Source: Alphaproteobacteria bacterium (GTDB taxonomy: Bacteria > Pseudomonadota > Alphaproteobacteria > SP197). Taken from it: a stretch of 64,000 bases of DNA. Both the position numbers and the translations under genes were made by a program. How positions within the stretch are numbered: position 1 is the stretch's first letter; each line of letters begins with the position of its first letter. A model generated the notes under the pieces. That model ran no database searches. It was given only the letters and a program-made list of their open reading frames with translations, and was not told the DNA's origin. This document shows positions 1-64,000 of the stretch, piece after piece. The stretch spans positions 1,376,001-1,440,000 of the forward strand of contig OZ245842.1 of the NCBI GenBank assembly GCA_965228895.1, given 5' to 3'.

Positions 1-1015
1 GTTTCTCGTTGTCGATGCCCAGCTTGTCCCGGCAGTAGATGACCTGAACCGCGAAGGCTTCGTTCAGCTCCCACAGATCGATGTCGTCGACCGTCAATCC
101 GTTGCGCTCCAGAAGTTTCGGCACGGCGTACACCGGACCGATGCCCATTTCATCCGGCTCGCAACCGGCGACCACCATGCCTTTGTAGATCGCCATCGGT
201 TCGATGCCGCGCTTAGCTGCCGCGGAGGCCTCCATCACGACACAGGCCGAGGCGCCGTCAGACAGCTGGCTGGCATTGCCGGCGGTGATGAACTGGTCTT
301 CGCCGCGCACGGGGTCGAGGCCCTGGAGGCCCTCCAGCGTGGTCGTCGGACGGTTGCCTTCGTCCTTGTCGAGCGTCACCGCCTGTTCGCTGATCTCGCC
401 GGTCTCCTTGTCCTTGACCAGCTTGATCGATGGCAGGGGCACGATCTCGTCGTCGAACTTGCCGGCCTGTTGGCCGGCGGCCGTGCGCATCTGGCTCTGC
501 AGGGCGTATTCGTCCTGGGCCTCGCGGCTGATACCATAGCGCGCCGCGACCGTGTCGGCGGTTTCCAGCATGGACATCCAGAGCGCCGGCTTGTGCTCCA
601 TCAACCAGTCTTCGGTCGCCTTGTATTGATTCATGTGATCGTTCTGGACCAGGCTGATCTGTTCGACGCCGCCGGCGACCGCGACATCGACCTTGTCGAC
701 GACGACCCGCTGGGCGGCCGAGCTGATCGCCTGCAGGCCCGAACTGCAGAAGCGGTTGATGGTGGTCGCCGCCGTCGTCACCGGCAGGCCAGCACGGATC
801 GTTGCCAGGCGCGCGTGGTTGTGGCCGGTCGCGCCTTCGGGCAGGCCGCAGCCGATCATGACATCCTCGACTTCGGCGGGCTCGACGCCGGCGCGCTCGA
901 CCGCGTGCTCGATCACATGGCCGGTCATGGTGATGCCGTGGGTGTTGTTGAACGCGCCGCGATAGGCCTTGCCGATCGGGGTGCGGGCGGTGGAGACAAT
1001 GACGGCTTCACGCAT
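1..1015 (-). CDS. acetyl-CoA C-acyltransferase (thiolase), PimB-like; 3' end beyond window
   Basis: Not in the ORF track because it runs off the edge. Manual translation from ATG at 1015 gives [23 protein letters not shown]...[11 protein letters not shown] (catalytic Cys)...[12 protein letters not shown]...ELNEAFA. Confidence 0.93.
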
Positions 1016-1018
1016 GGT

Positions 1019-3124
<2,106 letters not shown>

Positions 3125-3191
3125 GGGTATCTCCCGCAACTGCGAAGGTTTGTTGTGCGGTGCAGCACGCTAGAGCACGCGCACGCCGCAA

Positions 3192-4406
3192 TCAACGCCG
3201 CTGGGATGCCTGGCGACGGTATTCCTCCTTCGAGATGACCCCGCGGTGCACCTCGTCGGGACCGTCGGCGAAGCGCACCGTACGCGCGTACATCCAGGCA
3301 TGCGCCAGGAAAAAGTCCTGGCTGATGCCGGCGGCGCCATGGGCCTGAATGGCACGGTCAATCACGGTCTGCGCGACGTTAGGGGCCACCACCTTGATCA
3401 TGGAAATTTCCGAGCGCGCCTCCTTGTTGCCGACCTTGTCCATCATGTCGGCGGCTTTGAGCGTCAATAGCCGGGCCTGATCGATTTCCATGCGCGAGTT
3501 GGCGATGTCGGCGCGTATGGTGTCGCGGGTCGCGAGTGGCCGGCCGAAGGCGACGCGGTCTTCGACGCGATGGCACATGGCCTCCAGCGCACGTTCGGCC
3601 AAGCCGATCAGGCGCATGCAGTGGTGAATGCGGCCCGGCCCCAGGCGGCCTTGGGCGATCTCAAAACCGCGGCCTTCACCGAGCAACAGGTTCGTTGCCG
3701 GCACGCGCACGTCCTCAAATGTCAACTCCATATGGCCGTGCGGCGCATGATCGTTGCCGAACACGGTCATCGGTCGCACCACGGTGACGCCGGGCGTGTC
3801 CATCGGCACCAGGATCATCGATTGCTGTTTGTGCCGTTCCGCGTTCAGGTCGGTTTTTCCCATAAATATCAATATCTTGCAGCGGGGATCGCCGGACCCG
3901 GAGATCCACCACTTGCGCCCGTTGATCACGTAGTCGTCGCCATCGCGTTCGATCCGCGATTCGATGTTGGTGGCATCCGAGGAGGCGACCTGAGGTTCGG
4001 TCATGGCAAAGGCGGAGCGGATCTCGCCGGCCAGCAGCGGTTCCAGCCACTGTTTCTTCTGATCTTCGGTGCCGTAACGCTCCAGCACTTCCATGTTGCC
4101 GGTATCCGGCGCCGCGCAGTTAAAGGCCTCCGGCGCGATGAAGCTGCGGCCCATGGTTTCGCACAGCGGCGCGTATTCGAGGTTGCTGAGGCCGAAGCCC
4201 CGTTCGCTGTCGGGCAGGAACATGTTCCACAGGCCCTCGGCGCGCGCCTTCTTTTTCAGTTCCTCGATGATTGGGGGGACTTTGTTCCAACCGCCATTGC
4301 GCGCCTGGTCTTCATAGGCGTGCTCGTTGGGATAGATGTGCTCGGCCATGAAGTCGCCGATGCGTTTCGTCAGGTCCTTGACCTTGTCCGAATAGTCGAA
4401 GTCCAT
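3192..4406 (-). CDS. acyl-CoA dehydrogenase (FadE2/ACAD10-11-like)
   Basis: [35 protein letters not shown] and ADGPDEVH motifs. Confidence 0.93.
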
Positions 4407-4466
4407 GATGTGTCCTTTGGGCGGGGGTGCCCGGTCAGGGAGGATGGGGCCGCCAGCGCGGCCTTC

Positions 4467-6101
4467 TCAGATGGTCGGCAGTTTGTGGTTTTTGAATCGT
4501 TCGCGCAGTTGCAGTTTGGAGACCTTGCCTGTCGCGGTGTGCGGCAGTTCGTCGACAAACGCGATGTCGTCGGGCATCCACCATTTGGCGACTTGGCCGT
4601 CGAGATGGTCGAGCACGCTGTCGGCCGTTAGGTCGGCACCGTCACGGCAGACGATGACCAGCATGGGCCGTTCGGTCCATTTTGGGTGGGGCATGGCAAT
4701 GGCCGCCGCCTCTTGCACGTCGGGATGCCCCATGACCACACTTTCCAAATCGATCGAACTGATCCATTCGCCGCCGGATTTGATCAGATCCTTGGTGCGG
4801 TCGGTGATTTGCAGGAGCGATTCGTCATCGATTGTCGCGACATCGCCGGTGCGAAACCAGCCATCGTCGGTGATGGCGGCCTTTGTGGCCTCGTCGTCCT
4901 TGTAATAGCCGCTAGCGATCCAGGGGCCACGGCAGACCAGTTCGCCGGAGGTTTCGCCGTCGTGGGGCAGGTCGTTGTGATCGTCGTCGAGGATGCGCAG
5001 TTCAACGCCGAAGACTCGGCGCTGTTTGCATTTGCGGGCATAACGCGTTTCCTCATCCAGTTCGTCAAATCCCGGTCCTTCACTGCCGGCCGCGCAGACC
5101 GGACTGGTCTCGGTCATGCCCCAGCCCTGGACATAGGTGACGCCATGGTCTTCCTCATAGGCCTTGATCATCGAGACCGGTGCTGCCGCACCGCCGCTGA
5201 CCAGGATAAAGCCGGGTGGCAGCTTGGCGCCGGTTTCGTTCAGGTGGTTCAACAGACCCAGCCAGATTGTCGGCACGCCCAGCGTCAGGTTAACCCGTTC
5301 GCTGTCGAACAACTCAAGAAGGCTTGGCGGGTCCAACCTAAAGCCTGGCATGACGATTTTTGCACCGCAGATTGGCGCCGCATAGGCCTGTCCCCACGCC
5401 TGAACATGGAACATGGGGACGACCGGAAGCACCGCGGTCGTGGAGTCCATGGTCAACGTGCCGGCCGCCAAAAGTCCCATGGCATGAAGCACAGTCGAAC
5501 GGTGACTAAAGAGTGCGCCTTTAGGATTGCCGGTCGTGCCGGACGTGTAGCACATGGCGGCCGCCGTGTTCTCATCGAACGATGGCCAGTCATAGGATGT
5601 CGGTTGACCTTCCAGCAGCGCTTCGTAGCACATGGCATTCTTCAGACTGGTCTCGGGCATGTGCTCCCGGTCGGTCATGATGATATAGCCTTCGACCTTT
5701 GGGAATTGATCGGCCAAGCCTTCCAGCAACTCGACCAGGTTCAGATCAAGGAAGATGAAACGGTCTTCGGCATGGTTGACGATGTATTCCAGTTGATCGT
5801 GGAACAGGCGCGGGTTGATCGTGTGGCAGACGGCGCCGATGCCCGAGATACCGTAATAGAGCTCCATGTGCCGGTAGGTGTTCCAGGCGAACGTCGCAAC
5901 GCGATCACCCGGTTTCACGCCTAGCGCGACAAGCGCGTGGGCCAGCTGTTGTGTGCGGGCATAGCAGTCTCGGTAGGTATAGCGGTGGATGGGCCCTTCT
6001 ACCGTGCGCGTCACGATTTCCTGCAGGCCGTGCGCCTGCGCCGCATGCGCCAGGATCCCCGAGATCATCAGCGGCGTATCCATCATTTGTCCGCGCAACA
6101 T
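4467..6101 (-). CDS. fatty-acid--CoA ligase (AlkK/DmdB-like)
   Basis: YTSGTTGNPKG, GWGMTET, FRTGD, IKSGGEWISS and TGKVSK adenylate-forming motifs. Confidence 0.92.
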   Translation of the reverse strand: MLRGQMMDTPLMISGILAHAAQAHGLQEIVTRTVEGPIHRYTYRDCYARTQQLAHALVALGVKPGDRVATFAWNTYRHMELYYGISGIGAVCHTINPRLFHDQLEYIVNHAEDRFIFLDLNLVELLEGLADQFPKVEGYIIMTDREHMPETSLKNAMCYEALLEGQPTSYDWPSFDENTAAAMCYTSGTTGNPKGALFSHRSTVLHAMGLLAAGTLTMDSTTAVLPVVPMFHVQAWGQAYAAPICGAKIVMPGFRLDPPSLLELFDSERVNLTLGVPTIWLGLLNHLNETGAKLPPGFILVSGGAAAPVSMIKAYEEDHGVTYVQGWGMTETSPVCAAGSEGPGFDELDEETRYARKCKQRRVFGVELRILDDDHNDLPHDGETSGELVCRGPWIASGYYKDDEATKAAITDDGWFRTGDVATIDDESLLQITDRTKDLIKSGGEWISSIDLESVVMGHPDVQEAAAIAMPHPKWTERPMLVIVCRDGADLTADSVLDHLDGQVAKWWMPDDIAFVDELPHTATGKVSKLQLRERFKNHKLPTI

Positions 6102-6233
6102 GGTGCTTTTGCCTCCCCAGGCTCATTTCATTTTCACGAATGATAACGCCGTGGGACCCAACTTCCAGGCTCATCAAACGTAATTTCTCCGATTTCACTT
6201 CTGGTTTACGCTGGCTCAGGGAGGCCCGTAGCC

Positions 6234-7541
6234 ATGCCTGATCACCTTCTGACCGACGACTTCAAGGAAACGCCGTTCTGGTGGGATGCGGCACCCAGGC
6301 CGGAATCGGCCGATCGCACACCGCCCGCCAAAGCCGACGTGGTGGTGGTCGGGTCCGGCAACGTCGGTTTGGCCGCGGCCCTGACCCTGGCGCGCGCCGG
6401 GCGCGACGTGGTCGTGTTGGACGCCGAGGCTCTGGGCCATGGCGGATCATCGCGCAATGCCGGCTATATCGGCCGTACGCTGTGGTTCAAATATCCGGCG
6501 CTGAAGCAGAAACTGGGGACCGAGGCGGCCAAGACTCTGACCGAGGCGGCGGGGCGCGCCCATGACTTCGTCGCCGAGACGATCGAGCGCGAGCAGATCG
6601 CCTGCCACTTCATCGACAACGGCCGGTTCATTCCCGCCGTCACGCAGACGGTCTATTGCAAGATGGAAAAAGAGCTCCAGGACATGCTCGACGACGGCGT
6701 GGAGACGGAGAGCTGGATGGTGCCGCGAGAGCGCCAGCGCGAAGAACTGGGATCCGACCTTTATCACGGCGGTCAGGTGCTGTGCGGCACGGGCCAACTG
6801 CATCCCGGACTGTACCACCAGGGTCTGCTGGAACGCGTGCAATCCCAGGGCGCGACGACAATCGGATACTGCCCGGCGACCGGTATTCGCCGTGAAGGCG
6901 CCAGGTTTACCGTCGCGACGCCGAAGGGCGATATCGATGCCGGCCATGTCATTCTCGCGACCAACGGCTATACGCAAAAGGCAACGCCATGGTTGCGGCG
7001 TCGTCTGGTGCCGGCCCCCGCCTATATGGTCGCAACCGAACCGTTGCCACCCGAGACCATGAAGGCGTTGTTTCCGAACTACCGCACGATGATCGAAAAC
7101 TGTTACAGCCCCTCATGGGCGCGCCCGTCCCATGACGGGACGAGGCTTCTGTTTGGCGGCGGGACGGGCGTGAAACGTGCGTCGCTCAAGCAAAAGGCTC
7201 ACGATCTTCATGCCGGCATGGTCAGGGTCTTTCCGCAGCTTGCCGACACCAGGCTCAGCCATTGCTGGACCGGCAATGTCGCGTTCACCTTCGACCTGTT
7301 GCCCCATATAGGCGAGCATGACGGTGTGCATCATGCGACCGGATTTTGTGCTGCCGGGGTGCCGTTGGGCACCTATATGGGTCACAAAACGGCGCAGAGA
7401 ATCCTCGGCGATCCGGATTCCGCCACGCCGTTCGACGGCCAACCGTTCCCGACCAAACCGTTCTATACCGGCAACCCGTGGTTCCTGCCGCTGGTTATCG
7501 CCTACTTCAACTACATGGACCGCAAGCTCCGGCGTTCCTAA
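6234..7541 (+). CDS. FAD-dependent oxidoreductase (DAO/PuuB-like amine oxidase)
   Basis: VVGSGNVG FAD site, GGSSRNAG, ATNGYT, CWTGNVAFTFDLLPHIG; GGAGG RBS. Confidence 0.85.
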   Translation: MPDHLLTDDFKETPFWWDAAPRPESADRTPPAKADVVVVGSGNVGLAAALTLARAGRDVVVLDAEALGHGGSSRNAGYIGRTLWFKYPALKQKLGTEAAKTLTEAAGRAHDFVAETIEREQIACHFIDNGRFIPAVTQTVYCKMEKELQDMLDDGVETESWMVPRERQREELGSDLYHGGQVLCGTGQLHPGLYHQGLLERVQSQGATTIGYCPATGIRREGARFTVATPKGDIDAGHVILATNGYTQKATPWLRRRLVPAPAYMVATEPLPPETMKALFPNYRTMIENCYSPSWARPSHDGTRLLFGGGTGVKRASLKQKAHDLHAGMVRVFPQLADTRLSHCWTGNVAFTFDLLPHIGEHDGVHHATGFCAAGVPLGTYMGHKTAQRILGDPDSATPFDGQPFPTKPFYTGNPWFLPLVIAYFNYMDRKLRRS

Positions 7542-9121
7542 CCCAGGTCGATGCGCCGCTCGATCCGGATCGCCGAAAGAAAGTCCTCGTCGTGGCTTGC
7601 AACCAGCAGCGCGCCGTCATAGTCGGCAAGTGCGGCCTCGATGACCTCGATAGAGGTGAGATCCAGGTGGTTCGTCGGTTCGTCGAGGACGATCAACTGT
7701 GGTGCTTCATGGCCGCCCAACACGACAGCCAACGCGGCCCGCAGGCGTTCGCCGCCACTCAGGTTTCCGACCCGCTTCAGGGCGTCATCGTTCCGAAAAA
7801 GAAAGCGCGCCAGCATGGTCCGCGCGGCATTCTCCGGTTGCTCGGGATTGAGATGGCGAAAGTTCTCCAGGATCGTGGACGAGGGGTCGAGAAGGGCGAC
7901 GTTCTGATCGAGCATGACGATCCGGCATCCCCGACGGACAGAGCCCTGATCGGGTTTCAGGTCACCGGCGACCAGGCGGAGCAGGGTCGACTTGCCGGCG
8001 CCGTTCGGCCCGATGACGGCGATCCGTTCGGGTCCCACGAGCGTGAGTGACAGGTCGGACAGGACGGACTTGCCGTCGGGTGTCCGCCAGGAAACATCGT
8101 CCATAGCAAGCAGGCGTTTGTTCGACGGCGTGTTCGATGGCGGCAGCGTAAGGCTAAGGGACTTGAAAACCTCGACGTCTTCGCGTGCGGCGTTGACCGC
8201 TGCCGTGGCATCGTCACGCTTACGCGTTGAGAGGTTGGCGCCGCGATCCATCGCTTGTTCGCTCTTCTCCTTCTTGAAGTCGTAGGCCGACTTCGAGTGG
8301 CTTCGGCTGGTTCGCTCGTGGCGACCGCGACTGTCGCTGCGTGCTTTGCGTTCGCTAGCTTTCTGAATGTCCCGGTTGACCTGGACCAACGTGCGTTCGG
8401 CTGTGGCCAAACGGTGCTCAGCGGCGTCGCGCTCCTCGGCCTTGCGCTCGGCATAGAGATCCCAGTTGCCGCCGTAGACCTTGGCTCCGAGACCGGACAG
8501 TTCGACGATGCGGTCCATCCTGCGCAACAGCTTGCGGTCATGGCTGACAACCACAGCGCCACCTTTCCAGGCGCCTAGCATGTCGGCGACGATTGCGCGT
8601 CCACCCCGGTCCAGATTGTTGGTGGGTTCGTCGAGCAGCAACAAGTCGGGTTCGGCGAACATCAGAGCCGCCAGCGCGGCGCGGGTGGCTTGGCCGCCAC
8701 TTAAGGTCGCGAGTTGACGGTCGAGCGCGATATCGGCGAGGCCCGCATCAGCTAGCGCCGCCATGGCGCGCGGTTCGAGACTCCAGTCCGCGTCGTCCAG
8801 ATCGCCGTCTCGGGCTTCACCCGCCTCGATACGGGCAAGCCGCTCCAGGTCGTCAGCGACGCAAAACGCATCGGCGATTGTCTGATCCGGTGGCGGGCCG
8901 CTTCTTTGATGAAGCATGCTGACGCTGCCCGTCACCGTGACGGTTCCGCTAGCCGGTGCGATCGCGCCAGCCACGATGTTCAGTAACGTGGTCTTGCCGA
9001 TCCCGTTTCGGCCGATCAGGCCGGATCGTTCGGCACCAAACGCAAGGTTGATGTTATCGAGGAGCGGGGACCCGTCAGGCGTTGACCAGGAGACGTTTCT
9101 CAGTTCGATATGGGAGGGCAT
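7538..9121 (-). CDS. ABC-F family ATPase (two NBDs, no TM domain)
   Basis: GRNGIGKT/LSGGQ/LDEPTN and GPNGAGKS/LSGGE/LDEPTNHLD with a long charged linker. Start is uncertain (9121, 9148 or 9157). Confidence 0.88.
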   Translation of the reverse strand: MPSHIELRNVSWSTPDGSPLLDNINLAFGAERSGLIGRNGIGKTTLLNIVAGAIAPASGTVTVTGSVSMLHQRSGPPPDQTIADAFCVADDLERLARIEAGEARDGDLDDADWSLEPRAMAALADAGLADIALDRQLATLSGGQATRAALAALMFAEPDLLLLDEPTNNLDRGGRAIVADMLGAWKGGAVVVSHDRKLLRRMDRIVELSGLGAKVYGGNWDLYAERKAEERDAAEHRLATAERTLVQVNRDIQKASERKARSDSRGRHERTSRSHSKSAYDFKKEKSEQAMDRGANLSTRKRDDATAAVNAAREDVEVFKSLSLTLPPSNTPSNKRLLAMDDVSWRTPDGKSVLSDLSLTLVGPERIAVIGPNGAGKSTLLRLVAGDLKPDQGSVRRGCRIVMLDQNVALLDPSSTILENFRHLNPEQPENAARTMLARFLFRNDDALKRVGNLSGGERLRAALAVVLGGHEAPQLIVLDEPTNHLDLTSIEVIEAALADYDGALLVASHDEDFLSAIRIERRIDLG

Positions 9122-9182
9122 GGCAACACGATGCGTGATGGACGACATGGGTTTCACAGGTCTGCATCGTCTTGCACAACAT
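9075..9182 (-). promoter_or_regulatory. putative leader uORF (35 aa) and inverted repeat upstream of the ABC-F gene
   Basis: AAGGGAG-N6-ATG at 9182 opens MLCKTMQTCETHVVHHASCCHALPYRTEKRLLVNA*. GCAAGACGATGC pairs with GCATCGTGTTGC immediately before ATG 9121. Confidence 0.45.
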
Positions 9183-9263
9183 CGGCCGCTCCCTTGTCTC
9201 TGAGCACGTGAGTCCGAACGGACTGACTACATGGTTAGCCGTTGTCGGTCAAATCAGCGCCAC

Positions 9264-10208
9264 TTATCGGCCGAGTTGACGCAACGCGCGTATCTGGACC
9301 GCCAACACACCGGCCATGATGACAAGGCCGCCGATGAGGTGAAACAAGGTCGGCCGGGCACCAAATGCCATGGCGATCAAAACAGCGATCACGGGCACGA
9401 AGTTGACGTAGATCGCCATCATGGTGACGCCGAGACGACTGACCCCGGTGTGCCATGTCAGATTGCCAATCCCGATCGGCACGATGCCGATGAAGAGCGC
9501 CAGGGCTATCGTGGTGACGTTGATCGGCAGGTGGACGTCGTAGAGACCTGTTGTTGCCAAAACGATAACGATGCCGGTCAGGATGAGGCCGCCGGGCAGC
9601 ATGGAGAAGGCGGCGATCTCAAGCTGGCTGAAACCTTTCAGCCTGCGCTGGCATGCGACCGAATACCATGTCCAGCAGATCAGGCTCAGCACCATGAACC
9701 CTTCACCGCCGGTAAAGCCGGCATCATCGAGGCGGCCGAGGGTCAGAATCACGCCGCCGACACACGCGAACATGATGCCGATGACGATGCCCGGCTGCAG
9801 CGGTACGCGAAACGCGACCCATGACGTCACCGCCGCGATAATCGGGCCGGTCGCATAGATGATGGCGACCGCGACGGAACCGGCGAGCGACACCGCGAGC
9901 GTCGTCAACGTCGACGAGCAGACGGGACCAAAGAACCCCAGCATGATCATGTGGCGCCATGGCAGGGTGCGGCGTAGCGGAAACTGACGTTGCCGCACCG
10001 CAAGCAACGTCAACAGGGCGATAGAGCCGATCAATTGGCGCGCCGCGGTCGTCGAAAAGATGTCCCAATGACGGAGCAGCTGCTCGACGAGCGGAAAGAT
10101 CGTGCCCCATACAAGGATGGTAACCAACGCCGCGCCGTTACCGATCAGGAGGTCGCGGCGTTCCGGGGCCTGTGCGTTATCTGGTTCGCCGTTTGACACG
10201 GGAGACAA
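9264..10208 (-). CDS. DMT/EamA family transporter
   Basis: About 10 hydrophobic segments with two EamA-like halves (WG motif, W-YSV); TTG start, exact start uncertain. Confidence 0.85.
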   Translation of the reverse strand: MSPVSNGEPDNAQAPERRDLLIGNGAALVTILVWGTIFPLVEQLLRHWDIFSTTAARQLIGSIALLTLLAVRQRQFPLRRTLPWRHMIMLGFFGPVCSSTLTTLAVSLAGSVAVAIIYATGPIIAAVTSWVAFRVPLQPGIVIGIMFACVGGVILTLGRLDDAGFTGGEGFMVLSLICWTWYSVACQRRLKGFSQLEIAAFSMLPGGLILTGIVIVLATTGLYDVHLPINVTTIALALFIGIVPIGIGNLTWHTGVSRLGVTMMAIYVNFVPVIAVLIAMAFGARPTLFHLIGGLVIMAGVLAVQIRALRQLGR

Positions 10209-10217
10209 GTGGTGCGG

Positions 10218-12260
10218 CTAAAGGGCGACGCGATCCCGCTTCACGACGTCATTGCCGTCAAGTGTCCGTGCATAGAGATGCCCGGCATGCACCGCCGCGG
10301 CGATCAAGCCCGGTGCGTCGCAATCGCCGATATGGCTGGCCGAGCGTATGCCCGCATCGCCGAACGCTTGCTGACGATCCATGAGATCCCGGTAGAGACT
10401 GTCATTCGGCTTGCGGCCCGTCACGTTGACAAGTGTGGCGCACGGCAAACTCTGTTCGCGTCCGCTGAACGCGCAGGCGATGACCGCCACGCCGTTGGCG
10501 ACAGACTGTAGGGTGTGCGACGTCACGACATTGATGCCAAGTTCCAAGACGCGCGACTGGATTCGGTCTTGGTCAAGGGTGCCGTGAGCCATGCTGGACA
10601 CCACACCATCGCTGGTCACCAATGTGGTCTCATGACCTCCGCTTCTAAGTGCCTCTGCGACCACACCGCCCATGTAGAAGTTGTCGTCGTCGTAGACCAC
10701 GATCGGTCCGCTGACGGGTGCACCCGCCATGATGTCGTCGGGTGTCAGGACGTTCGCCTTGTCCCAGCCGTCAATGGTCCGGTGGCTCGACCGGCCGACG
10801 CCGTCCTGCCGCCAGCGCGCGCCTGTCGCAATGCAGACGTGATCAAAGCCGAATTCCAGAATCTGATCGGCGTCGAGTTCGCTGTCGCGGTAGACCTCGA
10901 CATGGCCGAGTTGCTCGATTTGATAGGTCCGGTAATCGCGCACGCGGCTCCACGCGGACAGGCCGGGCAGGGCGGATTCCTTCGTCACCCGGCCGCCTAG
11001 CTCGCTTGTCGCCTCGGCCAGCGCCACGTCGTAACCCCGGTCGGCGAGCGCCCGCGTCGCTTCCAATCCAGCGGGACCGGCGCCGACGACGAGAACTTTG
11101 GTGTCGCTCGCCCTTTTTGTGATGGTCTCGGGGTGCCAGTCGCGGCGCCATTCCTCGCCCATGGTCGGGTTCTGTGTACAGCGGATCGGCGCGCCGTGAC
11201 CGTCGCCCATGATGCAGACGTTGCAGCCGATGCACTCGCGGATGTCTTCGATGCGGCCTTCCTCGATTTTCTTGGGCAGGTAGGGGTCGGCGATGGACGG
11301 ACGGGCCGCGCCAATCATGTCCATGATGCCCTTGTTGACCACGCTCACCATGCGATCGGCGCTGGTATAGCGGCCGACGCCGACGACCGGTTTGGTCGTC
11401 ACCTGTTTGACGAAGTCGATATAGCCTTCCTGATGACCTTCCTCGGCAAATCGCGAGGTCCGGGCGTCCGCCGGGAAGTTGGCGATGTTGACGTCCCAGA
11501 GGTCCGGCACCTCGGCGAGGTACTCGACGAGCGCCCTGCCATCGCCATCCTTGGTTACGCCGGCATCGACATCCAGGTTGTCGACGGCAAAACGGATGAC
11601 GACGCCGCAGGTATCGCCGACGGCGTCCTTTGTGTCTTCCAGCAGTTCCTTGATCAAACGCGCGCGGTTCTCAAAGCTGCCGCCGTACTCGTCGCTGCGC
11701 TGATTCTGTACCGGTGACAGGAACTGGGCCGGCAGATAACCGTGGGCGGCGTAGACGTAAACGATATCGAAACCGGCTTCCTTCGACCGCAGCGCGGCCT
11801 CCCGATGCCAGCGGCGGAAGTTTTTGATATCGGTCTTGTCCATGGCGCGGGTCTGGTTGGCGCCGTGCCATGTCGGTACGCTGTCTGGACCGAGCGACGG
11901 TGCACGGCTCAAATGGTTGGCCGTGGAGTAGCCGCCATACCAAAGCTCGACGCCAGCGAGCGCACCGTGGCGATGCACGGCTTCGGTCATCGCGGCGTGG
12001 GTCTTGACGTCGGCGTCGTCCCACATGGTGCAGTAGGGATAGGGCTGATCGTCGGAACTGGGATGGATCGAACAGTACTCGGTGCACACCACACCCCAGC
12101 CGCCTTCAGCCTTGATCTCGCGCATGCGATTCAAGGTCTGCGGCATGGCAAAGCCCATGCCGGAGCAATGGGGCACCTGATAGAAGCGGTTCTTGGATGT
12201 CACCGGTCCGATAGCTACCGGCTCGAAAAGCACGTCATAGCGGGAATCGCGCGCCATCAT
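10218..12260 (-). CDS. trimethylamine/histamine dehydrogenase family iron-sulfur flavoprotein
   Basis: NRFYQVPHC (6-S-cysteinyl-FMN Cys), YVYAAHGY, CIGCNVC...CTQNP [4Fe-4S] motif, VVGAGPAG. Confidence 0.88.
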   Translation of the reverse strand: MMARDSRYDVLFEPVAIGPVTSKNRFYQVPHCSGMGFAMPQTLNRMREIKAEGGWGVVCTEYCSIHPSSDDQPYPYCTMWDDADVKTHAAMTEAVHRHGALAGVELWYGGYSTANHLSRAPSLGPDSVPTWHGANQTRAMDKTDIKNFRRWHREAALRSKEAGFDIVYVYAAHGYLPAQFLSPVQNQRSDEYGGSFENRARLIKELLEDTKDAVGDTCGVVIRFAVDNLDVDAGVTKDGDGRALVEYLAEVPDLWDVNIANFPADARTSRFAEEGHQEGYIDFVKQVTTKPVVGVGRYTSADRMVSVVNKGIMDMIGAARPSIADPYLPKKIEEGRIEDIRECIGCNVCIMGDGHGAPIRCTQNPTMGEEWRRDWHPETITKRASDTKVLVVGAGPAGLEATRALADRGYDVALAEATSELGGRVTKESALPGLSAWSRVRDYRTYQIEQLGHVEVYRDSELDADQILEFGFDHVCIATGARWRQDGVGRSSHRTIDGWDKANVLTPDDIMAGAPVSGPIVVYDDDNFYMGGVVAEALRSGGHETTLVTSDGVVSSMAHGTLDQDRIQSRVLELGINVVTSHTLQSVANGVAVIACAFSGREQSLPCATLVNVTGRKPNDSLYRDLMDRQQAFGDAGIRSASHIGDCDAPGLIAAAVHAGHLYARTLDGNDVVKRDRVAL

Positions 12261-12361
12261 GGCCCCTTGTCATCGTTCGTGGATCTGTCCGCCACAGCAT
12301 CGGGCGGCTTGGCGCGCCACGCAAGAGCTTGTCTACGCCATAAGGTGGGAAGGGGCTTAGG

Positions 12362-14119
12362 TTACTTGCTCCAGCACTCCACCAGGTGGGTGAACTCCTC
12401 GGCGCTGTCGGCGATATCCGTCGTTTCCCGGTGCTCGGTTGATGCCGCCGTCCGATAAGCAACCTCCTGGGAGTCCAAGAAGATCAACGCAATCTGTGTT
12501 TTGATGGCGAAATTGACGTTCTGCGGCGTCACGTCATCGTTTCCTCTGACCAACTCCGACGAGACAACGCCAATCACGTGGCCGCTGCTGTCCAGCAGGG
12601 GGCCGCCGCTGTTGCCGGGCTGGATGGGCGCGGTGAACTGATACTCGCGAATGTCCTCGTTGTAGCCGACCAGCGCACTGATGGTGCCGACGGTGATGTT
12701 GCCCGACGACGACAGGGTGCCCTGAAGCGGGAAGCCGATCGCCACGACAGTCTCGCCGCGCTGAACCCGCGGGCTCTCGCGAAACGCCGCCGTCTTGATC
12801 GTATCGGGGTCGGCATCTGGCAAGTGCAGCAGGGCAAGATCGTTACCGGCATCGGCGGCGACCACCTCGGCGACGCCATAGTCCTCGACGGTCACTTGCA
12901 GGCAGCCGTCGATGACGTGCTGGTTGGTCAACATCTCGCCACGCGATGAAACAAAGAAACCTGTACCCGTGCCCCACAGGTTGAGCTTTGGCAGCAGGGA
13001 CGATTGTTCGTTCTCGGCAATGCGCAAGCGGCTGTTGAGTGTCTCGCGCAGCGATGTCAAAAGCGCTTCATCAATGGTGCCACTTGTCGGCAAACCTTGG
13101 GCGCTCTGATAGGCGTTGACCGCTTCCCTGGTGTTGGGGCCGGCGATCCCGTCGATAACACCGACATCGTAGCCGAGCGCGGTGAGCAGTTCTTGCGCCG
13201 CACGGATCAGCGCTGTTGTTTCAGCAGCGCCGGTTTCTTCGGCGTCTTCAATCTGCTCGGGCGTCAGCACCGCCGCGATCTTGTCACGTAGTTCGGCGGC
13301 GCCTGGCTCGTCCTGGGCCGCGGCCAGATCGAGCCACTCATAGGCTTCGACCAGGTCTTTCTGCACACCGAGACCGTCATAGAGCATGCGGCCCAAGGCG
13401 GCCTGCGCATAGGAATCGCCGAGCTCGGCGGCGTGCCGGTACCAGTCGACAGCGGTGCGATAGTTCTGAGATACGCCGTAGCCGTTCTCATAGAGGTAGC
13501 CGAGGCTGGAGAGTGCAAAGGTGTCATCGTCGGCGGCGGCGCGTTCGTACCAGGTTGCCGCGATGGCATAGTCCTGGACGACGCCATAACCGTTCTCGTA
13601 GAGAAAGCCGACATTGCGTTCGGCGAACGCTTCGCCCTGCTTGGCGGAGCGAAGGAACCACATCATGGCTTCGTTGTAGTCGAGTTCGACGCCCAGGCCG
13701 TATGCATAGAGGTAGCCCAGATTGCCCTGGGCATAACCATCGCCTTGCTCGGCGGCCTGTCTGTACCAGTTGGCGGCCATGCGGTAGTCCTGGGGCACGC
13801 CCAGACCGCTGTCATATAGGTAACCCAGGTTGCCCTGGGCATAGGCGTCGCCCTGCTCGGCGGCGCGGCGATACCAGTCGGCCGCCTGGGTGTAGTCCTG
13901 GGGCACGCCCAGACCGAATTCATAGAGGTAGCCGATATAGGACTGCGCGGCGGCATCACCCTTACTCGCCATGCCGATCCACTCTTGATACGCGGTTGCG
14001 TAGTCTTCCCGGTCAAACGCATCCCAGCCGGAATCAAGATCAGCCGAAGCAGGCACCGCAAGTAATGCGATGACGGCAAACGCCGGTATGGAGTTCAGAA
14101 GACGGTGCATCACGCTCAT
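12362..14119 (-). CDS. secreted Sel1-repeat / peptidoglycan-binding / trypsin-like serine protease
   Basis: Signal peptide; about 6 Sel1 repeats (AQGNLGYLY..G.GV.QDY..A..WY..AAEQG); PG_binding_1-like DGIAGPNTREAVNAYQ; triad TNQHV, DLALL, GNSGGP. Confidence 0.85.
   Translation of the reverse strand: MSVMHRLLNSIPAFAVIALLAVPASADLDSGWDAFDREDYATAYQEWIGMASKGDAAAQSYIGYLYEFGLGVPQDYTQAADWYRRAAEQGDAYAQGNLGYLYDSGLGVPQDYRMAANWYRQAAEQGDGYAQGNLGYLYAYGLGVELDYNEAMMWFLRSAKQGEAFAERNVGFLYENGYGVVQDYAIAATWYERAAADDDTFALSSLGYLYENGYGVSQNYRTAVDWYRHAAELGDSYAQAALGRMLYDGLGVQKDLVEAYEWLDLAAAQDEPGAAELRDKIAAVLTPEQIEDAEETGAAETTALIRAAQELLTALGYDVGVIDGIAGPNTREAVNAYQSAQGLPTSGTIDEALLTSLRETLNSRLRIAENEQSSLLPKLNLWGTGTGFFVSSRGEMLTNQHVIDGCLQVTVEDYGVAEVVAADAGNDLALLHLPDADPDTIKTAAFRESPRVQRGETVVAIGFPLQGTLSSSGNITVGTISALVGYNEDIREYQFTAPIQPGNSGGPLLDSSGHVIGVVSSELVRGNDDVTPQNVNFAIKTQIALIFLDSQEVAYRTAASTEHRETTDIADSAEEFTHLVECWSK
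13784..13916. repeat. 108-bp period direct repeat within the Sel1 region
   Basis: GTAGTCCTGGGGCACGCCCAGACCG is identical at 13784-13808 and 13892-13916. Confidence 0.8.
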
Positions 14120-14345
14120 CAGCCATCAATCCCCTGGTTCCCAGTAGCCTTTATAGCCTTCAATAGAGGGTTGGACCATCAATCTGGGCCAAATCCATGA
14201 TGAGACCCCAATCTTTGCTTGGACCAGTATAGTACAGACAGTCGTGAAGAAGATGTAACGGTGACTACAATCTGTCACATCTTGCCGTCGCGGATTCAGC
14301 CGATATGCTCGCGCCGCCCAGCTGGAAACGAGGGAATGCCCGCCT

Positions 14346-15476
14346 ATGTCCGAAACCCTGGATCTGCTTGCCCGACTAATCGCCATCGACACCTGCGATC
14401 CGCCGGGCGGAGAAATGGAGATCGCGGGCGTCGTTCACGGCTACCTGCGGGAACATGGCCTGGCGTCGGAACTCGACGTCTTCCTGCCAGGCAGGGCCAA
14501 CGTCGTCTCGCGCCTGAAGGGTGATGGCAGTCGGCCGGGGCTGATATTCTCAGCCCATTTCGACACCGTGCCGCCGGGCGCGCAGCCGTGGCAACACGGC
14601 CCCTTTTCCGCGCAGATCGAAGGCGGCCGCCTTTATGGTCGTGGCGCGTCTGATATGAAAAGTGGCATGGCGGCGATGATCAGCGCGGCGGTCAACCTGA
14701 CGCAACAGGACGTCACCTTGGGCGGCGATCTGATCCTGGCGTTCAGTGCGGGAGAAAGTTCGAACTGCCTCGGCGCAAAACGCATGGTTGAGAATGGCGA
14801 CTTGGCCGGTGCCGGTCATTTTCTGGTCAGCGAGCCGACCTCGCTCGGCATATTGATCGCGGAGAAGGGCGCTCTGTGGCTGCGGCTGATCACCCATGGC
14901 AAAGGCGGTCATGCGTCGGCGGACGAAGGCGCGTCAACCATGAGCCACAGTGCCATCACGCGTATGACGCAGGCACTCTCAGCATTGGAGCAGTTCGGTT
15001 TCGGCGTCGCGGACCACGCGCTCTTGGGTTCGCCGAGCGTTGCGGTGGGCACAATCCATGGCGGCACGGTGGTCAACCTGACGCCGGACCGGTGCGAGGC
15101 GGAGATTGATTTGCGACTGCTGCCAGGACAAGAGCCGCCCGCCGTTGTTGCTGCGCTGTCAGCGTATTTGGGCGATGACATCGAGATTGAAGAAATCGAT
15201 TTCAAACCACCGGTCGAGACCGCGGCTGATCACCCGTTCGTCACGGCCTGTATCGATGCGTGCGAACGTATGTCCGGGCAACCGCCGGTTCCAGGCGGCG
15301 TTTCCTATTACAGCGATGCCACGGTCATATGCCCGGCCCTCGACCTGCCGATGGTCATCCTGGGTCCTGGCGAACTCGGCATGAGCGGCCAGACCGATGA
15401 GTACGTCGAGATCGAAAAACTGGAGCAGGCGGTGCCGGTCTTTGAGCAGGTCGCGCGAACCATGCTGGCGTCCTGA
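14346..15476 (+). CDS. M20 family metallopeptidase/deacylase (ArgE/DapE-like)
   Basis: SAHFDTVP, GRGASDMKSG, VSEPT, HGKGGHAS. The usual EE and terminal H motifs read GES and GQTDE. Confidence 0.85.
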   Translation: MSETLDLLARLIAIDTCDPPGGEMEIAGVVHGYLREHGLASELDVFLPGRANVVSRLKGDGSRPGLIFSAHFDTVPPGAQPWQHGPFSAQIEGGRLYGRGASDMKSGMAAMISAAVNLTQQDVTLGGDLILAFSAGESSNCLGAKRMVENGDLAGAGHFLVSEPTSLGILIAEKGALWLRLITHGKGGHASADEGASTMSHSAITRMTQALSALEQFGFGVADHALLGSPSVAVGTIHGGTVVNLTPDRCEAEIDLRLLPGQEPPAVVAALSAYLGDDIEIEEIDFKPPVETAADHPFVTACIDACERMSGQPPVPGGVSYYSDATVICPALDLPMVILGPGELGMSGQTDEYVEIEKLEQAVPVFEQVARTMLAS

Positions 15477-15513
15477 AGAAAAGGGCCGCCCCGATGCGGA
15501 ACCCGGGACGGCC
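15477..15513 (-). terminator. probable intrinsic terminator after the ferritin-like gene
   Basis: GGCCG-CCC...GGG-A-CGGCC stem followed on the minus strand by CTTTTTCTT, between convergent genes. Confidence 0.45.
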
Positions 15514-15536
15514 AGTGGGGGACGGATGTTAGCTTT

Positions 15537-16130
15537 TTAGGAGACGAACGCGTTGGGGACGGGGTCTTCGCCCAGAACCATGCGCAGGACCGCGAGGTGC
15601 ATGGCTTCATCGCCCAGGATGGACGCTGCGACCTGGGCGAGATCACGGTCTTCGAACTCTGGCACCGCGCCCAGATAGGCGCTGACGGCACCGGCCTCCA
15701 GGTCGGCGGCAAACGACAAGGCGTCTGCTTCGTTCTTGATCGAGTCGAGCGGAAAATCGTACTGAGCGAGCGGTTCGACAGGCGTGCCGCCAAGCTGACC
15801 GATCGTCCCGGCAAGTGCCTCGGCGTGTTCCTGGTGATGCCCCATGAAGGTTATCGCCGTCGGCGCGACGGCATCGGTCAAGATACCGGCGTCAGCGACC
15901 GTCGCATAGGCCGCGACCGCTTCCAGTTCCGCACCCAGTGCTGCGTTAAGAATGGTGACATCTTGTTCGCCCGACGCCGCCCATGCGCCGCGCGAACCGA
16001 TCAGGTGGTCGGCGCCGGCCATCATGGCAAGCGCGCCAGCTGACAACGTCGCGCCACCGGCTTTCCTGAACAAACTTCGCCGGTTGATCAAACTGCGAAA
16101 CGAAAAGGGTGTTACTGTTGCTTCGTTCAT
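15537..16130 (-). CDS. Tat-exported ferritin-like domain protein (Ferritin_2/DUF4439-like)
   Basis: NRRSLF twin-arginine signal; ELEAVAAY, HQEH, EAGAVSAY and DEAMH four-helix-bundle di-metal motifs. Confidence 0.8.
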   Translation of the reverse strand: MNEATVTPFSFRSLINRRSLFRKAGGATLSAGALAMMAGADHLIGSRGAWAASGEQDVTILNAALGAELEAVAAYATVADAGILTDAVAPTAITFMGHHQEHAEALAGTIGQLGGTPVEPLAQYDFPLDSIKNEADALSFAADLEAGAVSAYLGAVPEFEDRDLAQVAASILGDEAMHLAVLRMVLGEDPVPNAFVS

Positions 16131-16157
16131 ATCGGTGCTCCCTATTGGTAAAGGAGT

Positions 16158-16183
16158 TACCCGGCAAGCACCGTCTTGGATGC
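16158..16183 (-). promoter_or_regulatory. ECF sigma-type promoter GCATCC-N15-GGGTA for the ferritin-like gene
   Basis: The same motif and spacing occur upstream of the ECF gene (17169-17194). Resembles SigK-type CATCC-N15 promoters. Confidence 0.6.
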
Positions 16184-16187
16184 AGTA

Positions 16188-17147
16188 CTAAAGAACGATT
16201 TGCAGAACCAGATAGATGATCACGATCGTCATGAGAGCAAGTGCGATCGGGCGCCAGAACAACGTATCGCTCGACGCGCGGTGCCGACCGTGCGGCAAGG
16301 TGCTCGCGACACGGCGCCACACCGTGTTGTCGACGTCCATGTCAGGCAAGGTGTCGACCAACGCGGCAAGGGCATACTCCCAGCGATCGGCCATCTGACA
16401 CAAACGGGCATCCTGGTCGCGAAGCTTCGCGAAGCGGCTGCGTGCCGGACCACGCAACAAACCGAGGACGTATTCGCCGGCCAGCGCGTCCTTGACGCCG
16501 ATCTTCTGGTCGCTTCCTTCAAGACAGGTGCGCAGACGGATCATGCCGCGCCGTATGGCGCTCTTGGCGGTACCCAGCGGCAGTTGCAGGCGTTCGGCCA
16601 ACTCGCGATGGCTTAGTCCTTCGAAATAGGCCAGCGTGATCGCGCGGCGCTGGGTATCCGGCAGGCGTTGCAGGCAGCCAGCTAGCGCCTGCGTTTCCTG
16701 TCGGCGCATGGCCTGCTCCAGTGGATCGGGCTCGCTGCTCGCAATCTCGCGCGCGTCCAGTTCCGGACTCGATGGGATCTCGCGGCCGCCGCGCATGGCC
16801 AGCGTCAACGCGACATTACGGGTGATGGTGACAATCCAGGCGAACCCTGATCCCTTGCCTGGATCATAACGGTGCGCCCAGCGCCATATCCGCAGATAGG
16901 CGCTCTGCAGCGCGTCTTCCGCACGGTCGGGCTTGCGCAGGATCTTCATGCAGAGCGCATAGAGTTTGCCGTGGGTCAGATCGAACAAACGGGCAAAGGC
17001 GTCCTGATCGCCGCGCGCGGCCGCTTCGATCAGCGCCGCCAGCGGATCGCTCGCGTCCGCGCCGCGAGTCACCGATGCACCTGCCGTCGGCATTGGCGCG
17101 TTGCGTGCGTCTGCCTTGGTCTTCGTCAGGGGGACAACATTTTCCAT
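16188..17147 (-). CDS. ECF sigma-70 factor (SigK-like) fused to an RskA-like anti-sigma domain and a C-terminal TM helix
   Basis: Region 2 (GDQDAFARLFD, AEDALQ, WIVTITRN) and region 4 (LAYFEGLSHRELA..LPLGTAKS), then LAGEYVLGLL...VWRRV and a hydrophobic FWRPIALALMTIVIIYLVLQIVL end. Confidence 0.85.
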   Translation of the reverse strand: MENVVPLTKTKADARNAPMPTAGASVTRGADASDPLAALIEAAARGDQDAFARLFDLTHGKLYALCMKILRKPDRAEDALQSAYLRIWRWAHRYDPGKGSGFAWIVTITRNVALTLAMRGGREIPSSPELDAREIASSEPDPLEQAMRRQETQALAGCLQRLPDTQRRAITLAYFEGLSHRELAERLQLPLGTAKSAIRRGMIRLRTCLEGSDQKIGVKDALAGEYVLGLLRGPARSRFAKLRDQDARLCQMADRWEYALAALVDTLPDMDVDNTVWRRVASTLPHGRHRASSDTLFWRPIALALMTIVIIYLVLQIVL

Positions 17148-17168
17148 CGCATTCGCCTTTCGCCACTA

Positions 17169-17194
17169 TACTCGCGTCGTCACAAGGGGGATGC
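17169..17194 (-). promoter_or_regulatory. ECF autoregulatory promoter GCATCC-N15-GAGTA
   Basis: Lies about 20 bp upstream of the sigma ATG; matches the motif before the ferritin-like gene. Confidence 0.6.
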
Positions 17195-17253
17195 GCTGGT
17201 CACGAAAAAATGTCCTCGCGTTCGGCGGTTCCTAGGTAAGGGGAGTGGATTGC

Positions 17254-17997
17254 ATGATCTCGTTTGAAGGCCAGGTTGCGGTTATCACCGGCGCTGGTGG
17301 CGCGATTGGCGGCGCGACGGCGCGGCGCTTCTTCGATGCCGGGGCCAACCTCGTGTTGACCGACGTTTCGGAGGCCGGTCTTGGTGCGTTGGCCCATGAC
17401 CTCGACGCCTCCGGCGCGCGTGTGGCGACGATCGTTCAGGATGCGCGGCAATCCCGTGATGCCGACGCCGCGGCAGAGCTGGCCAAGGAGCGCTTTGGCA
17501 AGGTCGATACCCTGGTAACGGCGGCCGGCTTGTTCCCGCAGGTCAGCGTGCCCGAGATGACCGATGATCATTGGCATGAGGTGATTGGCATCAACCTGGA
17601 TGGGGTTCTCTTTACATCGCGCGCCATGATCCCGCTGATGCCTGCCGGCGCGTCGATGGTCCACATCGCTTCGCTCGCGGGTCATCGCGGCACAGCCGAG
17701 CACGCCCACTACGGTGCGGCCAAGGCAGGCGTTTTGGGGCTGAGTCGGTCGCTCGCGCACGAACTGGCGCCCAACAACATCCGCGTCAACGCGGTATCGC
17801 CCGGCATCATCGAGACGCCGATGGTGAATGATCTGATGCGCCAACGCGGCGATTTTATTCTTGCCGCTACGCCCATGGCACGTCTCGGCACGCCGGACGA
17901 GATCGCCTGCGCGATCGCGTTCCTGGCCAGCGATCTCGCCAGCTTCATCACCGCCGAGACGCTTCATGTGAACGGCGGTTACTACGTGGGATCTTAA
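17254..17997 (+). CDS. SDR family oxidoreductase (FabG-like)
   Basis: TGAGGAIG, YGAAK, NAVSPG; GGGAG RBS. Confidence 0.88.
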   Translation: MISFEGQVAVITGAGGAIGGATARRFFDAGANLVLTDVSEAGLGALAHDLDASGARVATIVQDARQSRDADAAAELAKERFGKVDTLVTAAGLFPQVSVPEMTDDHWHEVIGINLDGVLFTSRAMIPLMPAGASMVHIASLAGHRGTAEHAHYGAAKAGVLGLSRSLAHELAPNNIRVNAVSPGIIETPMVNDLMRQRGDFILAATPMARLGTPDEIACAIAFLASDLASFITAETLHVNGGYYVGS

Positions 17998-18007
17998 GGG
18001 CTGCGAA

Positions 18008-18844
18008 TCACCATAGACTGCCGCCGGCGACGTTGATGTTTTCCATGGTCAGGCCGCGCGCGTCGTCACGGCAGAAAAAGACGGCGAGCGCCGCGATCTC
18101 TTCAGGTTCGATGATACGTTTCTGCGGATAGGTCGCCGCAATGTCGCCGACAAGCTCTTCGATGGGTCGGTTGTCACCCCTCTCAGCGGCGCGCCGCGTC
18201 AAGTCGCTCACCAGCATGCCGGTGCGCACATAGCCGGGATTGATGGCATTGCATGTGACGCCGTGGGGCGCACCTTCCAGAGCGACGCACCGCGTCAGCC
18301 CGAGTAGACCTGACTTCGACGCACAATAGGCGGCACAATCCTCGGCGCCGATGTTGGCGGCCGTCGACGCCACGTTGACGATACGTCCCCAGCCCCGCTC
18401 GATCATGCCCGGCAGACAGCGTTTTATCATGCGGTAAGGGCCAGTCAGATTGGTGTCGAGCGTTCGCTGCCACAAGGCGTCGTCGTGGCCGACGATGTTC
18501 TGGAAGACGCTGATGCCCGCGACGTTCATCAAGATGTCGACCTTGCCGAAATGGTCTTGGGCCAAGTCAATCAGGCCCTGACAGCGCTCATCAGAGCGCA
18601 GGTCGTGGTGACATCCGACCGCATTGACACCACAGGCTTCGATGGCAGCGACGGCACGGTCCAAATCGGTCTGGGTCAAACGGGATGTATCGGCCGGCTC
18701 ATCGGCTTCAGGATCGTCATATAGAAACGAACCGATGGCGACATCGGCGCCGGCTTCGGCGAGCGCCAGGGCAACGGCGTGGCCCTGACCCGATGCGCCA
18801 CCGGTGACGATTGCGGCGCGGCCTTCAAGAAAACGATCGGACAT
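18008..18844 (-). CDS. SDR family oxidoreductase
   Basis: TGGASGQG, NVAS, YCASK, NAINPG. Confidence 0.88.
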   Translation of the reverse strand: MSDRFLEGRAAIVTGGASGQGHAVALALAEAGADVAIGSFLYDDPEADEPADTSRLTQTDLDRAVAAIEACGVNAVGCHHDLRSDERCQGLIDLAQDHFGKVDILMNVAGISVFQNIVGHDDALWQRTLDTNLTGPYRMIKRCLPGMIERGWGRIVNVASTAANIGAEDCAAYCASKSGLLGLTRCVALEGAPHGVTCNAINPGYVRTGMLVSDLTRRAAERGDNRPIEELVGDIAATYPQKRIIEPEEIAALAVFFCRDDARGLTMENINVAGGSLW

Positions 18845-18911
18845 GATGGACTCCCGTTAAGCACGCGGGGACGATAGCCTTTACCGGAACAGGGGTCATC
18901 AGGGGGCAACC

Positions 18912-19511
18912 ATGATTTATGCCGAGTACATCGAGCGCGACCGTTTCATGCCGATGGAGATCTTCCGGCGCTTCGCCGATCAGTCGTCATGGACCGATCC
19001 CGATGACGGCATGGTCGGCAATTTCGGCCGCACCATGCGCATGGGGCCGACGCCCGCCTACATGTGCTTCTGGCAGTGCAAGGGTCTGGAACGCATGGAT
19101 GAGTGGGAGACCCACTTTCGCACGCCCGAAGCGGCGATGGACGCTGCCGAGCAGGCGACCTTTCGCGCCATTCACCTGGCGCGGGGCGGCTGTTATGACG
19201 AGCTTGTCCAAGGCCCGGCTGTCGACCGGGACGGTCTTATCTGCATCGAGTACTTTGCCGCACCCGAGAGTGCACCCGGCGAAGAAGTTGCCGCACACTT
19301 CGAGGGGCGGGCCGCCAGGCATCCCGAAGCGGCCTTGAATTTCGTCCTGCGTCGGATTGGCCGCCTGGGTCCCAACCCCGGTTGCCTGGCGGTCTGGACG
19401 TTCGCCGACTACGCGGCGATGGAGCCGTTTCAGCGCGCCAGCCTGGATGACGATCCCTATCGTCCGGAAGAAACCGGCATCTATCGCTGGATGGGTAAAG
19501 ATATTCTCTAG
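18912..19511 (+). CDS. hypothetical protein with internal duplication (possible dimeric alpha+beta barrel)
   Basis: Host-like codon usage and AGGGGG RBS; two similar halves (GRTMRMGPTPAYMCFW / RRIGRLGPNPGCLAVW). Confidence 0.65.
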   Translation: MIYAEYIERDRFMPMEIFRRFADQSSWTDPDDGMVGNFGRTMRMGPTPAYMCFWQCKGLERMDEWETHFRTPEAAMDAAEQATFRAIHLARGGCYDELVQGPAVDRDGLICIEYFAAPESAPGEEVAAHFEGRAARHPEAALNFVLRRIGRLGPNPGCLAVWTFADYAAMEPFQRASLDDDPYRPEETGIYRWMGKDIL

Positions 19512-19520
19512 ACGCAGAGA

Positions 19521-19551
19521 TGCGGCGGCCGGTGATTGACCAGCCGCCGCA
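19521..19551. terminator. stem-loop between convergent genes
   Basis: TGCGGCGGC...GCCGCCGCA 9-bp perfect arms plus an inner GGT/ACC; no U-tract. Confidence 0.5.
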
Positions 19552-19571
19552 CCGTAGATTCGTCCCGGAGG

Positions 19572-20093
19572 TTAGCGTACACCCTTCAGCGCGTCGCCAA
19601 GGAGCCAGACCGCAACTGCGAGCAGCACCGTATCCTTGATGATGAACTGGCCGGGTACGACGGAGAGCGCCGGGAACCCGCCCAGGCTCGCTTCCCAGCC
19701 GGGCGCGGTGAACAGAAAGCTGAGCGTGACGATGAAGGTCGCAATGGCGCCCAAGGCGCCAAGCACGGCGGCGCCGCGCAACCACAATCCGGCGACGATC
19801 AGAAGCGCCGTCGCGATTTCGACGGTGCCGATCAGGTTGGAAACGCCCTGCAGACTCAGAACATCGTAGAGCCAGCTTGTAAACGGGCTCGATGCGACTA
19901 GGCCTTCGATGGCGCCGGCCTCGTAGGCCGTGAACTTCATAGCGCCGATCCAGCCGAGGACGCCGGCCACGGTGAACCGCGCCGCGAGCTTGCCATAGCG
20001 TGACAGACGTTCGCCAAGTTCGGCGATGTCTTCTTTAACGGTGGAATCCTGCGCAACACGATAGGGGGATGCGGTGCCTGTCTTGTTGGTCAT
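19572..20093 (-). CDS. rclC: YkgB/RclC (DUF417) family membrane protein
   Basis: WIGAMKFTAYEA.AI..LV.SSPF.SWLY, TF.VTLSFLFT.PG and GQFIIKD motifs; AAGGAG RBS. Confidence 0.85.
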   Translation of the reverse strand: MTNKTGTASPYRVAQDSTVKEDIAELGERLSRYGKLAARFTVAGVLGWIGAMKFTAYEAGAIEGLVASSPFTSWLYDVLSLQGVSNLIGTVEIATALLIVAGLWLRGAAVLGALGAIATFIVTLSFLFTAPGWEASLGGFPALSVVPGQFIIKDTVLLAVAVWLLGDALKGVR

Positions 20094-20147
20094 AACGTCA
20101 GTCTCCTTTTGGTGTCGGATCGGCAAATTGTGGGAAACCCCTTGTTC

Positions 20148-20240
20148 ATGACCGATCGGTCATTATCTTGTCCTGTGAAACGGCGATCATGGTCGCCAGT
20201 ACAACGCAGATGGATATTCATGACCGATCGGTCAAGAATA
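20148..20240. promoter_or_regulatory. two TetR operators (TGACCGATCGGTCA)
   Basis: Perfect palindrome ATGACCGATCGGTCAT at 20148-20163, and TATTC-A-TGACCGATCGGTCA-A-GAATA at 20215-20240. Confidence 0.8.
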
Positions 20241-20253
20241 AGGATGATCACAA

Positions 20254-20844
20254 ATGAGTGACACGAAACCCCTGGGCAGGCCCCGTGAGTTCGACGAAGG
20301 CGACGCCCTCGCCACGATCCTCGATGCTTTCTGGAAAAACGGATTTGCCGGCACGTCCATGAGCGACCTGGTGGCCGCCACAGACCTCAGGAAAGGCAGT
20401 CTCTACGCTGCTTTCGGCGACAAACACGCAATGTATCTGAAGGCGCTGGCGCTTTATGACCGCACGGCCGTCGAAGGCGCTGTCGCGCTTCTGACGGGAC
20501 CAGGAGCGCCTCTGGAACGTCTCGACCGGTTCCTCAGCCTGCCGATCACCGCGATTGCCAAGGCTGGAGACCGGCGAGGCTGTTTCCTGTGCAACGCCTC
20601 GGTCGATCAGGCGGTTCTGGACCCCGACACCGAACGTGCCGTCAAAGCAGGTTTTCGCCGTATGGCGCGTGCCTTGGAGACGGCCTTGTCAGCGATACCG
20701 GGCGAAGCGGATCGCGCCGGTCAAGCACAGCACCTCTTGTCGGTCTACTTTGGGCTTCGTGTGATGGCCAAGGGCGGTCAATCGATCAAGGCCCTGACCG
20801 AGGCCAAGCGCGCGGCCCTGAAGGGCTTATCCGCGTCGCGTTAG
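20254..20844 (+). CDS. TetR family regulator (NemR/ComR-like)
   Basis: GRPREFD, FW..GF..TSMSDL...GSLYAAFGDK HTH; GCFLCN motif. Confidence 0.9.
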   Translation: MSDTKPLGRPREFDEGDALATILDAFWKNGFAGTSMSDLVAATDLRKGSLYAAFGDKHAMYLKALALYDRTAVEGAVALLTGPGAPLERLDRFLSLPITAIAKAGDRRGCFLCNASVDQAVLDPDTERAVKAGFRRMARALETALSAIPGEADRAGQAQHLLSVYFGLRVMAKGGQSIKALTEAKRAALKGLSASR

Positions 20845-20896
20845 CGTATCTCTACGTACCGGCATCGCTCCACCGCCAAGCCTCATGGCGGCATCG

Positions 20897-21415
20897 TCAG
20901 TCGACTGACTTCCAACGGGCGTGGTTAGGGTCTCGCAGTTTTCTCACGGCGTTTTCTACCGTCGACGCCTGCACACTGGCGCGTCGATGCAGCTTGCGCA
21001 GCTTCTCAACCGCTTCGTCGCGTGCGGCATCATGGGAGTCGAGGTGCCTTTCAATGTCATCGATGACGTCTTCGGCACCCAAAACGAGATCGCGCATGTC
21101 GAGAACGGGGCGGACGACCTCGAGGTCCGGCAATTGCGCAATGTGAACCTCGCGTAGAGCCTCACCAGCATTCCTGAACGCCGCGGCGTTGTAGCTCTCC
21201 CGGTAGTAGCGTGCCATCGACTCGTCATGCCCGTCGCACAACTGGACCTTGGCCTCATCGATCAGGTGCATGGCGCTGTCCACGATCGAGGCCACGGTTT
21301 CCAATAGGCGTGCATCGTCCTGTCGCTGGACATGCGCAGACCGTCGCACAACCAGCCAATGGGAAAACCAGGCAACACCGACGGCAACGATTGCCGTCAA
21401 GATCATGGCACTCAA
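20897..21415 (-). CDS. hypothetical protein with N-terminal membrane anchor
   Basis: Hydrophobic N-terminus then helical charged sequence; GAGGTG upstream; fills the gap between TetR and SDR. Confidence 0.55.
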   Translation of the reverse strand: MSAMILTAIVAVGVAWFSHWLVVRRSAHVQRQDDARLLETVASIVDSAMHLIDEAKVQLCDGHDESMARYYRESYNAAAFRNAGEALREVHIAQLPDLEVVRPVLDMRDLVLGAEDVIDDIERHLDSHDAARDEAVEKLRKLHRRASVQASTVENAVRKLRDPNHARWKSVD

Positions 21416-21591
21416 GGATCTAGCTCCCGATCACCACCTCAATTGGTTCAGAGACCATCATGATCATGCGCCTTCTGGTAGAACGCAAGTCGGGCAGGAT
21501 AAGGCGTTCGCGTTGCGGCCATCGTTCTGTTCTCGTGCTACGTTGCCATCGGACGATCCTATGACGGAGCTGGAGCAGAAGGAGGGCCGCC

Positions 21592-22362
21592 ATGCAGTTC
21601 AATTTTGCCGACAAGCGCGTGTTGGTCACCGGAGGAACGCGCGGCATCGGAAATGCCACCGTCGCGGCTTTTCTTGACGCTGGCGCGCGTGTCGCCGTCA
21701 ATGGGCGGACGGCCGACTCAACGGCTTCGGCCATGGCGGTTCTCGGCCATGGTGACCGGCTGTTCCCCGCGCCCGGCGATATCGGAACTGTGGCCGGTTG
21801 TGAGGCGGCCGTCGGCGCTGCGCTCGACGCTCTGGGCGGCCTTGACGTTCTCGTCAACAGCGCCGGCGTTGGCAAGGATGGACGCATCGAGGATTTCGAT
21901 GAGGCGGCCTGGGATGAGACGCTGGACATCAATCTGAAGGGCACGTTCTTTTGCATCCGAACGGCGCTGCCGGCTCTGCGGAAAAGCAAAGGCAATATCG
22001 TCAACCTGGCTTCTGACGCCGGGCTGATCGGCGACGGGACATTGACGGTCTACAGCGCATCCAAGGGTGGTGTTGTCAACATGACGCGCGCCATGGCGCT
22101 GGAACTGGCGCCCGACATCCGCGTCAACTGCGTTTGTCCCGGCTATGTCGACACCGACATGGTGCGCCGCGACGGCATCGAGCAAGCCGATGATCCCGCC
22201 GCGGCAGAACAGGCGGTGATCGACTACGCGCCGCTCAAGACCCTCGGGAAACCGTCCGAAATTGCCTCGGCGATCCTGTACCTGGCGTCGGAAGATGCGC
22301 GGTTCATCACCGGATCGGCCCTGCAGATCGATGGCGGGTCCACCGCCGGGCACACCAGCTAA
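21592..22362 (+). CDS. SDR family oxidoreductase
   Basis: TGGTRGIG, NSAG, YSASK, NCVCPG; AAGGAGG RBS. Confidence 0.9.
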   Translation: MQFNFADKRVLVTGGTRGIGNATVAAFLDAGARVAVNGRTADSTASAMAVLGHGDRLFPAPGDIGTVAGCEAAVGAALDALGGLDVLVNSAGVGKDGRIEDFDEAAWDETLDINLKGTFFCIRTALPALRKSKGNIVNLASDAGLIGDGTLTVYSASKGGVVNMTRAMALELAPDIRVNCVCPGYVDTDMVRRDGIEQADDPAAAEQAVIDYAPLKTLGKPSEIASAILYLASEDARFITGSALQIDGGSTAGHTS

Positions 22363-22373
22363 AACACGCTCGC

Positions 22374-24080
22374 CTAAGCCACCCACTCGCTGACCGGCGC
22401 GTTGGCCTCGTCAAGCGGCTGACAGGTGACATCGACCAGTGACGGACCGCGATGCGCGATCGCTTCTTTCAGCGTGCCGCGTAGCGCGCGCGGGTCTTCG
22501 ACCGACCAGGCCTTCAGGCCGAAACCCTCGGCGACACGGGCGTGATCGGTGCGGCTGAAGCTGGTGGCGAAAAAGCGGGCGTCATAGCGGTGCCGTTGCC
22601 CGGCGCGGATCCAGCCATAGGTCGCGTTGGCGACAACCACCAGGGTGACCGGCAGATCGAGCCGTACCATGGTTTCCATTTCGCCCGCCGCCATGCCGAA
22701 GCTGCCATCGCCCATGACCGCCACGCACGGCACGTCGGGCCGCGCTGTTTGCGCGCCGATGATGGCCGGCAGCGCATAACCCAGCGCGCCGTGGGCGCGG
22801 TTCGAGATCAGGTGCCGGCCCGCGCGCGGCAGGGTGTAGTAGGCCGAGAAGTAAGGGCAGGGTGTGCCTGGGTCGACGACGACGACACCGTCATCGGGCA
22901 TGACGGCGCGCAGATCGGCGACGAGGCGTTCCGGCCTGATCGGCGTTGCGTCCGCACCGGCCAGCATGTCGAAGGCCGCAAATTTCGCACGCTTTGCTTC
23001 CGCGACGATGGCCTGCGCGCCGGTCTCGACGGCCGGTCCCGCGAGCTCGACCAGGAGTGCCTCCAGGATCAGTCTGACATCGCCGACGATCGCGGCGTCC
23101 GGCTCATAGGTTGCGCCGATCACCGCCGGGTCGATATCGATCTGAACGATCTTGGCTTTGCCAGCGGCCGGGTACTGCCACCGTTCCGTGGTTACCGAAC
23201 CGGCGCGGCAGGTGACGAAGACCACGACGTCGGCCCGTTCGACAACCGCGCGGGTCTCCGGCGTGCCGCCGTTGGAGCCGACGACGCCCAGCGCCAACGG
23301 ATGAGTCTCCGCGATGGCGCCCTGGCCGGTGATGGTGGTCGCGACCGGCGCATCAAGACGTTCGGCAAGCGATTGCAGCACGTCTTCCGCGCCTGATGTC
23401 ACGACGCCGCCGCCGCAGATGAAAATCGGCATCGTGGCGTCGGCCAGCAGGTCGGCGGTACGCGCGATGGCGCGCAGGTCGCCCATCGGCCGTTCCGCCG
23501 GCACCATGCCAAACGCTGGGTCACCCGTGACATCGCCATCATCGACGGGGTCGCGCTGCACGTCGAAGGGCAGACCCAGGTGCACGGCACCCGGTTTGCC
23601 GCATGTCGCTTCCTTAAAGGCGCGACACAGGGTCGCGGGTATGTCGGACGCGCGATCGATGACGTCGTTGTACTTCGTGATCGGTGCGAACAGCGCCTTT
23701 TGATCAAGCTCCGTCAGCGTGAACTTGCCGCGTCCGCTGACCGCGATGTCGGTCGTCATGGCGATCATCGGCACGGACGAATCGTTCGCTTCGGCGATGC
23801 CCGGCAGGATGTACGTCGCGCCGCCGCCGGACGGCCCTTCGCAGATGCCGACCCGGTTGGTCAGGCGCGCGTAGGCGTCCGCCATATAGGCGGCGTGGCG
23901 TTCGTCGCGCGTCAGAATATGCGTGATGCCGTGATCGAGACGCGCCAGCGAGTCGTAGAGCGGCAGGCTGGTGTCGCCGCACAGGCCGAAGACGTGCTGG
24001 ACGCCATGGTGTTGCAGCAGGCGCACGACCGCATCGGCGCCGGTCATCCGGTTATCAAGATCGGGCACGGGCAAACTCAA
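22374..24080 (-). CDS. thiamine-diphosphate-dependent enzyme (acetolactate synthase-like)
   Basis: VFGLCG, TRDERHA (catalytic Glu), GDGSFGM...VVAN ThDP motif; overlaps the upstream stop. Confidence 0.88.
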   Translation of the reverse strand: MSLPVPDLDNRMTGADAVVRLLQHHGVQHVFGLCGDTSLPLYDSLARLDHGITHILTRDERHAAYMADAYARLTNRVGICEGPSGGGATYILPGIAEANDSSVPMIAMTTDIAVSGRGKFTLTELDQKALFAPITKYNDVIDRASDIPATLCRAFKEATCGKPGAVHLGLPFDVQRDPVDDGDVTGDPAFGMVPAERPMGDLRAIARTADLLADATMPIFICGGGVVTSGAEDVLQSLAERLDAPVATTITGQGAIAETHPLALGVVGSNGGTPETRAVVERADVVVFVTCRAGSVTTERWQYPAAGKAKIVQIDIDPAVIGATYEPDAAIVGDVRLILEALLVELAGPAVETGAQAIVAEAKRAKFAAFDMLAGADATPIRPERLVADLRAVMPDDGVVVVDPGTPCPYFSAYYTLPRAGRHLISNRAHGALGYALPAIIGAQTARPDVPCVAVMGDGSFGMAAGEMETMVRLDLPVTLVVVANATYGWIRAGQRHRYDARFFATSFSRTDHARVAEGFGLKAWSVEDPRALRGTLKEAIAHRGPSLVDVTCQPLDEANAPVSEWVA

Positions 24081-25426
24081 ACGGGGGCAAGAACAAGATC
24101 GGCAAGGGTATCCGTATCACCGCTCGACGTGCCGAGCGCGTTGACCGCTTGGTCAACCGCTTCGGCGCGTTCGGCGCCGATGACCGGTGCGGCAAGCGCG
24201 TGGAACTTGTTCTTCATGAACACGTCGTCGAACGGAGCGTCGGGATCGCCGTTGGCGGCGACAAGGTCGGTCGCGAAGCTCTGGCCGTCGCGCAACGTCA
24301 CCTTGGCGCGCGCAAGACGCTCTGCCGGAAAGCGGGCGTTGCAGGCATCGTCTTCGCTGAGCCTAACCACATCGGCAATCCGCGCCACTACCGGGTCGGT
24401 CAGGCCAACGCCGGTAATCTCGGCTGTGCCCAGCGTACCTTTGACCAAGGCTGACGCGACCGGGAAGGGCAGGCTGTATTGCGCCTGCTCCGTGTCGGCG
24501 GGGTGGCGCATGGCAAGGCGGGTCGCCTCATGGAAGGTCGCGACCTCGATCACGTCGATCGTTTCGGCGTCGAACCCATGGCTGCGCTGCAGCTGAAGCG
24601 TCGCCTCGACGGCCGGCTGCGCCCAACGGCAGACCGGATAGGGTTTGACGTACTGGTCGGTCATGTACCAGGTCGCGCCCAGATCGGACCACAGGTGCGC
24701 GAGGTCGTCGGCCTCCGTGGTGATGGCCGGCGCGCCGGTGAAACCGTCGGCTGCCAGATAGGCGGCGGAAACGCCCGCCATCGCGCCCCAGCCGGAGCCG
24801 TCCTTCAACATGGTCGGGTGATCGATACAGCGCATCATCTGGCTACGCGGCCCGTGGTACTCGGCGATGCCCAGAGCGTGGCGCGTCTTCTCGCGGTCGA
24901 GACCCATCAGGCGCGCGCCAAGCGCGGCAATGGCGACGCACGTCCAGGCGCCGGAGGTGTGATAGTCGGGCACGCTGGCGTGAAGCGCGATACCGGCCCG
25001 TGTGCCGATCTCATAACCCAGAACGAAGCAGGTCAAGAACTGACGGTCGTCCATGGCGAGCCCATCGTCGTGATAGGCCAGCAGCGCGGGCAGGACAGCG
25101 ACGCCGATATGACCCTTGGTGTCGCGCATGCCGTCATGGGCGTCGATGGCGTCGATCGTCATGCCGCCGGCCAGCGCCGCGCCGGCCGGGCTCGCCCGCC
25201 GGCCGTCGAACAGGAGCCGGGCCGAGGAGCCGCCGAACATACGGACGGCGTGATCGTGAATGATCCGCGACAGTGGCGTTGTGCGCCCGCTCGCCGAAAC
25301 ACCGATCAGATCGAGCAGGTGGCGCCGCGCGGCATGAACCACGTCATCGGGCAGATCGTCAAAGGTGAGCTCGTGGACGAAGGCCGGAACGTCGAAGGAC
25401 GCTGCCGTTTCAAGTTGGGTCGCCAT
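24077..25426 (-). CDS. MmgE/PrpD family protein
   Basis: DAHDG...GHIG, GYEIG, KPYPVCRWAQ and AQYSLPF motifs. Confidence 0.85.
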   Translation of the reverse strand: MATQLETAASFDVPAFVHELTFDDLPDDVVHAARRHLLDLIGVSASGRTTPLSRIIHDHAVRMFGGSSARLLFDGRRASPAGAALAGGMTIDAIDAHDGMRDTKGHIGVAVLPALLAYHDDGLAMDDRQFLTCFVLGYEIGTRAGIALHASVPDYHTSGAWTCVAIAALGARLMGLDREKTRHALGIAEYHGPRSQMMRCIDHPTMLKDGSGWGAMAGVSAAYLAADGFTGAPAITTEADDLAHLWSDLGATWYMTDQYVKPYPVCRWAQPAVEATLQLQRSHGFDAETIDVIEVATFHEATRLAMRHPADTEQAQYSLPFPVASALVKGTLGTAEITGVGLTDPVVARIADVVRLSEDDACNARFPAERLARAKVTLRDGQSFATDLVAANGDPDAPFDDVFMKNKFHALAAPVIGAERAEAVDQAVNALGTSSGDTDTLADLVLAPV

Positions 25427-25443
25427 GGGCGGGTCGGCCTCCT

Positions 25444-27699
25444 CTATGCGGCGTTGAACACGATATCAAGGCGCTGGATCGATTCGGTTACGGGCAGAAT
25501 AATGCGTCCTTCGGCCGGATCATAGGCCAAGGTGTCTCCCCCTAGCGTTGCGTTGGCGGCTCTCTTGTCGCCAGCAACCGTGATCTCGACCCAGCGATCA
25601 CCGCTTCCGGCGGGGATGAAGACCGAGCAGTCAGTTGCCGTCAGATGCAGGTGGTTCAGTCTGCCGGTCATGTTGGTGGTAAGCGTCAAGCCGTTCTCGG
25701 TTGTTACCGCCAACGTGTCGCCGGTCGCCTCGACTGTCGCGTCGCCGGCAGGCGTCAACATCGGCCCCAGCCGATAGGTCTCGCCGTCGCGCCGCGTCAC
25801 GGTCCAGCCCTGCCACGGGTTGACGTCGGAGAGCTCGGCGGTCGCGACATAGGCCATCAAGGCGCCCCAGGTATAGAAGAGGTCGGTGTCCGGCTGGTCG
25901 TCGGCCTGACCGGATGTGCCATTGAAGTTTTCGCCGCAGATGCGGGCGCGTTCCCAGTTCTCCATGAAGATGCGGTAGCTGGACTCCGCGACCTCGCGCG
26001 CGGCGTCGTCGAGGCCGTAGCGGCGCAGGCCGTAATAGGTCAGGAAGTTCAGCGGCGGCCAGATGCGCCCGCGCCAGTAGACATTGTCGTGGAACGCCGG
26101 GTCGTCGCGGGTCACCGCCGGCAGCATGTGGTCGCCATAGAAGGCGTCGGGGTTCATGAGCCAGCCGTCGACCATCTTCTCGGCCTGCTCGGTCGTCGCC
26201 GCACCGCAGACGAGCGGGAAGAAGCTGGTTGGTGCGATCGAGTCGGTGAACTTGCCGGACCACAGGCGGTTGGCGAAGACCTGCCGGTCATCGTCCCACA
26301 GTTGGTCGCGGATGCGCTCCTTCAGGCCCGTCGTCAGACGTTCCAGACGGTCGGACTCGTCGAGATGGCCCAGCGCACGCGCGATGTGGGCGAGGATCTC
26401 GCCATCCAGCGCGACGAAACTGTTGAGCGCGACGTCCTCGCAATCCAGCGTATGGACGTCCTCCATCAGACGGGCCTCGTCGTGGATCGGCGAGTTGTCC
26501 ATCATGGACTCGTCCTTGGCCGCGAGCTTGGTGCCGCGGTAGAGCCCGGTACCGACCGGCGAGGTGCCGAATTCCAACAGGCCGTTCTTGTTGCCGTCAC
26601 GCTCGCGCCACCACCAATCGTGGTTGCTCTTCAAGACCGGCCAGGCGTCCTCCAAAAAACGCCGGTCGCCGGTTCTCAGATAGTGGCACCAGGTGGTGAA
26701 ACCGACGACGGGCGGCTGCGAGCGGTCGATCCAGCTGTCGTTACCGGTCAGCAGACAGGGCAGGTTGCCAGCCTCGGCAACGCCGTCGAACACGGCTTTT
26801 TGGTTCTCGTGACCGAGATCGGCGTCGAACAGGCTGCCCATCATGCCGTGGTAGACGACATCGTTAAGCCAGACGCCCCAGCCGCCAAACTTCTGGGCGA
26901 CCCAGTTGCGGCTGAGCGAGGTGTACGGCCGGCCGTTGTGGCGATCCCAAACCGTGTTCCAGGCGACGCAGTCGCGCACCGCATCGAGCGCGCCGGCGAA
27001 CTGACCGGTGTGATGTGCTGCCATGGGTAGAGGTTGCGATACCTGCAAGGCTTTGGTCAGCTTGGCGGAGGCTTCCTTGCGGGTTGGCGCGTGGGTCAGC
27101 GCGACCTCGAATTCGGCCATTTCTTCGAGGTTGTAGCGGAGAACGCCGAGCGGCCCGTTGGTGCCGCGTGACGCCAGGTAGAAGTATCCCTTTTCTTCGT
27201 ACTCCTGCTTCAGGTCGTCGAAGCTCCTGTGAAACGTCGCCATCAAGGGAAAGTGCGGGCCGCGCACGACGATGTCGCCGTGACCGGTCCATAGCGCCAT
27301 CTCGGTGGAGTCGGGGTCGTAGGACCAGACGTGTTCGCCGTCATGGGCATGCTCGTCGCGCCAAAGGCAGACCAGAAGCCAGAAACGAAGGCCCCATTCG
27401 CCGAACGCGAGCGTCTTCCAGCCGATCTTGAGAACGTCGTTGTCGTCCTTTGACAAACGCACGGCGATCTTGGTGCCCGCATGCTCGATATCGATGGCGA
27501 TGTCGGTGGCATCGACGGTCCGCGGCCCCAAGGTGACGCCGTTGCGGTGACCGGGCGGCAGTCGCGTGAAGGTGCCGGTGGCATCGGAATAGGCGGCAAG
27601 ACCGACATGGACGCCGGTGGGCAGGTGCACGAGTTCGGCCGGATAGACCGCATCCCACGTGTTCCACGCGCGATGGTCGGGAACGGGCCGGTCGCTCAT
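25444..27699 (-). CDS. (alpha/alpha)6 glycoside hydrolase, GH63/MGH1-trehalase-like
   Basis: RSQPP, ESMMDNSP (general-acid Asp), YWRGRIW and ENF (general-base Glu) as in GH63/GH37. Confidence 0.78.
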   Translation of the reverse strand: MSDRPVPDHRAWNTWDAVYPAELVHLPTGVHVGLAAYSDATGTFTRLPPGHRNGVTLGPRTVDATDIAIDIEHAGTKIAVRLSKDDNDVLKIGWKTLAFGEWGLRFWLLVCLWRDEHAHDGEHVWSYDPDSTEMALWTGHGDIVVRGPHFPLMATFHRSFDDLKQEYEEKGYFYLASRGTNGPLGVLRYNLEEMAEFEVALTHAPTRKEASAKLTKALQVSQPLPMAAHHTGQFAGALDAVRDCVAWNTVWDRHNGRPYTSLSRNWVAQKFGGWGVWLNDVVYHGMMGSLFDADLGHENQKAVFDGVAEAGNLPCLLTGNDSWIDRSQPPVVGFTTWCHYLRTGDRRFLEDAWPVLKSNHDWWWRERDGNKNGLLEFGTSPVGTGLYRGTKLAAKDESMMDNSPIHDEARLMEDVHTLDCEDVALNSFVALDGEILAHIARALGHLDESDRLERLTTGLKERIRDQLWDDDRQVFANRLWSGKFTDSIAPTSFFPLVCGAATTEQAEKMVDGWLMNPDAFYGDHMLPAVTRDDPAFHDNVYWRGRIWPPLNFLTYYGLRRYGLDDAAREVAESSYRIFMENWERARICGENFNGTSGQADDQPDTDLFYTWGALMAYVATAELSDVNPWQGWTVTRRDGETYRLGPMLTPAGDATVEATGDTLAVTTENGLTLTTNMTGRLNHLHLTATDCSVFIPAGSGDRWVEITVAGDKRAANATLGGDTLAYDPAEGRIILPVTESIQRLDIVFNAA

Positions 27700-28301
27700 G
27701 ACACCGTCCAGTTAGCGAGGATCTCATCGGTTGTGCCGATTTCGATCTGGTCTTCGAACCGGCGGTAGACATGATCCATCGTCGCCGCGTGGGACACGGG
27801 ATTGGAGCTGTGCACGGCGTCGGAAGGGATGATGACGCGGTAACCGTAGTCCATCGCATCCATCACGGTAGCGAGGACGCAGACATCGGTCTCGACGCCG
27901 GTACAAATGAGAGTTTGGCAGGACATGTCATCCAACATCGCGCGGAACGCCTCGGTCTTGAAGATGGAATAGGTCGGTTTATCGACGACCAGCGCGGGCG
28001 GCACGAAGTGGACGAGGTCGTCGACGACGTCGATCATTGCGCCATCCATCACCGCCGTCGTCACGCTGGTCCAGCGCTCGTAATAGGCACGCCAGTGGCC
28101 GGTGGCGTCGCCGGGATGTTCAGGGGTCGTGAAGCGCGTGAAGATAGAGCGTGACGGCGCATGCTCGGTCAGGCGCACGATCTGCGGCAGGATGTCGGCA
28201 ATCGACGGCGTATGCCAGACGGTCTCGTCGGCGAACAGACGCTGGATATCGATACAGACATGAACGGCATCAGGTCCGATGGGTTTGACCTCTTGCCTCA
28301 T
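27696..28301 (-). CDS. cysteine hydrolase (isochorismatase/nicotinamidase family)
   Basis: IDIQ, DKPTYS, GVETDVCV (Asp-Lys-Cys triad). Confidence 0.85.
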   Translation of the reverse strand: MRQEVKPIGPDAVHVCIDIQRLFADETVWHTPSIADILPQIVRLTEHAPSRSIFTRFTTPEHPGDATGHWRAYYERWTSVTTAVMDGAMIDVVDDLVHFVPPALVVDKPTYSIFKTEAFRAMLDDMSCQTLICTGVETDVCVLATVMDAMDYGYRVIIPSDAVHSSNPVSHAATMDHVYRRFEDQIEIGTTDEILANWTVS

Positions 28302-29353
28302 TCAACGACCACCGTGTGATCGGGCGACCAGGTCAGGCTGACGGTCTCGCCTGGTTGGAACAGGCTGGTTTCGCGGTTTTGCTGGAAGACGCGGAACTCC
28401 TGCGCACCGGCTTCGACCAGATAGGTGACGCTGCTGCCGGAATAGACGGCCTGGCGTACGGTGCCGGTCAGCGCGTTCATGGCGCCGGGCGCCGGATCGC
28501 CGGCGCTGACATGGAACTTCTCGGGCCTAACAGCAAGCGTCACCCCGGCGCCTGCTGCCGGCAGGGCGCCGCTCGTGCGAATGGTGCCGAACGGCGTTTC
28601 GCCGACCGCGCCGTCGCCGGCGCTCTTGCCTTCGATGAAGTTCGCATCGCCCAGGAAACTCGCGGCGAAGCGCGTTCGCGGGTGCTCATAGATATCATCG
28701 GGTTCGCCGACCTGGACCAGCTTGCCCTCGTTAATAATCGCGATCCGGTCAGCCAGAGTCAGCGCCTCTTCCTGATCGTGGGTGACGAAGATCGTCGTGA
28801 TGCCGACCTTCTGCTGGATTTGACGCAGTTCGATCTGCATGTCCTGGCGCAGACGTTTGTCGAGCGCGCCAAGGGGTTCGTCGAGCAACAGCACCTTGGG
28901 ATCGGTAACCAAGGCGCGGGCCAACGCGATGCGCTGCTGCTGGCCGCCGGACAATTGACGTGGCTTGCGCTCCTCCATGCCGGCGAGCTGGACTAGTTCC
29001 AGCATTTGGCGCACGCGATCGGCGATCTCGCTCTTGGAGACACCGCGCACCGACAAACCGAACGCGACGTTGTCGAACACCGTCATGTGCGGGAACAATG
29101 CATAGTTCTGGAACACCATGCCGATATTGCGCCGGTGCGCGGGAATATGTTCGACCGACACGCCGTCGATGGTGATCTCGCCACTGTCTTGTTCCACGAA
29201 CCCGGCGATCGCGCGCAGCAGGGTCGTCTTGCCGCTGCCGCTGGGTCCCAGAAGGGCGTAGAACGAGCCGTCGGGGAAGTTCAGTGACACATCGTCAAGC
29301 GCCGCGACGTCGCCATAGAACTTGTTGACGTGTTTCGCTTCGACCGCGCTCAT
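28298..29353 (-). CDS. ABC importer ATP-binding subunit (PotA-like)
   Basis: GPSGSGKT, VFQNYALFPH, LSGGQQQR, C-terminal TOBE-like domain. Confidence 0.92.
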   Translation of the reverse strand: MSAVEAKHVNKFYGDVAALDDVSLNFPDGSFYALLGPSGSGKTTLLRAIAGFVEQDSGEITIDGVSVEHIPAHRRNIGMVFQNYALFPHMTVFDNVAFGLSVRGVSKSEIADRVRQMLELVQLAGMEERKPRQLSGGQQQRIALARALVTDPKVLLLDEPLGALDKRLRQDMQIELRQIQQKVGITTIFVTHDQEEALTLADRIAIINEGKLVQVGEPDDIYEHPRTRFAASFLGDANFIEGKSAGDGAVGETPFGTIRTSGALPAAGAGVTLAVRPEKFHVSAGDPAPGAMNALTGTVRQAVYSGSSVTYLVEAGAQEFRVFQQNRETSLFQPGETVSLTWSPDHTVVVE

Positions 29354-30141
29354 CGTTCACCACCGAAGCGAGAAAAGCGGGCGAACAAGAGAAGCAGGCC
29401 CATCGAGAAAAAGATGACGATGGTCGAAATGGCGTTGACCTCCGGCGTGAAGCCCTTGCGGATCGCCGAATAGATCTCGACGGGCAAGGTCGAGACGCCG
29501 GGCGGCGCAAGAAAATAGGAAATGACGAACTGATCGAACGATACGGCAAACGCGAACAGCGACGCCGCGACGATGCCCGGCGCCATCAAAGGAACGCTTA
29601 CCCGCAGGAACCGTTGAAGCGGTGTCGCGCCCAGGCTGGCCGCGGCCTCTTCCAACTCCGGCCCGAAGCTGGCCAGCCGGGCGCCGACCACGACGATGAC
29701 ATAGGGCAGGGAGAGCGCGACATGACCGAGCAGCATCGCGTGCAGGCCGCGCCCGATACCGGTCCAGAAGAACATGATCAGCATCGACGTGCCGATGATG
29801 AGCCAGGGAATGGTGATCGGTGGAAACAGAAGCAGTTGCAGGATCGTGCGGCCGCGGAACCGGTAGCGGGCAAAGGCAAAGGCCGCCATCGTGCCCAGCG
29901 TCGTCGCAATCACCGTGTTGGCCAGCGCGACCCACAGGCTGTTGAGACCGGCCGTGATCAGCCGGTCGTTGCCGGCGAGCTCGCCATACCATTTGAAGGT
30001 GCCGCGTATCGGCAATTCGTAGAGCACGGATTCGTTGAAGCTCATCAGAGCCAACACAAAAATCGGCAGGTACAGGAAGATCAGCACCAGCACCAGGAAC
30101 GACCGGCCCACCCAGTCCCATGTCCGCGCCGTCACCCTCAT
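29350..30141 (-). CDS. ABC importer permease (PotC-like)
   Basis: FLYLPI..LALMSFN, EEAAASLGA EAA loop, SFD.FVI. Confidence 0.9.
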   Translation of the reverse strand: MRVTARTWDWVGRSFLVLVLIFLYLPIFVLALMSFNESVLYELPIRGTFKWYGELAGNDRLITAGLNSLWVALANTVIATTLGTMAAFAFARYRFRGRTILQLLLFPPITIPWLIIGTSMLIMFFWTGIGRGLHAMLLGHVALSLPYVIVVVGARLASFGPELEEAAASLGATPLQRFLRVSVPLMAPGIVAASLFAFAVSFDQFVISYFLAPPGVSTLPVEIYSAIRKGFTPEVNAISTIVIFFSMGLLLLFARFSRFGGER

Positions 30142-31001
30142 GCCGCCCTCAGATTGTTGCGCAGGAGCGGGTAGGAGACGCCCAGAATGATCAGGACGAT
30201 GGCGAGCAGCACGAAGGAGAGCGCCGCGCCCAGGGGCCAGTTGAAGACGACCGTGAACTGGTCTTCGATCACCGTGCCCAGCATGGTGCCCTGACGCCCG
30301 CCCAGGATGCGCGGTTCGAAGAACGAGCCGATCACCGGCACGAAGATCAGGATGGCGCCTGCCGCCAGCCCCGGTACGGCGAGCGGCAGGATGATGCGCC
30401 GCAGGATCGTGAAGGCGGACGCGCCGAGACTGCGCGCGGCCTCGATCAAGCTGTCGTCGATCGCCTGCAGCGACAAATAGCAGGTCAGAATCATATAGGG
30501 CAGGTAGGAGTGGACCAGGCCGATGATGATGGCGTTATAGGAATCGGCGAGGTCCAGCACCGGCAAGCCGGGCGCGACAATATGAATGGCGCTGTCGAGG
30601 ATGCCCTCCGGCCTCAGGACGATCGTCCACGAGAACACGCGCACCAGCGCGTTGCTCCAGAACGGCAGCACGACCAGAAGAAACAGCGCCTCGCGCCAGC
30701 GCCCGGGGACCCGCTTGGCGAGCACATAGGCGGTCGGAAAGCCGATCAGAATGCAGATAAGCGTGACGTGGAAACCCATCTTCAAGCTGCGCCACGTCAG
30801 ATCGTGCAGATAGGCCTTTTCGAAGAACGCGCCGTAGTTTTCCAGCGTCAGTTCAGGTTGCCGGTTGCCGAATGGGGCGTCCGTCAAGAAGCTGAAATAG
30901 AGCATGGCCGAGAGCGGCAAAAAAATGGTCAGCGTCAACCACAGATAGGCGGGCGCGGTCAGTCCGAAGACGGCCCAACGTCGACGCGTATCAACTCTCA
31001 C
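30138..31001 (-). CDS. ABC importer permease (PotB-like)
   Basis: LPFWSN.LVR, EAARSLGA, NWPLGAALS. Confidence 0.9.
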   Translation of the reverse strand: MRVDTRRRWAVFGLTAPAYLWLTLTIFLPLSAMLYFSFLTDAPFGNRQPELTLENYGAFFEKAYLHDLTWRSLKMGFHVTLICILIGFPTAYVLAKRVPGRWREALFLLVVLPFWSNALVRVFSWTIVLRPEGILDSAIHIVAPGLPVLDLADSYNAIIIGLVHSYLPYMILTCYLSLQAIDDSLIEAARSLGASAFTILRRIILPLAVPGLAAGAILIFVPVIGSFFEPRILGGRQGTMLGTVIEDQFTVVFNWPLGAALSFVLLAIVLIILGVSYPLLRNNLRAA

Positions 31002-31039
31002 GTTCTCGCCGCCCCCTCAGCGCATCAAGAAGAGAAGGG

Positions 31040-31075
31040 GGGAGAGGGCGCAGCCCCTGGGCGCCACCCTCTCCC
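31040..31075 (-). terminator. intercistronic stem-loop after the solute-binding protein gene
   Basis: GGGAGAGGG/CCCTCTCCC arms followed on the minus strand by a pyrimidine run. Confidence 0.55.
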
Positions 31076-31087
31076 TCGTCACCGCCC

Positions 31088-32146
31088 TTACTCGGCGTAG
31101 TAGGCCTTGGTCTCCTGCCACAGCTCCAGGAACTCTTCACGCTTGCCGTCGCTCAGTGGCGCCATGAACTGAAGGTTCTTCGTCGCTTCGGGGTCGCCCA
31201 GAACTTGTCGGTTGAAAGCGTCTTCCGGCAATTGGTTCATCGCAACGCCGTTGGCGGAGGCGGGCGCGCCGACTTCCGTATCCCAACGCACGTAGTGCTC
31301 CGGGCTCACCATGAAATCGATGAACGCATAGGCGCCGTCCGGGTTGGGTGCGTCGGTCGCGATCGACAAACCGTCAAGCCAGCTGATCGCACCTTCCTGC
31401 GGGATCAGAAATCCGATCGGCAGACCGAACGCCTTGGCGCTGCGCGAGGCCGAGCCCGACCAATAGATAGCAACGTCAAACGAGTCGGCGCTGAACTCCT
31501 TGTTCCACTCGTCTTCGGATGACCAGAAAGTCCGAATCTGCGGCTTAAGCTCACGCAGCTTCTCGCGAATAGCGTCCATATCCTGAGGATCGTTCATGTT
31601 CTGACCGGTCGCGAGTGCCGCCAGATAGACGTTCTCCACCGCATCGTCGCGGATGCCGACACGACCGGCATAGGCGGGATCCCAGAGAATATCGATTGTG
31701 TTGCCCGGCTCGACCTCGTCCGTGTCATAGGCGATCGACGTGACGCCCCACGTCCAGGCGATACCATAAAGCTCGCCGTCATAGGTGAACTCGGTCGCGT
31801 CGCGCAGGCCCGGCGACAGATCGGCAAAGTTGCTGATCTTCGAGGAATCCATCGGCTGAATAAGCCCTTCTTCGGCCGCCTGCTGGGTGAACGCGCTGTT
31901 GATCAGCACGACGTCATAGGCACCGGGGCTGGTCCGCAACTTGGTCAGCATCTCCTGTTCGGAGTTGAAGTTGTCGTGGACGACCGTAAAGCCGGTCTGC
32001 TCTTCGAACATCTCGATGGCCCAAGCTTCGTCGGTGCCATAACCCTGCCAGTTGAGAACACGGACCTCCTGCGCCATGGCGCCGGCGCCGGCCAGGGTTG
32101 CCCCGGCAAACGCGGCGGCGGCAAGCAGGTTTTTCAAACGTGCCAT
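31088..32146 (-). CDS. ABC importer solute-binding protein (PotD/PotF-like)
   Basis: Signal peptide MARLKNLLAAAAF..., LNWQGY, WSG, PQEGA..W.D; GGAGGAG RBS before 32146. Confidence 0.9.
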   Translation of the reverse strand: MARLKNLLAAAAFAGATLAGAGAMAQEVRVLNWQGYGTDEAWAIEMFEEQTGFTVVHDNFNSEQEMLTKLRTSPGAYDVVLINSAFTQQAAEEGLIQPMDSSKISNFADLSPGLRDATEFTYDGELYGIAWTWGVTSIAYDTDEVEPGNTIDILWDPAYAGRVGIRDDAVENVYLAALATGQNMNDPQDMDAIREKLRELKPQIRTFWSSEDEWNKEFSADSFDVAIYWSGSASRSAKAFGLPIGFLIPQEGAISWLDGLSIATDAPNPDGAYAFIDFMVSPEHYVRWDTEVGAPASANGVAMNQLPEDAFNRQVLGDPEATKNLQFMAPLSDGKREEFLELWQETKAYYAE

Positions 32147-32167
32147 GCGACACTCCTCCCATAGTGA

Positions 32168-32267
32168 AGCCGGCACTGCCGCCGGCCAGAACATTGGCTG
32201 ATACACCGAAACCACGAGTGTCTTTCCCGGTCGATCGCTCAACCGGGTCGCATCGCGTTTTCGGTGC
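32168..32267 (-). ncRNA. candidate structured 5' leader RNA of the ABC/glycosidase operon
   Basis: Minus strand: a 15-bp outer stem with one A.G mismatch and a 9-bp inner stem capped by a GCGA (GNRA) loop. G.U pairs work only on this strand. A second GCCGGC hairpin precedes the RBS. Confidence 0.4.
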
Positions 32268-32409
32268 CTGACAGGACGGTTACATGGCGGTTTCAGCGAG
32301 TCAACGCGATGGCGCGGCAAGTTCGTCCGAGATGTTCATCGGGAATGCCTTGACCCCTGTCCCGCATGCCGGAATGCTCCACGCCGATGACCGCAGGAAA
32401 CCCACCAAC

Positions 32410-33252
32410 GTGAGTCTCTATTTGTGCCCGACGAGCCTGGACGAAGCGCTCGACGCGCTGTCGGACCGCCCGATGACGGTGTTGGCCGGCGGCACCGATG
32501 TGTATCCCGCCCGGGTCGGCCGCCCGTTTGACGAAGATGTCCTGGATATTTCCCGCGTCCGCGGCCTTCGCGGCATCGAGGATAGAGGCGATCACTGGCT
32601 GATTGGCGCCACGACAACCTGGACCGACGTGCTGAAAGCGGATCTGCCGCCCCTGTTCGACGGCCTAAAGCTGGCGGCGCGCGAGGTCGGCGGCGTGCAG
32701 ATCCAGAACGCCGGGACAATCGCCGGCAATCTCTGCAACGCCTCGCCGGCTGCCGATGGTGTGCCCGCGCTTATGAGCCTGGACGCTGAGGTGGAGATCA
32801 GCGGCAAGGACGGCGTTGTGACGGCAGGCCTTGCCGACTTCATCACAGGCAACCGGCAGACGACGCTTCGCGCCGATCAACTGGTGACCGGCGTGCGCGT
32901 GCCGAAACCAGCGGCCGACTGGGTGCGCGGTCATTTTCTGAAGCTTGGCGCACGACGTTATCTCGTCATCTCCATCGTCATGGCGGCCGGCGTGATCGAG
33001 GTTGAGGACGAGACAGTGTGCCATGCGCGGATCGCGGTCGGGTCCTGCTCTGCGGTCGCCCAGCGCCTGAAGGATCTGGAGGCCGCGCTGATCGGCTGCC
33101 ATGTCGATGGCGATCTTGGCCATGCGGTCACCGACGAGCATCTTGCCGGTCTGGCGCCGATTGACGATGTCAGAGCGAGCGCAGACTACCGGCGCCATGC
33201 CGCTTTGACGCTGGTCCGCCGTCTGCTGAACGACCTGGGCGCAACGGCGTGA
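32410..33252 (+). CDS. molybdenum hydroxylase FAD-binding subunit (NdhF/CoxM-like)
   Basis: LAGGTD, QIQNAGTIAGNLCNASPAAD, PIDDVRASADYR; GTG at 32410 preferred over 32284. Confidence 0.88.
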   Translation: MSLYLCPTSLDEALDALSDRPMTVLAGGTDVYPARVGRPFDEDVLDISRVRGLRGIEDRGDHWLIGATTTWTDVLKADLPPLFDGLKLAAREVGGVQIQNAGTIAGNLCNASPAADGVPALMSLDAEVEISGKDGVVTAGLADFITGNRQTTLRADQLVTGVRVPKPAADWVRGHFLKLGARRYLVISIVMAAGVIEVEDETVCHARIAVGSCSAVAQRLKDLEAALIGCHVDGDLGHAVTDEHLAGLAPIDDVRASADYRRHAALTLVRRLLNDLGATA

Positions 33253-35975
33253 GCGCATCAACCACATTCACCGTTAACGGCCGTACGGTCGATGTGGACG
33301 CCGTACGGCAAGCACGGCTGGCCGATGTGCTGCGCGACGACCTCGGTCTGACAGGTACCAAGATCGGCTGTAACGCCGGTGACTGCGGCGCCTGTACCGT
33401 GCTGCTTGATGGTGACCAGGTTTGCGCCTGCATGGTGCCGCTGGCCCAGGCCGAGGGACGCGATGTCACGACGGTCGAGGGGCTGGCGGGCGATGACCTG
33501 ACGGCGCTTCAGAACGCGTTCCAACGCCACGGCGCGGCCCAATGCGGCATCTGTACGCCTGGTATGCTGATGGCGGCGACATCGCTGCTCGAGTCGGTGG
33601 CCAAGCCGACAGGCGAACAGGTCCAGGATGCGCTTGGTGGCGTGTTGTGTCGTTGTACCGGCTACCAGAAGATCGTCGAAGCCGTTCTGGATGTCGCCAC
33701 AACCGGTGCGCCGGTTCGCCCGGATGCCGGTCATGCGGTCGGCGCGCGCCTCGCGAAGATCGATGGGCTGCCGAAGCTGACCGGCGATGAGCGCTATGGC
33801 GCTGATGCCGTGCCGCCGGATGCCTTGTGGCTGCGCGTGCTGCGGTCGCCCCATCCAGCGGCGCATTTTGAGATCGGCGATATCGATGGATTTCTCTCGT
33901 CGCACCCCGGCATCGACCGGGTTCTGACATCGGCCGATGTGCCGTTTAACGGCTATGGCATTTATCCGGATATCAAGGACCAGCCGGTGTTGGCCGAGGG
34001 CCAAGCGCGTTATCGCGGCGAGGCCGTCGTCGCCGTGGTCGGTGATCGTGATGCCGTCGCGTTGCTTGATTTGGACGACATTCCGGTCAGCTTCACGCCA
34101 ATCGACCCGGTGATCGGGCTCGATGCCGCCATGGCCGACGATGCACCGCCGGTTCAGGCGAACCGTGACAACAATCTTCTTGTCTCCGGTGGCGTCCGAT
34201 CGGGCAACGTCGGCAAGGCGCTGGACGAAAGCGACATCACAGCCGATGGCGTGTTCGAGGTAGCGTTTGTCGAGCATGCCTATATCGAGCCCGAAGCCGG
34301 CTGGGCGCGCCGGGTTGGCGATCGGATCGAAGTTCACGTTTCCACCCAAACGCCCTACATGGACCGTGATGAAGTCGCCAACATCATGCGGATTCCAGGC
34401 GACCAAGTCCGCATCGTGCCGACCGCGTGCGGCGGCGGCTTCGGCGGCAAGCTGGATCAGGGGGTGCAGCCCTTGATTGCGCTTGCCGCCTGGGTCACCG
34501 AACGCCCCGTGGCATGCGTGTGGACACGGCCGGAAAGCATGGCAGCCAGCACCAAGCGCCATCCTTCCCGCATCACCACGCGGTTCGGCTGCGACCGGTT
34601 CGGCCGCATGACCGCCGCCGAGATGTTCGCCGAATTCAACACTGGCGCCTATGCGTCATGGGGCCCGACCGTATCGGGAAGGGTGCCCATCCACGGCATG
34701 GGTCCCTATCGCGTGCCCCATGTCAGGACGCGGGGCCAGGCTTGGTTCGCCAACGAACCGCCCGCGGGCGCGTTTCGCGGCTTTGGCGTGCCGCAGGCGG
34801 CCATCGCCCACGAGACGATGATGGATGATCTTGCGCTTCAGGTTGGCATCGACCGGCTGGAGTTCCGCCTGATGAACGCGCTCGCCAAGGGCGACCGCAC
34901 GGCGACCGGTCAGTTGCTGGAGGCGAGCACGGGGCTGTCGGCCTGCCTGGAGGCGCTGACCCAACCCTGGAAGGACGCGCTGGCCCAGGCCGAAACAAGA
35001 AACGCCGGCGATCCGGTGACGCGCCGCGGTGTCGGCGTCGGCTGCATGTGGTACGGCATCGGCAACACCTCCATGACCAACCCGTCGACCATGCGCATCG
35101 GTCTGAGCGCCGATGGCCGCGTCACGTTCTATAACGGCGCGGCCGACATCGGGCAGGGGTCGAGCACAATCTTGACCCAGATTGCAGCCGACGCACTGGG
35201 TCTTCCCGTCGGCAGTCTCGACGTGATCGTCGGTGACACCGACCGTACCGCCGATGCCGGCAAGAGCTCGGCAAGCCGCCAGACATTCGTCTCCGGCAAG
35301 GCGGCGGAACTGGCCGGGCTTGACCTGCGAAGCCAAATCCTGCGGCTGGTCAACGCGGGCGACGACGCGCAACTATCGCTCGACGGCGCGGTCTTAAACG
35401 TCGTGGATGGCGACGCCGAACATGTGCCCGATCTTGCCGGTTTGCCGGCGGACGCCAACGGCGACGTGCTGGTTGGCGAAGGGACCTTCGACCCGCCGGC
35501 GACCGCACTGGACGAGAACGGCCAAGGCTCGCCCTACGCGACTTACGCCTTTGCCGCACAGATGGCGGTCGTCGATGTTGATACGGAGCTCGGCACCGTC
35601 AAGGTCAAACGTATGGTCGCGGCGCACGACGTCGGCCGCGCGATCAACCCGATCCAGGTCGAAGGCCAGATCCATGGCGGCATCGCCCAGGGACTGGGTC
35701 TGGCGCTGATGGAAGAATATGTGCCCGGCGTGACCGAAAACCTGCACGACTATCTGATCCCGACCTTTGGCGACATGCCGGAGATTCGCGTTATCATCAT
35801 CGAGGATGAAGAGCCTTTGGGGCCGTACGGCGCCAAGGGTGTTGGCGAGCCCGGCCTGGTGCCGACCGCGCCGGCGATCCTGGGTGCGATCCGCCATGCG
35901 ACGGGTGCGCGCATCACCCGGGTTCCCGCGCTGCCCCATCGGGTTCTCGAAGCCATGGAGGCCTCTGGTGACTGA
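33249..35975 (+). CDS. fused 2x[2Fe-2S] / molybdopterin subunit, probable nicotinate dehydrogenase (NdhSLM-like)
   Basis: GCNAGDCGACTV, QCGICTPG...CRC, GGGFGGK, FRGFGVPQ, AKGVGEP; directly upstream of hnr. Confidence 0.85.
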   Translation: MSASTTFTVNGRTVDVDAVRQARLADVLRDDLGLTGTKIGCNAGDCGACTVLLDGDQVCACMVPLAQAEGRDVTTVEGLAGDDLTALQNAFQRHGAAQCGICTPGMLMAATSLLESVAKPTGEQVQDALGGVLCRCTGYQKIVEAVLDVATTGAPVRPDAGHAVGARLAKIDGLPKLTGDERYGADAVPPDALWLRVLRSPHPAAHFEIGDIDGFLSSHPGIDRVLTSADVPFNGYGIYPDIKDQPVLAEGQARYRGEAVVAVVGDRDAVALLDLDDIPVSFTPIDPVIGLDAAMADDAPPVQANRDNNLLVSGGVRSGNVGKALDESDITADGVFEVAFVEHAYIEPEAGWARRVGDRIEVHVSTQTPYMDRDEVANIMRIPGDQVRIVPTACGGGFGGKLDQGVQPLIALAAWVTERPVACVWTRPESMAASTKRHPSRITTRFGCDRFGRMTAAEMFAEFNTGAYASWGPTVSGRVPIHGMGPYRVPHVRTRGQAWFANEPPAGAFRGFGVPQAAIAHETMMDDLALQVGIDRLEFRLMNALAKGDRTATGQLLEASTGLSACLEALTQPWKDALAQAETRNAGDPVTRRGVGVGCMWYGIGNTSMTNPSTMRIGLSADGRVTFYNGAADIGQGSSTILTQIAADALGLPVGSLDVIVGDTDRTADAGKSSASRQTFVSGKAAELAGLDLRSQILRLVNAGDDAQLSLDGAVLNVVDGDAEHVPDLAGLPADANGDVLVGEGTFDPPATALDENGQGSPYATYAFAAQMAVVDVDTELGTVKVKRMVAAHDVGRAINPIQVEGQIHGGIAQGLGLALMEEYVPGVTENLHDYLIPTFGDMPEIRVIIIEDEEPLGPYGAKGVGEPGLVPTAPAILGAIRHATGARITRVPALPHRVLEAMEASGD

Positions 35976-37425
35976 CACCGCCGACCAGGAAGCCGGCATC
36001 GTCAAGTGCGACGCGTGTCCGGTGTTGTGCCGGATCCGTGCCGGCAAGACCGGCGCATGCGACCGCTATGCCAACGCGGATGGCCGCCTGGTGCGCGTTG
36101 ATCCTCTGGTTGTCGCCCAGCGCGCCGACAAGCTGGTGCCGTTTTTGGAGGGGTCGGCGAACTGGGACGGTGCCGTCGTCACGGGCAAGGACAGTTTCGT
36201 CACCGGTATTGGCTCCGGCACCACCTATCCCGACTACAAACCCGCGCCCTTCATCGTTGCGAGCGAGGCTGACGGCGTCGACATGGTCACCGTCGTCTCC
36301 GAGGGCATCTTCAGCTACTGCGGGATCAAGGTGAAGATCGACACCGACCGGTTCTTGGGCCCCGAGCAATCCAACGTGTTGTGTGAGGGCGAGCCGATCG
36401 GTCACGTCACGACCGCCGAATACGGTTCGCAGATGTTGTCGCTGGGCGGCGTGCGGCATCTGACCGGCGGCTCGAAGAGAGAAGGCAACACGACTTGCCA
36501 GGCGATGCTCGATCTGTGCAGCGGCAAGCCGGTCGATGTTGTTGTGGACGGCGGGTCCGACGTGACGATCCAGGCGGGCCAGCCGCCGGTGGTGAACGGC
36601 CAGCGCGAGGAGCGCATGCGGGTTGGTTGCGGCAGCGCGGCCATGGGCATGTTCGCCAAGCAGTGGTTCGAGCACGCCGACGAAGTAATCGTTGTCGACG
36701 ACCACATCACCGGCGTCTTCACCGAACACTATGCCGGGACCTATCTGGACGTGCCGCCGTCCGGCATTCGTGTCCGAGGGCGCAAGTCGACACCCGGGCG
36801 CTATTTCCAGGTCGCCGAGCCGGGTCTTGGTTGGGGCGGCACGGACGTGACCGACCCTCTGGAGATCATCGAGAAGATCGATGCCAAGAAGGCTTGGCCG
36901 GGCCTGAAGCTTTTGATGGTCTCGACCACCGGCGAAGACGCCGGCTGGTATGTCCTGGATGACGATCTCGTTCCACAGCCTGCCGACATGCCGGCACCGG
37001 TCAATCAGGTTGTCGAGCGGATTGCCGAAAACTGTGAGCCCGCTCTGTGCACGGTCCTTTTCATGGCCGGTGCCGGCGGCTCGTTGCGGGCTGGCGTGAC
37101 GGAAAACCCTGTGCGATTGACCCGTTCGGTTCGCGAATCCCTGACCCGTGTCACCTCGGGTGGCGCGCCGGTCTATGTCTGGCCCGGTGGCGGAATCACG
37201 TTCATGGTCGACGTCACGCGCCTGCCGGAAAACGCTTTCGGCTATGTCCCGACCCCCGCCCTGGTCGCGCCCATCGAGTTTACCCTGCGGCTGGACGACT
37301 ATCTGGCCTTGGGTGGCCATGGCGACCATGTGCGCCGGCTTGGCGACGTGGTCAGCGATGTTCATCCGGCAGCACACAGGTGGCATGACGACAATCCCTG
37401 GCCGGTGCGGGTCCAGCAGGCATGA
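35968..37425 (+). CDS. hnr: 6-hydroxynicotinate reductase
   Basis: CDACPVLC.I..GKTGACDRYAN, TGIGSGTTYPDYKPAPFIV, MRVGCGSA, STPGRYF; GGAGG RBS and GTG at 35968. Confidence 0.82.
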   Translation: MTDTADQEAGIVKCDACPVLCRIRAGKTGACDRYANADGRLVRVDPLVVAQRADKLVPFLEGSANWDGAVVTGKDSFVTGIGSGTTYPDYKPAPFIVASEADGVDMVTVVSEGIFSYCGIKVKIDTDRFLGPEQSNVLCEGEPIGHVTTAEYGSQMLSLGGVRHLTGGSKREGNTTCQAMLDLCSGKPVDVVVDGGSDVTIQAGQPPVVNGQREERMRVGCGSAAMGMFAKQWFEHADEVIVVDDHITGVFTEHYAGTYLDVPPSGIRVRGRKSTPGRYFQVAEPGLGWGGTDVTDPLEIIEKIDAKKAWPGLKLLMVSTTGEDAGWYVLDDDLVPQPADMPAPVNQVVERIAENCEPALCTVLFMAGAGGSLRAGVTENPVRLTRSVRESLTRVTSGGAPVYVWPGGGITFMVDVTRLPENAFGYVPTPALVAPIEFTLRLDDYLALGGHGDHVRRLGDVVSDVHPAAHRWHDDNPWPVRVQQA

Positions 37426-38282
37426 CCGCACAGATCGCGCGCCTGGCCGGCGATCGGCTGCATCTGCATCACGGTCCCATCGATATCGTATTGAAGGCGT
37501 GGGGCGAGGCGGATGACGTGGCGCGCGCTTATGACCAGGCGATGCAACGTTTCCAAACGATCCTCGACGACCTCGTTCAGGAACTGCCGCAGCTTCGCCA
37601 GTCCCATGGTGAGACGCATCCTCTCTTTCAGGGCCGCGTTGCGCGGCGCATGGCGACCGCCACGCGCCCGTTTGCCGATCGATTCGTGACGCCGATGGCG
37701 GCTGTCGCCGGCGCCGTGGCAGACGAGGTCTTGGAAGCCATGACCGACGGCACCACCATCCGACGCGCCTATGTCAACAACGGCGGCGATATTGCCCTGT
37801 ATCTGTCACCGGGCGAAACATTGAAAGCCGGCATCGTCGACAACCAGGACGCCCCCTTTCTGGACGCCGATGTCACGATTGAGTCGGCGATGCCGGTGCG
37901 CGGCATGGCGACCTCGGGCTGGCGCGGGCGTTCCCAATCTCTGGGCATTGCTGACGCGGTGACGGTCTTGGCGGCGGATGCCGCGACGGCCGATGTCGCG
38001 GCGACGCTGATCGCTAATGCCGTCGATACCGACCATCCAACCATCGAGCGGGCCCCCGCGTCGTCGCTGCGCGACGACACCGATCTGGGCGAGCGGCTTG
38101 TGACCGTCTCGGTCGGAGCGTTGGACGAACCAGCCATCGTCGCCGCGATGAACGCCGGTGTCGATCTCGCCAAGACCTACCGTGCGCGCGGCCTCATCCA
38201 CAGCGCCTATCTGGCGCTGCAGAACCGTCGCCGGGTTGTCGCATGCAACAGCTATGTTTTGCCCGAGGGAGCGAGTGCATGA
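37422..38282 (+). CDS. UPF0280 / ApbE-like protein
   Basis: HHGPID, TPMAAVAGAVAD, VNNGGDIA, ATSGWRGRS.SLGIADAVTV. Confidence 0.85.
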   Translation: MTAQIARLAGDRLHLHHGPIDIVLKAWGEADDVARAYDQAMQRFQTILDDLVQELPQLRQSHGETHPLFQGRVARRMATATRPFADRFVTPMAAVAGAVADEVLEAMTDGTTIRRAYVNNGGDIALYLSPGETLKAGIVDNQDAPFLDADVTIESAMPVRGMATSGWRGRSQSLGIADAVTVLAADAATADVAATLIANAVDTDHPTIERAPASSLRDDTDLGERLVTVSVGALDEPAIVAAMNAGVDLAKTYRARGLIHSAYLALQNRRRVVACNSYVLPEGASA

Positions 38283-38866
38283 GTCTTGAGGTTGATGTCC
38301 GCAAAATCGTCACGGTGGTTGACGAGATCCATCACGAGTTCGGTCCGCCGCCGGAGGGACCCTATAAGCGCGGCGCGATCATGATGGTGATCGCCAATCC
38401 CTATGCCGGCGAGTATGTCGAGGACATCACGCCCATGATGGAGGCGCTGAAACCCCTGGGTCTGGATATGTCCCACCGGCTGATCGCCGCGCTGGGCGTC
38501 AAGCCGGACAACATCCAGGCCTATGGCAAGGGCGCGATTGTCGGCGAGGCCGGCGAACTGGAGCACGGTGCGCTGTGGCACGTACCCGGCGGCTACGGAA
38601 TGCGCGAGGTGCTGGGCGGCGCCAAGGCGATCGTGCCGTCCGCCAAAAAGGTCGGCGGCATGGGCACGCGGTTGGATATCCCGATCGGCCACATCGATGC
38701 CGCCTATGTGCGCAGCCATTTCGATGCCATGGAAATCGGTCTGCCCGACGCGCCCCGGCGTGACGAGATCATCTACGGCCTGGTCATGACGACGGGTGGT
38801 CGCATCCACGCGCGTGTCGGCGGTCTGCGTCACGAGGATATCGGCGGCGAAGACGGCCTGCGGTGA
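38279..38866 (+). CDS. amino-acid-synthesis family protein (DUF1185)
   Basis: ANPYAG, YGKGAIVG.AGELEHGA, AYVRSHFD, DAPR.DEI; ATGA coupling. Confidence 0.8.
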   Translation: MSLEVDVRKIVTVVDEIHHEFGPPPEGPYKRGAIMMVIANPYAGEYVEDITPMMEALKPLGLDMSHRLIAALGVKPDNIQAYGKGAIVGEAGELEHGALWHVPGGYGMREVLGGAKAIVPSAKKVGGMGTRLDIPIGHIDAAYVRSHFDAMEIGLPDAPRRDEIIYGLVMTTGGRIHARVGGLRHEDIGGEDGLR

Positions 38867-38896
38867 ACGCGGCGAAATTGCTGTAGGCTCGTCGGT

Positions 38897-40366
38897 ATGA
38901 GCAGCACCTTCGATCAGGTCGCCCGCGACATGAAGCCGTTCACCAGCGCTGATGAAGCGTTGGAACGCGTTCGCGAGATCTACCGGGCAGGTGTCGACGA
39001 CGTTCGCCACCGCTTTGCCGACTATCTTGCCGGCGGCTCCGATGAGCCGGGAGAGGCGCCATGCTATCCCTATGCCGGCATCGTCATTGATCAGGCCGAC
39101 ATCCACAGCGGCAGCGAACGCTCGTTCGGTATTCTGCGCGGTGCCGGCGCGTTCGGCATCACGTTGACCCGGCCCGATCTCTTCGACGACTATTACCGCG
39201 AGCAGTTCGACCTTCTCATCGCGAACTACGAACGGCCGGTTTGGATCGGACGCAGCATGCAGCCGATCCCGCTTCCCTTCGTCATCGAGGAGGCGACAGC
39301 GGATTTGACGGCCGAACGTATCCATGACCTGAACAGCCGCTTTCATATGCCGGATCTGTCGCGCATCGACGATACGGTTGCCAACGGCACGCATAAGGCG
39401 CCGCCGGGACATCCCGAACCGCTCTCGCTGTTCACGGCGTCGCGGGTGGATTTTTCGCTGCTGCGCCTGCGCCACTACACCGCGACCTCGCCTGAGCACT
39501 TCCAGCGTTTCGTGATGTTCACGAATTACCAGCGCTATGTCGACCGGTTCATCGCCTATGGCCGCCAGCAGGTCAGCGATGGCGGTGACTACACGGCATT
39601 TGTCGAGCCGGGCAATGTCATCCACCCGAATGCCAAGTTGACCGATGACGAACCATCAGGCGAGGCACCGCCGCATCTGCCGCAGATGCCGGCCTATCAT
39701 CTGACCCGGGAAAACCGCGACGGCATTTCCCTGGTGAACATCGGCGTTGGCCCGTCGAACGCCAAAACCATCACCGATCACGTCGCTGTCCTGCGGCCTC
39801 ACTGTTGGCTGATGGTCGGCCATTGCGGTGGTCTGCGGCTGACCCAACGGCTTGGCGACTACGTGCTGGCGCATGCCTATGTCAGGAGCGACAACGTGCT
39901 GGACGAGGATCTGCCTGGTTGGGTGCCGGTGCCACCGATCGCCGAAATCCAGATCGCGTTGACCGCTGCCGTCTCCGAGGTCACGGGCCTCAAGAAGCAC
40001 GACCTGAAGACGCGGCTGCGCACGGGCACGGTCGTGACGACAGACGACCGCGATTGGGAGTTACGCCACCACGAGCTCGCGACCCGTTTCAACCAGTCGC
40101 GCGCGATTGCCATCGACATGGAATCGGCGACCATCGCCGCGAATGGTTTTCGCTTGCGTGTGCCCTACGGCACGTTGCTCTGCGTTTCCGATAAGCCGCT
40201 TCACGGTGAAATCAAGCTGCCCGGCATGGCGGATGCGTTCTATCGCGAGCGGATCAGCCAGCATCTTCAGATCGGCATCGCGACTTTGACCAGCCTGCGC
40301 GAAGCGGGTGTTGAGTCATTGCATTCACGCAAACTGCGAAGCTTCGACGAACCGGCGTTCCGCTAA
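38897..40366 (+). CDS. amn: AMP nucleosidase
   Basis: FTNYQRY, PQMPAYHL, NIGVGPSNAKTITDH, DMESATIA, CVSDKPLHGEIKLPG, LHSRKLRSFDEPAFR. Confidence 0.95.
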   Translation: MSSTFDQVARDMKPFTSADEALERVREIYRAGVDDVRHRFADYLAGGSDEPGEAPCYPYAGIVIDQADIHSGSERSFGILRGAGAFGITLTRPDLFDDYYREQFDLLIANYERPVWIGRSMQPIPLPFVIEEATADLTAERIHDLNSRFHMPDLSRIDDTVANGTHKAPPGHPEPLSLFTASRVDFSLLRLRHYTATSPEHFQRFVMFTNYQRYVDRFIAYGRQQVSDGGDYTAFVEPGNVIHPNAKLTDDEPSGEAPPHLPQMPAYHLTRENRDGISLVNIGVGPSNAKTITDHVAVLRPHCWLMVGHCGGLRLTQRLGDYVLAHAYVRSDNVLDEDLPGWVPVPPIAEIQIALTAAVSEVTGLKKHDLKTRLRTGTVVTTDDRDWELRHHELATRFNQSRAIAIDMESATIAANGFRLRVPYGTLLCVSDKPLHGEIKLPGMADAFYRERISQHLQIGIATLTSLREAGVESLHSRKLRSFDEPAFR

Positions 40367-41160
40367 CAGTCGCGCAACAGCGAGCCGAACCCCTCGACCT
40401 TGTCATCAAGACCGGCAAGACGCAGGGCGTGCCAGGAAATGGCCTGGTTGCTCGCCACAACCGGTTTGCCGAGATCACGCTCAAGCTGGTCGATGATGCC
40501 GGCGGCACGCATACCGGTGCATGAGATAAAGAGCGCGTCCGCATCGTCGGTGCTGCCGACATCCAGCGCGGCCGCGCGGATCGAGTCTGGTGTCACGCGG
40601 CAGATCTCGTGGTCGGTCTCCTGTTTGAACGCGGCGCACGCGACGATCTCAAAACCCTGGTCTTCGATGACGGTCGCCAGCCGCGCGTTCACCTCGTCGA
40701 TATAGGGCGTGATAACGGCGAGGCGTTTGGCGCCGAGTTTCGCCAGGCCGGTCAGGCTCGCGGTGATCGGGTTGGTCACGGCGGCCTTTGGCTGGACTTG
40801 ATGGATCAGTTCGGCAACACGGTCGGGGCCGATGGTCATGGCGCCTGACGTACAACCATAAGCGATCACATCCAGATCCTCGCCGGGCATGATGAGTGCC
40901 GTCGTCGCGGCGAGGTGGTCGGCCATGGCGCCGAGGGTCGTGAGATCGACGCGCGGGGCAAACGGAATGCGCGTGCTGTAAATGCCGATGCCGGGCAGCG
41001 GCAGATAGCTGCGCATTTCACCTTCGATTACCGGATCGGTCACCAGCGTGATCAGCCCAATCGTTGCCCGCTCGGCGCTGCGCGCCATGTGGTCGCAGGG
41101 CAGGGTTTGCCATGCTTCGTGCGAGGCGGAGGGCGTCACATCATGGAGGGCTTTGGCCAT
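40363..41160 (-). CDS. maleate cis-trans isomerase / Asp-Glu racemase / EutA superfamily protein
   Basis: YGCTSG and ISCTG catalytic Cys pair, ITPY, KPVVASNQA. Confidence 0.82.
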   Translation of the reverse strand: MAKALHDVTPSASHEAWQTLPCDHMARSAERATIGLITLVTDPVIEGEMRSYLPLPGIGIYSTRIPFAPRVDLTTLGAMADHLAATTALIMPGEDLDVIAYGCTSGAMTIGPDRVAELIHQVQPKAAVTNPITASLTGLAKLGAKRLAVITPYIDEVNARLATVIEDQGFEIVACAAFKQETDHEICRVTPDSIRAAALDVGSTDDADALFISCTGMRAAGIIDQLERDLGKPVVASNQAISWHALRLAGLDDKVEGFGSLLRDC

Positions 41161-41212
41161 CGTTCGTCTCCCGGCGGGTGTCTTTCACCGCATCAGGGCA
41201 GCATAGCACCTG

Positions 41213-42019
41213 TTAGGTGCCGCCGTCGAAGCTGTAGCTGTCCATGTCGAAGCGGGGCTGACCGGTGGCCGAGGTCAGGCCGCCATCGGCAACCAGGGTC
41301 GTGCCGTTGACGAAGCTCGCGTCGTCGGACGCCAGGAACAGGATCGCGGCGGCGCATTCTTCCGGTGTGCCGACTCGTCCCAGCGGGTTCGACTTGTTGT
41401 AGGTCTCACGCATGCCGGGATCGCTCTCGAGCGAGCCCAACATCCGTTCGGTGCCGATCGGGCCGGGACAGATCGCGTTGGCGCGGATCTGGTAACGGCC
41501 GACCTCCCAGGCCAGACACTGGGTGAGGTTGATGATCGATGCTTTCGCCGCGTTGTAGGTCGCCCAGCCGGGGTCGCCGCGCAGGCCGGAGATCGATGCC
41601 ATGTTGACGATGGCGCCGCCGCCGGTCGTCTTCATGCGGTTGACCGCTTCGCGGCAGCAGATCACCGTCGACAACACGTTGAGGCGCCAAAGACGCTCCC
41701 AGTCGGTGCTTTCCAGATTTTCGATCAGGCCGAACATGCTGTTGCCGGCGATGTGCAACGACACATCCAGGCGGCCGGCGTCGTCATCGATTTGGCGGAA
41801 CAGCCGCTCCAGATCGTGTTCGACCATGACGTCGGCGACGACGGCGGTGACATCGTGGCCGGTCTCGGTCAACGCACCGGCGACCGCCTTCGCGTCGTCC
41901 GGTTTGAAGTCGGCGGCGAAGACCTTGGCGCCTTCGTGGGCCAGGCGTTCAACGCAGGCCTTGCCGATCCCATTGCCGCCGCCCGTCACCAGCGCAACCT
42001 TGCCGTCAAATCGCTTCAT
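41213..42019 (-). CDS. SDR family oxidoreductase
   Basis: TGGGNGIG, YNAAK, NAICPG. Confidence 0.88.
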   Translation of the reverse strand: MKRFDGKVALVTGGGNGIGKACVERLAHEGAKVFAADFKPDDAKAVAGALTETGHDVTAVVADVMVEHDLERLFRQIDDDAGRLDVSLHIAGNSMFGLIENLESTDWERLWRLNVLSTVICCREAVNRMKTTGGGAIVNMASISGLRGDPGWATYNAAKASIINLTQCLAWEVGRYQIRANAICPGPIGTERMLGSLESDPGMRETYNKSNPLGRVGTPEECAAAILFLASDDASFVNGTTLVADGGLTSATGQPRFDMDSYSFDGGT

Positions 42020-42033
42020 CGTCTTATCCCTTG

Positions 42034-43203
42034 TCAGGCACGCGCCAGCTTGCGCTCAGCATCGAAAAAGGGCAACGCGACGACGTCGGCCTCGCATGCG
42101 CCCTCGTCGGTCTCGACGGTGACGTGGTTGCCGATGGACCACGCAGGCGTCGACAGCATGGCAAGGGCGATGCTGGCCTCGACGCTGGGTCCCCAGACGG
42201 CACTGCTGATCAGGCCGACCTCGTCGCCGTCAGCCATCACGCGATCGCCGGTCTTGGCGACGGCCTTGCCGCCCAGTTTCAGACCGGCAACACGGCGGGT
42301 CGGTCCGGAATCGCGCAAGGGTGCCAACGCGTCGCGCCCGATGAAGTCGCGCGACCAGTCGAGCATGCCTTCCCAACCCAACTCAAATGGGTTGGTGGTC
42401 CAGTCGATCTCGGCGCCTATGTTCAAGATTGCAGCCTCCATGCGGCGAATGTTCATGGCTTGGCTGCCGCACAACACCATGCCCATGGTCTCACCGATCT
42501 CGCGCAGACCCTGGTAGACCTCAAGCGCCCGGTCGATATCGACATGGATGTCATAGCCGAGTTCGGCCGTGAAACCGGTGCGAGTCACGACAGTGTCGAC
42601 GCCGCACACTCGCCCTTCGCGCATGGTGAACCAGGGCATGGCGTCGAGGTCGATATCGCTGACCTGTTTCAGGATATCGCGCGATTGGGGGCCCTGAATG
42701 GCGCACAAATGAATCTGATCGAGATACGAGCGAACGGAGACATCAAGCCCGGTGGCGTTTGCGGCTAACCAGACCTCGGCCGGGCCGGGACCGCCGACCC
42801 ACCAGTACCGGTCTTCGTCGAACATGGTGAGCACGCCGTCCTCGACAACGCCGCCATGGGGATAGAGCAGGAAGGCGAAGAGGCTCTTGCCCGGTTTGAG
42901 CGCGGTGAGTTTGCGCGGCATCGTGCGCTCAATCAGGCGTCTGGCATCGGGGCCCTTGATCTCGACGACCTCCTCGCCGGTGACGTCCCACAGACCGGCG
43001 ACGCGTCGCATCGACCAGTATTCGTCAACCGAGTCGGTGAAGACATCAGGCTTCAGGTAGGTGTTGTGGACCTTGAAGTCGCTGGTCAGTTCACTGATGA
43101 CCGGCCAGAACGCCGTGCGTTTCAGCCCATCCTTTAGCCGGTTGGCACGCGGCGTGAAGGGCGGTCCGTCGATGACCAGGTTGACGTTGGTACGCTCCAG
43201 CAT
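42034..43203 (-). CDS. aminomethyltransferase (GcvT/DmdA-like folate-binding protein)
   Basis: EYW.MR..AGLWDV, G.VVEDG, IQGPQS, TRTGFTAELGYDI, RMEA, C-terminal PFFD; ATG at 43203. Confidence 0.82.
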   Translation of the reverse strand: MLERTNVNLVIDGPPFTPRANRLKDGLKRTAFWPVISELTSDFKVHNTYLKPDVFTDSVDEYWSMRRVAGLWDVTGEEVVEIKGPDARRLIERTMPRKLTALKPGKSLFAFLLYPHGGVVEDGVLTMFDEDRYWWVGGPGPAEVWLAANATGLDVSVRSYLDQIHLCAIQGPQSRDILKQVSDIDLDAMPWFTMREGRVCGVDTVVTRTGFTAELGYDIHVDIDRALEVYQGLREIGETMGMVLCGSQAMNIRRMEAAILNIGAEIDWTTNPFELGWEGMLDWSRDFIGRDALAPLRDSGPTRRVAGLKLGGKAVAKTGDRVMADGDEVGLISSAVWGPSVEASIALAMLSTPAWSIGNHVTVETDEGACEADVVALPFFDAERKLARA

Positions 43204-43211
43204 GGCGGCTT

Positions 43212-44021
43212 TCAGAAGTTGACGTAGCGTGTCGGCGCGTGGGGTTCCAGCAGCCGGGTGTGCTGGGCGATGGCCTCCGGTGCGAGGTCGCTTTCCGGAG
43301 GATCCTCCAGCAAAAGGTTTCCCGTGTGCCGCCCGCGCACAAGCATGGCCGAAACCGGCGGTCCGGCGGTATAGCGGATGGCGCCGGGCAGATAGCGGAT
43401 GCACATGCCGACACGCGGTCGTGTCGTCGTGTTGGGGCCGGAACCGTGCGCGAGCAACGCGTGATGCAACGACATCTCGCCGGGTCTCAGAATATCGCTC
43501 ACGGTAACCCAGTCCTTCAGATCGATCTTCACGGTCTGGCCGTGCGACAGCATGTTGTCGGGCGAAAAGGTGTTCTCGTGATCGACCAGATCGAGCCGGT
43601 GGGTGCCCAACGCAAACTGCATGCAGCCGTTTTCTAACGTCGAATCGGTCATGGCGAACCAGGCGGTCACGATGTCGCGCGGCTCCAGGTACCAATAGCC
43701 GGCGTCCTGATGCCAGGAGATATGCCGGCTCTCGCCTGGCACCTTGCGCCAGACATCGGCGCTCATGACCAAGATATCCGGACCGACAATGCGCTCGACA
43801 TGATCGAGGATCCGGGGGTCGCGGACCAGCCGGTCCATCCAGGTGAAGAGCAAGTAGGACTTGTAGTACCAGGGGTGCTTGACCGCCGCGACGTCGGCAT
43901 CGGTGACAGCATCAAGTTCAGCCAACAGGGCCGCCGCCTCGTTTTCGGGCATCGCGCGGATCGGTCCGACGCAGCCCAACTCGCTATAGGAATCGAAAGT
44001 CATCGTCGGAACGTAGCTCAT
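43212..44021 (-). CDS. PhyH-family Fe(II)/2-oxoglutarate dioxygenase
   Basis: WHQD, TAWFA, NGCM, LHH...HGSGPN...R facial triad. Confidence 0.85.
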   Translation of the reverse strand: MSYVPTMTFDSYSELGCVGPIRAMPENEAAALLAELDAVTDADVAAVKHPWYYKSYLLFTWMDRLVRDPRILDHVERIVGPDILVMSADVWRKVPGESRHISWHQDAGYWYLEPRDIVTAWFAMTDSTLENGCMQFALGTHRLDLVDHENTFSPDNMLSHGQTVKIDLKDWVTVSDILRPGEMSLHHALLAHGSGPNTTTRPRVGMCIRYLPGAIRYTAGPPVSAMLVRGRHTGNLLLEDPPESDLAPEAIAQHTRLLEPHAPTRYVNF

Positions 44022-44153
44022 GGTCTTGTCACCGTTGCGATTCGCGGCAAGTGTGGTCTATGTACGTCAGCAAGATAATGCCGCCACGCGGTGGTCTGGC
44101 TCCCTGGCATCAGCAGAAAATTGCGCATGATCGGCGACCTCTTTGACTATGTG

Positions 44154-44175
44154 CCAAGACATTCGAAAGTCTTGG
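44154..44175. promoter_or_regulatory. 22-bp near-perfect palindrome in the divergent promoter region (putative operator)
   Basis: CCAAGACATTCGAAAGTCTTGG with one mismatched pair, flanked by GACTA/TAGTC. Confidence 0.6.
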
Positions 44176-44277
44176 TATAGTCTTGTGTATGCGCCTGATT
44201 TCTTAGCATAATCGTGCGACACGCTAAAGCCTGAACCCTCCCAGATACGGGCGGTCGACAACAAAGAGGTCATGCAC

Positions 44278-45291
44278 ATGGGCAAGTTCTACTTCGACGA
44301 TGACGCCGATCTGTCTCTGCTCGACGGCAAGACCGTCGCCATCATCGGTTACGGCAACCAGGGCCGGTCGCAGGCACTCAACATGAAAGACAGCGGCGTT
44401 CATGTCGTCGTCGGCAACATCGAGGACGAGTATGCCGACACGGCGCGGGCCGACGGCTGGGACGTGCAGACCATCGAAGACGCTGCGGCGGCCGGTGACG
44501 TCCTGATGATGCTGACCTCCGACGACAGCCAACCGGAAGTGTACGAGAACTGGGTGAAGAAAAGCCTGAAGCCGGGTGATGTCATGAGCTTCGCCCACGG
44601 CTTCAACATCCATTACGGCGAGATCACACCGTCGCCTGAACTGGATGTGGTGATGGTCGCCCCGCGCATGCTGGGCGAAGGGGTGCGCGCGACGTTTCTC
44701 GAGGGCAGGGGTTTCCCGAGTCTGATTGCCGTCGCACAGGACGCCAGCGGCAACGGCATGGCGATGTGCCTGGCGATCTCCAAGGCCATTGGCTCGACCA
44801 AGATGGGTGTGCTCGAATCGAGCTTTGAGGAAGAGGTGCTTATCGATCTCTTCGAGGAGCATCAGCCCGGCCTCTATGCGCTGCGCTGCATGTACGAGGC
44901 CCTGGTCGAGGCCGGTTGTTCGCCCGAGGCGGTCATGCTCGATCTCTATGCCTCCGGCGAAGGCGTCAAGTTCGCCGAATACGGCCGCGACCTCGGCGCG
45001 TTCGAGCGCATGAAACGCACCTCGGTCACCGCCCAGTTCGGTCATCTCGTCTGGTCGAAGCAGTACTTCGATCACGACAAGACCATGGACGGCATGCGCG
45101 AGATGCTCGCCAACATAAAGGACGGCAGCTTCATCAAGGCGCTGAAGGCCGAGAAGGCGAAGAACCAGAAGGCGATCGAGGAAGTCTGGAAGGATAACAA
45201 CGCGCACGAGCTGATCGAGAAAGAGCACGCGCTCTATCAGCTTCTCGGGCGCCGCCCCAAGGATGCGCCTGCGCCGGGCGACGAATCCTAA
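44278..45291 (+). CDS. ilvC: ketol-acid reductoisomerase-like protein (IlvC paralog)
   Basis: IGYGNQG, AHGFNIHY, MVAPR, DLF.E, S.TAQFG; the C-terminal domain diverges from housekeeping IlvC. Confidence 0.8.
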   Translation: MGKFYFDDDADLSLLDGKTVAIIGYGNQGRSQALNMKDSGVHVVVGNIEDEYADTARADGWDVQTIEDAAAAGDVLMMLTSDDSQPEVYENWVKKSLKPGDVMSFAHGFNIHYGEITPSPELDVVMVAPRMLGEGVRATFLEGRGFPSLIAVAQDASGNGMAMCLAISKAIGSTKMGVLESSFEEEVLIDLFEEHQPGLYALRCMYEALVEAGCSPEAVMLDLYASGEGVKFAEYGRDLGAFERMKRTSVTAQFGHLVWSKQYFDHDKTMDGMREMLANIKDGSFIKALKAEKAKNQKAIEEVWKDNNAHELIEKEHALYQLLGRRPKDAPAPGDES

Positions 45292-45307
45292 CGCGACGGT
45301 CCCGGCC

Positions 45308-47353
45308 GTGACTCACAGTTACCGGCTTGGCATCGATATCGGTGGCACCTTCACCGATCTGCATGCGATGGACGAGGCGACCGGTGCGCTTTATGCGCTG
45401 AAGACGCCGTCGACAAAAGGCGACCCGTCCGACGCGGTGGCCGCGGGCATCGAAGAACTCCGTAAGCGATTTGCCATTGAACCCGGCGAAATCGCGTATT
45501 TCTCCCACGGCACGACCTTGGCCGTGAACACACTCCTTGAGCGCAATGGCGCCAGGGGCGGTGTCCTGATGACCAAGGGTTTTACGGATACGTTGGAACT
45601 GCGCCGCCTGAGACTTTCCAAGGCGAACGACTTCTTCGTGCCGAAGCCGGTGTCGCTGGTGCCGCGCCGCCACGTCAGGCCGGTCGATGAACGGATGCGC
45701 GCCGACGGACGCGTCCTGAAAGCGATTGATCGCCAGGATGTCGAAGCCCAGGTGAAGACACTCGTCGATGACGGCATCGAGACGCTTGCCGTCTGTTTTC
45801 TGCACGCCCATCAAAACTCGGCACACGAAGCAGCGGCGAAAGCCTGGATCGCGGAGAGCTTTCCCGATCTCTACGTCTGCACGTCCTCGGAAATCTGGCC
45901 GCAGCAGCGGGAATATGAGCGGACCCTGATCAGCGTTATCAACGCCTATGTCGGCGGGCGCATGAAGGCCTATTTCAACACGTTGGAGGAACGCACCGCC
46001 GATCTCGGCATGACCTGCCGGGTGTTTTCGACCAAGTCGAACGGCGGCGTGATGAGTGTCGCGAGCGCGGCCGACCGGCCGGTGGAAACATTGTTGTCGG
46101 GTCCGGCATCCGGCGTCATCGGCGCGGCCTATATCGGCCGGCTGATGGGCGAGCCCAATCTTGTCACCATCGACATGGGCGGCACCAGCGTCGATGTCTC
46201 GATCGTGCAGAACGAAATCCGCTATGCGACCGAAAACACCATCGGCGACTATCCCGTCATCATGCCGGCGGTCGATGTGTCGGCGATCGGCGCGGGCGGC
46301 GGCTCGATTGCCTGGACCGATGCGGAAGGCGTGCTGAAGGTCGGACCCGAAAGCGCCGGCGCCGATCCCGGTCCCGCCTGTTATGGACGCGGCGGCACAC
46401 GGCCGGCGGTGACCGATGCCTACCTGACCGCCGGCATCATCGCGCCGGACAAGTTCCTGGGTGGCGAGATGGCCTTGGATAGCAACGCTGCGCATAATGT
46501 CGTCGACGATATCGGTGGGGTGTTGGGCCTTGGTCGGCGCGAAACCGCCGACGCCATCCTGCAGGTCACGACCTCGAACATTTATGCGGAGCTGGTGCCG
46601 CAGATTGCGCGGCGCGGTGTCGATGCCAGCGATCTCTCTTTGATCGCCTATGGCGCGGCCGGACCGACTCATAGCTTCATGCTGGCGCGCGAACTCGATC
46701 TGCGCCGTGTCATCGTGCCGCCGTCGCCGGGCATCTTGTGCGCGCTTGGTTGCCTGGTCGCCGACATGCGCGCCGACTTCGTGCAGAGCATCTGGCACGA
46801 AGCCGACGATATGGCCGATGGCGACATCCAAGCGATCTATGCGGCACTGGAAGATCGTGCGCGGGGCTGGCTCGACGATCAGCAGGTCGACCTCGATCAG
46901 GTTTATCTGCTGCGCTCCGTTGATGCGTGTTTTGTCGGCCAGTCCTATGAGGTCAACGTGCCGTTCCCAGATACCGCCAGCAGCGACCTGACGACGGCCA
47001 ACGTGGTCGACTGGTTTCACGACCGTTACGCCAAGGTCTATGGCTACGCTGACGCGGACAGCCCGACACGGCTCTTGGAGGCACGCCTGCAGATCGTCGG
47101 CGTGACGCCCAAGCCCGAGATCCGATTGGTTGCCAACCAGACAGACGAGGGCGATGAAGCCTATGATCGCCGGATGATCTTTGAGAGAGACCGCGAGGTC
47201 GAAGCCGCGATCTGGCGGCGCGGCAGTCTGCGCGAGGGGCGCGAGTACCTTGGCCCCATGGTAGTCGAGCAATACGATACCACGATCTATGTTCCCGACG
47301 GTTTCCGTGTCACCGTGGACCAGTGGGCGAACCTGATCGGTGAGAAGATCTGA
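45308..47353 (+). CDS. hydantoinase A / 5-oxoprolinase ATP-binding subunit
   Basis: GIDIGGTFTD, HGTT, SGPASGV, DMGGTS, GAGGGS, GPESAGADPGPACYG. Confidence 0.9.
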   Translation: MTHSYRLGIDIGGTFTDLHAMDEATGALYALKTPSTKGDPSDAVAAGIEELRKRFAIEPGEIAYFSHGTTLAVNTLLERNGARGGVLMTKGFTDTLELRRLRLSKANDFFVPKPVSLVPRRHVRPVDERMRADGRVLKAIDRQDVEAQVKTLVDDGIETLAVCFLHAHQNSAHEAAAKAWIAESFPDLYVCTSSEIWPQQREYERTLISVINAYVGGRMKAYFNTLEERTADLGMTCRVFSTKSNGGVMSVASAADRPVETLLSGPASGVIGAAYIGRLMGEPNLVTIDMGGTSVDVSIVQNEIRYATENTIGDYPVIMPAVDVSAIGAGGGSIAWTDAEGVLKVGPESAGADPGPACYGRGGTRPAVTDAYLTAGIIAPDKFLGGEMALDSNAAHNVVDDIGGVLGLGRRETADAILQVTTSNIYAELVPQIARRGVDASDLSLIAYGAAGPTHSFMLARELDLRRVIVPPSPGILCALGCLVADMRADFVQSIWHEADDMADGDIQAIYAALEDRARGWLDDQQVDLDQVYLLRSVDACFVGQSYEVNVPFPDTASSDLTTANVVDWFHDRYAKVYGYADADSPTRLLEARLQIVGVTPKPEIRLVANQTDEGDEAYDRRMIFERDREVEAAIWRRGSLREGREYLGPMVVEQYDTTIYVPDGFRVTVDQWANLIGEKI

Positions 47354-49371
47354 TGCCGACCGACAAGATCCGGCTCGAAATCCTGAGCAACCGTTTCCAG
47401 GCGGTTGTCGACGAGATGGCCCAAGTCGTTTCGCGCACCGCGCACACCGTGTTCGTCAAGGAGACCCAGGACTACGGCTCCGTCCTGGTGTCGCGCAAAG
47501 GCGAGGTGTTCGCCGCGCCTCGCCGATATGGCGTGTTGATGATGATCGGCATGCCGATGGAAGCCGCCATCGCGGCCAGCGGCGACGATGTTTCCGAGGG
47601 CGACATCTTCATTGGCAATGACCCCGTCTCGACCCGGGGCATGGCGACCCATCTATCGGACGTCTACCTGTGGAAGCCGGTCTTCGTCGACGGTGAGCTC
47701 TTGTGCTGGGCATGGACCTTCATTCACGTCTCCGATATCGGCGGCAGGGTGCCCGGGTCGATCGCACCGTCGAGCCACGAGGTCTATCAGGAGGGCCTCC
47801 GGATCACGCCGCAGAAACTCTACCGCGCCGGCGAGCTGAACCAGCCGCTGCTCGACATGATCCGCGCCAACTGCCGCACGCCTGACCAGAACTGGGGCGA
47901 CATGAAGGCTTGTCTGGCCGGCCTGGCGACGGCGGAAAACCGTGTCCGCGACCTCGCCCGCCAGTACGGCTACGACACCATCGACCGCACCATCGACCAG
48001 GTGCTCGACTACGCGGAGACCCAGGCGCGCCGCGTCATCGAGCATGTGCCCGACGGCACCTATCATTATGCCGACTACATCGAGGCCGATATGGTTGGCC
48101 TCGGCCTCGTGCGCATCAAGGTCGCCATGACCATCGACGGCGGCGAAATGCGGCTCGACTTTACCGGCACCGCGCCGCAGGTGCGGGCCGCCCTCAACAT
48201 CCCGACCTACAGCCACGATGGTCACTGGATGCTGATCACGGGCCTGGTCAACTGGATCTGCACTCAAGAACCCAACATCGCCTACAATGCCGGTCTGGTG
48301 CGGCCGATGAAGGTGCAGATACCGCGCGGCACCATTTTGAACCCGGAACCGGGTGCTGCCTATGGCGCGCGCTATGCCACGTCGCACAAGGTCTGCGACG
48401 TCACCGTCGGCGCCCTCGCGCAGGCCGTGCCCGGTGAACTACCGGCGACCGACTCGGGCCAGGGGTCGATCCTGCTCGTCTCGGTGCCGGACTTCCACAC
48501 CGGCGGCGACAAGGTCTCGGTCATTCAGCCGATCGTTGGCGGGTCGGGCGGCCGGCCGATGGATGACGGTGTCGACGGCACCATGGTGATCCTGAACTTC
48601 CTGAAGAACATCCCGACCGAGATCTTCGAAAACGAGATGCCGGAGATCCTGATCCACCACTATGGCCTGCGCGACGACTCCGGCGGCGCGGGGCGGTATC
48701 GCGGCGGCACGGGTATCGAAATCGAGTTCGAGACCTCGAGCCCCTATACCAGCATCACCTCGCGCTGCATGGAGCGTTACATCTTCGGCCCACCCGGTCT
48801 CAAGGGCGGGGAGGCCGGCGCGACCGGCTACACACTCTTCAAGCCGCGCGGCGGCGGCGAACAGGACATCGGCAAGATCGATGTTCTAACCATGGATCCC
48901 GGCGACCGGCTCAAGATTGGCACCCAGGGTGGCGGCGGTTATGGCGATCCGCTCGAAAGACCGGTCGATTTGGTTGCCGACGATGTCGCCAACGGCTTCG
49001 TGACGGCCGCGACGGCGCGCGACGTCTATGGCGTTGTCATGGGTGAGGACGGTGCGGTCGATCAGGTGGCGACGAAGGCCGCCCGCGATACCATGCGGAA
49101 AATGCGTGGCTGGACCAAACCGCCCTTGCATGGCTTCGATGCGGCCCGGCGCGACCATATGGCGCGTTGGCCAAGCGCATTGGAGGATGCGCTGACAGCG
49201 GCCGTCGCCGATCTTCCCGTCCAATTGATGCAGTTCATGCATGCGCGACTGCTTGATGAGATCACCGCACGGCTTGATCGTGGCGAGACCGTTACGCCTG
49301 ACGATGTGCACGCCTTGGCAAGCGAACAGCGTGACGCCTTCGAAAGCGGTCACGCGTTGGCGGCCGAGTAA
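47353..49371 (+). CDS. hydantoinase B / oxoprolinase subunit
   Basis: NDP...HLSD, HVSDIGG, YQEG, DSGGAGRYRGG, GGGGYGDP; TGATG coupling. Confidence 0.9.
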   Translation: MPTDKIRLEILSNRFQAVVDEMAQVVSRTAHTVFVKETQDYGSVLVSRKGEVFAAPRRYGVLMMIGMPMEAAIAASGDDVSEGDIFIGNDPVSTRGMATHLSDVYLWKPVFVDGELLCWAWTFIHVSDIGGRVPGSIAPSSHEVYQEGLRITPQKLYRAGELNQPLLDMIRANCRTPDQNWGDMKACLAGLATAENRVRDLARQYGYDTIDRTIDQVLDYAETQARRVIEHVPDGTYHYADYIEADMVGLGLVRIKVAMTIDGGEMRLDFTGTAPQVRAALNIPTYSHDGHWMLITGLVNWICTQEPNIAYNAGLVRPMKVQIPRGTILNPEPGAAYGARYATSHKVCDVTVGALAQAVPGELPATDSGQGSILLVSVPDFHTGGDKVSVIQPIVGGSGGRPMDDGVDGTMVILNFLKNIPTEIFENEMPEILIHHYGLRDDSGGAGRYRGGTGIEIEFETSSPYTSITSRCMERYIFGPPGLKGGEAGATGYTLFKPRGGGEQDIGKIDVLTMDPGDRLKIGTQGGGGYGDPLERPVDLVADDVANGFVTAATARDVYGVVMGEDGAVDQVATKAARDTMRKMRGWTKPPLHGFDAARRDHMARWPSALEDALTAAVADLPVQLMQFMHARLLDEITARLDRGETVTPDDVHALASEQRDAFESGHALAAE

Positions 49372-49388
49372 ACTCTTGGGGTGGGGGC

Positions 49389-50501
49389 ATGACGCGGACG
49401 CTTCTGGTGTTGCCGGGCGACGGCATCGGCGTTGAGGTCACCGAGCAGGCCATGCGGGTGGTCGGCTGGTTCCAGAAGAATCGCGGCCTCGACCTGACCA
49501 TCGAAGAACGCCTGCTGGGCGGTGCCTGTTACGACGTCCATGGCGTCATGGTGGAAGACGAAACGGTCGAGAAGGCGCGGCGCGCCGATGCCGTCCTGTG
49601 CGGCGCTGTCGGCGGACCGACGTGGGACGACCTCGAGCTCGAAGGAACGCCGGAAGAAAAGGACGGCCTAAGCCGGCTCAGGAAAGATCTCGATCTCTAC
49701 GCCAATCTGCGTCCGGCGCGGCCCTATGACGCGCTCAAGCAGAAGTCGCCGCTGAAGCCGGAGATCCTGGAAGGCGTCGACCTCATCGTGCTGCGTGAGT
49801 TGACGAGCGGTCTTTACTTTGGCCAGCCGCGCGGCATCGAAACACTGCCGGATGGTAGTGAGCGGGGCTTCGAAACCCAGGTCTATACGACCGCAGAAAT
49901 TGAGCGCATGGCGCACGCCGCGTTCGAGCTGGCGCGTGACCGTCGCGGTGTCGTGCATTCGGTCGAGAAGTCGAACGTCACGGAATCCGGTGTCCTGTGG
50001 CGCCGCGTCGTCAGCCGTGTTCATGCCGACGCCTATGCCGATATGACACTGATCCACATGCTCGCGGACAACTGTGCGCTGCAACTTGTCGATAACCCCA
50101 GGCAGTTCGATGTTCTGGTCACCGACAACATGTTCGGCGATCTCCTCTCCGACATCACCGGCGCCATCCCGGGCGGCCTCGGCATGTTGCCGTCCGCATC
50201 GCTTGGGCCACTGCGCGGTGACGGCACGCGTCCAGCGCTCTATGAACCCGTCCATGGCACCGCGCCCGACATCGCGGGCAAGGGCATCGCCAATCCCCTG
50301 GCAGCGATTCTGTCGGCCGCCATGATGATGCGCTGGAGTTTCGAACGGGCCGACGATGCCGATCTGGTCGAGCGCGCCGTCGAAGCAGCATTGGATCGGG
50401 GTGCGCGGACGGTTGACCTCGCCGTCGATGATGAGGCCACGATGGGGACCGGCGAGATGGGCGACGCGGTGCTTGCCGAACTTGATCGTCTCGCCAGCTG
50501 A
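49389..50501 (+). CDS. leuB: 3-isopropylmalate dehydrogenase family beta-decarboxylating dehydrogenase
   Basis: LPGDGIG, LYANLRP, RELTSGLYFG, NMFGDLLSD, YEPVHGTAPDIAG..IANP; possibly a paralog since no leuCD is nearby. Confidence 0.85.
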   Translation: MTRTLLVLPGDGIGVEVTEQAMRVVGWFQKNRGLDLTIEERLLGGACYDVHGVMVEDETVEKARRADAVLCGAVGGPTWDDLELEGTPEEKDGLSRLRKDLDLYANLRPARPYDALKQKSPLKPEILEGVDLIVLRELTSGLYFGQPRGIETLPDGSERGFETQVYTTAEIERMAHAAFELARDRRGVVHSVEKSNVTESGVLWRRVVSRVHADAYADMTLIHMLADNCALQLVDNPRQFDVLVTDNMFGDLLSDITGAIPGGLGMLPSASLGPLRGDGTRPALYEPVHGTAPDIAGKGIANPLAAILSAAMMMRWSFERADDADLVERAVEAALDRGARTVDLAVDDEATMGTGEMGDAVLAELDRLAS

Positions 50502-50506
50502 ACACT

Positions 50507-50522
50507 GACGCGCCGGCGCGTC
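50507..50522. terminator. perfect palindrome between convergent genes
   Basis: GACGCGCCGGCGCGTC, 6 bp after the leuB-like stop. Confidence 0.35.
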
Positions 50523-50561
50523 TAACGAACGCATCGCCGCGACCGTCTTCGACAACGCGTT

Positions 50562-51968
50562 CTAGTTCGGCGTGTTGATGGTGAGGCGCCACGCCGCCCA
50601 GATGCCGCCGCAGGCGATCGGCAGAAACGCCGCGAAGATCCAGAACGCGACAGCCCGGACTGTGTCGAGGCTGGCATCTTCCGAAAAGCCCAGTGTGTTG
50701 GCGACAATTCCGGCCGCTGCGGCGCCGATTGCGAAACCGAACTGCTGGAGCGGTGCAACCGCCGCCGACGTGCGTTCGCGCTCGCCGTCGATCGCCGCTG
50801 CAACGATGCGGCGAAAGATGAACGCCCACATCATGCCGAAACCGGCACCTTGCAGCGCGACGAAGGGGAGCACCGCGATCAGCGAGCCCGTGGGCATGGC
50901 CACGGCAAGACCGGCGACGCCGAGCGTAACCGTGATGGCGCCGCCACGAATCAGGTAACGCTCGGCAGCGATCCCGGCGTTGGCAAAGGCGATGGCGGCG
51001 ATGCCCCAGGCGACCGACTCCAGCGCGATGATGAAGCCCGCGACAAGCGGTGGGACGTCGAAGAGCCGTTCCAGAAAAAACGTACCGTACGCGATCAGCG
51101 ACATCGTGCCGGTGCCCAGCAGGATGATCGTCAGCAAGCCCGCACCATACTGTGTCCGTGTCGAGAATGGCCGTGGCGGCAGCATGGCGTTGCCGCGTTC
51201 ACGCCCGTCGACATAGAGAAAGCCGCCCAGAAGCATGGCCGACCCGACAATCATGATGGGCCCCAGAAGAATGTCGGGATGGGCGCCTGCCGTCGCGATC
51301 AGCAGGACGCCACCGGCAACCAGCATCAATCGCAACAACGGAACTTTCGAGTCGGCGATGGCGTCGCCGGTTTCCTGGCGTGGCACCGTCGCCAGAACCA
51401 GCAGGATGAACAGCACGGCCTGACCGGCGAAGGCCCAGTACGCGAGGCGCCATTCGCCCATGTTCGCGAAGACGCCGCCAACCAGGGGGCCGCAAAAGGC
51501 GGACACGCTCCACACCATGGACGTCAGCGCGATCAGCTTAGGCATAAGGTGGTTGGGGAACAGACGGTCGAGCGCCACGTAAACCAGGGCGACCTGCCAG
51601 CCGCCGCCGACGCCTTGGATGAACCGTCCTGTCAGCAGCACGCCCATGTCGGGCGCGACGGCCGAGATCGCGCAGCCCAGCGCGAACAGACCGCCGGCGG
51701 CCAGAAAAGAGTTCCTCAGGCCGAAACGAATGGCCATCAGACCGGCGGCCGTGCCGACCAGGATCGAACCCAGGAGATAGAGGGTATAGGCCCAACCGAC
51801 ATAGGCCGCGCCGCCGATGTCGGCGACCGTGGTGGGCAATGTCGTCGCGACCATCAGGCTGTCGGCGGCGTGCAGCCAGACCGCCAGACAGAACGCGGCG
51901 ACACGGGGACCGCGCCCGCCGCGAAAAATCTCGACCCAGCCAATCGAAGCTTGCGCCGCCTGCGCCAT
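50562..51968 (-). CDS. MFS transporter (DHA2-like efflux)
   Basis: About 14 TM segments, GRFIQGVGGG, GPLVGG; GGGGAGGA RBS before ATG 51968. Confidence 0.87.
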   Translation of the reverse strand: MAQAAQASIGWVEIFRGGRGPRVAAFCLAVWLHAADSLMVATTLPTTVADIGGAAYVGWAYTLYLLGSILVGTAAGLMAIRFGLRNSFLAAGGLFALGCAISAVAPDMGVLLTGRFIQGVGGGWQVALVYVALDRLFPNHLMPKLIALTSMVWSVSAFCGPLVGGVFANMGEWRLAYWAFAGQAVLFILLVLATVPRQETGDAIADSKVPLLRLMLVAGGVLLIATAGAHPDILLGPIMIVGSAMLLGGFLYVDGRERGNAMLPPRPFSTRTQYGAGLLTIILLGTGTMSLIAYGTFFLERLFDVPPLVAGFIIALESVAWGIAAIAFANAGIAAERYLIRGGAITVTLGVAGLAVAMPTGSLIAVLPFVALQGAGFGMMWAFIFRRIVAAAIDGERERTSAAVAPLQQFGFAIGAAAAGIVANTLGFSEDASLDTVRAVAFWIFAAFLPIACGGIWAAWRLTINTPN

Positions 51969-52008
51969 CGATCCTCCCCCGGCCACACGGGCCCGGATCT
52001 CAAGGCTA

Positions 52009-52038
52009 TTTATAAAGAAAAAACTTTCTTTATGTCAA
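52009..52038 (-). promoter_or_regulatory. sigma-70-type promoter with an embedded palindromic operator for the MFS gene
   Basis: TTGACA (52038-52033) N18 TATAAA; ATAAAGAAA-AAAC-TTTCTTTAT palindrome at 52012-52033. Confidence 0.7.
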
Positions 52039-52066
52039 CGGCCGAACCGGTGGTCGAGCTGGGCGC

Positions 52067-53263
52067 TCAGACCAGGGCGCCGGCGGGCAGCACCATGTTG
52101 GCGCCTTCGGTGCCCAGGCGGGCGCTGAGCGTGCGCAACGACGAATAGAACTCGTCGAGCTCGACGTGACAGGTCCGCATGTAGCGGTCGCTGCCCACAT
52201 CGAACGCCGTGCGGCCGTGCTGGACGCGCTGGTTGTTGAAGAACAGTGCCTGACCGGAGGCGACGGGGATGCGGAGCTGGTTGGCTTCGTCGAACAGCAT
52301 GACCAGAAGCTGCTTGAGCGCGCGGTAGTAGGGCACGATCAACGCATCATTGAGATGGAGCGGGCCGACCGCTCGATCGAGCAACCGGAAACCGGCAATC
52401 TCACCTTCGTCATCCAGACTGAACACCGGCGCCTGCATACGGAAGTCGCGGCCTTGCTGTTCAAGGCGGCGGTGGAACGTCACGCGCTGGCGCGCCAACA
52501 GGTCGAACGCTTCGGGGTCCTGGTCCCGTAACGCATGGCCGACACGGAAGGTGTCAACAAGGATCGACTCGCCGCCGCGCTCAGCCGCCTTCACGAAATG
52601 AAACAACGTGATCGATGGCGGCGCCTGACGATAGGGTTCGTCGGTATGTGGGTTAAGGCCGACTTCTGAATCACCATAGACAAGTGGCGTCGGTGTATAG
52701 CGGAAGTCATAGACGCTGCCGTAGTTGGTTACCCTGAGCGGCCCGGCAAGGGCCGCAATATCGGCGGTCGCATCCGGTTCGGTCGGCACGTCAGTGACCA
52801 AGGCAAAACCGTAATCCCGGAGATCTTCCAGGAAGGCCAGACGCGCCACATCGTCGTTGCGCGCCGTCTCAAAGTCGACCTGAGGCGGTTCGGCCGCGAT
52901 CTCCGGACCCCAATAGGTCGGGCGCCAGCGCCGCCGTGCCCGTTCGGCTTCGGAATAGCAGTTGTCGCGCAGCCATGTCGCGTCATAGCGGCTGACATGC
53001 CCATCGCCGGGCCAGACGACGTGGAGGCCACCATCCGCATCGATCTCGACCGTCTCAGGCATGATGTCATCGGGGATCGCATCGATACGCAGCGCCCGCA
53101 TGGCGGTTTCCGACGTGCCGCAGGCCGGACACGTGCAGTTGTGGCGCAGCCAGATGCCGTGAAACCGGCTTTCGTGACCATCGGCCCATTCGACGACCAC
53201 CCGGTCGCCGGCAACACAGGCGTTGGTAACCGTTGTACGGGGGTGACTATCGATCCTGCCCAT
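52067..53263 (-). CDS. gamma-butyrobetaine/trimethyllysine dioxygenase-like (TauD/TfdA) Fe/2OG dioxygenase
   Basis: N-terminal WLRHNCTCPAC...GH.S.Y zinc domain, HTD, NQRVQHGR.AF; GGAGG RBS. Confidence 0.87.
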   Translation of the reverse strand: MGRIDSHPRTTVTNACVAGDRVVVEWADGHESRFHGIWLRHNCTCPACGTSETAMRALRIDAIPDDIMPETVEIDADGGLHVVWPGDGHVSRYDATWLRDNCYSEAERARRRWRPTYWGPEIAAEPPQVDFETARNDDVARLAFLEDLRDYGFALVTDVPTEPDATADIAALAGPLRVTNYGSVYDFRYTPTPLVYGDSEVGLNPHTDEPYRQAPPSITLFHFVKAAERGGESILVDTFRVGHALRDQDPEAFDLLARQRVTFHRRLEQQGRDFRMQAPVFSLDDEGEIAGFRLLDRAVGPLHLNDALIVPYYRALKQLLVMLFDEANQLRIPVASGQALFFNNQRVQHGRTAFDVGSDRYMRTCHVELDEFYSSLRTLSARLGTEGANMVLPAGALV

Positions 53264-53403
53264 GGCCGAACATCCTCCGCCTTCGGGAAAGTGAACAGTG
53301 AGACGTTTAGGACCACGTGTAAATGACTCGATAAACTGCAATTTTTGATTGTATATCGCGATGTTTTGATCAATTATGGGTAAGTTACAGTGGAGTCGGT
53401 CTC

Positions 53404-54186
53404 ATGGTTCGGCCAGCGAGTAGATATGGTCCGGCGCCGAAAGGTGTGGGTGATGACGAGTGGAAAGTCCGTTGCGACCTTGCGGCCTGCTACCAATTGT
53501 TTAACCGTGATGGACGTTCTGAGCTGTCAGATACGCACATCTCTGCTCGTGTGCCGGACTCCAACGATATCCTGATCAATCCGCACGGTGTCCTGTTCGA
53601 TGACATCACCGCATCATCGCTGATCAGGGTGCGTGACGAAGGGCAGTTTCAGGGCGACAGCGATTACCCTTTTAACTCATCTGGTTTCTTGATCCACAGC
53701 TGCATTCTTCGAAACAGACAGGACGTGGTCTGCGTGGTGCACAGTAGGAGTGATGCCGGATGTGCGGTCGCCATGCAAAAGGCCGGTTTACTACCATGCT
53801 CCGACTCAGCTCTTATTCTGATGGGTTGGCTCTCTTATCACGACTACGCTGGTAAGGAACTTGATGCACAAGAGCAACGCCGTCTGTTCGACAGCCTTGG
53901 TGACAGGACGCTGCTTGTACTGCGCAACGACGGATTGGTTTCCTGCGGCGACTCTGTAGGCGCTGCCTATATCTGGATGACTCGGTTAGAAATGGCCTGC
54001 CGCAAGCAGATTGCTGGACAGGCAGGCGATGCACCACTGAACTTCCCTAGCGAAGATGCGCAGCGTAGTGCCATTGAACGGGGACTCAAGATTCTCGGCC
54101 AAGATGGATATGTGCAACCCGGCCGAGAGTGGCACTGGTATCTCAACGCTCTCGAGCGCATGAAAGGCACAAGCTACCGAACATAG
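53404..54186 (+). CDS. degenerate class II aldolase/adducin-head paralog
   Basis: Colinear with the downstream paralog (RCDLAACYQL, THISAR, GFLIHSCI) but HTH->HSR and RNHG->RNDG; visibly more AT-rich. Confidence 0.7.
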   Translation: MVRPASRYGPAPKGVGDDEWKVRCDLAACYQLFNRDGRSELSDTHISARVPDSNDILINPHGVLFDDITASSLIRVRDEGQFQGDSDYPFNSSGFLIHSCILRNRQDVVCVVHSRSDAGCAVAMQKAGLLPCSDSALILMGWLSYHDYAGKELDAQEQRRLFDSLGDRTLLVLRNDGLVSCGDSVGAAYIWMTRLEMACRKQIAGQAGDAPLNFPSEDAQRSAIERGLKILGQDGYVQPGREWHWYLNALERMKGTSYRT

Positions 54187-54382
54187 ACTGAGTAATGAGA
54201 TCCATGCGATGTTGTACTCAGACTGCTTCAACGCTGGTAACGACTCAGAACTTTCGCAATAATCCGCGGCACGTTTGCATTGAATCTCAATCGACTCACT
54301 CCAGCTCGCATTGGTGAGTCGTTGTTGCTTGGTAACCTGTCCATCAGTGATCATCGTTCAGGTTTCTCAAGGAGGTGAGCTC

Positions 54383-55165
54383 ATGAGTCAGTCCGTCGAA
54401 CGTCTCGATGCCGCCCGCCACGGGATGTCGGAGGCCGAATGGCAGGCGCGCTGTGATCTCGCAGCCTGCTACCAGCTTGTTGACCTTTATGGTTGGTCGG
54501 ATCTGTCGGGCACGCACATCTCGGCGCGCATTCCCGGCACCGAACACTTCCTGATCAACCCCTATGGCCTGCTGTTCGATCAGATCACCGCGTCGTCGCT
54601 GGTCAAGGTCGATCATGAAGGCCGCGTTGTCGGCGATAGCGACTATCCGATCAACCCGGCAGGTTTCTTGATCCATAGTTGCATTCATCGCGCGCGGCCC
54701 GACGTGAACTGCGTGCTGCATACCCACACCCGCGCCGGCAACGCGGTGGCGATGCAGGAAGACGGCTTGCTGCCGCTGTCGCAAAAGGCGCTCATCATCC
54801 TGGGCTGGACAGCCTATCACGACTACGAAGGTGTGGTGTTGGACGCCGATGAGCAGGTGCGCCTTGTCGCGAGCCTTGGCGACAAGATGATTTTGATCTT
54901 GCGGAACCACGGTTTGCTGACCTGTGGCGAGTCGGTCGGCGGCGCTTTCGTCTGGATGCATCGCATCGAAGCTGCCTGTCGTTACCAGATCGACGGCATG
55001 GCCGGTGGCACACCGCTGCATTATCCCAGCAAGGCCGTGCAGCAAAAGACGATCGAGCAGGGTCTGAAGATCTTTGCGCCCAACGGCCACGCCCGTGTCG
55101 GCATGGAGTGGCCGTCCCTGATCACCCAGCTCGAACGCGAGCGGGGCACGGGCTACCGCAGCTAG
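54383..55165 (+). CDS. class II aldolase/adducin family protein
   Basis: RCDLAACY, THISAR, LHTHT, LRNHG; AAGGAGG RBS. Confidence 0.9.
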   Translation: MSQSVERLDAARHGMSEAEWQARCDLAACYQLVDLYGWSDLSGTHISARIPGTEHFLINPYGLLFDQITASSLVKVDHEGRVVGDSDYPINPAGFLIHSCIHRARPDVNCVLHTHTRAGNAVAMQEDGLLPLSQKALIILGWTAYHDYEGVVLDADEQVRLVASLGDKMILILRNHGLLTCGESVGGAFVWMHRIEAACRYQIDGMAGGTPLHYPSKAVQQKTIEQGLKIFAPNGHARVGMEWPSLITQLERERGTGYRS

Positions 55166-55178
55166 GGTCGCCGGTACG

Positions 55179-55679
55179 CTAGATCGGCTGAACCAGATAG
55201 ATGCAGGCGATCAGGTAACAGCCCGCCGCTAACGCGGCGCCTGCCGTGCGAACGTGGTTCCAGAACGTCCAGCGCGGCCAATAGGTTGCCGCCCAGTAAC
55301 GCGCCGCCTCAGGCGCGGCGTAGGGCTCACGGTCAAGCCGCCGGTTCATCGGGACATTGAAGATAAGCGAGACGACGAACACGGTGATCAGATAGATCGC
55401 GCCGCCCAGCATGACCCAGGTCGCAGCCGGTCCGGTCGTGGCGACGTAGGCGAGGGCAATCAGGAGCGGCGACATCGCCGACATGCCGATCAACAAGACC
55501 ATAAAGACCGAACGGTAGACGTTGCGGTTGATGACCTGCATCACCTCGACGCCGGCGGCGGGCTCGGCGCCGTTCAGCGATCGCATGACGAAGTCGGAAA
55601 ACGTCAGGAAGACACCTGACACCAAGCCGCAGGCGATCACGGAGATCGCAGAGACAATAAGGAACCAGTCCGAGAGCAT
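55179..55679 (-). CDS. DUF1772 / anthrone oxygenase family membrane protein
   Basis: GVFLTFSDFVMRSL, MQ.INR, NVPMN, W..WNHVRT. Confidence 0.85.
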   Translation of the reverse strand: MLSDWFLIVSAISVIACGLVSGVFLTFSDFVMRSLNGAEPAAGVEVMQVINRNVYRSVFMVLLIGMSAMSPLLIALAYVATTGPAATWVMLGGAIYLITVFVVSLIFNVPMNRRLDREPYAAPEAARYWAATYWPRWTFWNHVRTAGAALAAGCYLIACIYLVQPI

Positions 55680-55721
55680 GAGCCTTCTCCGGGTTGAGAT
55701 AGTGTCGCGGTTTTCCGCGCG

Positions 55722-56345
55722 TCAGTAAGACAATGATGGCGTGCGGTGCAGATAGGTGTTGTCGGTCAGTTGCCGCAGCATGAAGTCGGCAACATCGGCG
55801 CGCGCGATCTTCAGCTTCAGGTTCTTCTCCGTCACGGGGAAGCCGTGTTTGTACGTGCCGGTGACGGGACCATCGATGAACGCGCCCGGGCGGACGATGA
55901 CCCAGTCGAGATCGCTGTCACGGATGATGGCTTCCTGCTCGACATGATCGGCATAGGCCGGCCGCAGCAGGAGCCCGAACATGATGCGCTTCCAAAAGAA
56001 GTTGAGCAGCGGTCTGCTGTCGCCGACGCCCAGCGTTGTCTCACACACCAGACGATGCGGCCCGTCCGAGCGCATGGCGTTGACGATGTTCCGGGTGCCG
56101 GCCGCGCGTACGGTGCCTTTGCGGCCTGCGCCCAGGGCAATCAACGCGGCGTCATGACCGCGCACGGCCGCCTTGACCTCGTCGGCGTTGAGGACGTCGC
56201 CTACCCGGCGAGTCAGATTGCCGTGGTCGAGTTTGAGTGCATCGGGATGCCGCGCGAACGCCGTGACGTCGTGGCCTTGGTCCAGCGCCTGCTCCACCAA
56301 GTGCCGTCCGACCGTACCGGTGGCGCCAAAAATGATCAGTTTCAT
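55722..56345 (-). CDS. NAD(P)H-binding atypical SDR (flavin reductase/BLVRB-like)
   Basis: IFGATGTVG, LDWVIVRP, IARADVA. Confidence 0.87.
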   Translation of the reverse strand: MKLIIFGATGTVGRHLVEQALDQGHDVTAFARHPDALKLDHGNLTRRVGDVLNADEVKAAVRGHDAALIALGAGRKGTVRAAGTRNIVNAMRSDGPHRLVCETTLGVGDSRPLLNFFWKRIMFGLLLRPAYADHVEQEAIIRDSDLDWVIVRPGAFIDGPVTGTYKHGFPVTEKNLKLKIARADVADFMLRQLTDNTYLHRTPSLSY

Positions 56346-56361
56346 GTCTCGTTCCTCCAGC

Positions 56362-56418
56362 TTGACACTGTGTCAATTGACACGATGACAAGTAGGTGCT
56401 ACTTGACACTATGTCAAG
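56362..56418. promoter_or_regulatory. three TetR operators TTGACA-N3-TGTCAA
   Basis: TTGACACTGTGTCAA at 56362-56376, TTGACACGATGACAA at 56377-56391, CTTGACACTATGTCAAG at 56402-56418 (overlaps the TetR ATG). Confidence 0.8.
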
Positions 56419-57010
56419 AGGTCAAATCGATACGAGGTCGCGTATCCTCCAGGCCGCCCTGGATTTGCTGGAGGCCGGCGGCGGCAAGGGCGTGCGGGTC
56501 GGTGATGTCGCGAAACAGGCGGGCATCAGCCGCCAGGCGCTCTACCTTCATTTCCCGACCAGGGCCGACCTGCTGATCGCGGCTACTCACTATCTGGATG
56601 ACCTGAAGGGCAGCGATGCGCGCCTGGCGCCGAGCCGCGCCGCGGCGTCGGGCGTTGAGCGTCTGGAAGCCTTCATCGAGGCCTGGGCTGCCTATATCCC
56701 CGAGGTCTATGGCGTTGCTCGGGCGCTGCTTGCCATGCGCGACACCGATGAGGCGGCGGCGGCCGCCTGGGAAAAACGGATGCGGGACATGCGCGAAGGC
56801 TGCGAGGCCGCGATCAAGGCGCTTGAACGCGACGGCACGCTGTCGGGTGCGCACGAGCCTGAGCAGGCGACCGACATCCTTTGGACCATGTTGTCGGTGC
56901 GCAACTGGGAACAGCTGACCATCACCTGCGGCTGGTCGCAGGAGCGCTATGTCGACACGCTCAAGACGCTCGCGCGGCAGATCTTTGTCGCAGATGACGG
57001 CGAGAATTGA
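56411..57010 (+). CDS. TetR family regulator
   Basis: TRSRILQAA...DVAKQAGISRQALYLHF HTH; probably leaderless from ATG 56411. Confidence 0.9.
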   Translation: MSRGQIDTRSRILQAALDLLEAGGGKGVRVGDVAKQAGISRQALYLHFPTRADLLIAATHYLDDLKGSDARLAPSRAAASGVERLEAFIEAWAAYIPEVYGVARALLAMRDTDEAAAAAWEKRMRDMREGCEAAIKALERDGTLSGAHEPEQATDILWTMLSVRNWEQLTITCGWSQERYVDTLKTLARQIFVADDGEN

Positions 57011-57072
57011 CGCGAGACCATATCGCCGATCACCAGCTAGGATAGCCGCCACAGAGACCGGGGAGGCTGCAC

Positions 57073-58134
57073 ATGGACTATCCTGACTGGAAAGAAACGC
57101 GCGAGGGCATGTGGGCCGCGCATCTCAACTTCCCGATGTTCGACGACGACACGCCCAGTTTCATGGCGCGGCCGATCGCCACGAACAAGGGTGACCTCGA
57201 CGGCGCCGATGTTGTCATTATCGGCAGCCCGTATGTCTCAAGTTCGTCGGATGAATGGGCCGGCATCGGCAAGGAGCACTGGCTTGCGGCGCCGCAGCGG
57301 GTGCGCCAGCAATCGATCCGCTACCAGTCGGGTTACGTCCAAGACTTCCGCCTCAACGTGTTCGATCACCTGAATGTCGTCGACTATGGCGATGCGGCTA
57401 TCCCGCCGGAAGCCAATGTCGGCAAGCTCAATCCCGAACTGATCTTGCAGGCTCAGGCGGCCGTCGAAAGCAAGGTCAACGATGCTCTCGATGTCGGTGC
57501 CCTGCCGGTCGTCATCGGTCAGAACTCGCCCTGCGGCTCCTACGCCATCGCCAAGTGCGTTGCCGAACACACGACCGGCAATGTCGGCGTGGTCAGCCTG
57601 GATACGCACTGGGATATCTTCCGCCTGTGCCCCCAGACCAAGGACCCGCGCATCGCCGGTGGTTTTTGTTGGCTCTACAAGACGCTGGAGTTTCACGACA
57701 ACATTCATGCCCGCAACCTCGTTGAGATCGGCCCGCGTGGCATGCTGGAAGCCTCGGATGTCGTCGAAGAATTGATCGAACGCGGCGCTGCCTTCTACTC
57801 CGGCTGGGACGTACGCCAACAGGGCGTCGAGGCGGTCTGCAAAGGGTTGGATCACGCCTATAACGGCACCCAGGCGGTCTATGGTCACTTCGACATGGAT
57901 GTTCTGGGCGGTGCCGGCCCGGCGCCGGGCGACATTCTCGGAGAACTGGCCGAACCCATCGGCATGACCGACTACGAGTGCATTCGCATCGCCCACGAAC
58001 TCGGTCTGCGTGGTGTCGACGGTTTCTCTTTCATCTGCATTCCGCCGGGTTCGCCGGTGATGTACCGCGTCATCGTCTATATCATCATGTATCTGCTGGC
58101 GGGTAAGGCGATGTCCGCGCGACGTAACGTGTGA
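57073..58134 (+). CDS. arginase/agmatinase (ureohydrolase) family protein, non-canonical
   Basis: APQRVRQQS, DYGD, DTHWD, EIGPRG, HFDMD; lacks GGDHS and the C-terminal Glu. Confidence 0.78.
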   Translation: MDYPDWKETREGMWAAHLNFPMFDDDTPSFMARPIATNKGDLDGADVVIIGSPYVSSSSDEWAGIGKEHWLAAPQRVRQQSIRYQSGYVQDFRLNVFDHLNVVDYGDAAIPPEANVGKLNPELILQAQAAVESKVNDALDVGALPVVIGQNSPCGSYAIAKCVAEHTTGNVGVVSLDTHWDIFRLCPQTKDPRIAGGFCWLYKTLEFHDNIHARNLVEIGPRGMLEASDVVEELIERGAAFYSGWDVRQQGVEAVCKGLDHAYNGTQAVYGHFDMDVLGGAGPAPGDILGELAEPIGMTDYECIRIAHELGLRGVDGFSFICIPPGSPVMYRVIVYIIMYLLAGKAMSARRNV

Positions 58135-58166
58135 ACGGGAATGACGACTGTGTGGGGAACGTGATC

Positions 58167-59012
58167 ATGAGCAAAGGACGATGTTTGTGCGGCAGCGTGA
58201 CGTGGGAGCTGCTTGCCGAGCCGTTCCACGCCTTCAATTGCCATTGCCGGATGTGCCAGAAGGTCCACGGCACGGCCTTCGGCACCTATCACTTCGTGCG
58301 CCCCGATCAATTCCGCTGGACCAGCGATACCGACACTATCGTCGGGTTCCGCTCGTCCGATATTCTGACGCGCGCATCGTGCGATACGTGCGGTTCCGTC
58401 GTGCCCTATCCCTCCGATGATGGAAGCACCTGGGTAGCGCCGGCTGGCTGCCACGACGTCGCAAGGAAATCCGACTGCAATATCTTCGTCGTCGACAGTT
58501 CGCCCTGGCATAGGGTGACCGGCGACCTGCCGCGCCACGATGCTTATCCCGAACAGACCGGCATCCCAAGCGTTCCCAACGCGCTGCGCGAACAAAGTTC
58601 GGACGGCGTGGTGCGGGGCAGCTGTCAGTGTGGTGCTATCGACTTTCAGGTTACCGCGCCGTTTCAGGTCGCGCGTTATTGCCATTGTTCGCGCTGTCGT
58701 CATGCGCGCGCCGCTCCGTTTGCGTCGAACGGCGTTGCACCGCTCGACAGCGTGCGTTTCGTCAAGGGCGACGAGCATCTGAAACGTTTCAAGGTTCCCG
58801 ACGCCCGCTACTTCGCCCAGGCCTTCTGCGCCATCTGCAGCTCGGCGATGCCAAATCTCGACCAAGAGCGCGGGATTGCCATCGTACCCTTGGGCGCTTT
58901 GGACGATGACCCCGGGATCAAACCACGCGAGCATATCTTCGTTGCCGACAAGGCCGGCTGGCATGACATCACCGATGACCTGCCGACATTCGACCAGGGC
59001 CCGCCCGCTTAG
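58167..59012 (+). CDS. tandem GFA/Mss4-like zinc-domain protein
   Basis: Two G.CLCG...CHC..C...C..C.S units; alternative GTG start at 58131 overlaps the upstream stop. Confidence 0.85.
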   Translation: MSKGRCLCGSVTWELLAEPFHAFNCHCRMCQKVHGTAFGTYHFVRPDQFRWTSDTDTIVGFRSSDILTRASCDTCGSVVPYPSDDGSTWVAPAGCHDVARKSDCNIFVVDSSPWHRVTGDLPRHDAYPEQTGIPSVPNALREQSSDGVVRGSCQCGAIDFQVTAPFQVARYCHCSRCRHARAAPFASNGVAPLDSVRFVKGDEHLKRFKVPDARYFAQAFCAICSSAMPNLDQERGIAIVPLGALDDDPGIKPREHIFVADKAGWHDITDDLPTFDQGPPA

Positions 59013-59021
59013 AACAGCAAC

Positions 59022-59462
59022 TCAGCCGGGCCGGCGAATCTGAAAGCCAGTTTTGGTTTGCTCGAAACCCGCATCGCCATAGAACCGGATCGTCGCCGGG
59101 TTGGCCGAGCCGGTCAGCAACATGACCTTGTAGCAGTCATGATGCCAAGCAGCGGCAGTCGCGGCCTGTAGTATCGATGTGCCATAGCCGCGTTCACGAT
59201 GTTCGGGATCGGTCACGACGTTTTCGATGAGGCCATAGGGCAGGCCGCCGCGCGTCAGGTTGGGAATGACGACGAGGGCGCATGTCGTGACAAGGACGCT
59301 ATCGACCAGACCAAGGAAGACATCGCTGCCGGCGTAGAGGCGGTAACGGTCCAGGATCTTGGCAGCGTCGTCGACCGACAGGGCGGCATCACCCGGGTGC
59401 AGCTTGCGATAGAGCTTGAGCAGCGACGGCAGGTCATCGTGCGTGGCGGTCCTGATATCCAT
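59022..59462 (-). CDS. GNAT family acetyltransferase
   Basis: PNLTRGG.PY..IENVVT...RERGYG, CYKVMLLT, FY...GF. Confidence 0.85.
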   Translation of the reverse strand: MDIRTATHDDLPSLLKLYRKLHPGDAALSVDDAAKILDRYRLYAGSDVFLGLVDSVLVTTCALVVIPNLTRGGLPYGLIENVVTDPEHRERGYGTSILQAATAAAWHHDCYKVMLLTGSANPATIRFYGDAGFEQTKTGFQIRRPG

Positions 59463-59478
59463 CGGTTCAAACGATGCG

Positions 59479-60234
59479 CTAAGCCGTCAGGCCGCCATCG
59501 ATGACGAACTCCGCACCGGTGACAAACCGGGACTCGTCGCTTGCCAAATAAACAATCATGTCCGCGACCTCCCGTGCTTCGCCGATGCGGCCGACGGGTA
59601 TCTGGCGCGCCAGCTTGCCCTTCACGACATCGGGAAACTTATGCCGGCTGATGAGCCCTTCGACCATCGGCGTCATGATGAAGGCCGGGTGAACGGAGTT
59701 GCAGCGTATGCCATAGGTCTCGTTGGCGCAGTGCAGCGCGACCGACTTGGTCAACAGGCGCACAGCACCCTTGCTGGCATTATAGGCGCACATGTTGTGA
59801 CCGCCGACCAGGCCCGATACCGATGACATATTGATGATCGAACCGCCGTTGGGTTTCATGACGATCACGCCGTGCTTGCAGCCCAGAAAGGTGCCGTCGG
59901 CGTTAATCGCCATGACGCGCTTCCAGTCTTCATAGGTCGTCTCTTCGACGGTCGTCGAATCGCCGACGCCGGCGCTGTTGAGCAGGATGTCTAAACGGCC
60001 AAACCGGTCGATCACCTCCTTGGTGACGCTGATCCAGGCATCCTCGTCGGTGACGTCATGGATCAACGCCATGCTGTCGCCGGCGAGACTGTCGGCGACC
60101 CTTTGCGCGCCTTCGAAGTCCAGATCGCTCAGCGCGACCGCAGCGCCTTCCTCGGCGAACCGTACCGCCGTGCTCTCGCCGATACCCGACGCGCCGCCCG
60201 TGATCAACGCGACCTTGCCGTCCAACCGTCCCAT
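59479..60234 (-). CDS. SDR family oxidoreductase (3-beta-HSD/cyclopentanol dehydrogenase-like)
   Basis: TGGASGIG, YNASKGAVRLLTKSVALHCA, CNSVHP. Confidence 0.88.
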   Translation of the reverse strand: MGRLDGKVALITGGASGIGESTAVRFAEEGAAVALSDLDFEGAQRVADSLAGDSMALIHDVTDEDAWISVTKEVIDRFGRLDILLNSAGVGDSTTVEETTYEDWKRVMAINADGTFLGCKHGVIVMKPNGGSIINMSSVSGLVGGHNMCAYNASKGAVRLLTKSVALHCANETYGIRCNSVHPAFIMTPMVEGLISRHKFPDVVKGKLARQIPVGRIGEAREVADMIVYLASDESRFVTGAEFVIDGGLTA

Positions 60235-60378
60235 CAGTGCCCTCCCTTGGTCGATGCGAGGGACATTGTGACCGAGATGTCTCTATCCGTCAGGACCTTG
60301 ATCACCCGTTCATCAGCGTTGACCCGATATGCAGGATTGTATGGCGCAACGTCGCAGCTATGCGGTTAGTCTCTTGCC

Positions 60379-63972
<3,594 letters not shown>

Positions 63973-64000
63973 AGATCCATGCGCAGGAAGCGCACGATCA

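What the first reader, a model, noticed from the sequence alone, without database searches (positions are those of the whole stretch)
22374..38866. Divergon linking a glycosidase/amidase ABC-import operon to a nicotinate-dehydrogenase/hnr cluster: candidate pyridine-glycoside catabolic system
Seen: a tightly coupled minus-strand operon (SBP, two permeases, ATPase, cysteine hydrolase, GH63-like glycosidase, MmgE/PrpD, ThDP enzyme; most junctions overlap by 4 nt) shares a 263-bp intergenic region with ndhF-ndhSL-hnr-UPF0280-DUF1185. Established: Ndh and Hnr start nicotinate catabolism in Eubacterium barkeri and Azorhizobium, and nicotinamidase is a cysteine hydrolase. Inference: a glycosidase inside a Pot-type (cationic solute) importer operon is odd, but fits uptake of a pyridinium N-glycoside such as nicotinate/nicotinamide glucoside or riboside. 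Deglycosylation and deamidation would feed Ndh, and PrpD plus the ThDP enzyme would process ring-opened acids. I know of no described pathway with this gene set.
Basis: partly seen in the sequence, partly recalled or inferred. Interest (0 to 1): 0.72.

Follow-up and report, generated by a model that had tools for sequence, protein, structure and literature searches.

The report
Candidate pyridine-riboside (vitamin B3 glycoside) catabolic cluster
Two back-to-back operons most likely work together to import a sugar-linked form of vitamin B3, remove its sugar and amide group and then break down the nicotinate ring, a route that seems not to have been described and that recurs in soil, water and root-nodule bacteria.

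Summary
The gene set is real and sits at the stated coordinates. The core idea holds up: the two arms belong to one pathway for a glycosylated pyridine.

**The module.** SBP-PotB-PotC-PotA, an isochorismatase-family hydrolase (IsoC) and a GH63-like glycosidase (GH) form a conserved six-gene unit.

**Its neighbours elsewhere:**
- NdhF-NdhSL-Hnr-UPF0280-AA_synth, in four different layouts. One metagenome contig has a single-strand run: MarR-SBP-PotBCA-IsoC-GH-ribokinase-NdhF-NdhSL-Hnr-UPF0280-AA_synth x2.
- In 8 of 10 sampled rhizobial plasmids, it sits inside aerobic nic clusters. Their NicC-like protein matches PDB 5eow at E 7e-179, and their NicX-like protein matches 7cn3 at E 1.7e-96.
- A ribokinase-like gene follows GH in 38 of 57 assessable metagenome loci, which favours a riboside such as nicotinamide or nicotinate riboside.

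**Not supported:**
- PrpD and the ThDP enzyme are additions specific to this genus. They persist in a sister genome that has lost exactly the ndh-hnr cassette, so they do not process Hnr-pathway products.
- The shared intergenic region is conserved without the ndh-hnr arm, so it is not a co-evolved control region.

The module also occurs in genomes where neither nicotinate pathway was found. There are no expression or enzyme data. My literature searches found no described pathway of this kind.

The parts
22374..24080 (-). ThDP-dependent enzyme (acetolactate-synthase-like). Addition specific to this genus, role unknown.
   Evidence: Three TPP_enzyme Pfam domains. No NCBIfam cut-off reached. Present in G002. 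Absent from 80 of 80 metagenome loci.
24077..25426 (-). MmgE/PrpD-family protein. Addition specific to this genus, role unknown.
   Evidence: PF03972 and PF19305. Same distribution as the ThDP gene.
25444..27699 (-). GH63/MGH1-like (alpha/alpha)6 glycosidase with no signal peptide. Candidate deglycosylating enzyme of the module.
   Evidence: PF22422 at E 2.5e-44. YgjK structures at E 2e-16, with query E590 aligned to chain position 727. 39% identical over its full length to the rhizobial nic-cluster glycosidase.
27696..28301 (-). Isochorismatase-family cysteine hydrolase (IsoC). Candidate amidase, translationally coupled to GH.
   Evidence: PF00857. D18, K108 and C141 conserved in 34-35 of 35 family members. 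C141 aligns with the residue that differs (Cys to Ala) between PDB 4l07 and 4l08. IsoC lies directly upstream of GH in 86 of 99 loci.
28298..29353 (-). PotA-type ABC ATPase
   Evidence: TIGR01187 at 386 bits, above its cut-off of 355.6.
29350..30141 (-). PotC-like permease
30138..31001 (-). PotB-like permease
31088..32146 (-). PotD-like periplasmic binding protein with a conserved acidic and aromatic pocket
   Evidence: E. coli PotD structures at E 5e-42. Equivalents of PotD W34, Y37, D168, W229, W255 and D257 are invariant in 46 of 46 orthologues.
32147..32409 (.). 263-bp divergent intergenic region
   Evidence: 86% conserved in G002, where the ndh-hnr cassette is missing. No sigma-70 consensus site or terminator found.
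32410..33252 (+). NdhF-like FAD subunit of a xanthine-dehydrogenase-family hydroxylase
   Evidence: PF00941 and PF03450.
33249..35975 (+). Fused 2Fe-2S plus molybdopterin subunit (NdhS/L-like)
   Evidence: Fer2, Fer2_2, Ald_Xan_dh_C and MoCoBD_1/2 domains.
35968..37425 (+). Hnr-like protein (named 6-hydroxynicotinate reductase in databases)
   Evidence: No Pfam, NCBIfam or PDB match. Homologues at 60-77% identity are named 6-hydroxynicotinate reductase by NCBI and JGI. Single copy in the genome.
37422..38282 (+). UPF0280 protein, constant partner of Hnr
   Evidence: NF003322 at 373 bits, above its cut-off of 290. Follows Hnr in all relatives checked.
38279..38866 (+). AA_synth/DUF1185 protein, constant partner of Hnr
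   Evidence: PF06684 at E 3e-71. PDB 3byq at E 5.5e-56.
38897..40366 (+). AMP nucleosidase. It follows the ndh-hnr cassette here and is divergent from the SBP gene in G002. Membership in the system is uncertain.
   Evidence: NF006142 at 712 bits. G002 layout.

Best explanation
The two arms form one catabolic system for a cationic, glycosylated pyridine carboxamide or carboxylate. An N-riboside of nicotinamide or nicotinate (NR/NaR) is most likely. In plant-associated relatives other nicotinate N-glycosides may also be substrates.

Inferred steps:
1. The PotD-like binding protein and PotBCA importer take up the pyridinium glycoside.
2. In the cytoplasm, the isochorismatase-family cysteine hydrolase removes the carboxamide nitrogen.
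3. The GH63-like enzyme cleaves the sugar-pyridine bond. The order of steps 2 and 3 is unknown.
4. In many relatives the released sugar is phosphorylated by a ribokinase-like gene placed next to GH.
5. The fused molybdenum hydroxylase (NdhF + NdhSL) hydroxylates the released nicotinate to 6-hydroxynicotinate.
6. Hnr reduces this product, with UPF0280 and AA_synth as constant partners of unknown role.
7. Ring opening must be done by genes outside the window. Candidates are the HyuAB orthologues at about 3.67 Mb.

Shown: the gene content, and the recurrent physical linkage of the module to two different nicotinate pathways. Inferred: every biochemical step and the substrate.

My odds:
- The arms are functionally linked: about 0.8.
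- The substrate is a nicotinamide or nicotinate N-glycoside: about 0.55.
- It is specifically a riboside: about 0.4.
For: **1. The six-gene module is a conserved unit.**
- IsoC was found in 25 of 26 genome loci.
- IsoC lies directly upstream of GH in 86 of 99 loci that have at least 700 bp upstream. The median gap is 4.5 bp.

**2. Linkage to ndh-hnr appears in several layouts.**
- Divergent in the window and in G001.
- Hnr module upstream on the same strand in G004 and G008.
- Downstream and tightly packed in metagenome loci: 7 of 33 with at least 3 kb downstream, 8 of 43 with at least 2 kb, plus L091. L075 reads MarR-SBP-PotB-PotC-PotA-IsoC-GH-RbsK-NdhF-NdhSL-Hnr-UPF0280-AA_synth x2, with a divergent amidohydrolase.
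- Pleomorphomonas plasmid: Hnr, AA_synth, HyuAB-like, NicR and then PotD-GH.

**3. Linkage to the other, aerobic nicotinate pathway.**
- In 8 of 10 sampled plasmid loci (of 63 with a full-length GH), the module sits inside nic-like clusters. These come from Rhizobium, Shinella, Pararhizobium and Mesorhizobium; Mesorhizobium has a different gene order.
- The cluster's monooxygenase matches the 6-hydroxynicotinate 3-monooxygenase structure 5eow at E 7e-179. The next family scores 190 bits against 598.
- The 344-aa protein matches 2,5-dihydroxypyridine dioxygenase 7cn3 at E 1.7e-96.
- The NicB-like protein has Mo-binding and cytochrome c domains.
- The window's module proteins are 39-60% identical to the rhizobial ones.

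**4. The linkage is not one inherited event.** On a GH tree of 107 rows, 21 rows with pyridine genes alongside and 12 long-flank rows without them need at least 6 changes of state.

**5. Ribose clue.**
- A ribokinase-like PfkB gene starts within 1.5 kb after GH, on the same strand, in 38 of 57 metagenome loci with at least 900 bp downstream.
- The best NCBIfam model for all four tested is ribokinase TIGR02152. One of the four is above the curated cut-off. The Atlas names agree.
- A RihC-like nucleoside hydrolase plus a ribokinase-like gene precede the SBP gene in L033, L127 and L133.

**6. Cation clue.** The SBP is PotD-like. Equivalents of PotD W34, Y37, D168, W229, W255 and D257 are invariant in 46 of 46 orthologues. 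The list of PotD ligand residues is recalled, not taken from a call.

**7. Co-occurrence within the window's order (33 genomes).** GH is in 13, Hnr in 8, and all 8 Hnr genomes also have GH.

**8. Such substrates exist in nature.** Plants make nicotinate N-glucoside, N-pentoside and N-rhamnoside (PMC6776627, abstract).
Against: - G002, a same-genus genome 97% complete, keeps the whole minus-strand operon but lacks exactly window 32407-38877. Hnr was not found anywhere in it.
- Five of the 13 GH genomes in the order, and 6 of 10 GH genomes outside it, gave no Hnr match.
- Of 10 Hnr-negative GH genomes tested, only 1 has a NicX-like gene. The module therefore also works without either nicotinate pathway.
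- Twelve loci with long flanks show no pyridine genes nearby.
- As far as I recall, GH63, GH37 and MGH enzymes are known only as O-glycosidases of alpha-gluco or alpha-manno type. No N-ribosidase is known in this clan.
- Where a RihC-like nucleoside hydrolase sits in the same cluster (L033, L127, L133; a weaker match in L100 and L132), an N-ribosidase role for GH would be redundant.
- The window's own operon has no ribokinase and no MarR. The genome gave no match to the enamidase-like amidohydrolase that accompanies Hnr elsewhere.
- IsoC matches the PncA model only weakly (26 bits). Its best solved relative is an isochorismatase-family hydrolase at 42 bits.
- Related genomes are not independent samples, and most metagenome contigs are short.
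Confidence: 0.6

Rival explanations
1. The arms are unrelated neighbours. The ABC/IsoC/GH module imports and hydrolyses an ordinary O-glycoside, such as a glucosyl- or mannosyl-glycerate or -glyceramide-type compatible solute, or an amino-sugar conjugate. It lies beside ndh-hnr only because catabolic genes pile up in islands.
For: - The GH's family matches are MGH1-like, trehalase and YgjK.
- The ndh-hnr cassette is cleanly absent in G002 while the operon stays intact.
- Twelve long-flank loci have no pyridine genes.
- Nine of 10 Hnr-negative GH genomes also lack a NicX-like gene.
Against: - Adjacency recurs in at least five layouts, and with two unrelated nicotinate pathways.
- My own rough estimate: a single-copy 6-kb cassette would fall within 10 kb of a given gene in well under 1% of 4-5 Mb genomes by chance. 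Observed: 7 of 33 loci.
- The ribokinase-like neighbour does not fit a hexosyl-glycerate.
- The SBP keeps PotD's cation pocket.
Confidence: 0.1
2. The module serves uptake of free nicotinamide or nicotinate, or NAD-precursor salvage. The ABC system imports the base or nucleoside and IsoC acts as a nicotinamidase. GH and the ribokinase-like kinase handle a separate sugar or only the ribose. Nicotinate-degrading genes cluster with it because they share the nicotinate pool, not because the glycoside is a growth substrate.
For: - The module occurs in genomes where neither nicotinate pathway was found.
- ABC transporters sit in other nicotinate loci: Bordetella (PMC10269826, passage read), Bradyrhizobiaceae (PMC3511419 section 13) and Sulfitobacter.
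Against: - The GH-IsoC pairing is the most constant feature of the module (86 of 99 loci). In Actinomycetota loci the pair persists even where no ABC-gene homologues were found nearby.
- GH is cytoplasmic and sits inside the operon.
- Canonical Hnr clusters use a different, Liv-type ABC system.
Confidence: 0.15
3. The substrate is a riboside or glycoside of another N-heterocycle, not nicotinate-based. In these bacteria the Ndh-like and Hnr-like enzymes act on that heterocycle.
For: - The Mo enzyme reaches no curated cut-off, and Hnr has no curated model.
- The name Hnr rests on annotation transfer.
- The window's genome gave no match to the enamidase-like partner.
Against: - In rhizobia the same module sits with proteins that match solved 6-hydroxynicotinate 3-monooxygenase and 2,5-dihydroxypyridine dioxygenase very strongly.
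- A Bradyrhizobiaceae strain with the ndh-hnr-type cluster degrades nicotinate and 6-hydroxynicotinate (PMC3511419 section 13).
Confidence: 0.1

Closest known systems
Nicotinate catabolism via 6-hydroxynicotinate reductase (Eubacterium barkeri, Azorhizobium caulinodans) and the proteobacterial ndh-hnr-ena cluster
   Same: [quoted passage not shown]
- PMC3511419 (section 13) describes this cluster as the first three pathway steps, an ABC transporter and two conserved unknowns.
- The Sulfitobacter plasmid cluster shows the same core.
   Different: - The window's cassette has no enamidase-like amidohydrolase, no MarR, no Liv-type ABC system and only one AA_synth gene.
- It is joined instead to a Pot-type importer with a glycosidase and a cysteine hydrolase.
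- The original E. barkeri paper (Alhapel et al. 2006) was not held. I know it only through citing papers and recall.
Aerobic nic cluster of Pseudomonas putida KT2440 (nicAB, nicCDEFTP, nicXR)
   Same: The rhizobial plasmids that carry the module have NicA-, NicB-, NicC-, NicD-, NicE-, NicF- and NicX-like genes and MarR regulators. The composition of the nic cluster is taken from PMC10269826 (passages read).
   Different: - The window has none of these. Its genome gave only a 29%-identity NicC-like match and no NicX-like match.
- The papers I read on nic clusters do not mention the GH/ABC/IsoC insert.
GH63 glucosidase YgjK and mannosyl- or glucosyl-glycerate hydrolases (MGH1-like)
   Same: Sequence family and the C-terminal catalytic Glu. 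The size is like YgjK, with an N-terminal extension.
   Different: - Only partial alignment (residues 321-380 and 421-614).
- No NCBIfam cut-off reached (93 bits against 625).
- Cytoplasmic.
- Always paired with a cysteine hydrolase and a PotD-type importer.
- The substrate is probably not a neutral or anionic O-glucoside.
Isochorismatase-superfamily amidases (nicotinamidase PncA, maleamate amidase NicF/Ami, N-carbamoylsarcosine amidase)
   Same: Fold family and the Asp-Lys-Cys triad.
   Different: - A distinct subfamily with an aromatic-rich insert (W70, Y73, Y74, W77).
- Apart from the triad, H171 is the only conserved His.
- All named models score far below their cut-offs.
PotABCD spermidine/putrescine importer
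   Same: Four-gene architecture. The ATPase is above the PotA subfamily cut-off. Part of the PotD ligand pocket is kept.
   Different: PotD T35, E36, S83 and Y293 are replaced by Q (44 of 46), G, N and A (46 of 46 each). The SBP scores 153 bits against the PotD cut-off of 582.

Membership tests
GH63 / MGH1-like glycoside hydrolases | (alpha/alpha)6 catalytic domain recognised by the family profile | tested here: met
   PF22422 at E 2.5e-44, 152.7 bits against a cut-off of 27. PF03200 at 43 bits against 22.4.
GH63 / MGH1-like glycoside hydrolases | Catalytic acid/base pair (Asp and Glu; YgjK D501 and E727, numbering recalled) | tested here: inconclusive
   Query E590 aligns with YgjK chain position 727 and is invariant in alignments A1 and A2. 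The acid position lies outside the aligned stretches. E397 and D401, in the invariant KDESxMDNSP stretch, are candidates by inference only.
GH63 / MGH1-like glycoside hydrolases | Hydrolysis of alpha-glucosyl or alpha-mannosyl O-glycosides | not testable with these tools
   Needs enzyme assays. The gene context suggests a different substrate.
Isochorismatase-like cysteine hydrolases | Asp-Lys-Cys catalytic triad | tested here: met
   D18, K108 and C141 conserved in 35, 34 and 35 of 35 sequences. C141 aligns with the Cys that is Ala in PDB 4l08.
Nicotinamidase PncA | Match to the curated PncA model, and a metal-binding Asp/His site (the site is recalled) | tested here: not met
   NF008623 scores 26 bits against a cut-off of 174, over residues 119-167 only. 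H171 is the only conserved His in the family alignment.
PotABCD polyamine importer | Curated model cut-offs for each subunit | tested here: not met
   PotA subfamily is met (386 against 355.6). PotD scores 153 against 582, PotB 197 against 348 and PotC 206 against 326. It is a Pot-type relative, not a PotABCD equivalog.
Nicotinate dehydrogenase (Ndh) of the xanthine-dehydrogenase family | FAD, 2x[2Fe-2S] and Mo-cofactor domains | tested here: met
   PF00941 and PF03450 on the first protein. Fer2, Fer2_2, Ald_Xan_dh_C and MoCoBD_1/2 on the second.
Nicotinate dehydrogenase (Ndh) of the xanthine-dehydrogenase family | Specificity for nicotinate | not testable with these tools
   No curated model. 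The best NCBIfam match is Se-dependent xanthine dehydrogenase at 585 bits against a cut-off of 830. Specificity is inferred only from the linkage to Hnr.
6-hydroxynicotinate reductase (Hnr) | Homology to the E. barkeri enzyme | tested here: inconclusive
   - No reference sequence was available and there is no Pfam, NCBIfam or PDB match.
- Homologues at 60-77% identity are named 6-hydroxynicotinate reductase by NCBI and JGI.
- PMC3511419 reports 42% identity between a Bradyrhizobiaceae cluster member and E. barkeri Hnr.
Proteobacterial ndh-hnr-ena nicotinate cluster | Presence of an enamidase-type amidohydrolase, a MarR regulator and a transporter beside ndh and hnr | tested here: not met
   None of these is in the window. 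tblastn of the Hnr-linked amidohydrolase and of both MarR proteins against the whole genome gave nothing at E 1e-8. Orthologues of HyuAB, which are Hnr-linked in genus g2, lie at about 3.67 Mb.

The most novel reading that the evidence does not exclude
The GH63-like protein is a new kind of N-glycosidase from the (alpha/alpha)6 GH63/GH37 clan. It cleaves the pyridinium-ribosyl bond of nicotinamide or nicotinate riboside.

It works with an isochorismatase-type deamidase that lacks a PncA-like metal site, and with a PotD-derived binding protein that recognises the pyridinium cation.

Together they form a widespread, undescribed upper pathway. It lets soil, aquatic and root-nodule bacteria use vitamin B3 nucleosides, and in rhizobia also plant nicotinate N-glycosides, as carbon and nitrogen sources or as NAD precursors. 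It plugs into whichever nicotinate pathway the host has.
Probability: 0.3. Interest if true: 0.85.

Novelty: new variant of a known kind. Interest (0 to 1): 0.75.

Why it matters
Nicotinate degradation is textbook biochemistry. How bacteria get at the conjugated forms of vitamin B3 as growth substrates is not described in anything I could find. These forms are ribosides shed from NAD turnover and N-glycosides made by plants.

The evidence points to a portable six-gene module that has been joined repeatedly to two unrelated nicotinate pathways. That gives:
- concrete candidate genes for a pyridinium-glycoside binding protein, a deamidase and a glycosidase;
- a possible new reaction type for the GH63 clan;
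- an explanation for an unannotated insert in the nic clusters of many Rhizobium symbiosis-related plasmids.

It is directly testable in culturable strains.

Tried and rejected
**Leads that gave nothing**
- Promoter and terminator consensus scan and inverted-repeat search of the intergenic region: no sites, only two short palindromes.
- RNA evidence: no RNA holder listed for window 27001-37000. The runs laid were contigs only. They showed that a close strain (X2, one 31.7-kb contig, 200 differences) has the same layout across 24788-41500. That is not independent support.
- The class-V aminotransferase seen upstream of the SBP gene in three loci looked like a clue. It is SufS, next to SufBD, so it is a housekeeping neighbour. 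Dropped.
- The window's own HyuAB (45263-49371) as the ring-opening step: only 32-37% identical to the Hnr-linked HyuAB of genus g2. The true orthologues lie at 3.67 Mb.
- Two small recurrent ORFs downstream of GH in one metagenome clade (124 and 227 aa): no PDB match.
- The 895-aa 'carbohydrate-binding protein' of the rhizobial clusters: no Pfam or NCBIfam match.
- Literature searches for a described pathway found nothing relevant: GH63 with isochorismatase, UPF0280/DUF1185/hnr, nicotinate glucoside, Rhizobium with 6-hydroxynicotinate and glycoside hydrolase, NR with nicotinamidase and ribokinase, NR with nicotinate catabolism terms.
- Alhapel et al. 2006 and Jimenez et al. 2008 were not held.
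- I did not run structure prediction, fold searches, complex prediction or the representative-protein search.

**Caveats on counts**
- In the tree, rows L084 and L109 were dropped as copies of L026.
- 74 of 107 rows were left unscored because their flanks were short.
- Positive rows were scored whatever their flank length, which inflates the share of positives.
- L026 and L029 were set to positive, because their Hnr genes lie just beyond the 10-kb flank.
- The tree is FastTree only and has several long branches.

Full report
**1. What is in the window**

On the minus strand eight genes run from the PotD-like binding protein (31088-32146) through to the ThDP enzyme:
- PotB, PotC and PotA;
- an isochorismatase-family hydrolase (IsoC, 27696-28301);
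- a 751-aa MGH1/GH63-like glycosidase (GH, 25444-27699);
- an MmgE/PrpD protein;
- a ThDP enzyme (22374-24080).

Five of the seven junctions are 4-nt overlaps.

On the plus strand lie:
- an FAD subunit (32410-33252);
- a fused FeS/Mo subunit (33249-35975);
- an Hnr-like protein (35968-37425);
- UPF0280 (37422-38282);
- AA_synth/DUF1185 (38279-38866);
- AMP nucleosidase, 30 nt further on.

The Hnr-like protein matches no Pfam, NCBIfam or PDB entry. It has more than 8000 homologues at E 1e-10 or better, which was the candidate cap. Many of these are named 6-hydroxynicotinate reductase by NCBI or JGI, and so are RefSeq plasmid genes at 64-68% identity. The genome holds one copy each of GH, IsoC, Hnr and UPF0280.

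**2. The first comparison argued against a link**

G002, in the same genus (97% complete), carries SBP-PotB-PotC-PotA-IsoC-GH, a 1.9-kb insert, then PrpD-ThDP, at 84-98% protein identity. There the SBP gene faces AMP nucleosidase directly.

A DNA alignment shows that window 32407-38877 is replaced by about 59 bp in G002. That stretch is exactly NdhF to AA_synth. The 260 bp upstream of it are 86% conserved, right up to the ribosome-binding-like AGGAA before the NdhF start. Hnr was not found anywhere in G002.

Three things follow:
- The ndh-hnr genes behave as a separable cassette.
- The intergenic region is not specific to the pair.
- PrpD and ThDP go with the GH operon, not with Hnr.

Among 26 GH loci from one-genome-per-species contigs, IsoC was found in 25. 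The SBP-PotBCA-IsoC-GH core spans Alphaproteobacteria, Limnochordales, Binatia, SAR324 and a Candidatus Cybelea MAG. The IsoC-GH pair also occurs in Actinomycetota. Ndh-hnr genes appeared only at the edges of L020 and L026.

**3. Wider sampling reversed that picture**

(a) In genus g3 (G004, G008) the Hnr module lies upstream of the SBP gene on the same strand. An 87-91% conserved 405-aa amidohydrolase lies between them.

(b) In the window's order (33 genomes, one family), GH is in 13 genomes and Hnr in 8. All 8 Hnr genomes have GH. These genomes are kin, so this amounts to only a few independent events.

(c) Plasmid records hold 63 full-length GH homologues at about 39% identity. I sampled 10 of them.
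- Eight show GH, SBP, two permeases, an ATPase and a cysteine hydrolase sitting between NicA/NicB-like genes and a MarR plus a GH3 gene. These are five Rhizobium species, Shinella, Pararhizobium and Mesorhizobium; Mesorhizobium has a rearranged order.
- NicC-, NicD-, NicE-, NicF- and NicX-like genes lie alongside.
- These are real nic genes. The monooxygenase matches the solved 6-hydroxynicotinate 3-monooxygenase at E 7e-179. The 344-aa protein matches the solved 2,5-dihydroxypyridine 5,6-dioxygenase at E 1.7e-96. The large Mo subunit carries a cytochrome c domain. The make-up of the Pseudomonas nic cluster is taken from PMC10269826.
- The ninth, a Pleomorphomonas plasmid, has Hnr, AA_synth, HyuAB-like genes and NicR a few kb from PotD-GH.
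- The tenth (R. lusitanum) has the module with MarR and GH3 but no nic genes in 14 kb upstream.
- The window's six module proteins are 39-60% identical to the rhizobial ones.

(d) A metagenome scan gave 269 relatives, and I examined the best 80.
- NdhF/NdhSL(/Hnr) follow GH on the same strand in 7 of 33 loci with at least 3 kb downstream, in 8 of 43 with at least 2 kb, and in L091 with only 1.1 kb.
- L075 is the clearest. It has fourteen genes on one strand, mostly with small gaps: MarR, SBP, PotB, PotC, PotA, IsoC, GH, a ribokinase-like gene, NdhF, NdhSL, Hnr, UPF0280 and two AA_synth genes. A divergent amidohydrolase that is 80% identical to the g3 one follows.

(e) On a FastTree of 107 GH sequences, the 21 rows with pyridine genes alongside fall into at least five clades. 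Against 12 long-flank rows without such genes, at least 6 changes of state are needed.

My own rough estimate is that a single-copy cassette would lie within 10 kb of a given gene by chance in well under 1% of genomes.

**4. What the substrate might be**

- **IsoC and GH act as a unit.** IsoC is directly upstream of GH in 86 of 99 assessable loci, with a median gap of 4.5 bp. In eight of the 13 exceptions (the rhizobial plasmids) IsoC lies after the ABC genes instead.
- **IsoC chemistry.** It has the Asp-Lys-Cys triad and a conserved aromatic insert. Its only other conserved His is H171, and its PncA score is 26 bits.
- **GH.** It has no signal peptide. Its E590 aligns with the catalytic Glu position of YgjK.
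- **Binding protein.** The SBP resembles E. coli PotD (E 5e-42). All 46 distinct orthologues keep the equivalents of W34, Y37, D168, W229, W255 and D257. Four other ligand positions are replaced by family-specific residues. The PotD residue list is recalled. This fits a cationic ligand that is not a polyamine.
- **Ribokinase-like neighbour.** Such a PfkB gene follows GH in 38 of 57 assessable metagenome loci and occurs in 6 of the 26 genome loci (labels). Ribokinase TIGR02152 is the best model for all four proteins tested, one of them above its cut-off. Atlas names agree for the L075 copy.
- **Nucleoside hydrolase.** In L033, L127 and L133 a RihC-like nucleoside hydrolase and the kinase precede the SBP gene.

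A cation, an amide, a ribose and a nicotinate ring together describe nicotinamide riboside. Plants also make nicotinate N-glucoside, N-pentoside and N-rhamnoside (PMC6776627 abstract). That may explain the extra GH3 and 895-aa proteins in the rhizobial clusters.

**5. What does not fit**

- The module occurs in genomes where neither nicotinate route was found. Five of 13 GH genomes in the order and 6 of 10 outside it gave no Hnr match. Of 10 Hnr-negative genomes tested, only one has a NicX-like gene. NAD-precursor salvage may be its role there.
- As far as I recall, no enzyme of the GH63 clan is known to cut an N-glycosidic bond. A nucleoside hydrolase in some clusters would make such a role redundant.
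- The window's cassette is a minimal version. The canonical Sulfitobacter cluster adds an amidohydrolase, a MarR, a second AA_synth, a Rieske oxygenase and a Liv-type ABC system.
- The window's genome gave no match to that amidohydrolase or to either MarR. It does hold orthologues of HyuAB (76% and 85% identity) at about 3.67 Mb. In genus g2 and in Pleomorphomonas these genes follow the Hnr module.
- PrpD and ThDP are found only in genus g1 (0 of 80 metagenome loci), and I cannot assign them a role.
- There are no expression data.

**6. Verdict**

A glycosidase/amidase importer operon feeds nicotinate catabolism, with a pyridinium glycoside as substrate. The riboside is the better candidate.
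- The roles given to PrpD/ThDP and to the shared intergenic region are not supported.
- I rate this as a new variant of a known kind: an undescribed upper pathway joined to known nicotinate routes, possibly with a new reaction for a GH63-like enzyme.
- My literature searches found no description of it, within a library that lacks most subscription journals.

Noticed in passing
window 40363-53341: A second catabolic island: an EutA/arylmalonate-decarboxylase-like gene, an SDR, a GcvT-like gene, PhyH, a KARI-like gene, hydantoinase A/B, an isopropylmalate-dehydrogenase-like gene, an MFS transporter and a gamma-butyrobetaine-hydroxylase-like dioxygenase. It looks like betaine- or carnitine-type metabolism. 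G002 also holds it as far as I compared: the seven genes from the EutA-like gene to hydantoinase A.
   Followed up: partly
L046 7929-11940 (G010), L054 5702-9537 (Pleomorphomonas), L026 1902-3119 (G004), L143 4196-5386 (Sulfitobacter): Hnr modules come with one of two candidate ring-opening partners. One is a roughly 400-aa amidohydrolase (67% identical between G004 and Sulfitobacter). The other is an ATP-dependent hydantoinase/oxoprolinase-like HyuAB pair. The window's genome has only the HyuAB type, far from the cassette.
   Followed up: partly
L026 8691-9968, L029 8654-9931, L044 2840-4684: In genus g3 a GAF-domain adenylate/guanylate cyclase gene is inserted between IsoC and GH. In G008 a second, TPR-cyclase gene is inserted as well.
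   Followed up: no
G006 contig C71 1676-3818 (L009, L052): The GH gene of genome G006 is split into three matches with in-frame TGA stops, so it is probably a pseudogene. The ABC genes and IsoC upstream look intact.
   Followed up: no
L013 16202-17947 (G002): G002 has a 1.9-kb insert between GH and PrpD. It encodes a metallo-beta-lactamase-fold protein and a 201-aa protein with no family match.
   Followed up: no
L053 9278-11965 and its homologues in L055-L060 and L062: An 895-aa protein annotated 'carbohydrate-binding protein' adjoins GH in the rhizobial nic clusters: before it in seven, after it in Mesorhizobium (L056). It matches no Pfam or NCBIfam model.
   Followed up: no
window 37422-38282: UPF0280, which always follows Hnr, has only one weak solved relative: PDB 2o34, a hypothetical protein, at E 1.9e-7. 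Its role is open. A maturation role for Hnr is my speculation only.
   Followed up: no
genome G000 3357884-3358876 (outside the window): A paralogue of the module's SBP at 55% identity lies elsewhere in the genome. I did not examine its neighbours.
   Followed up: no
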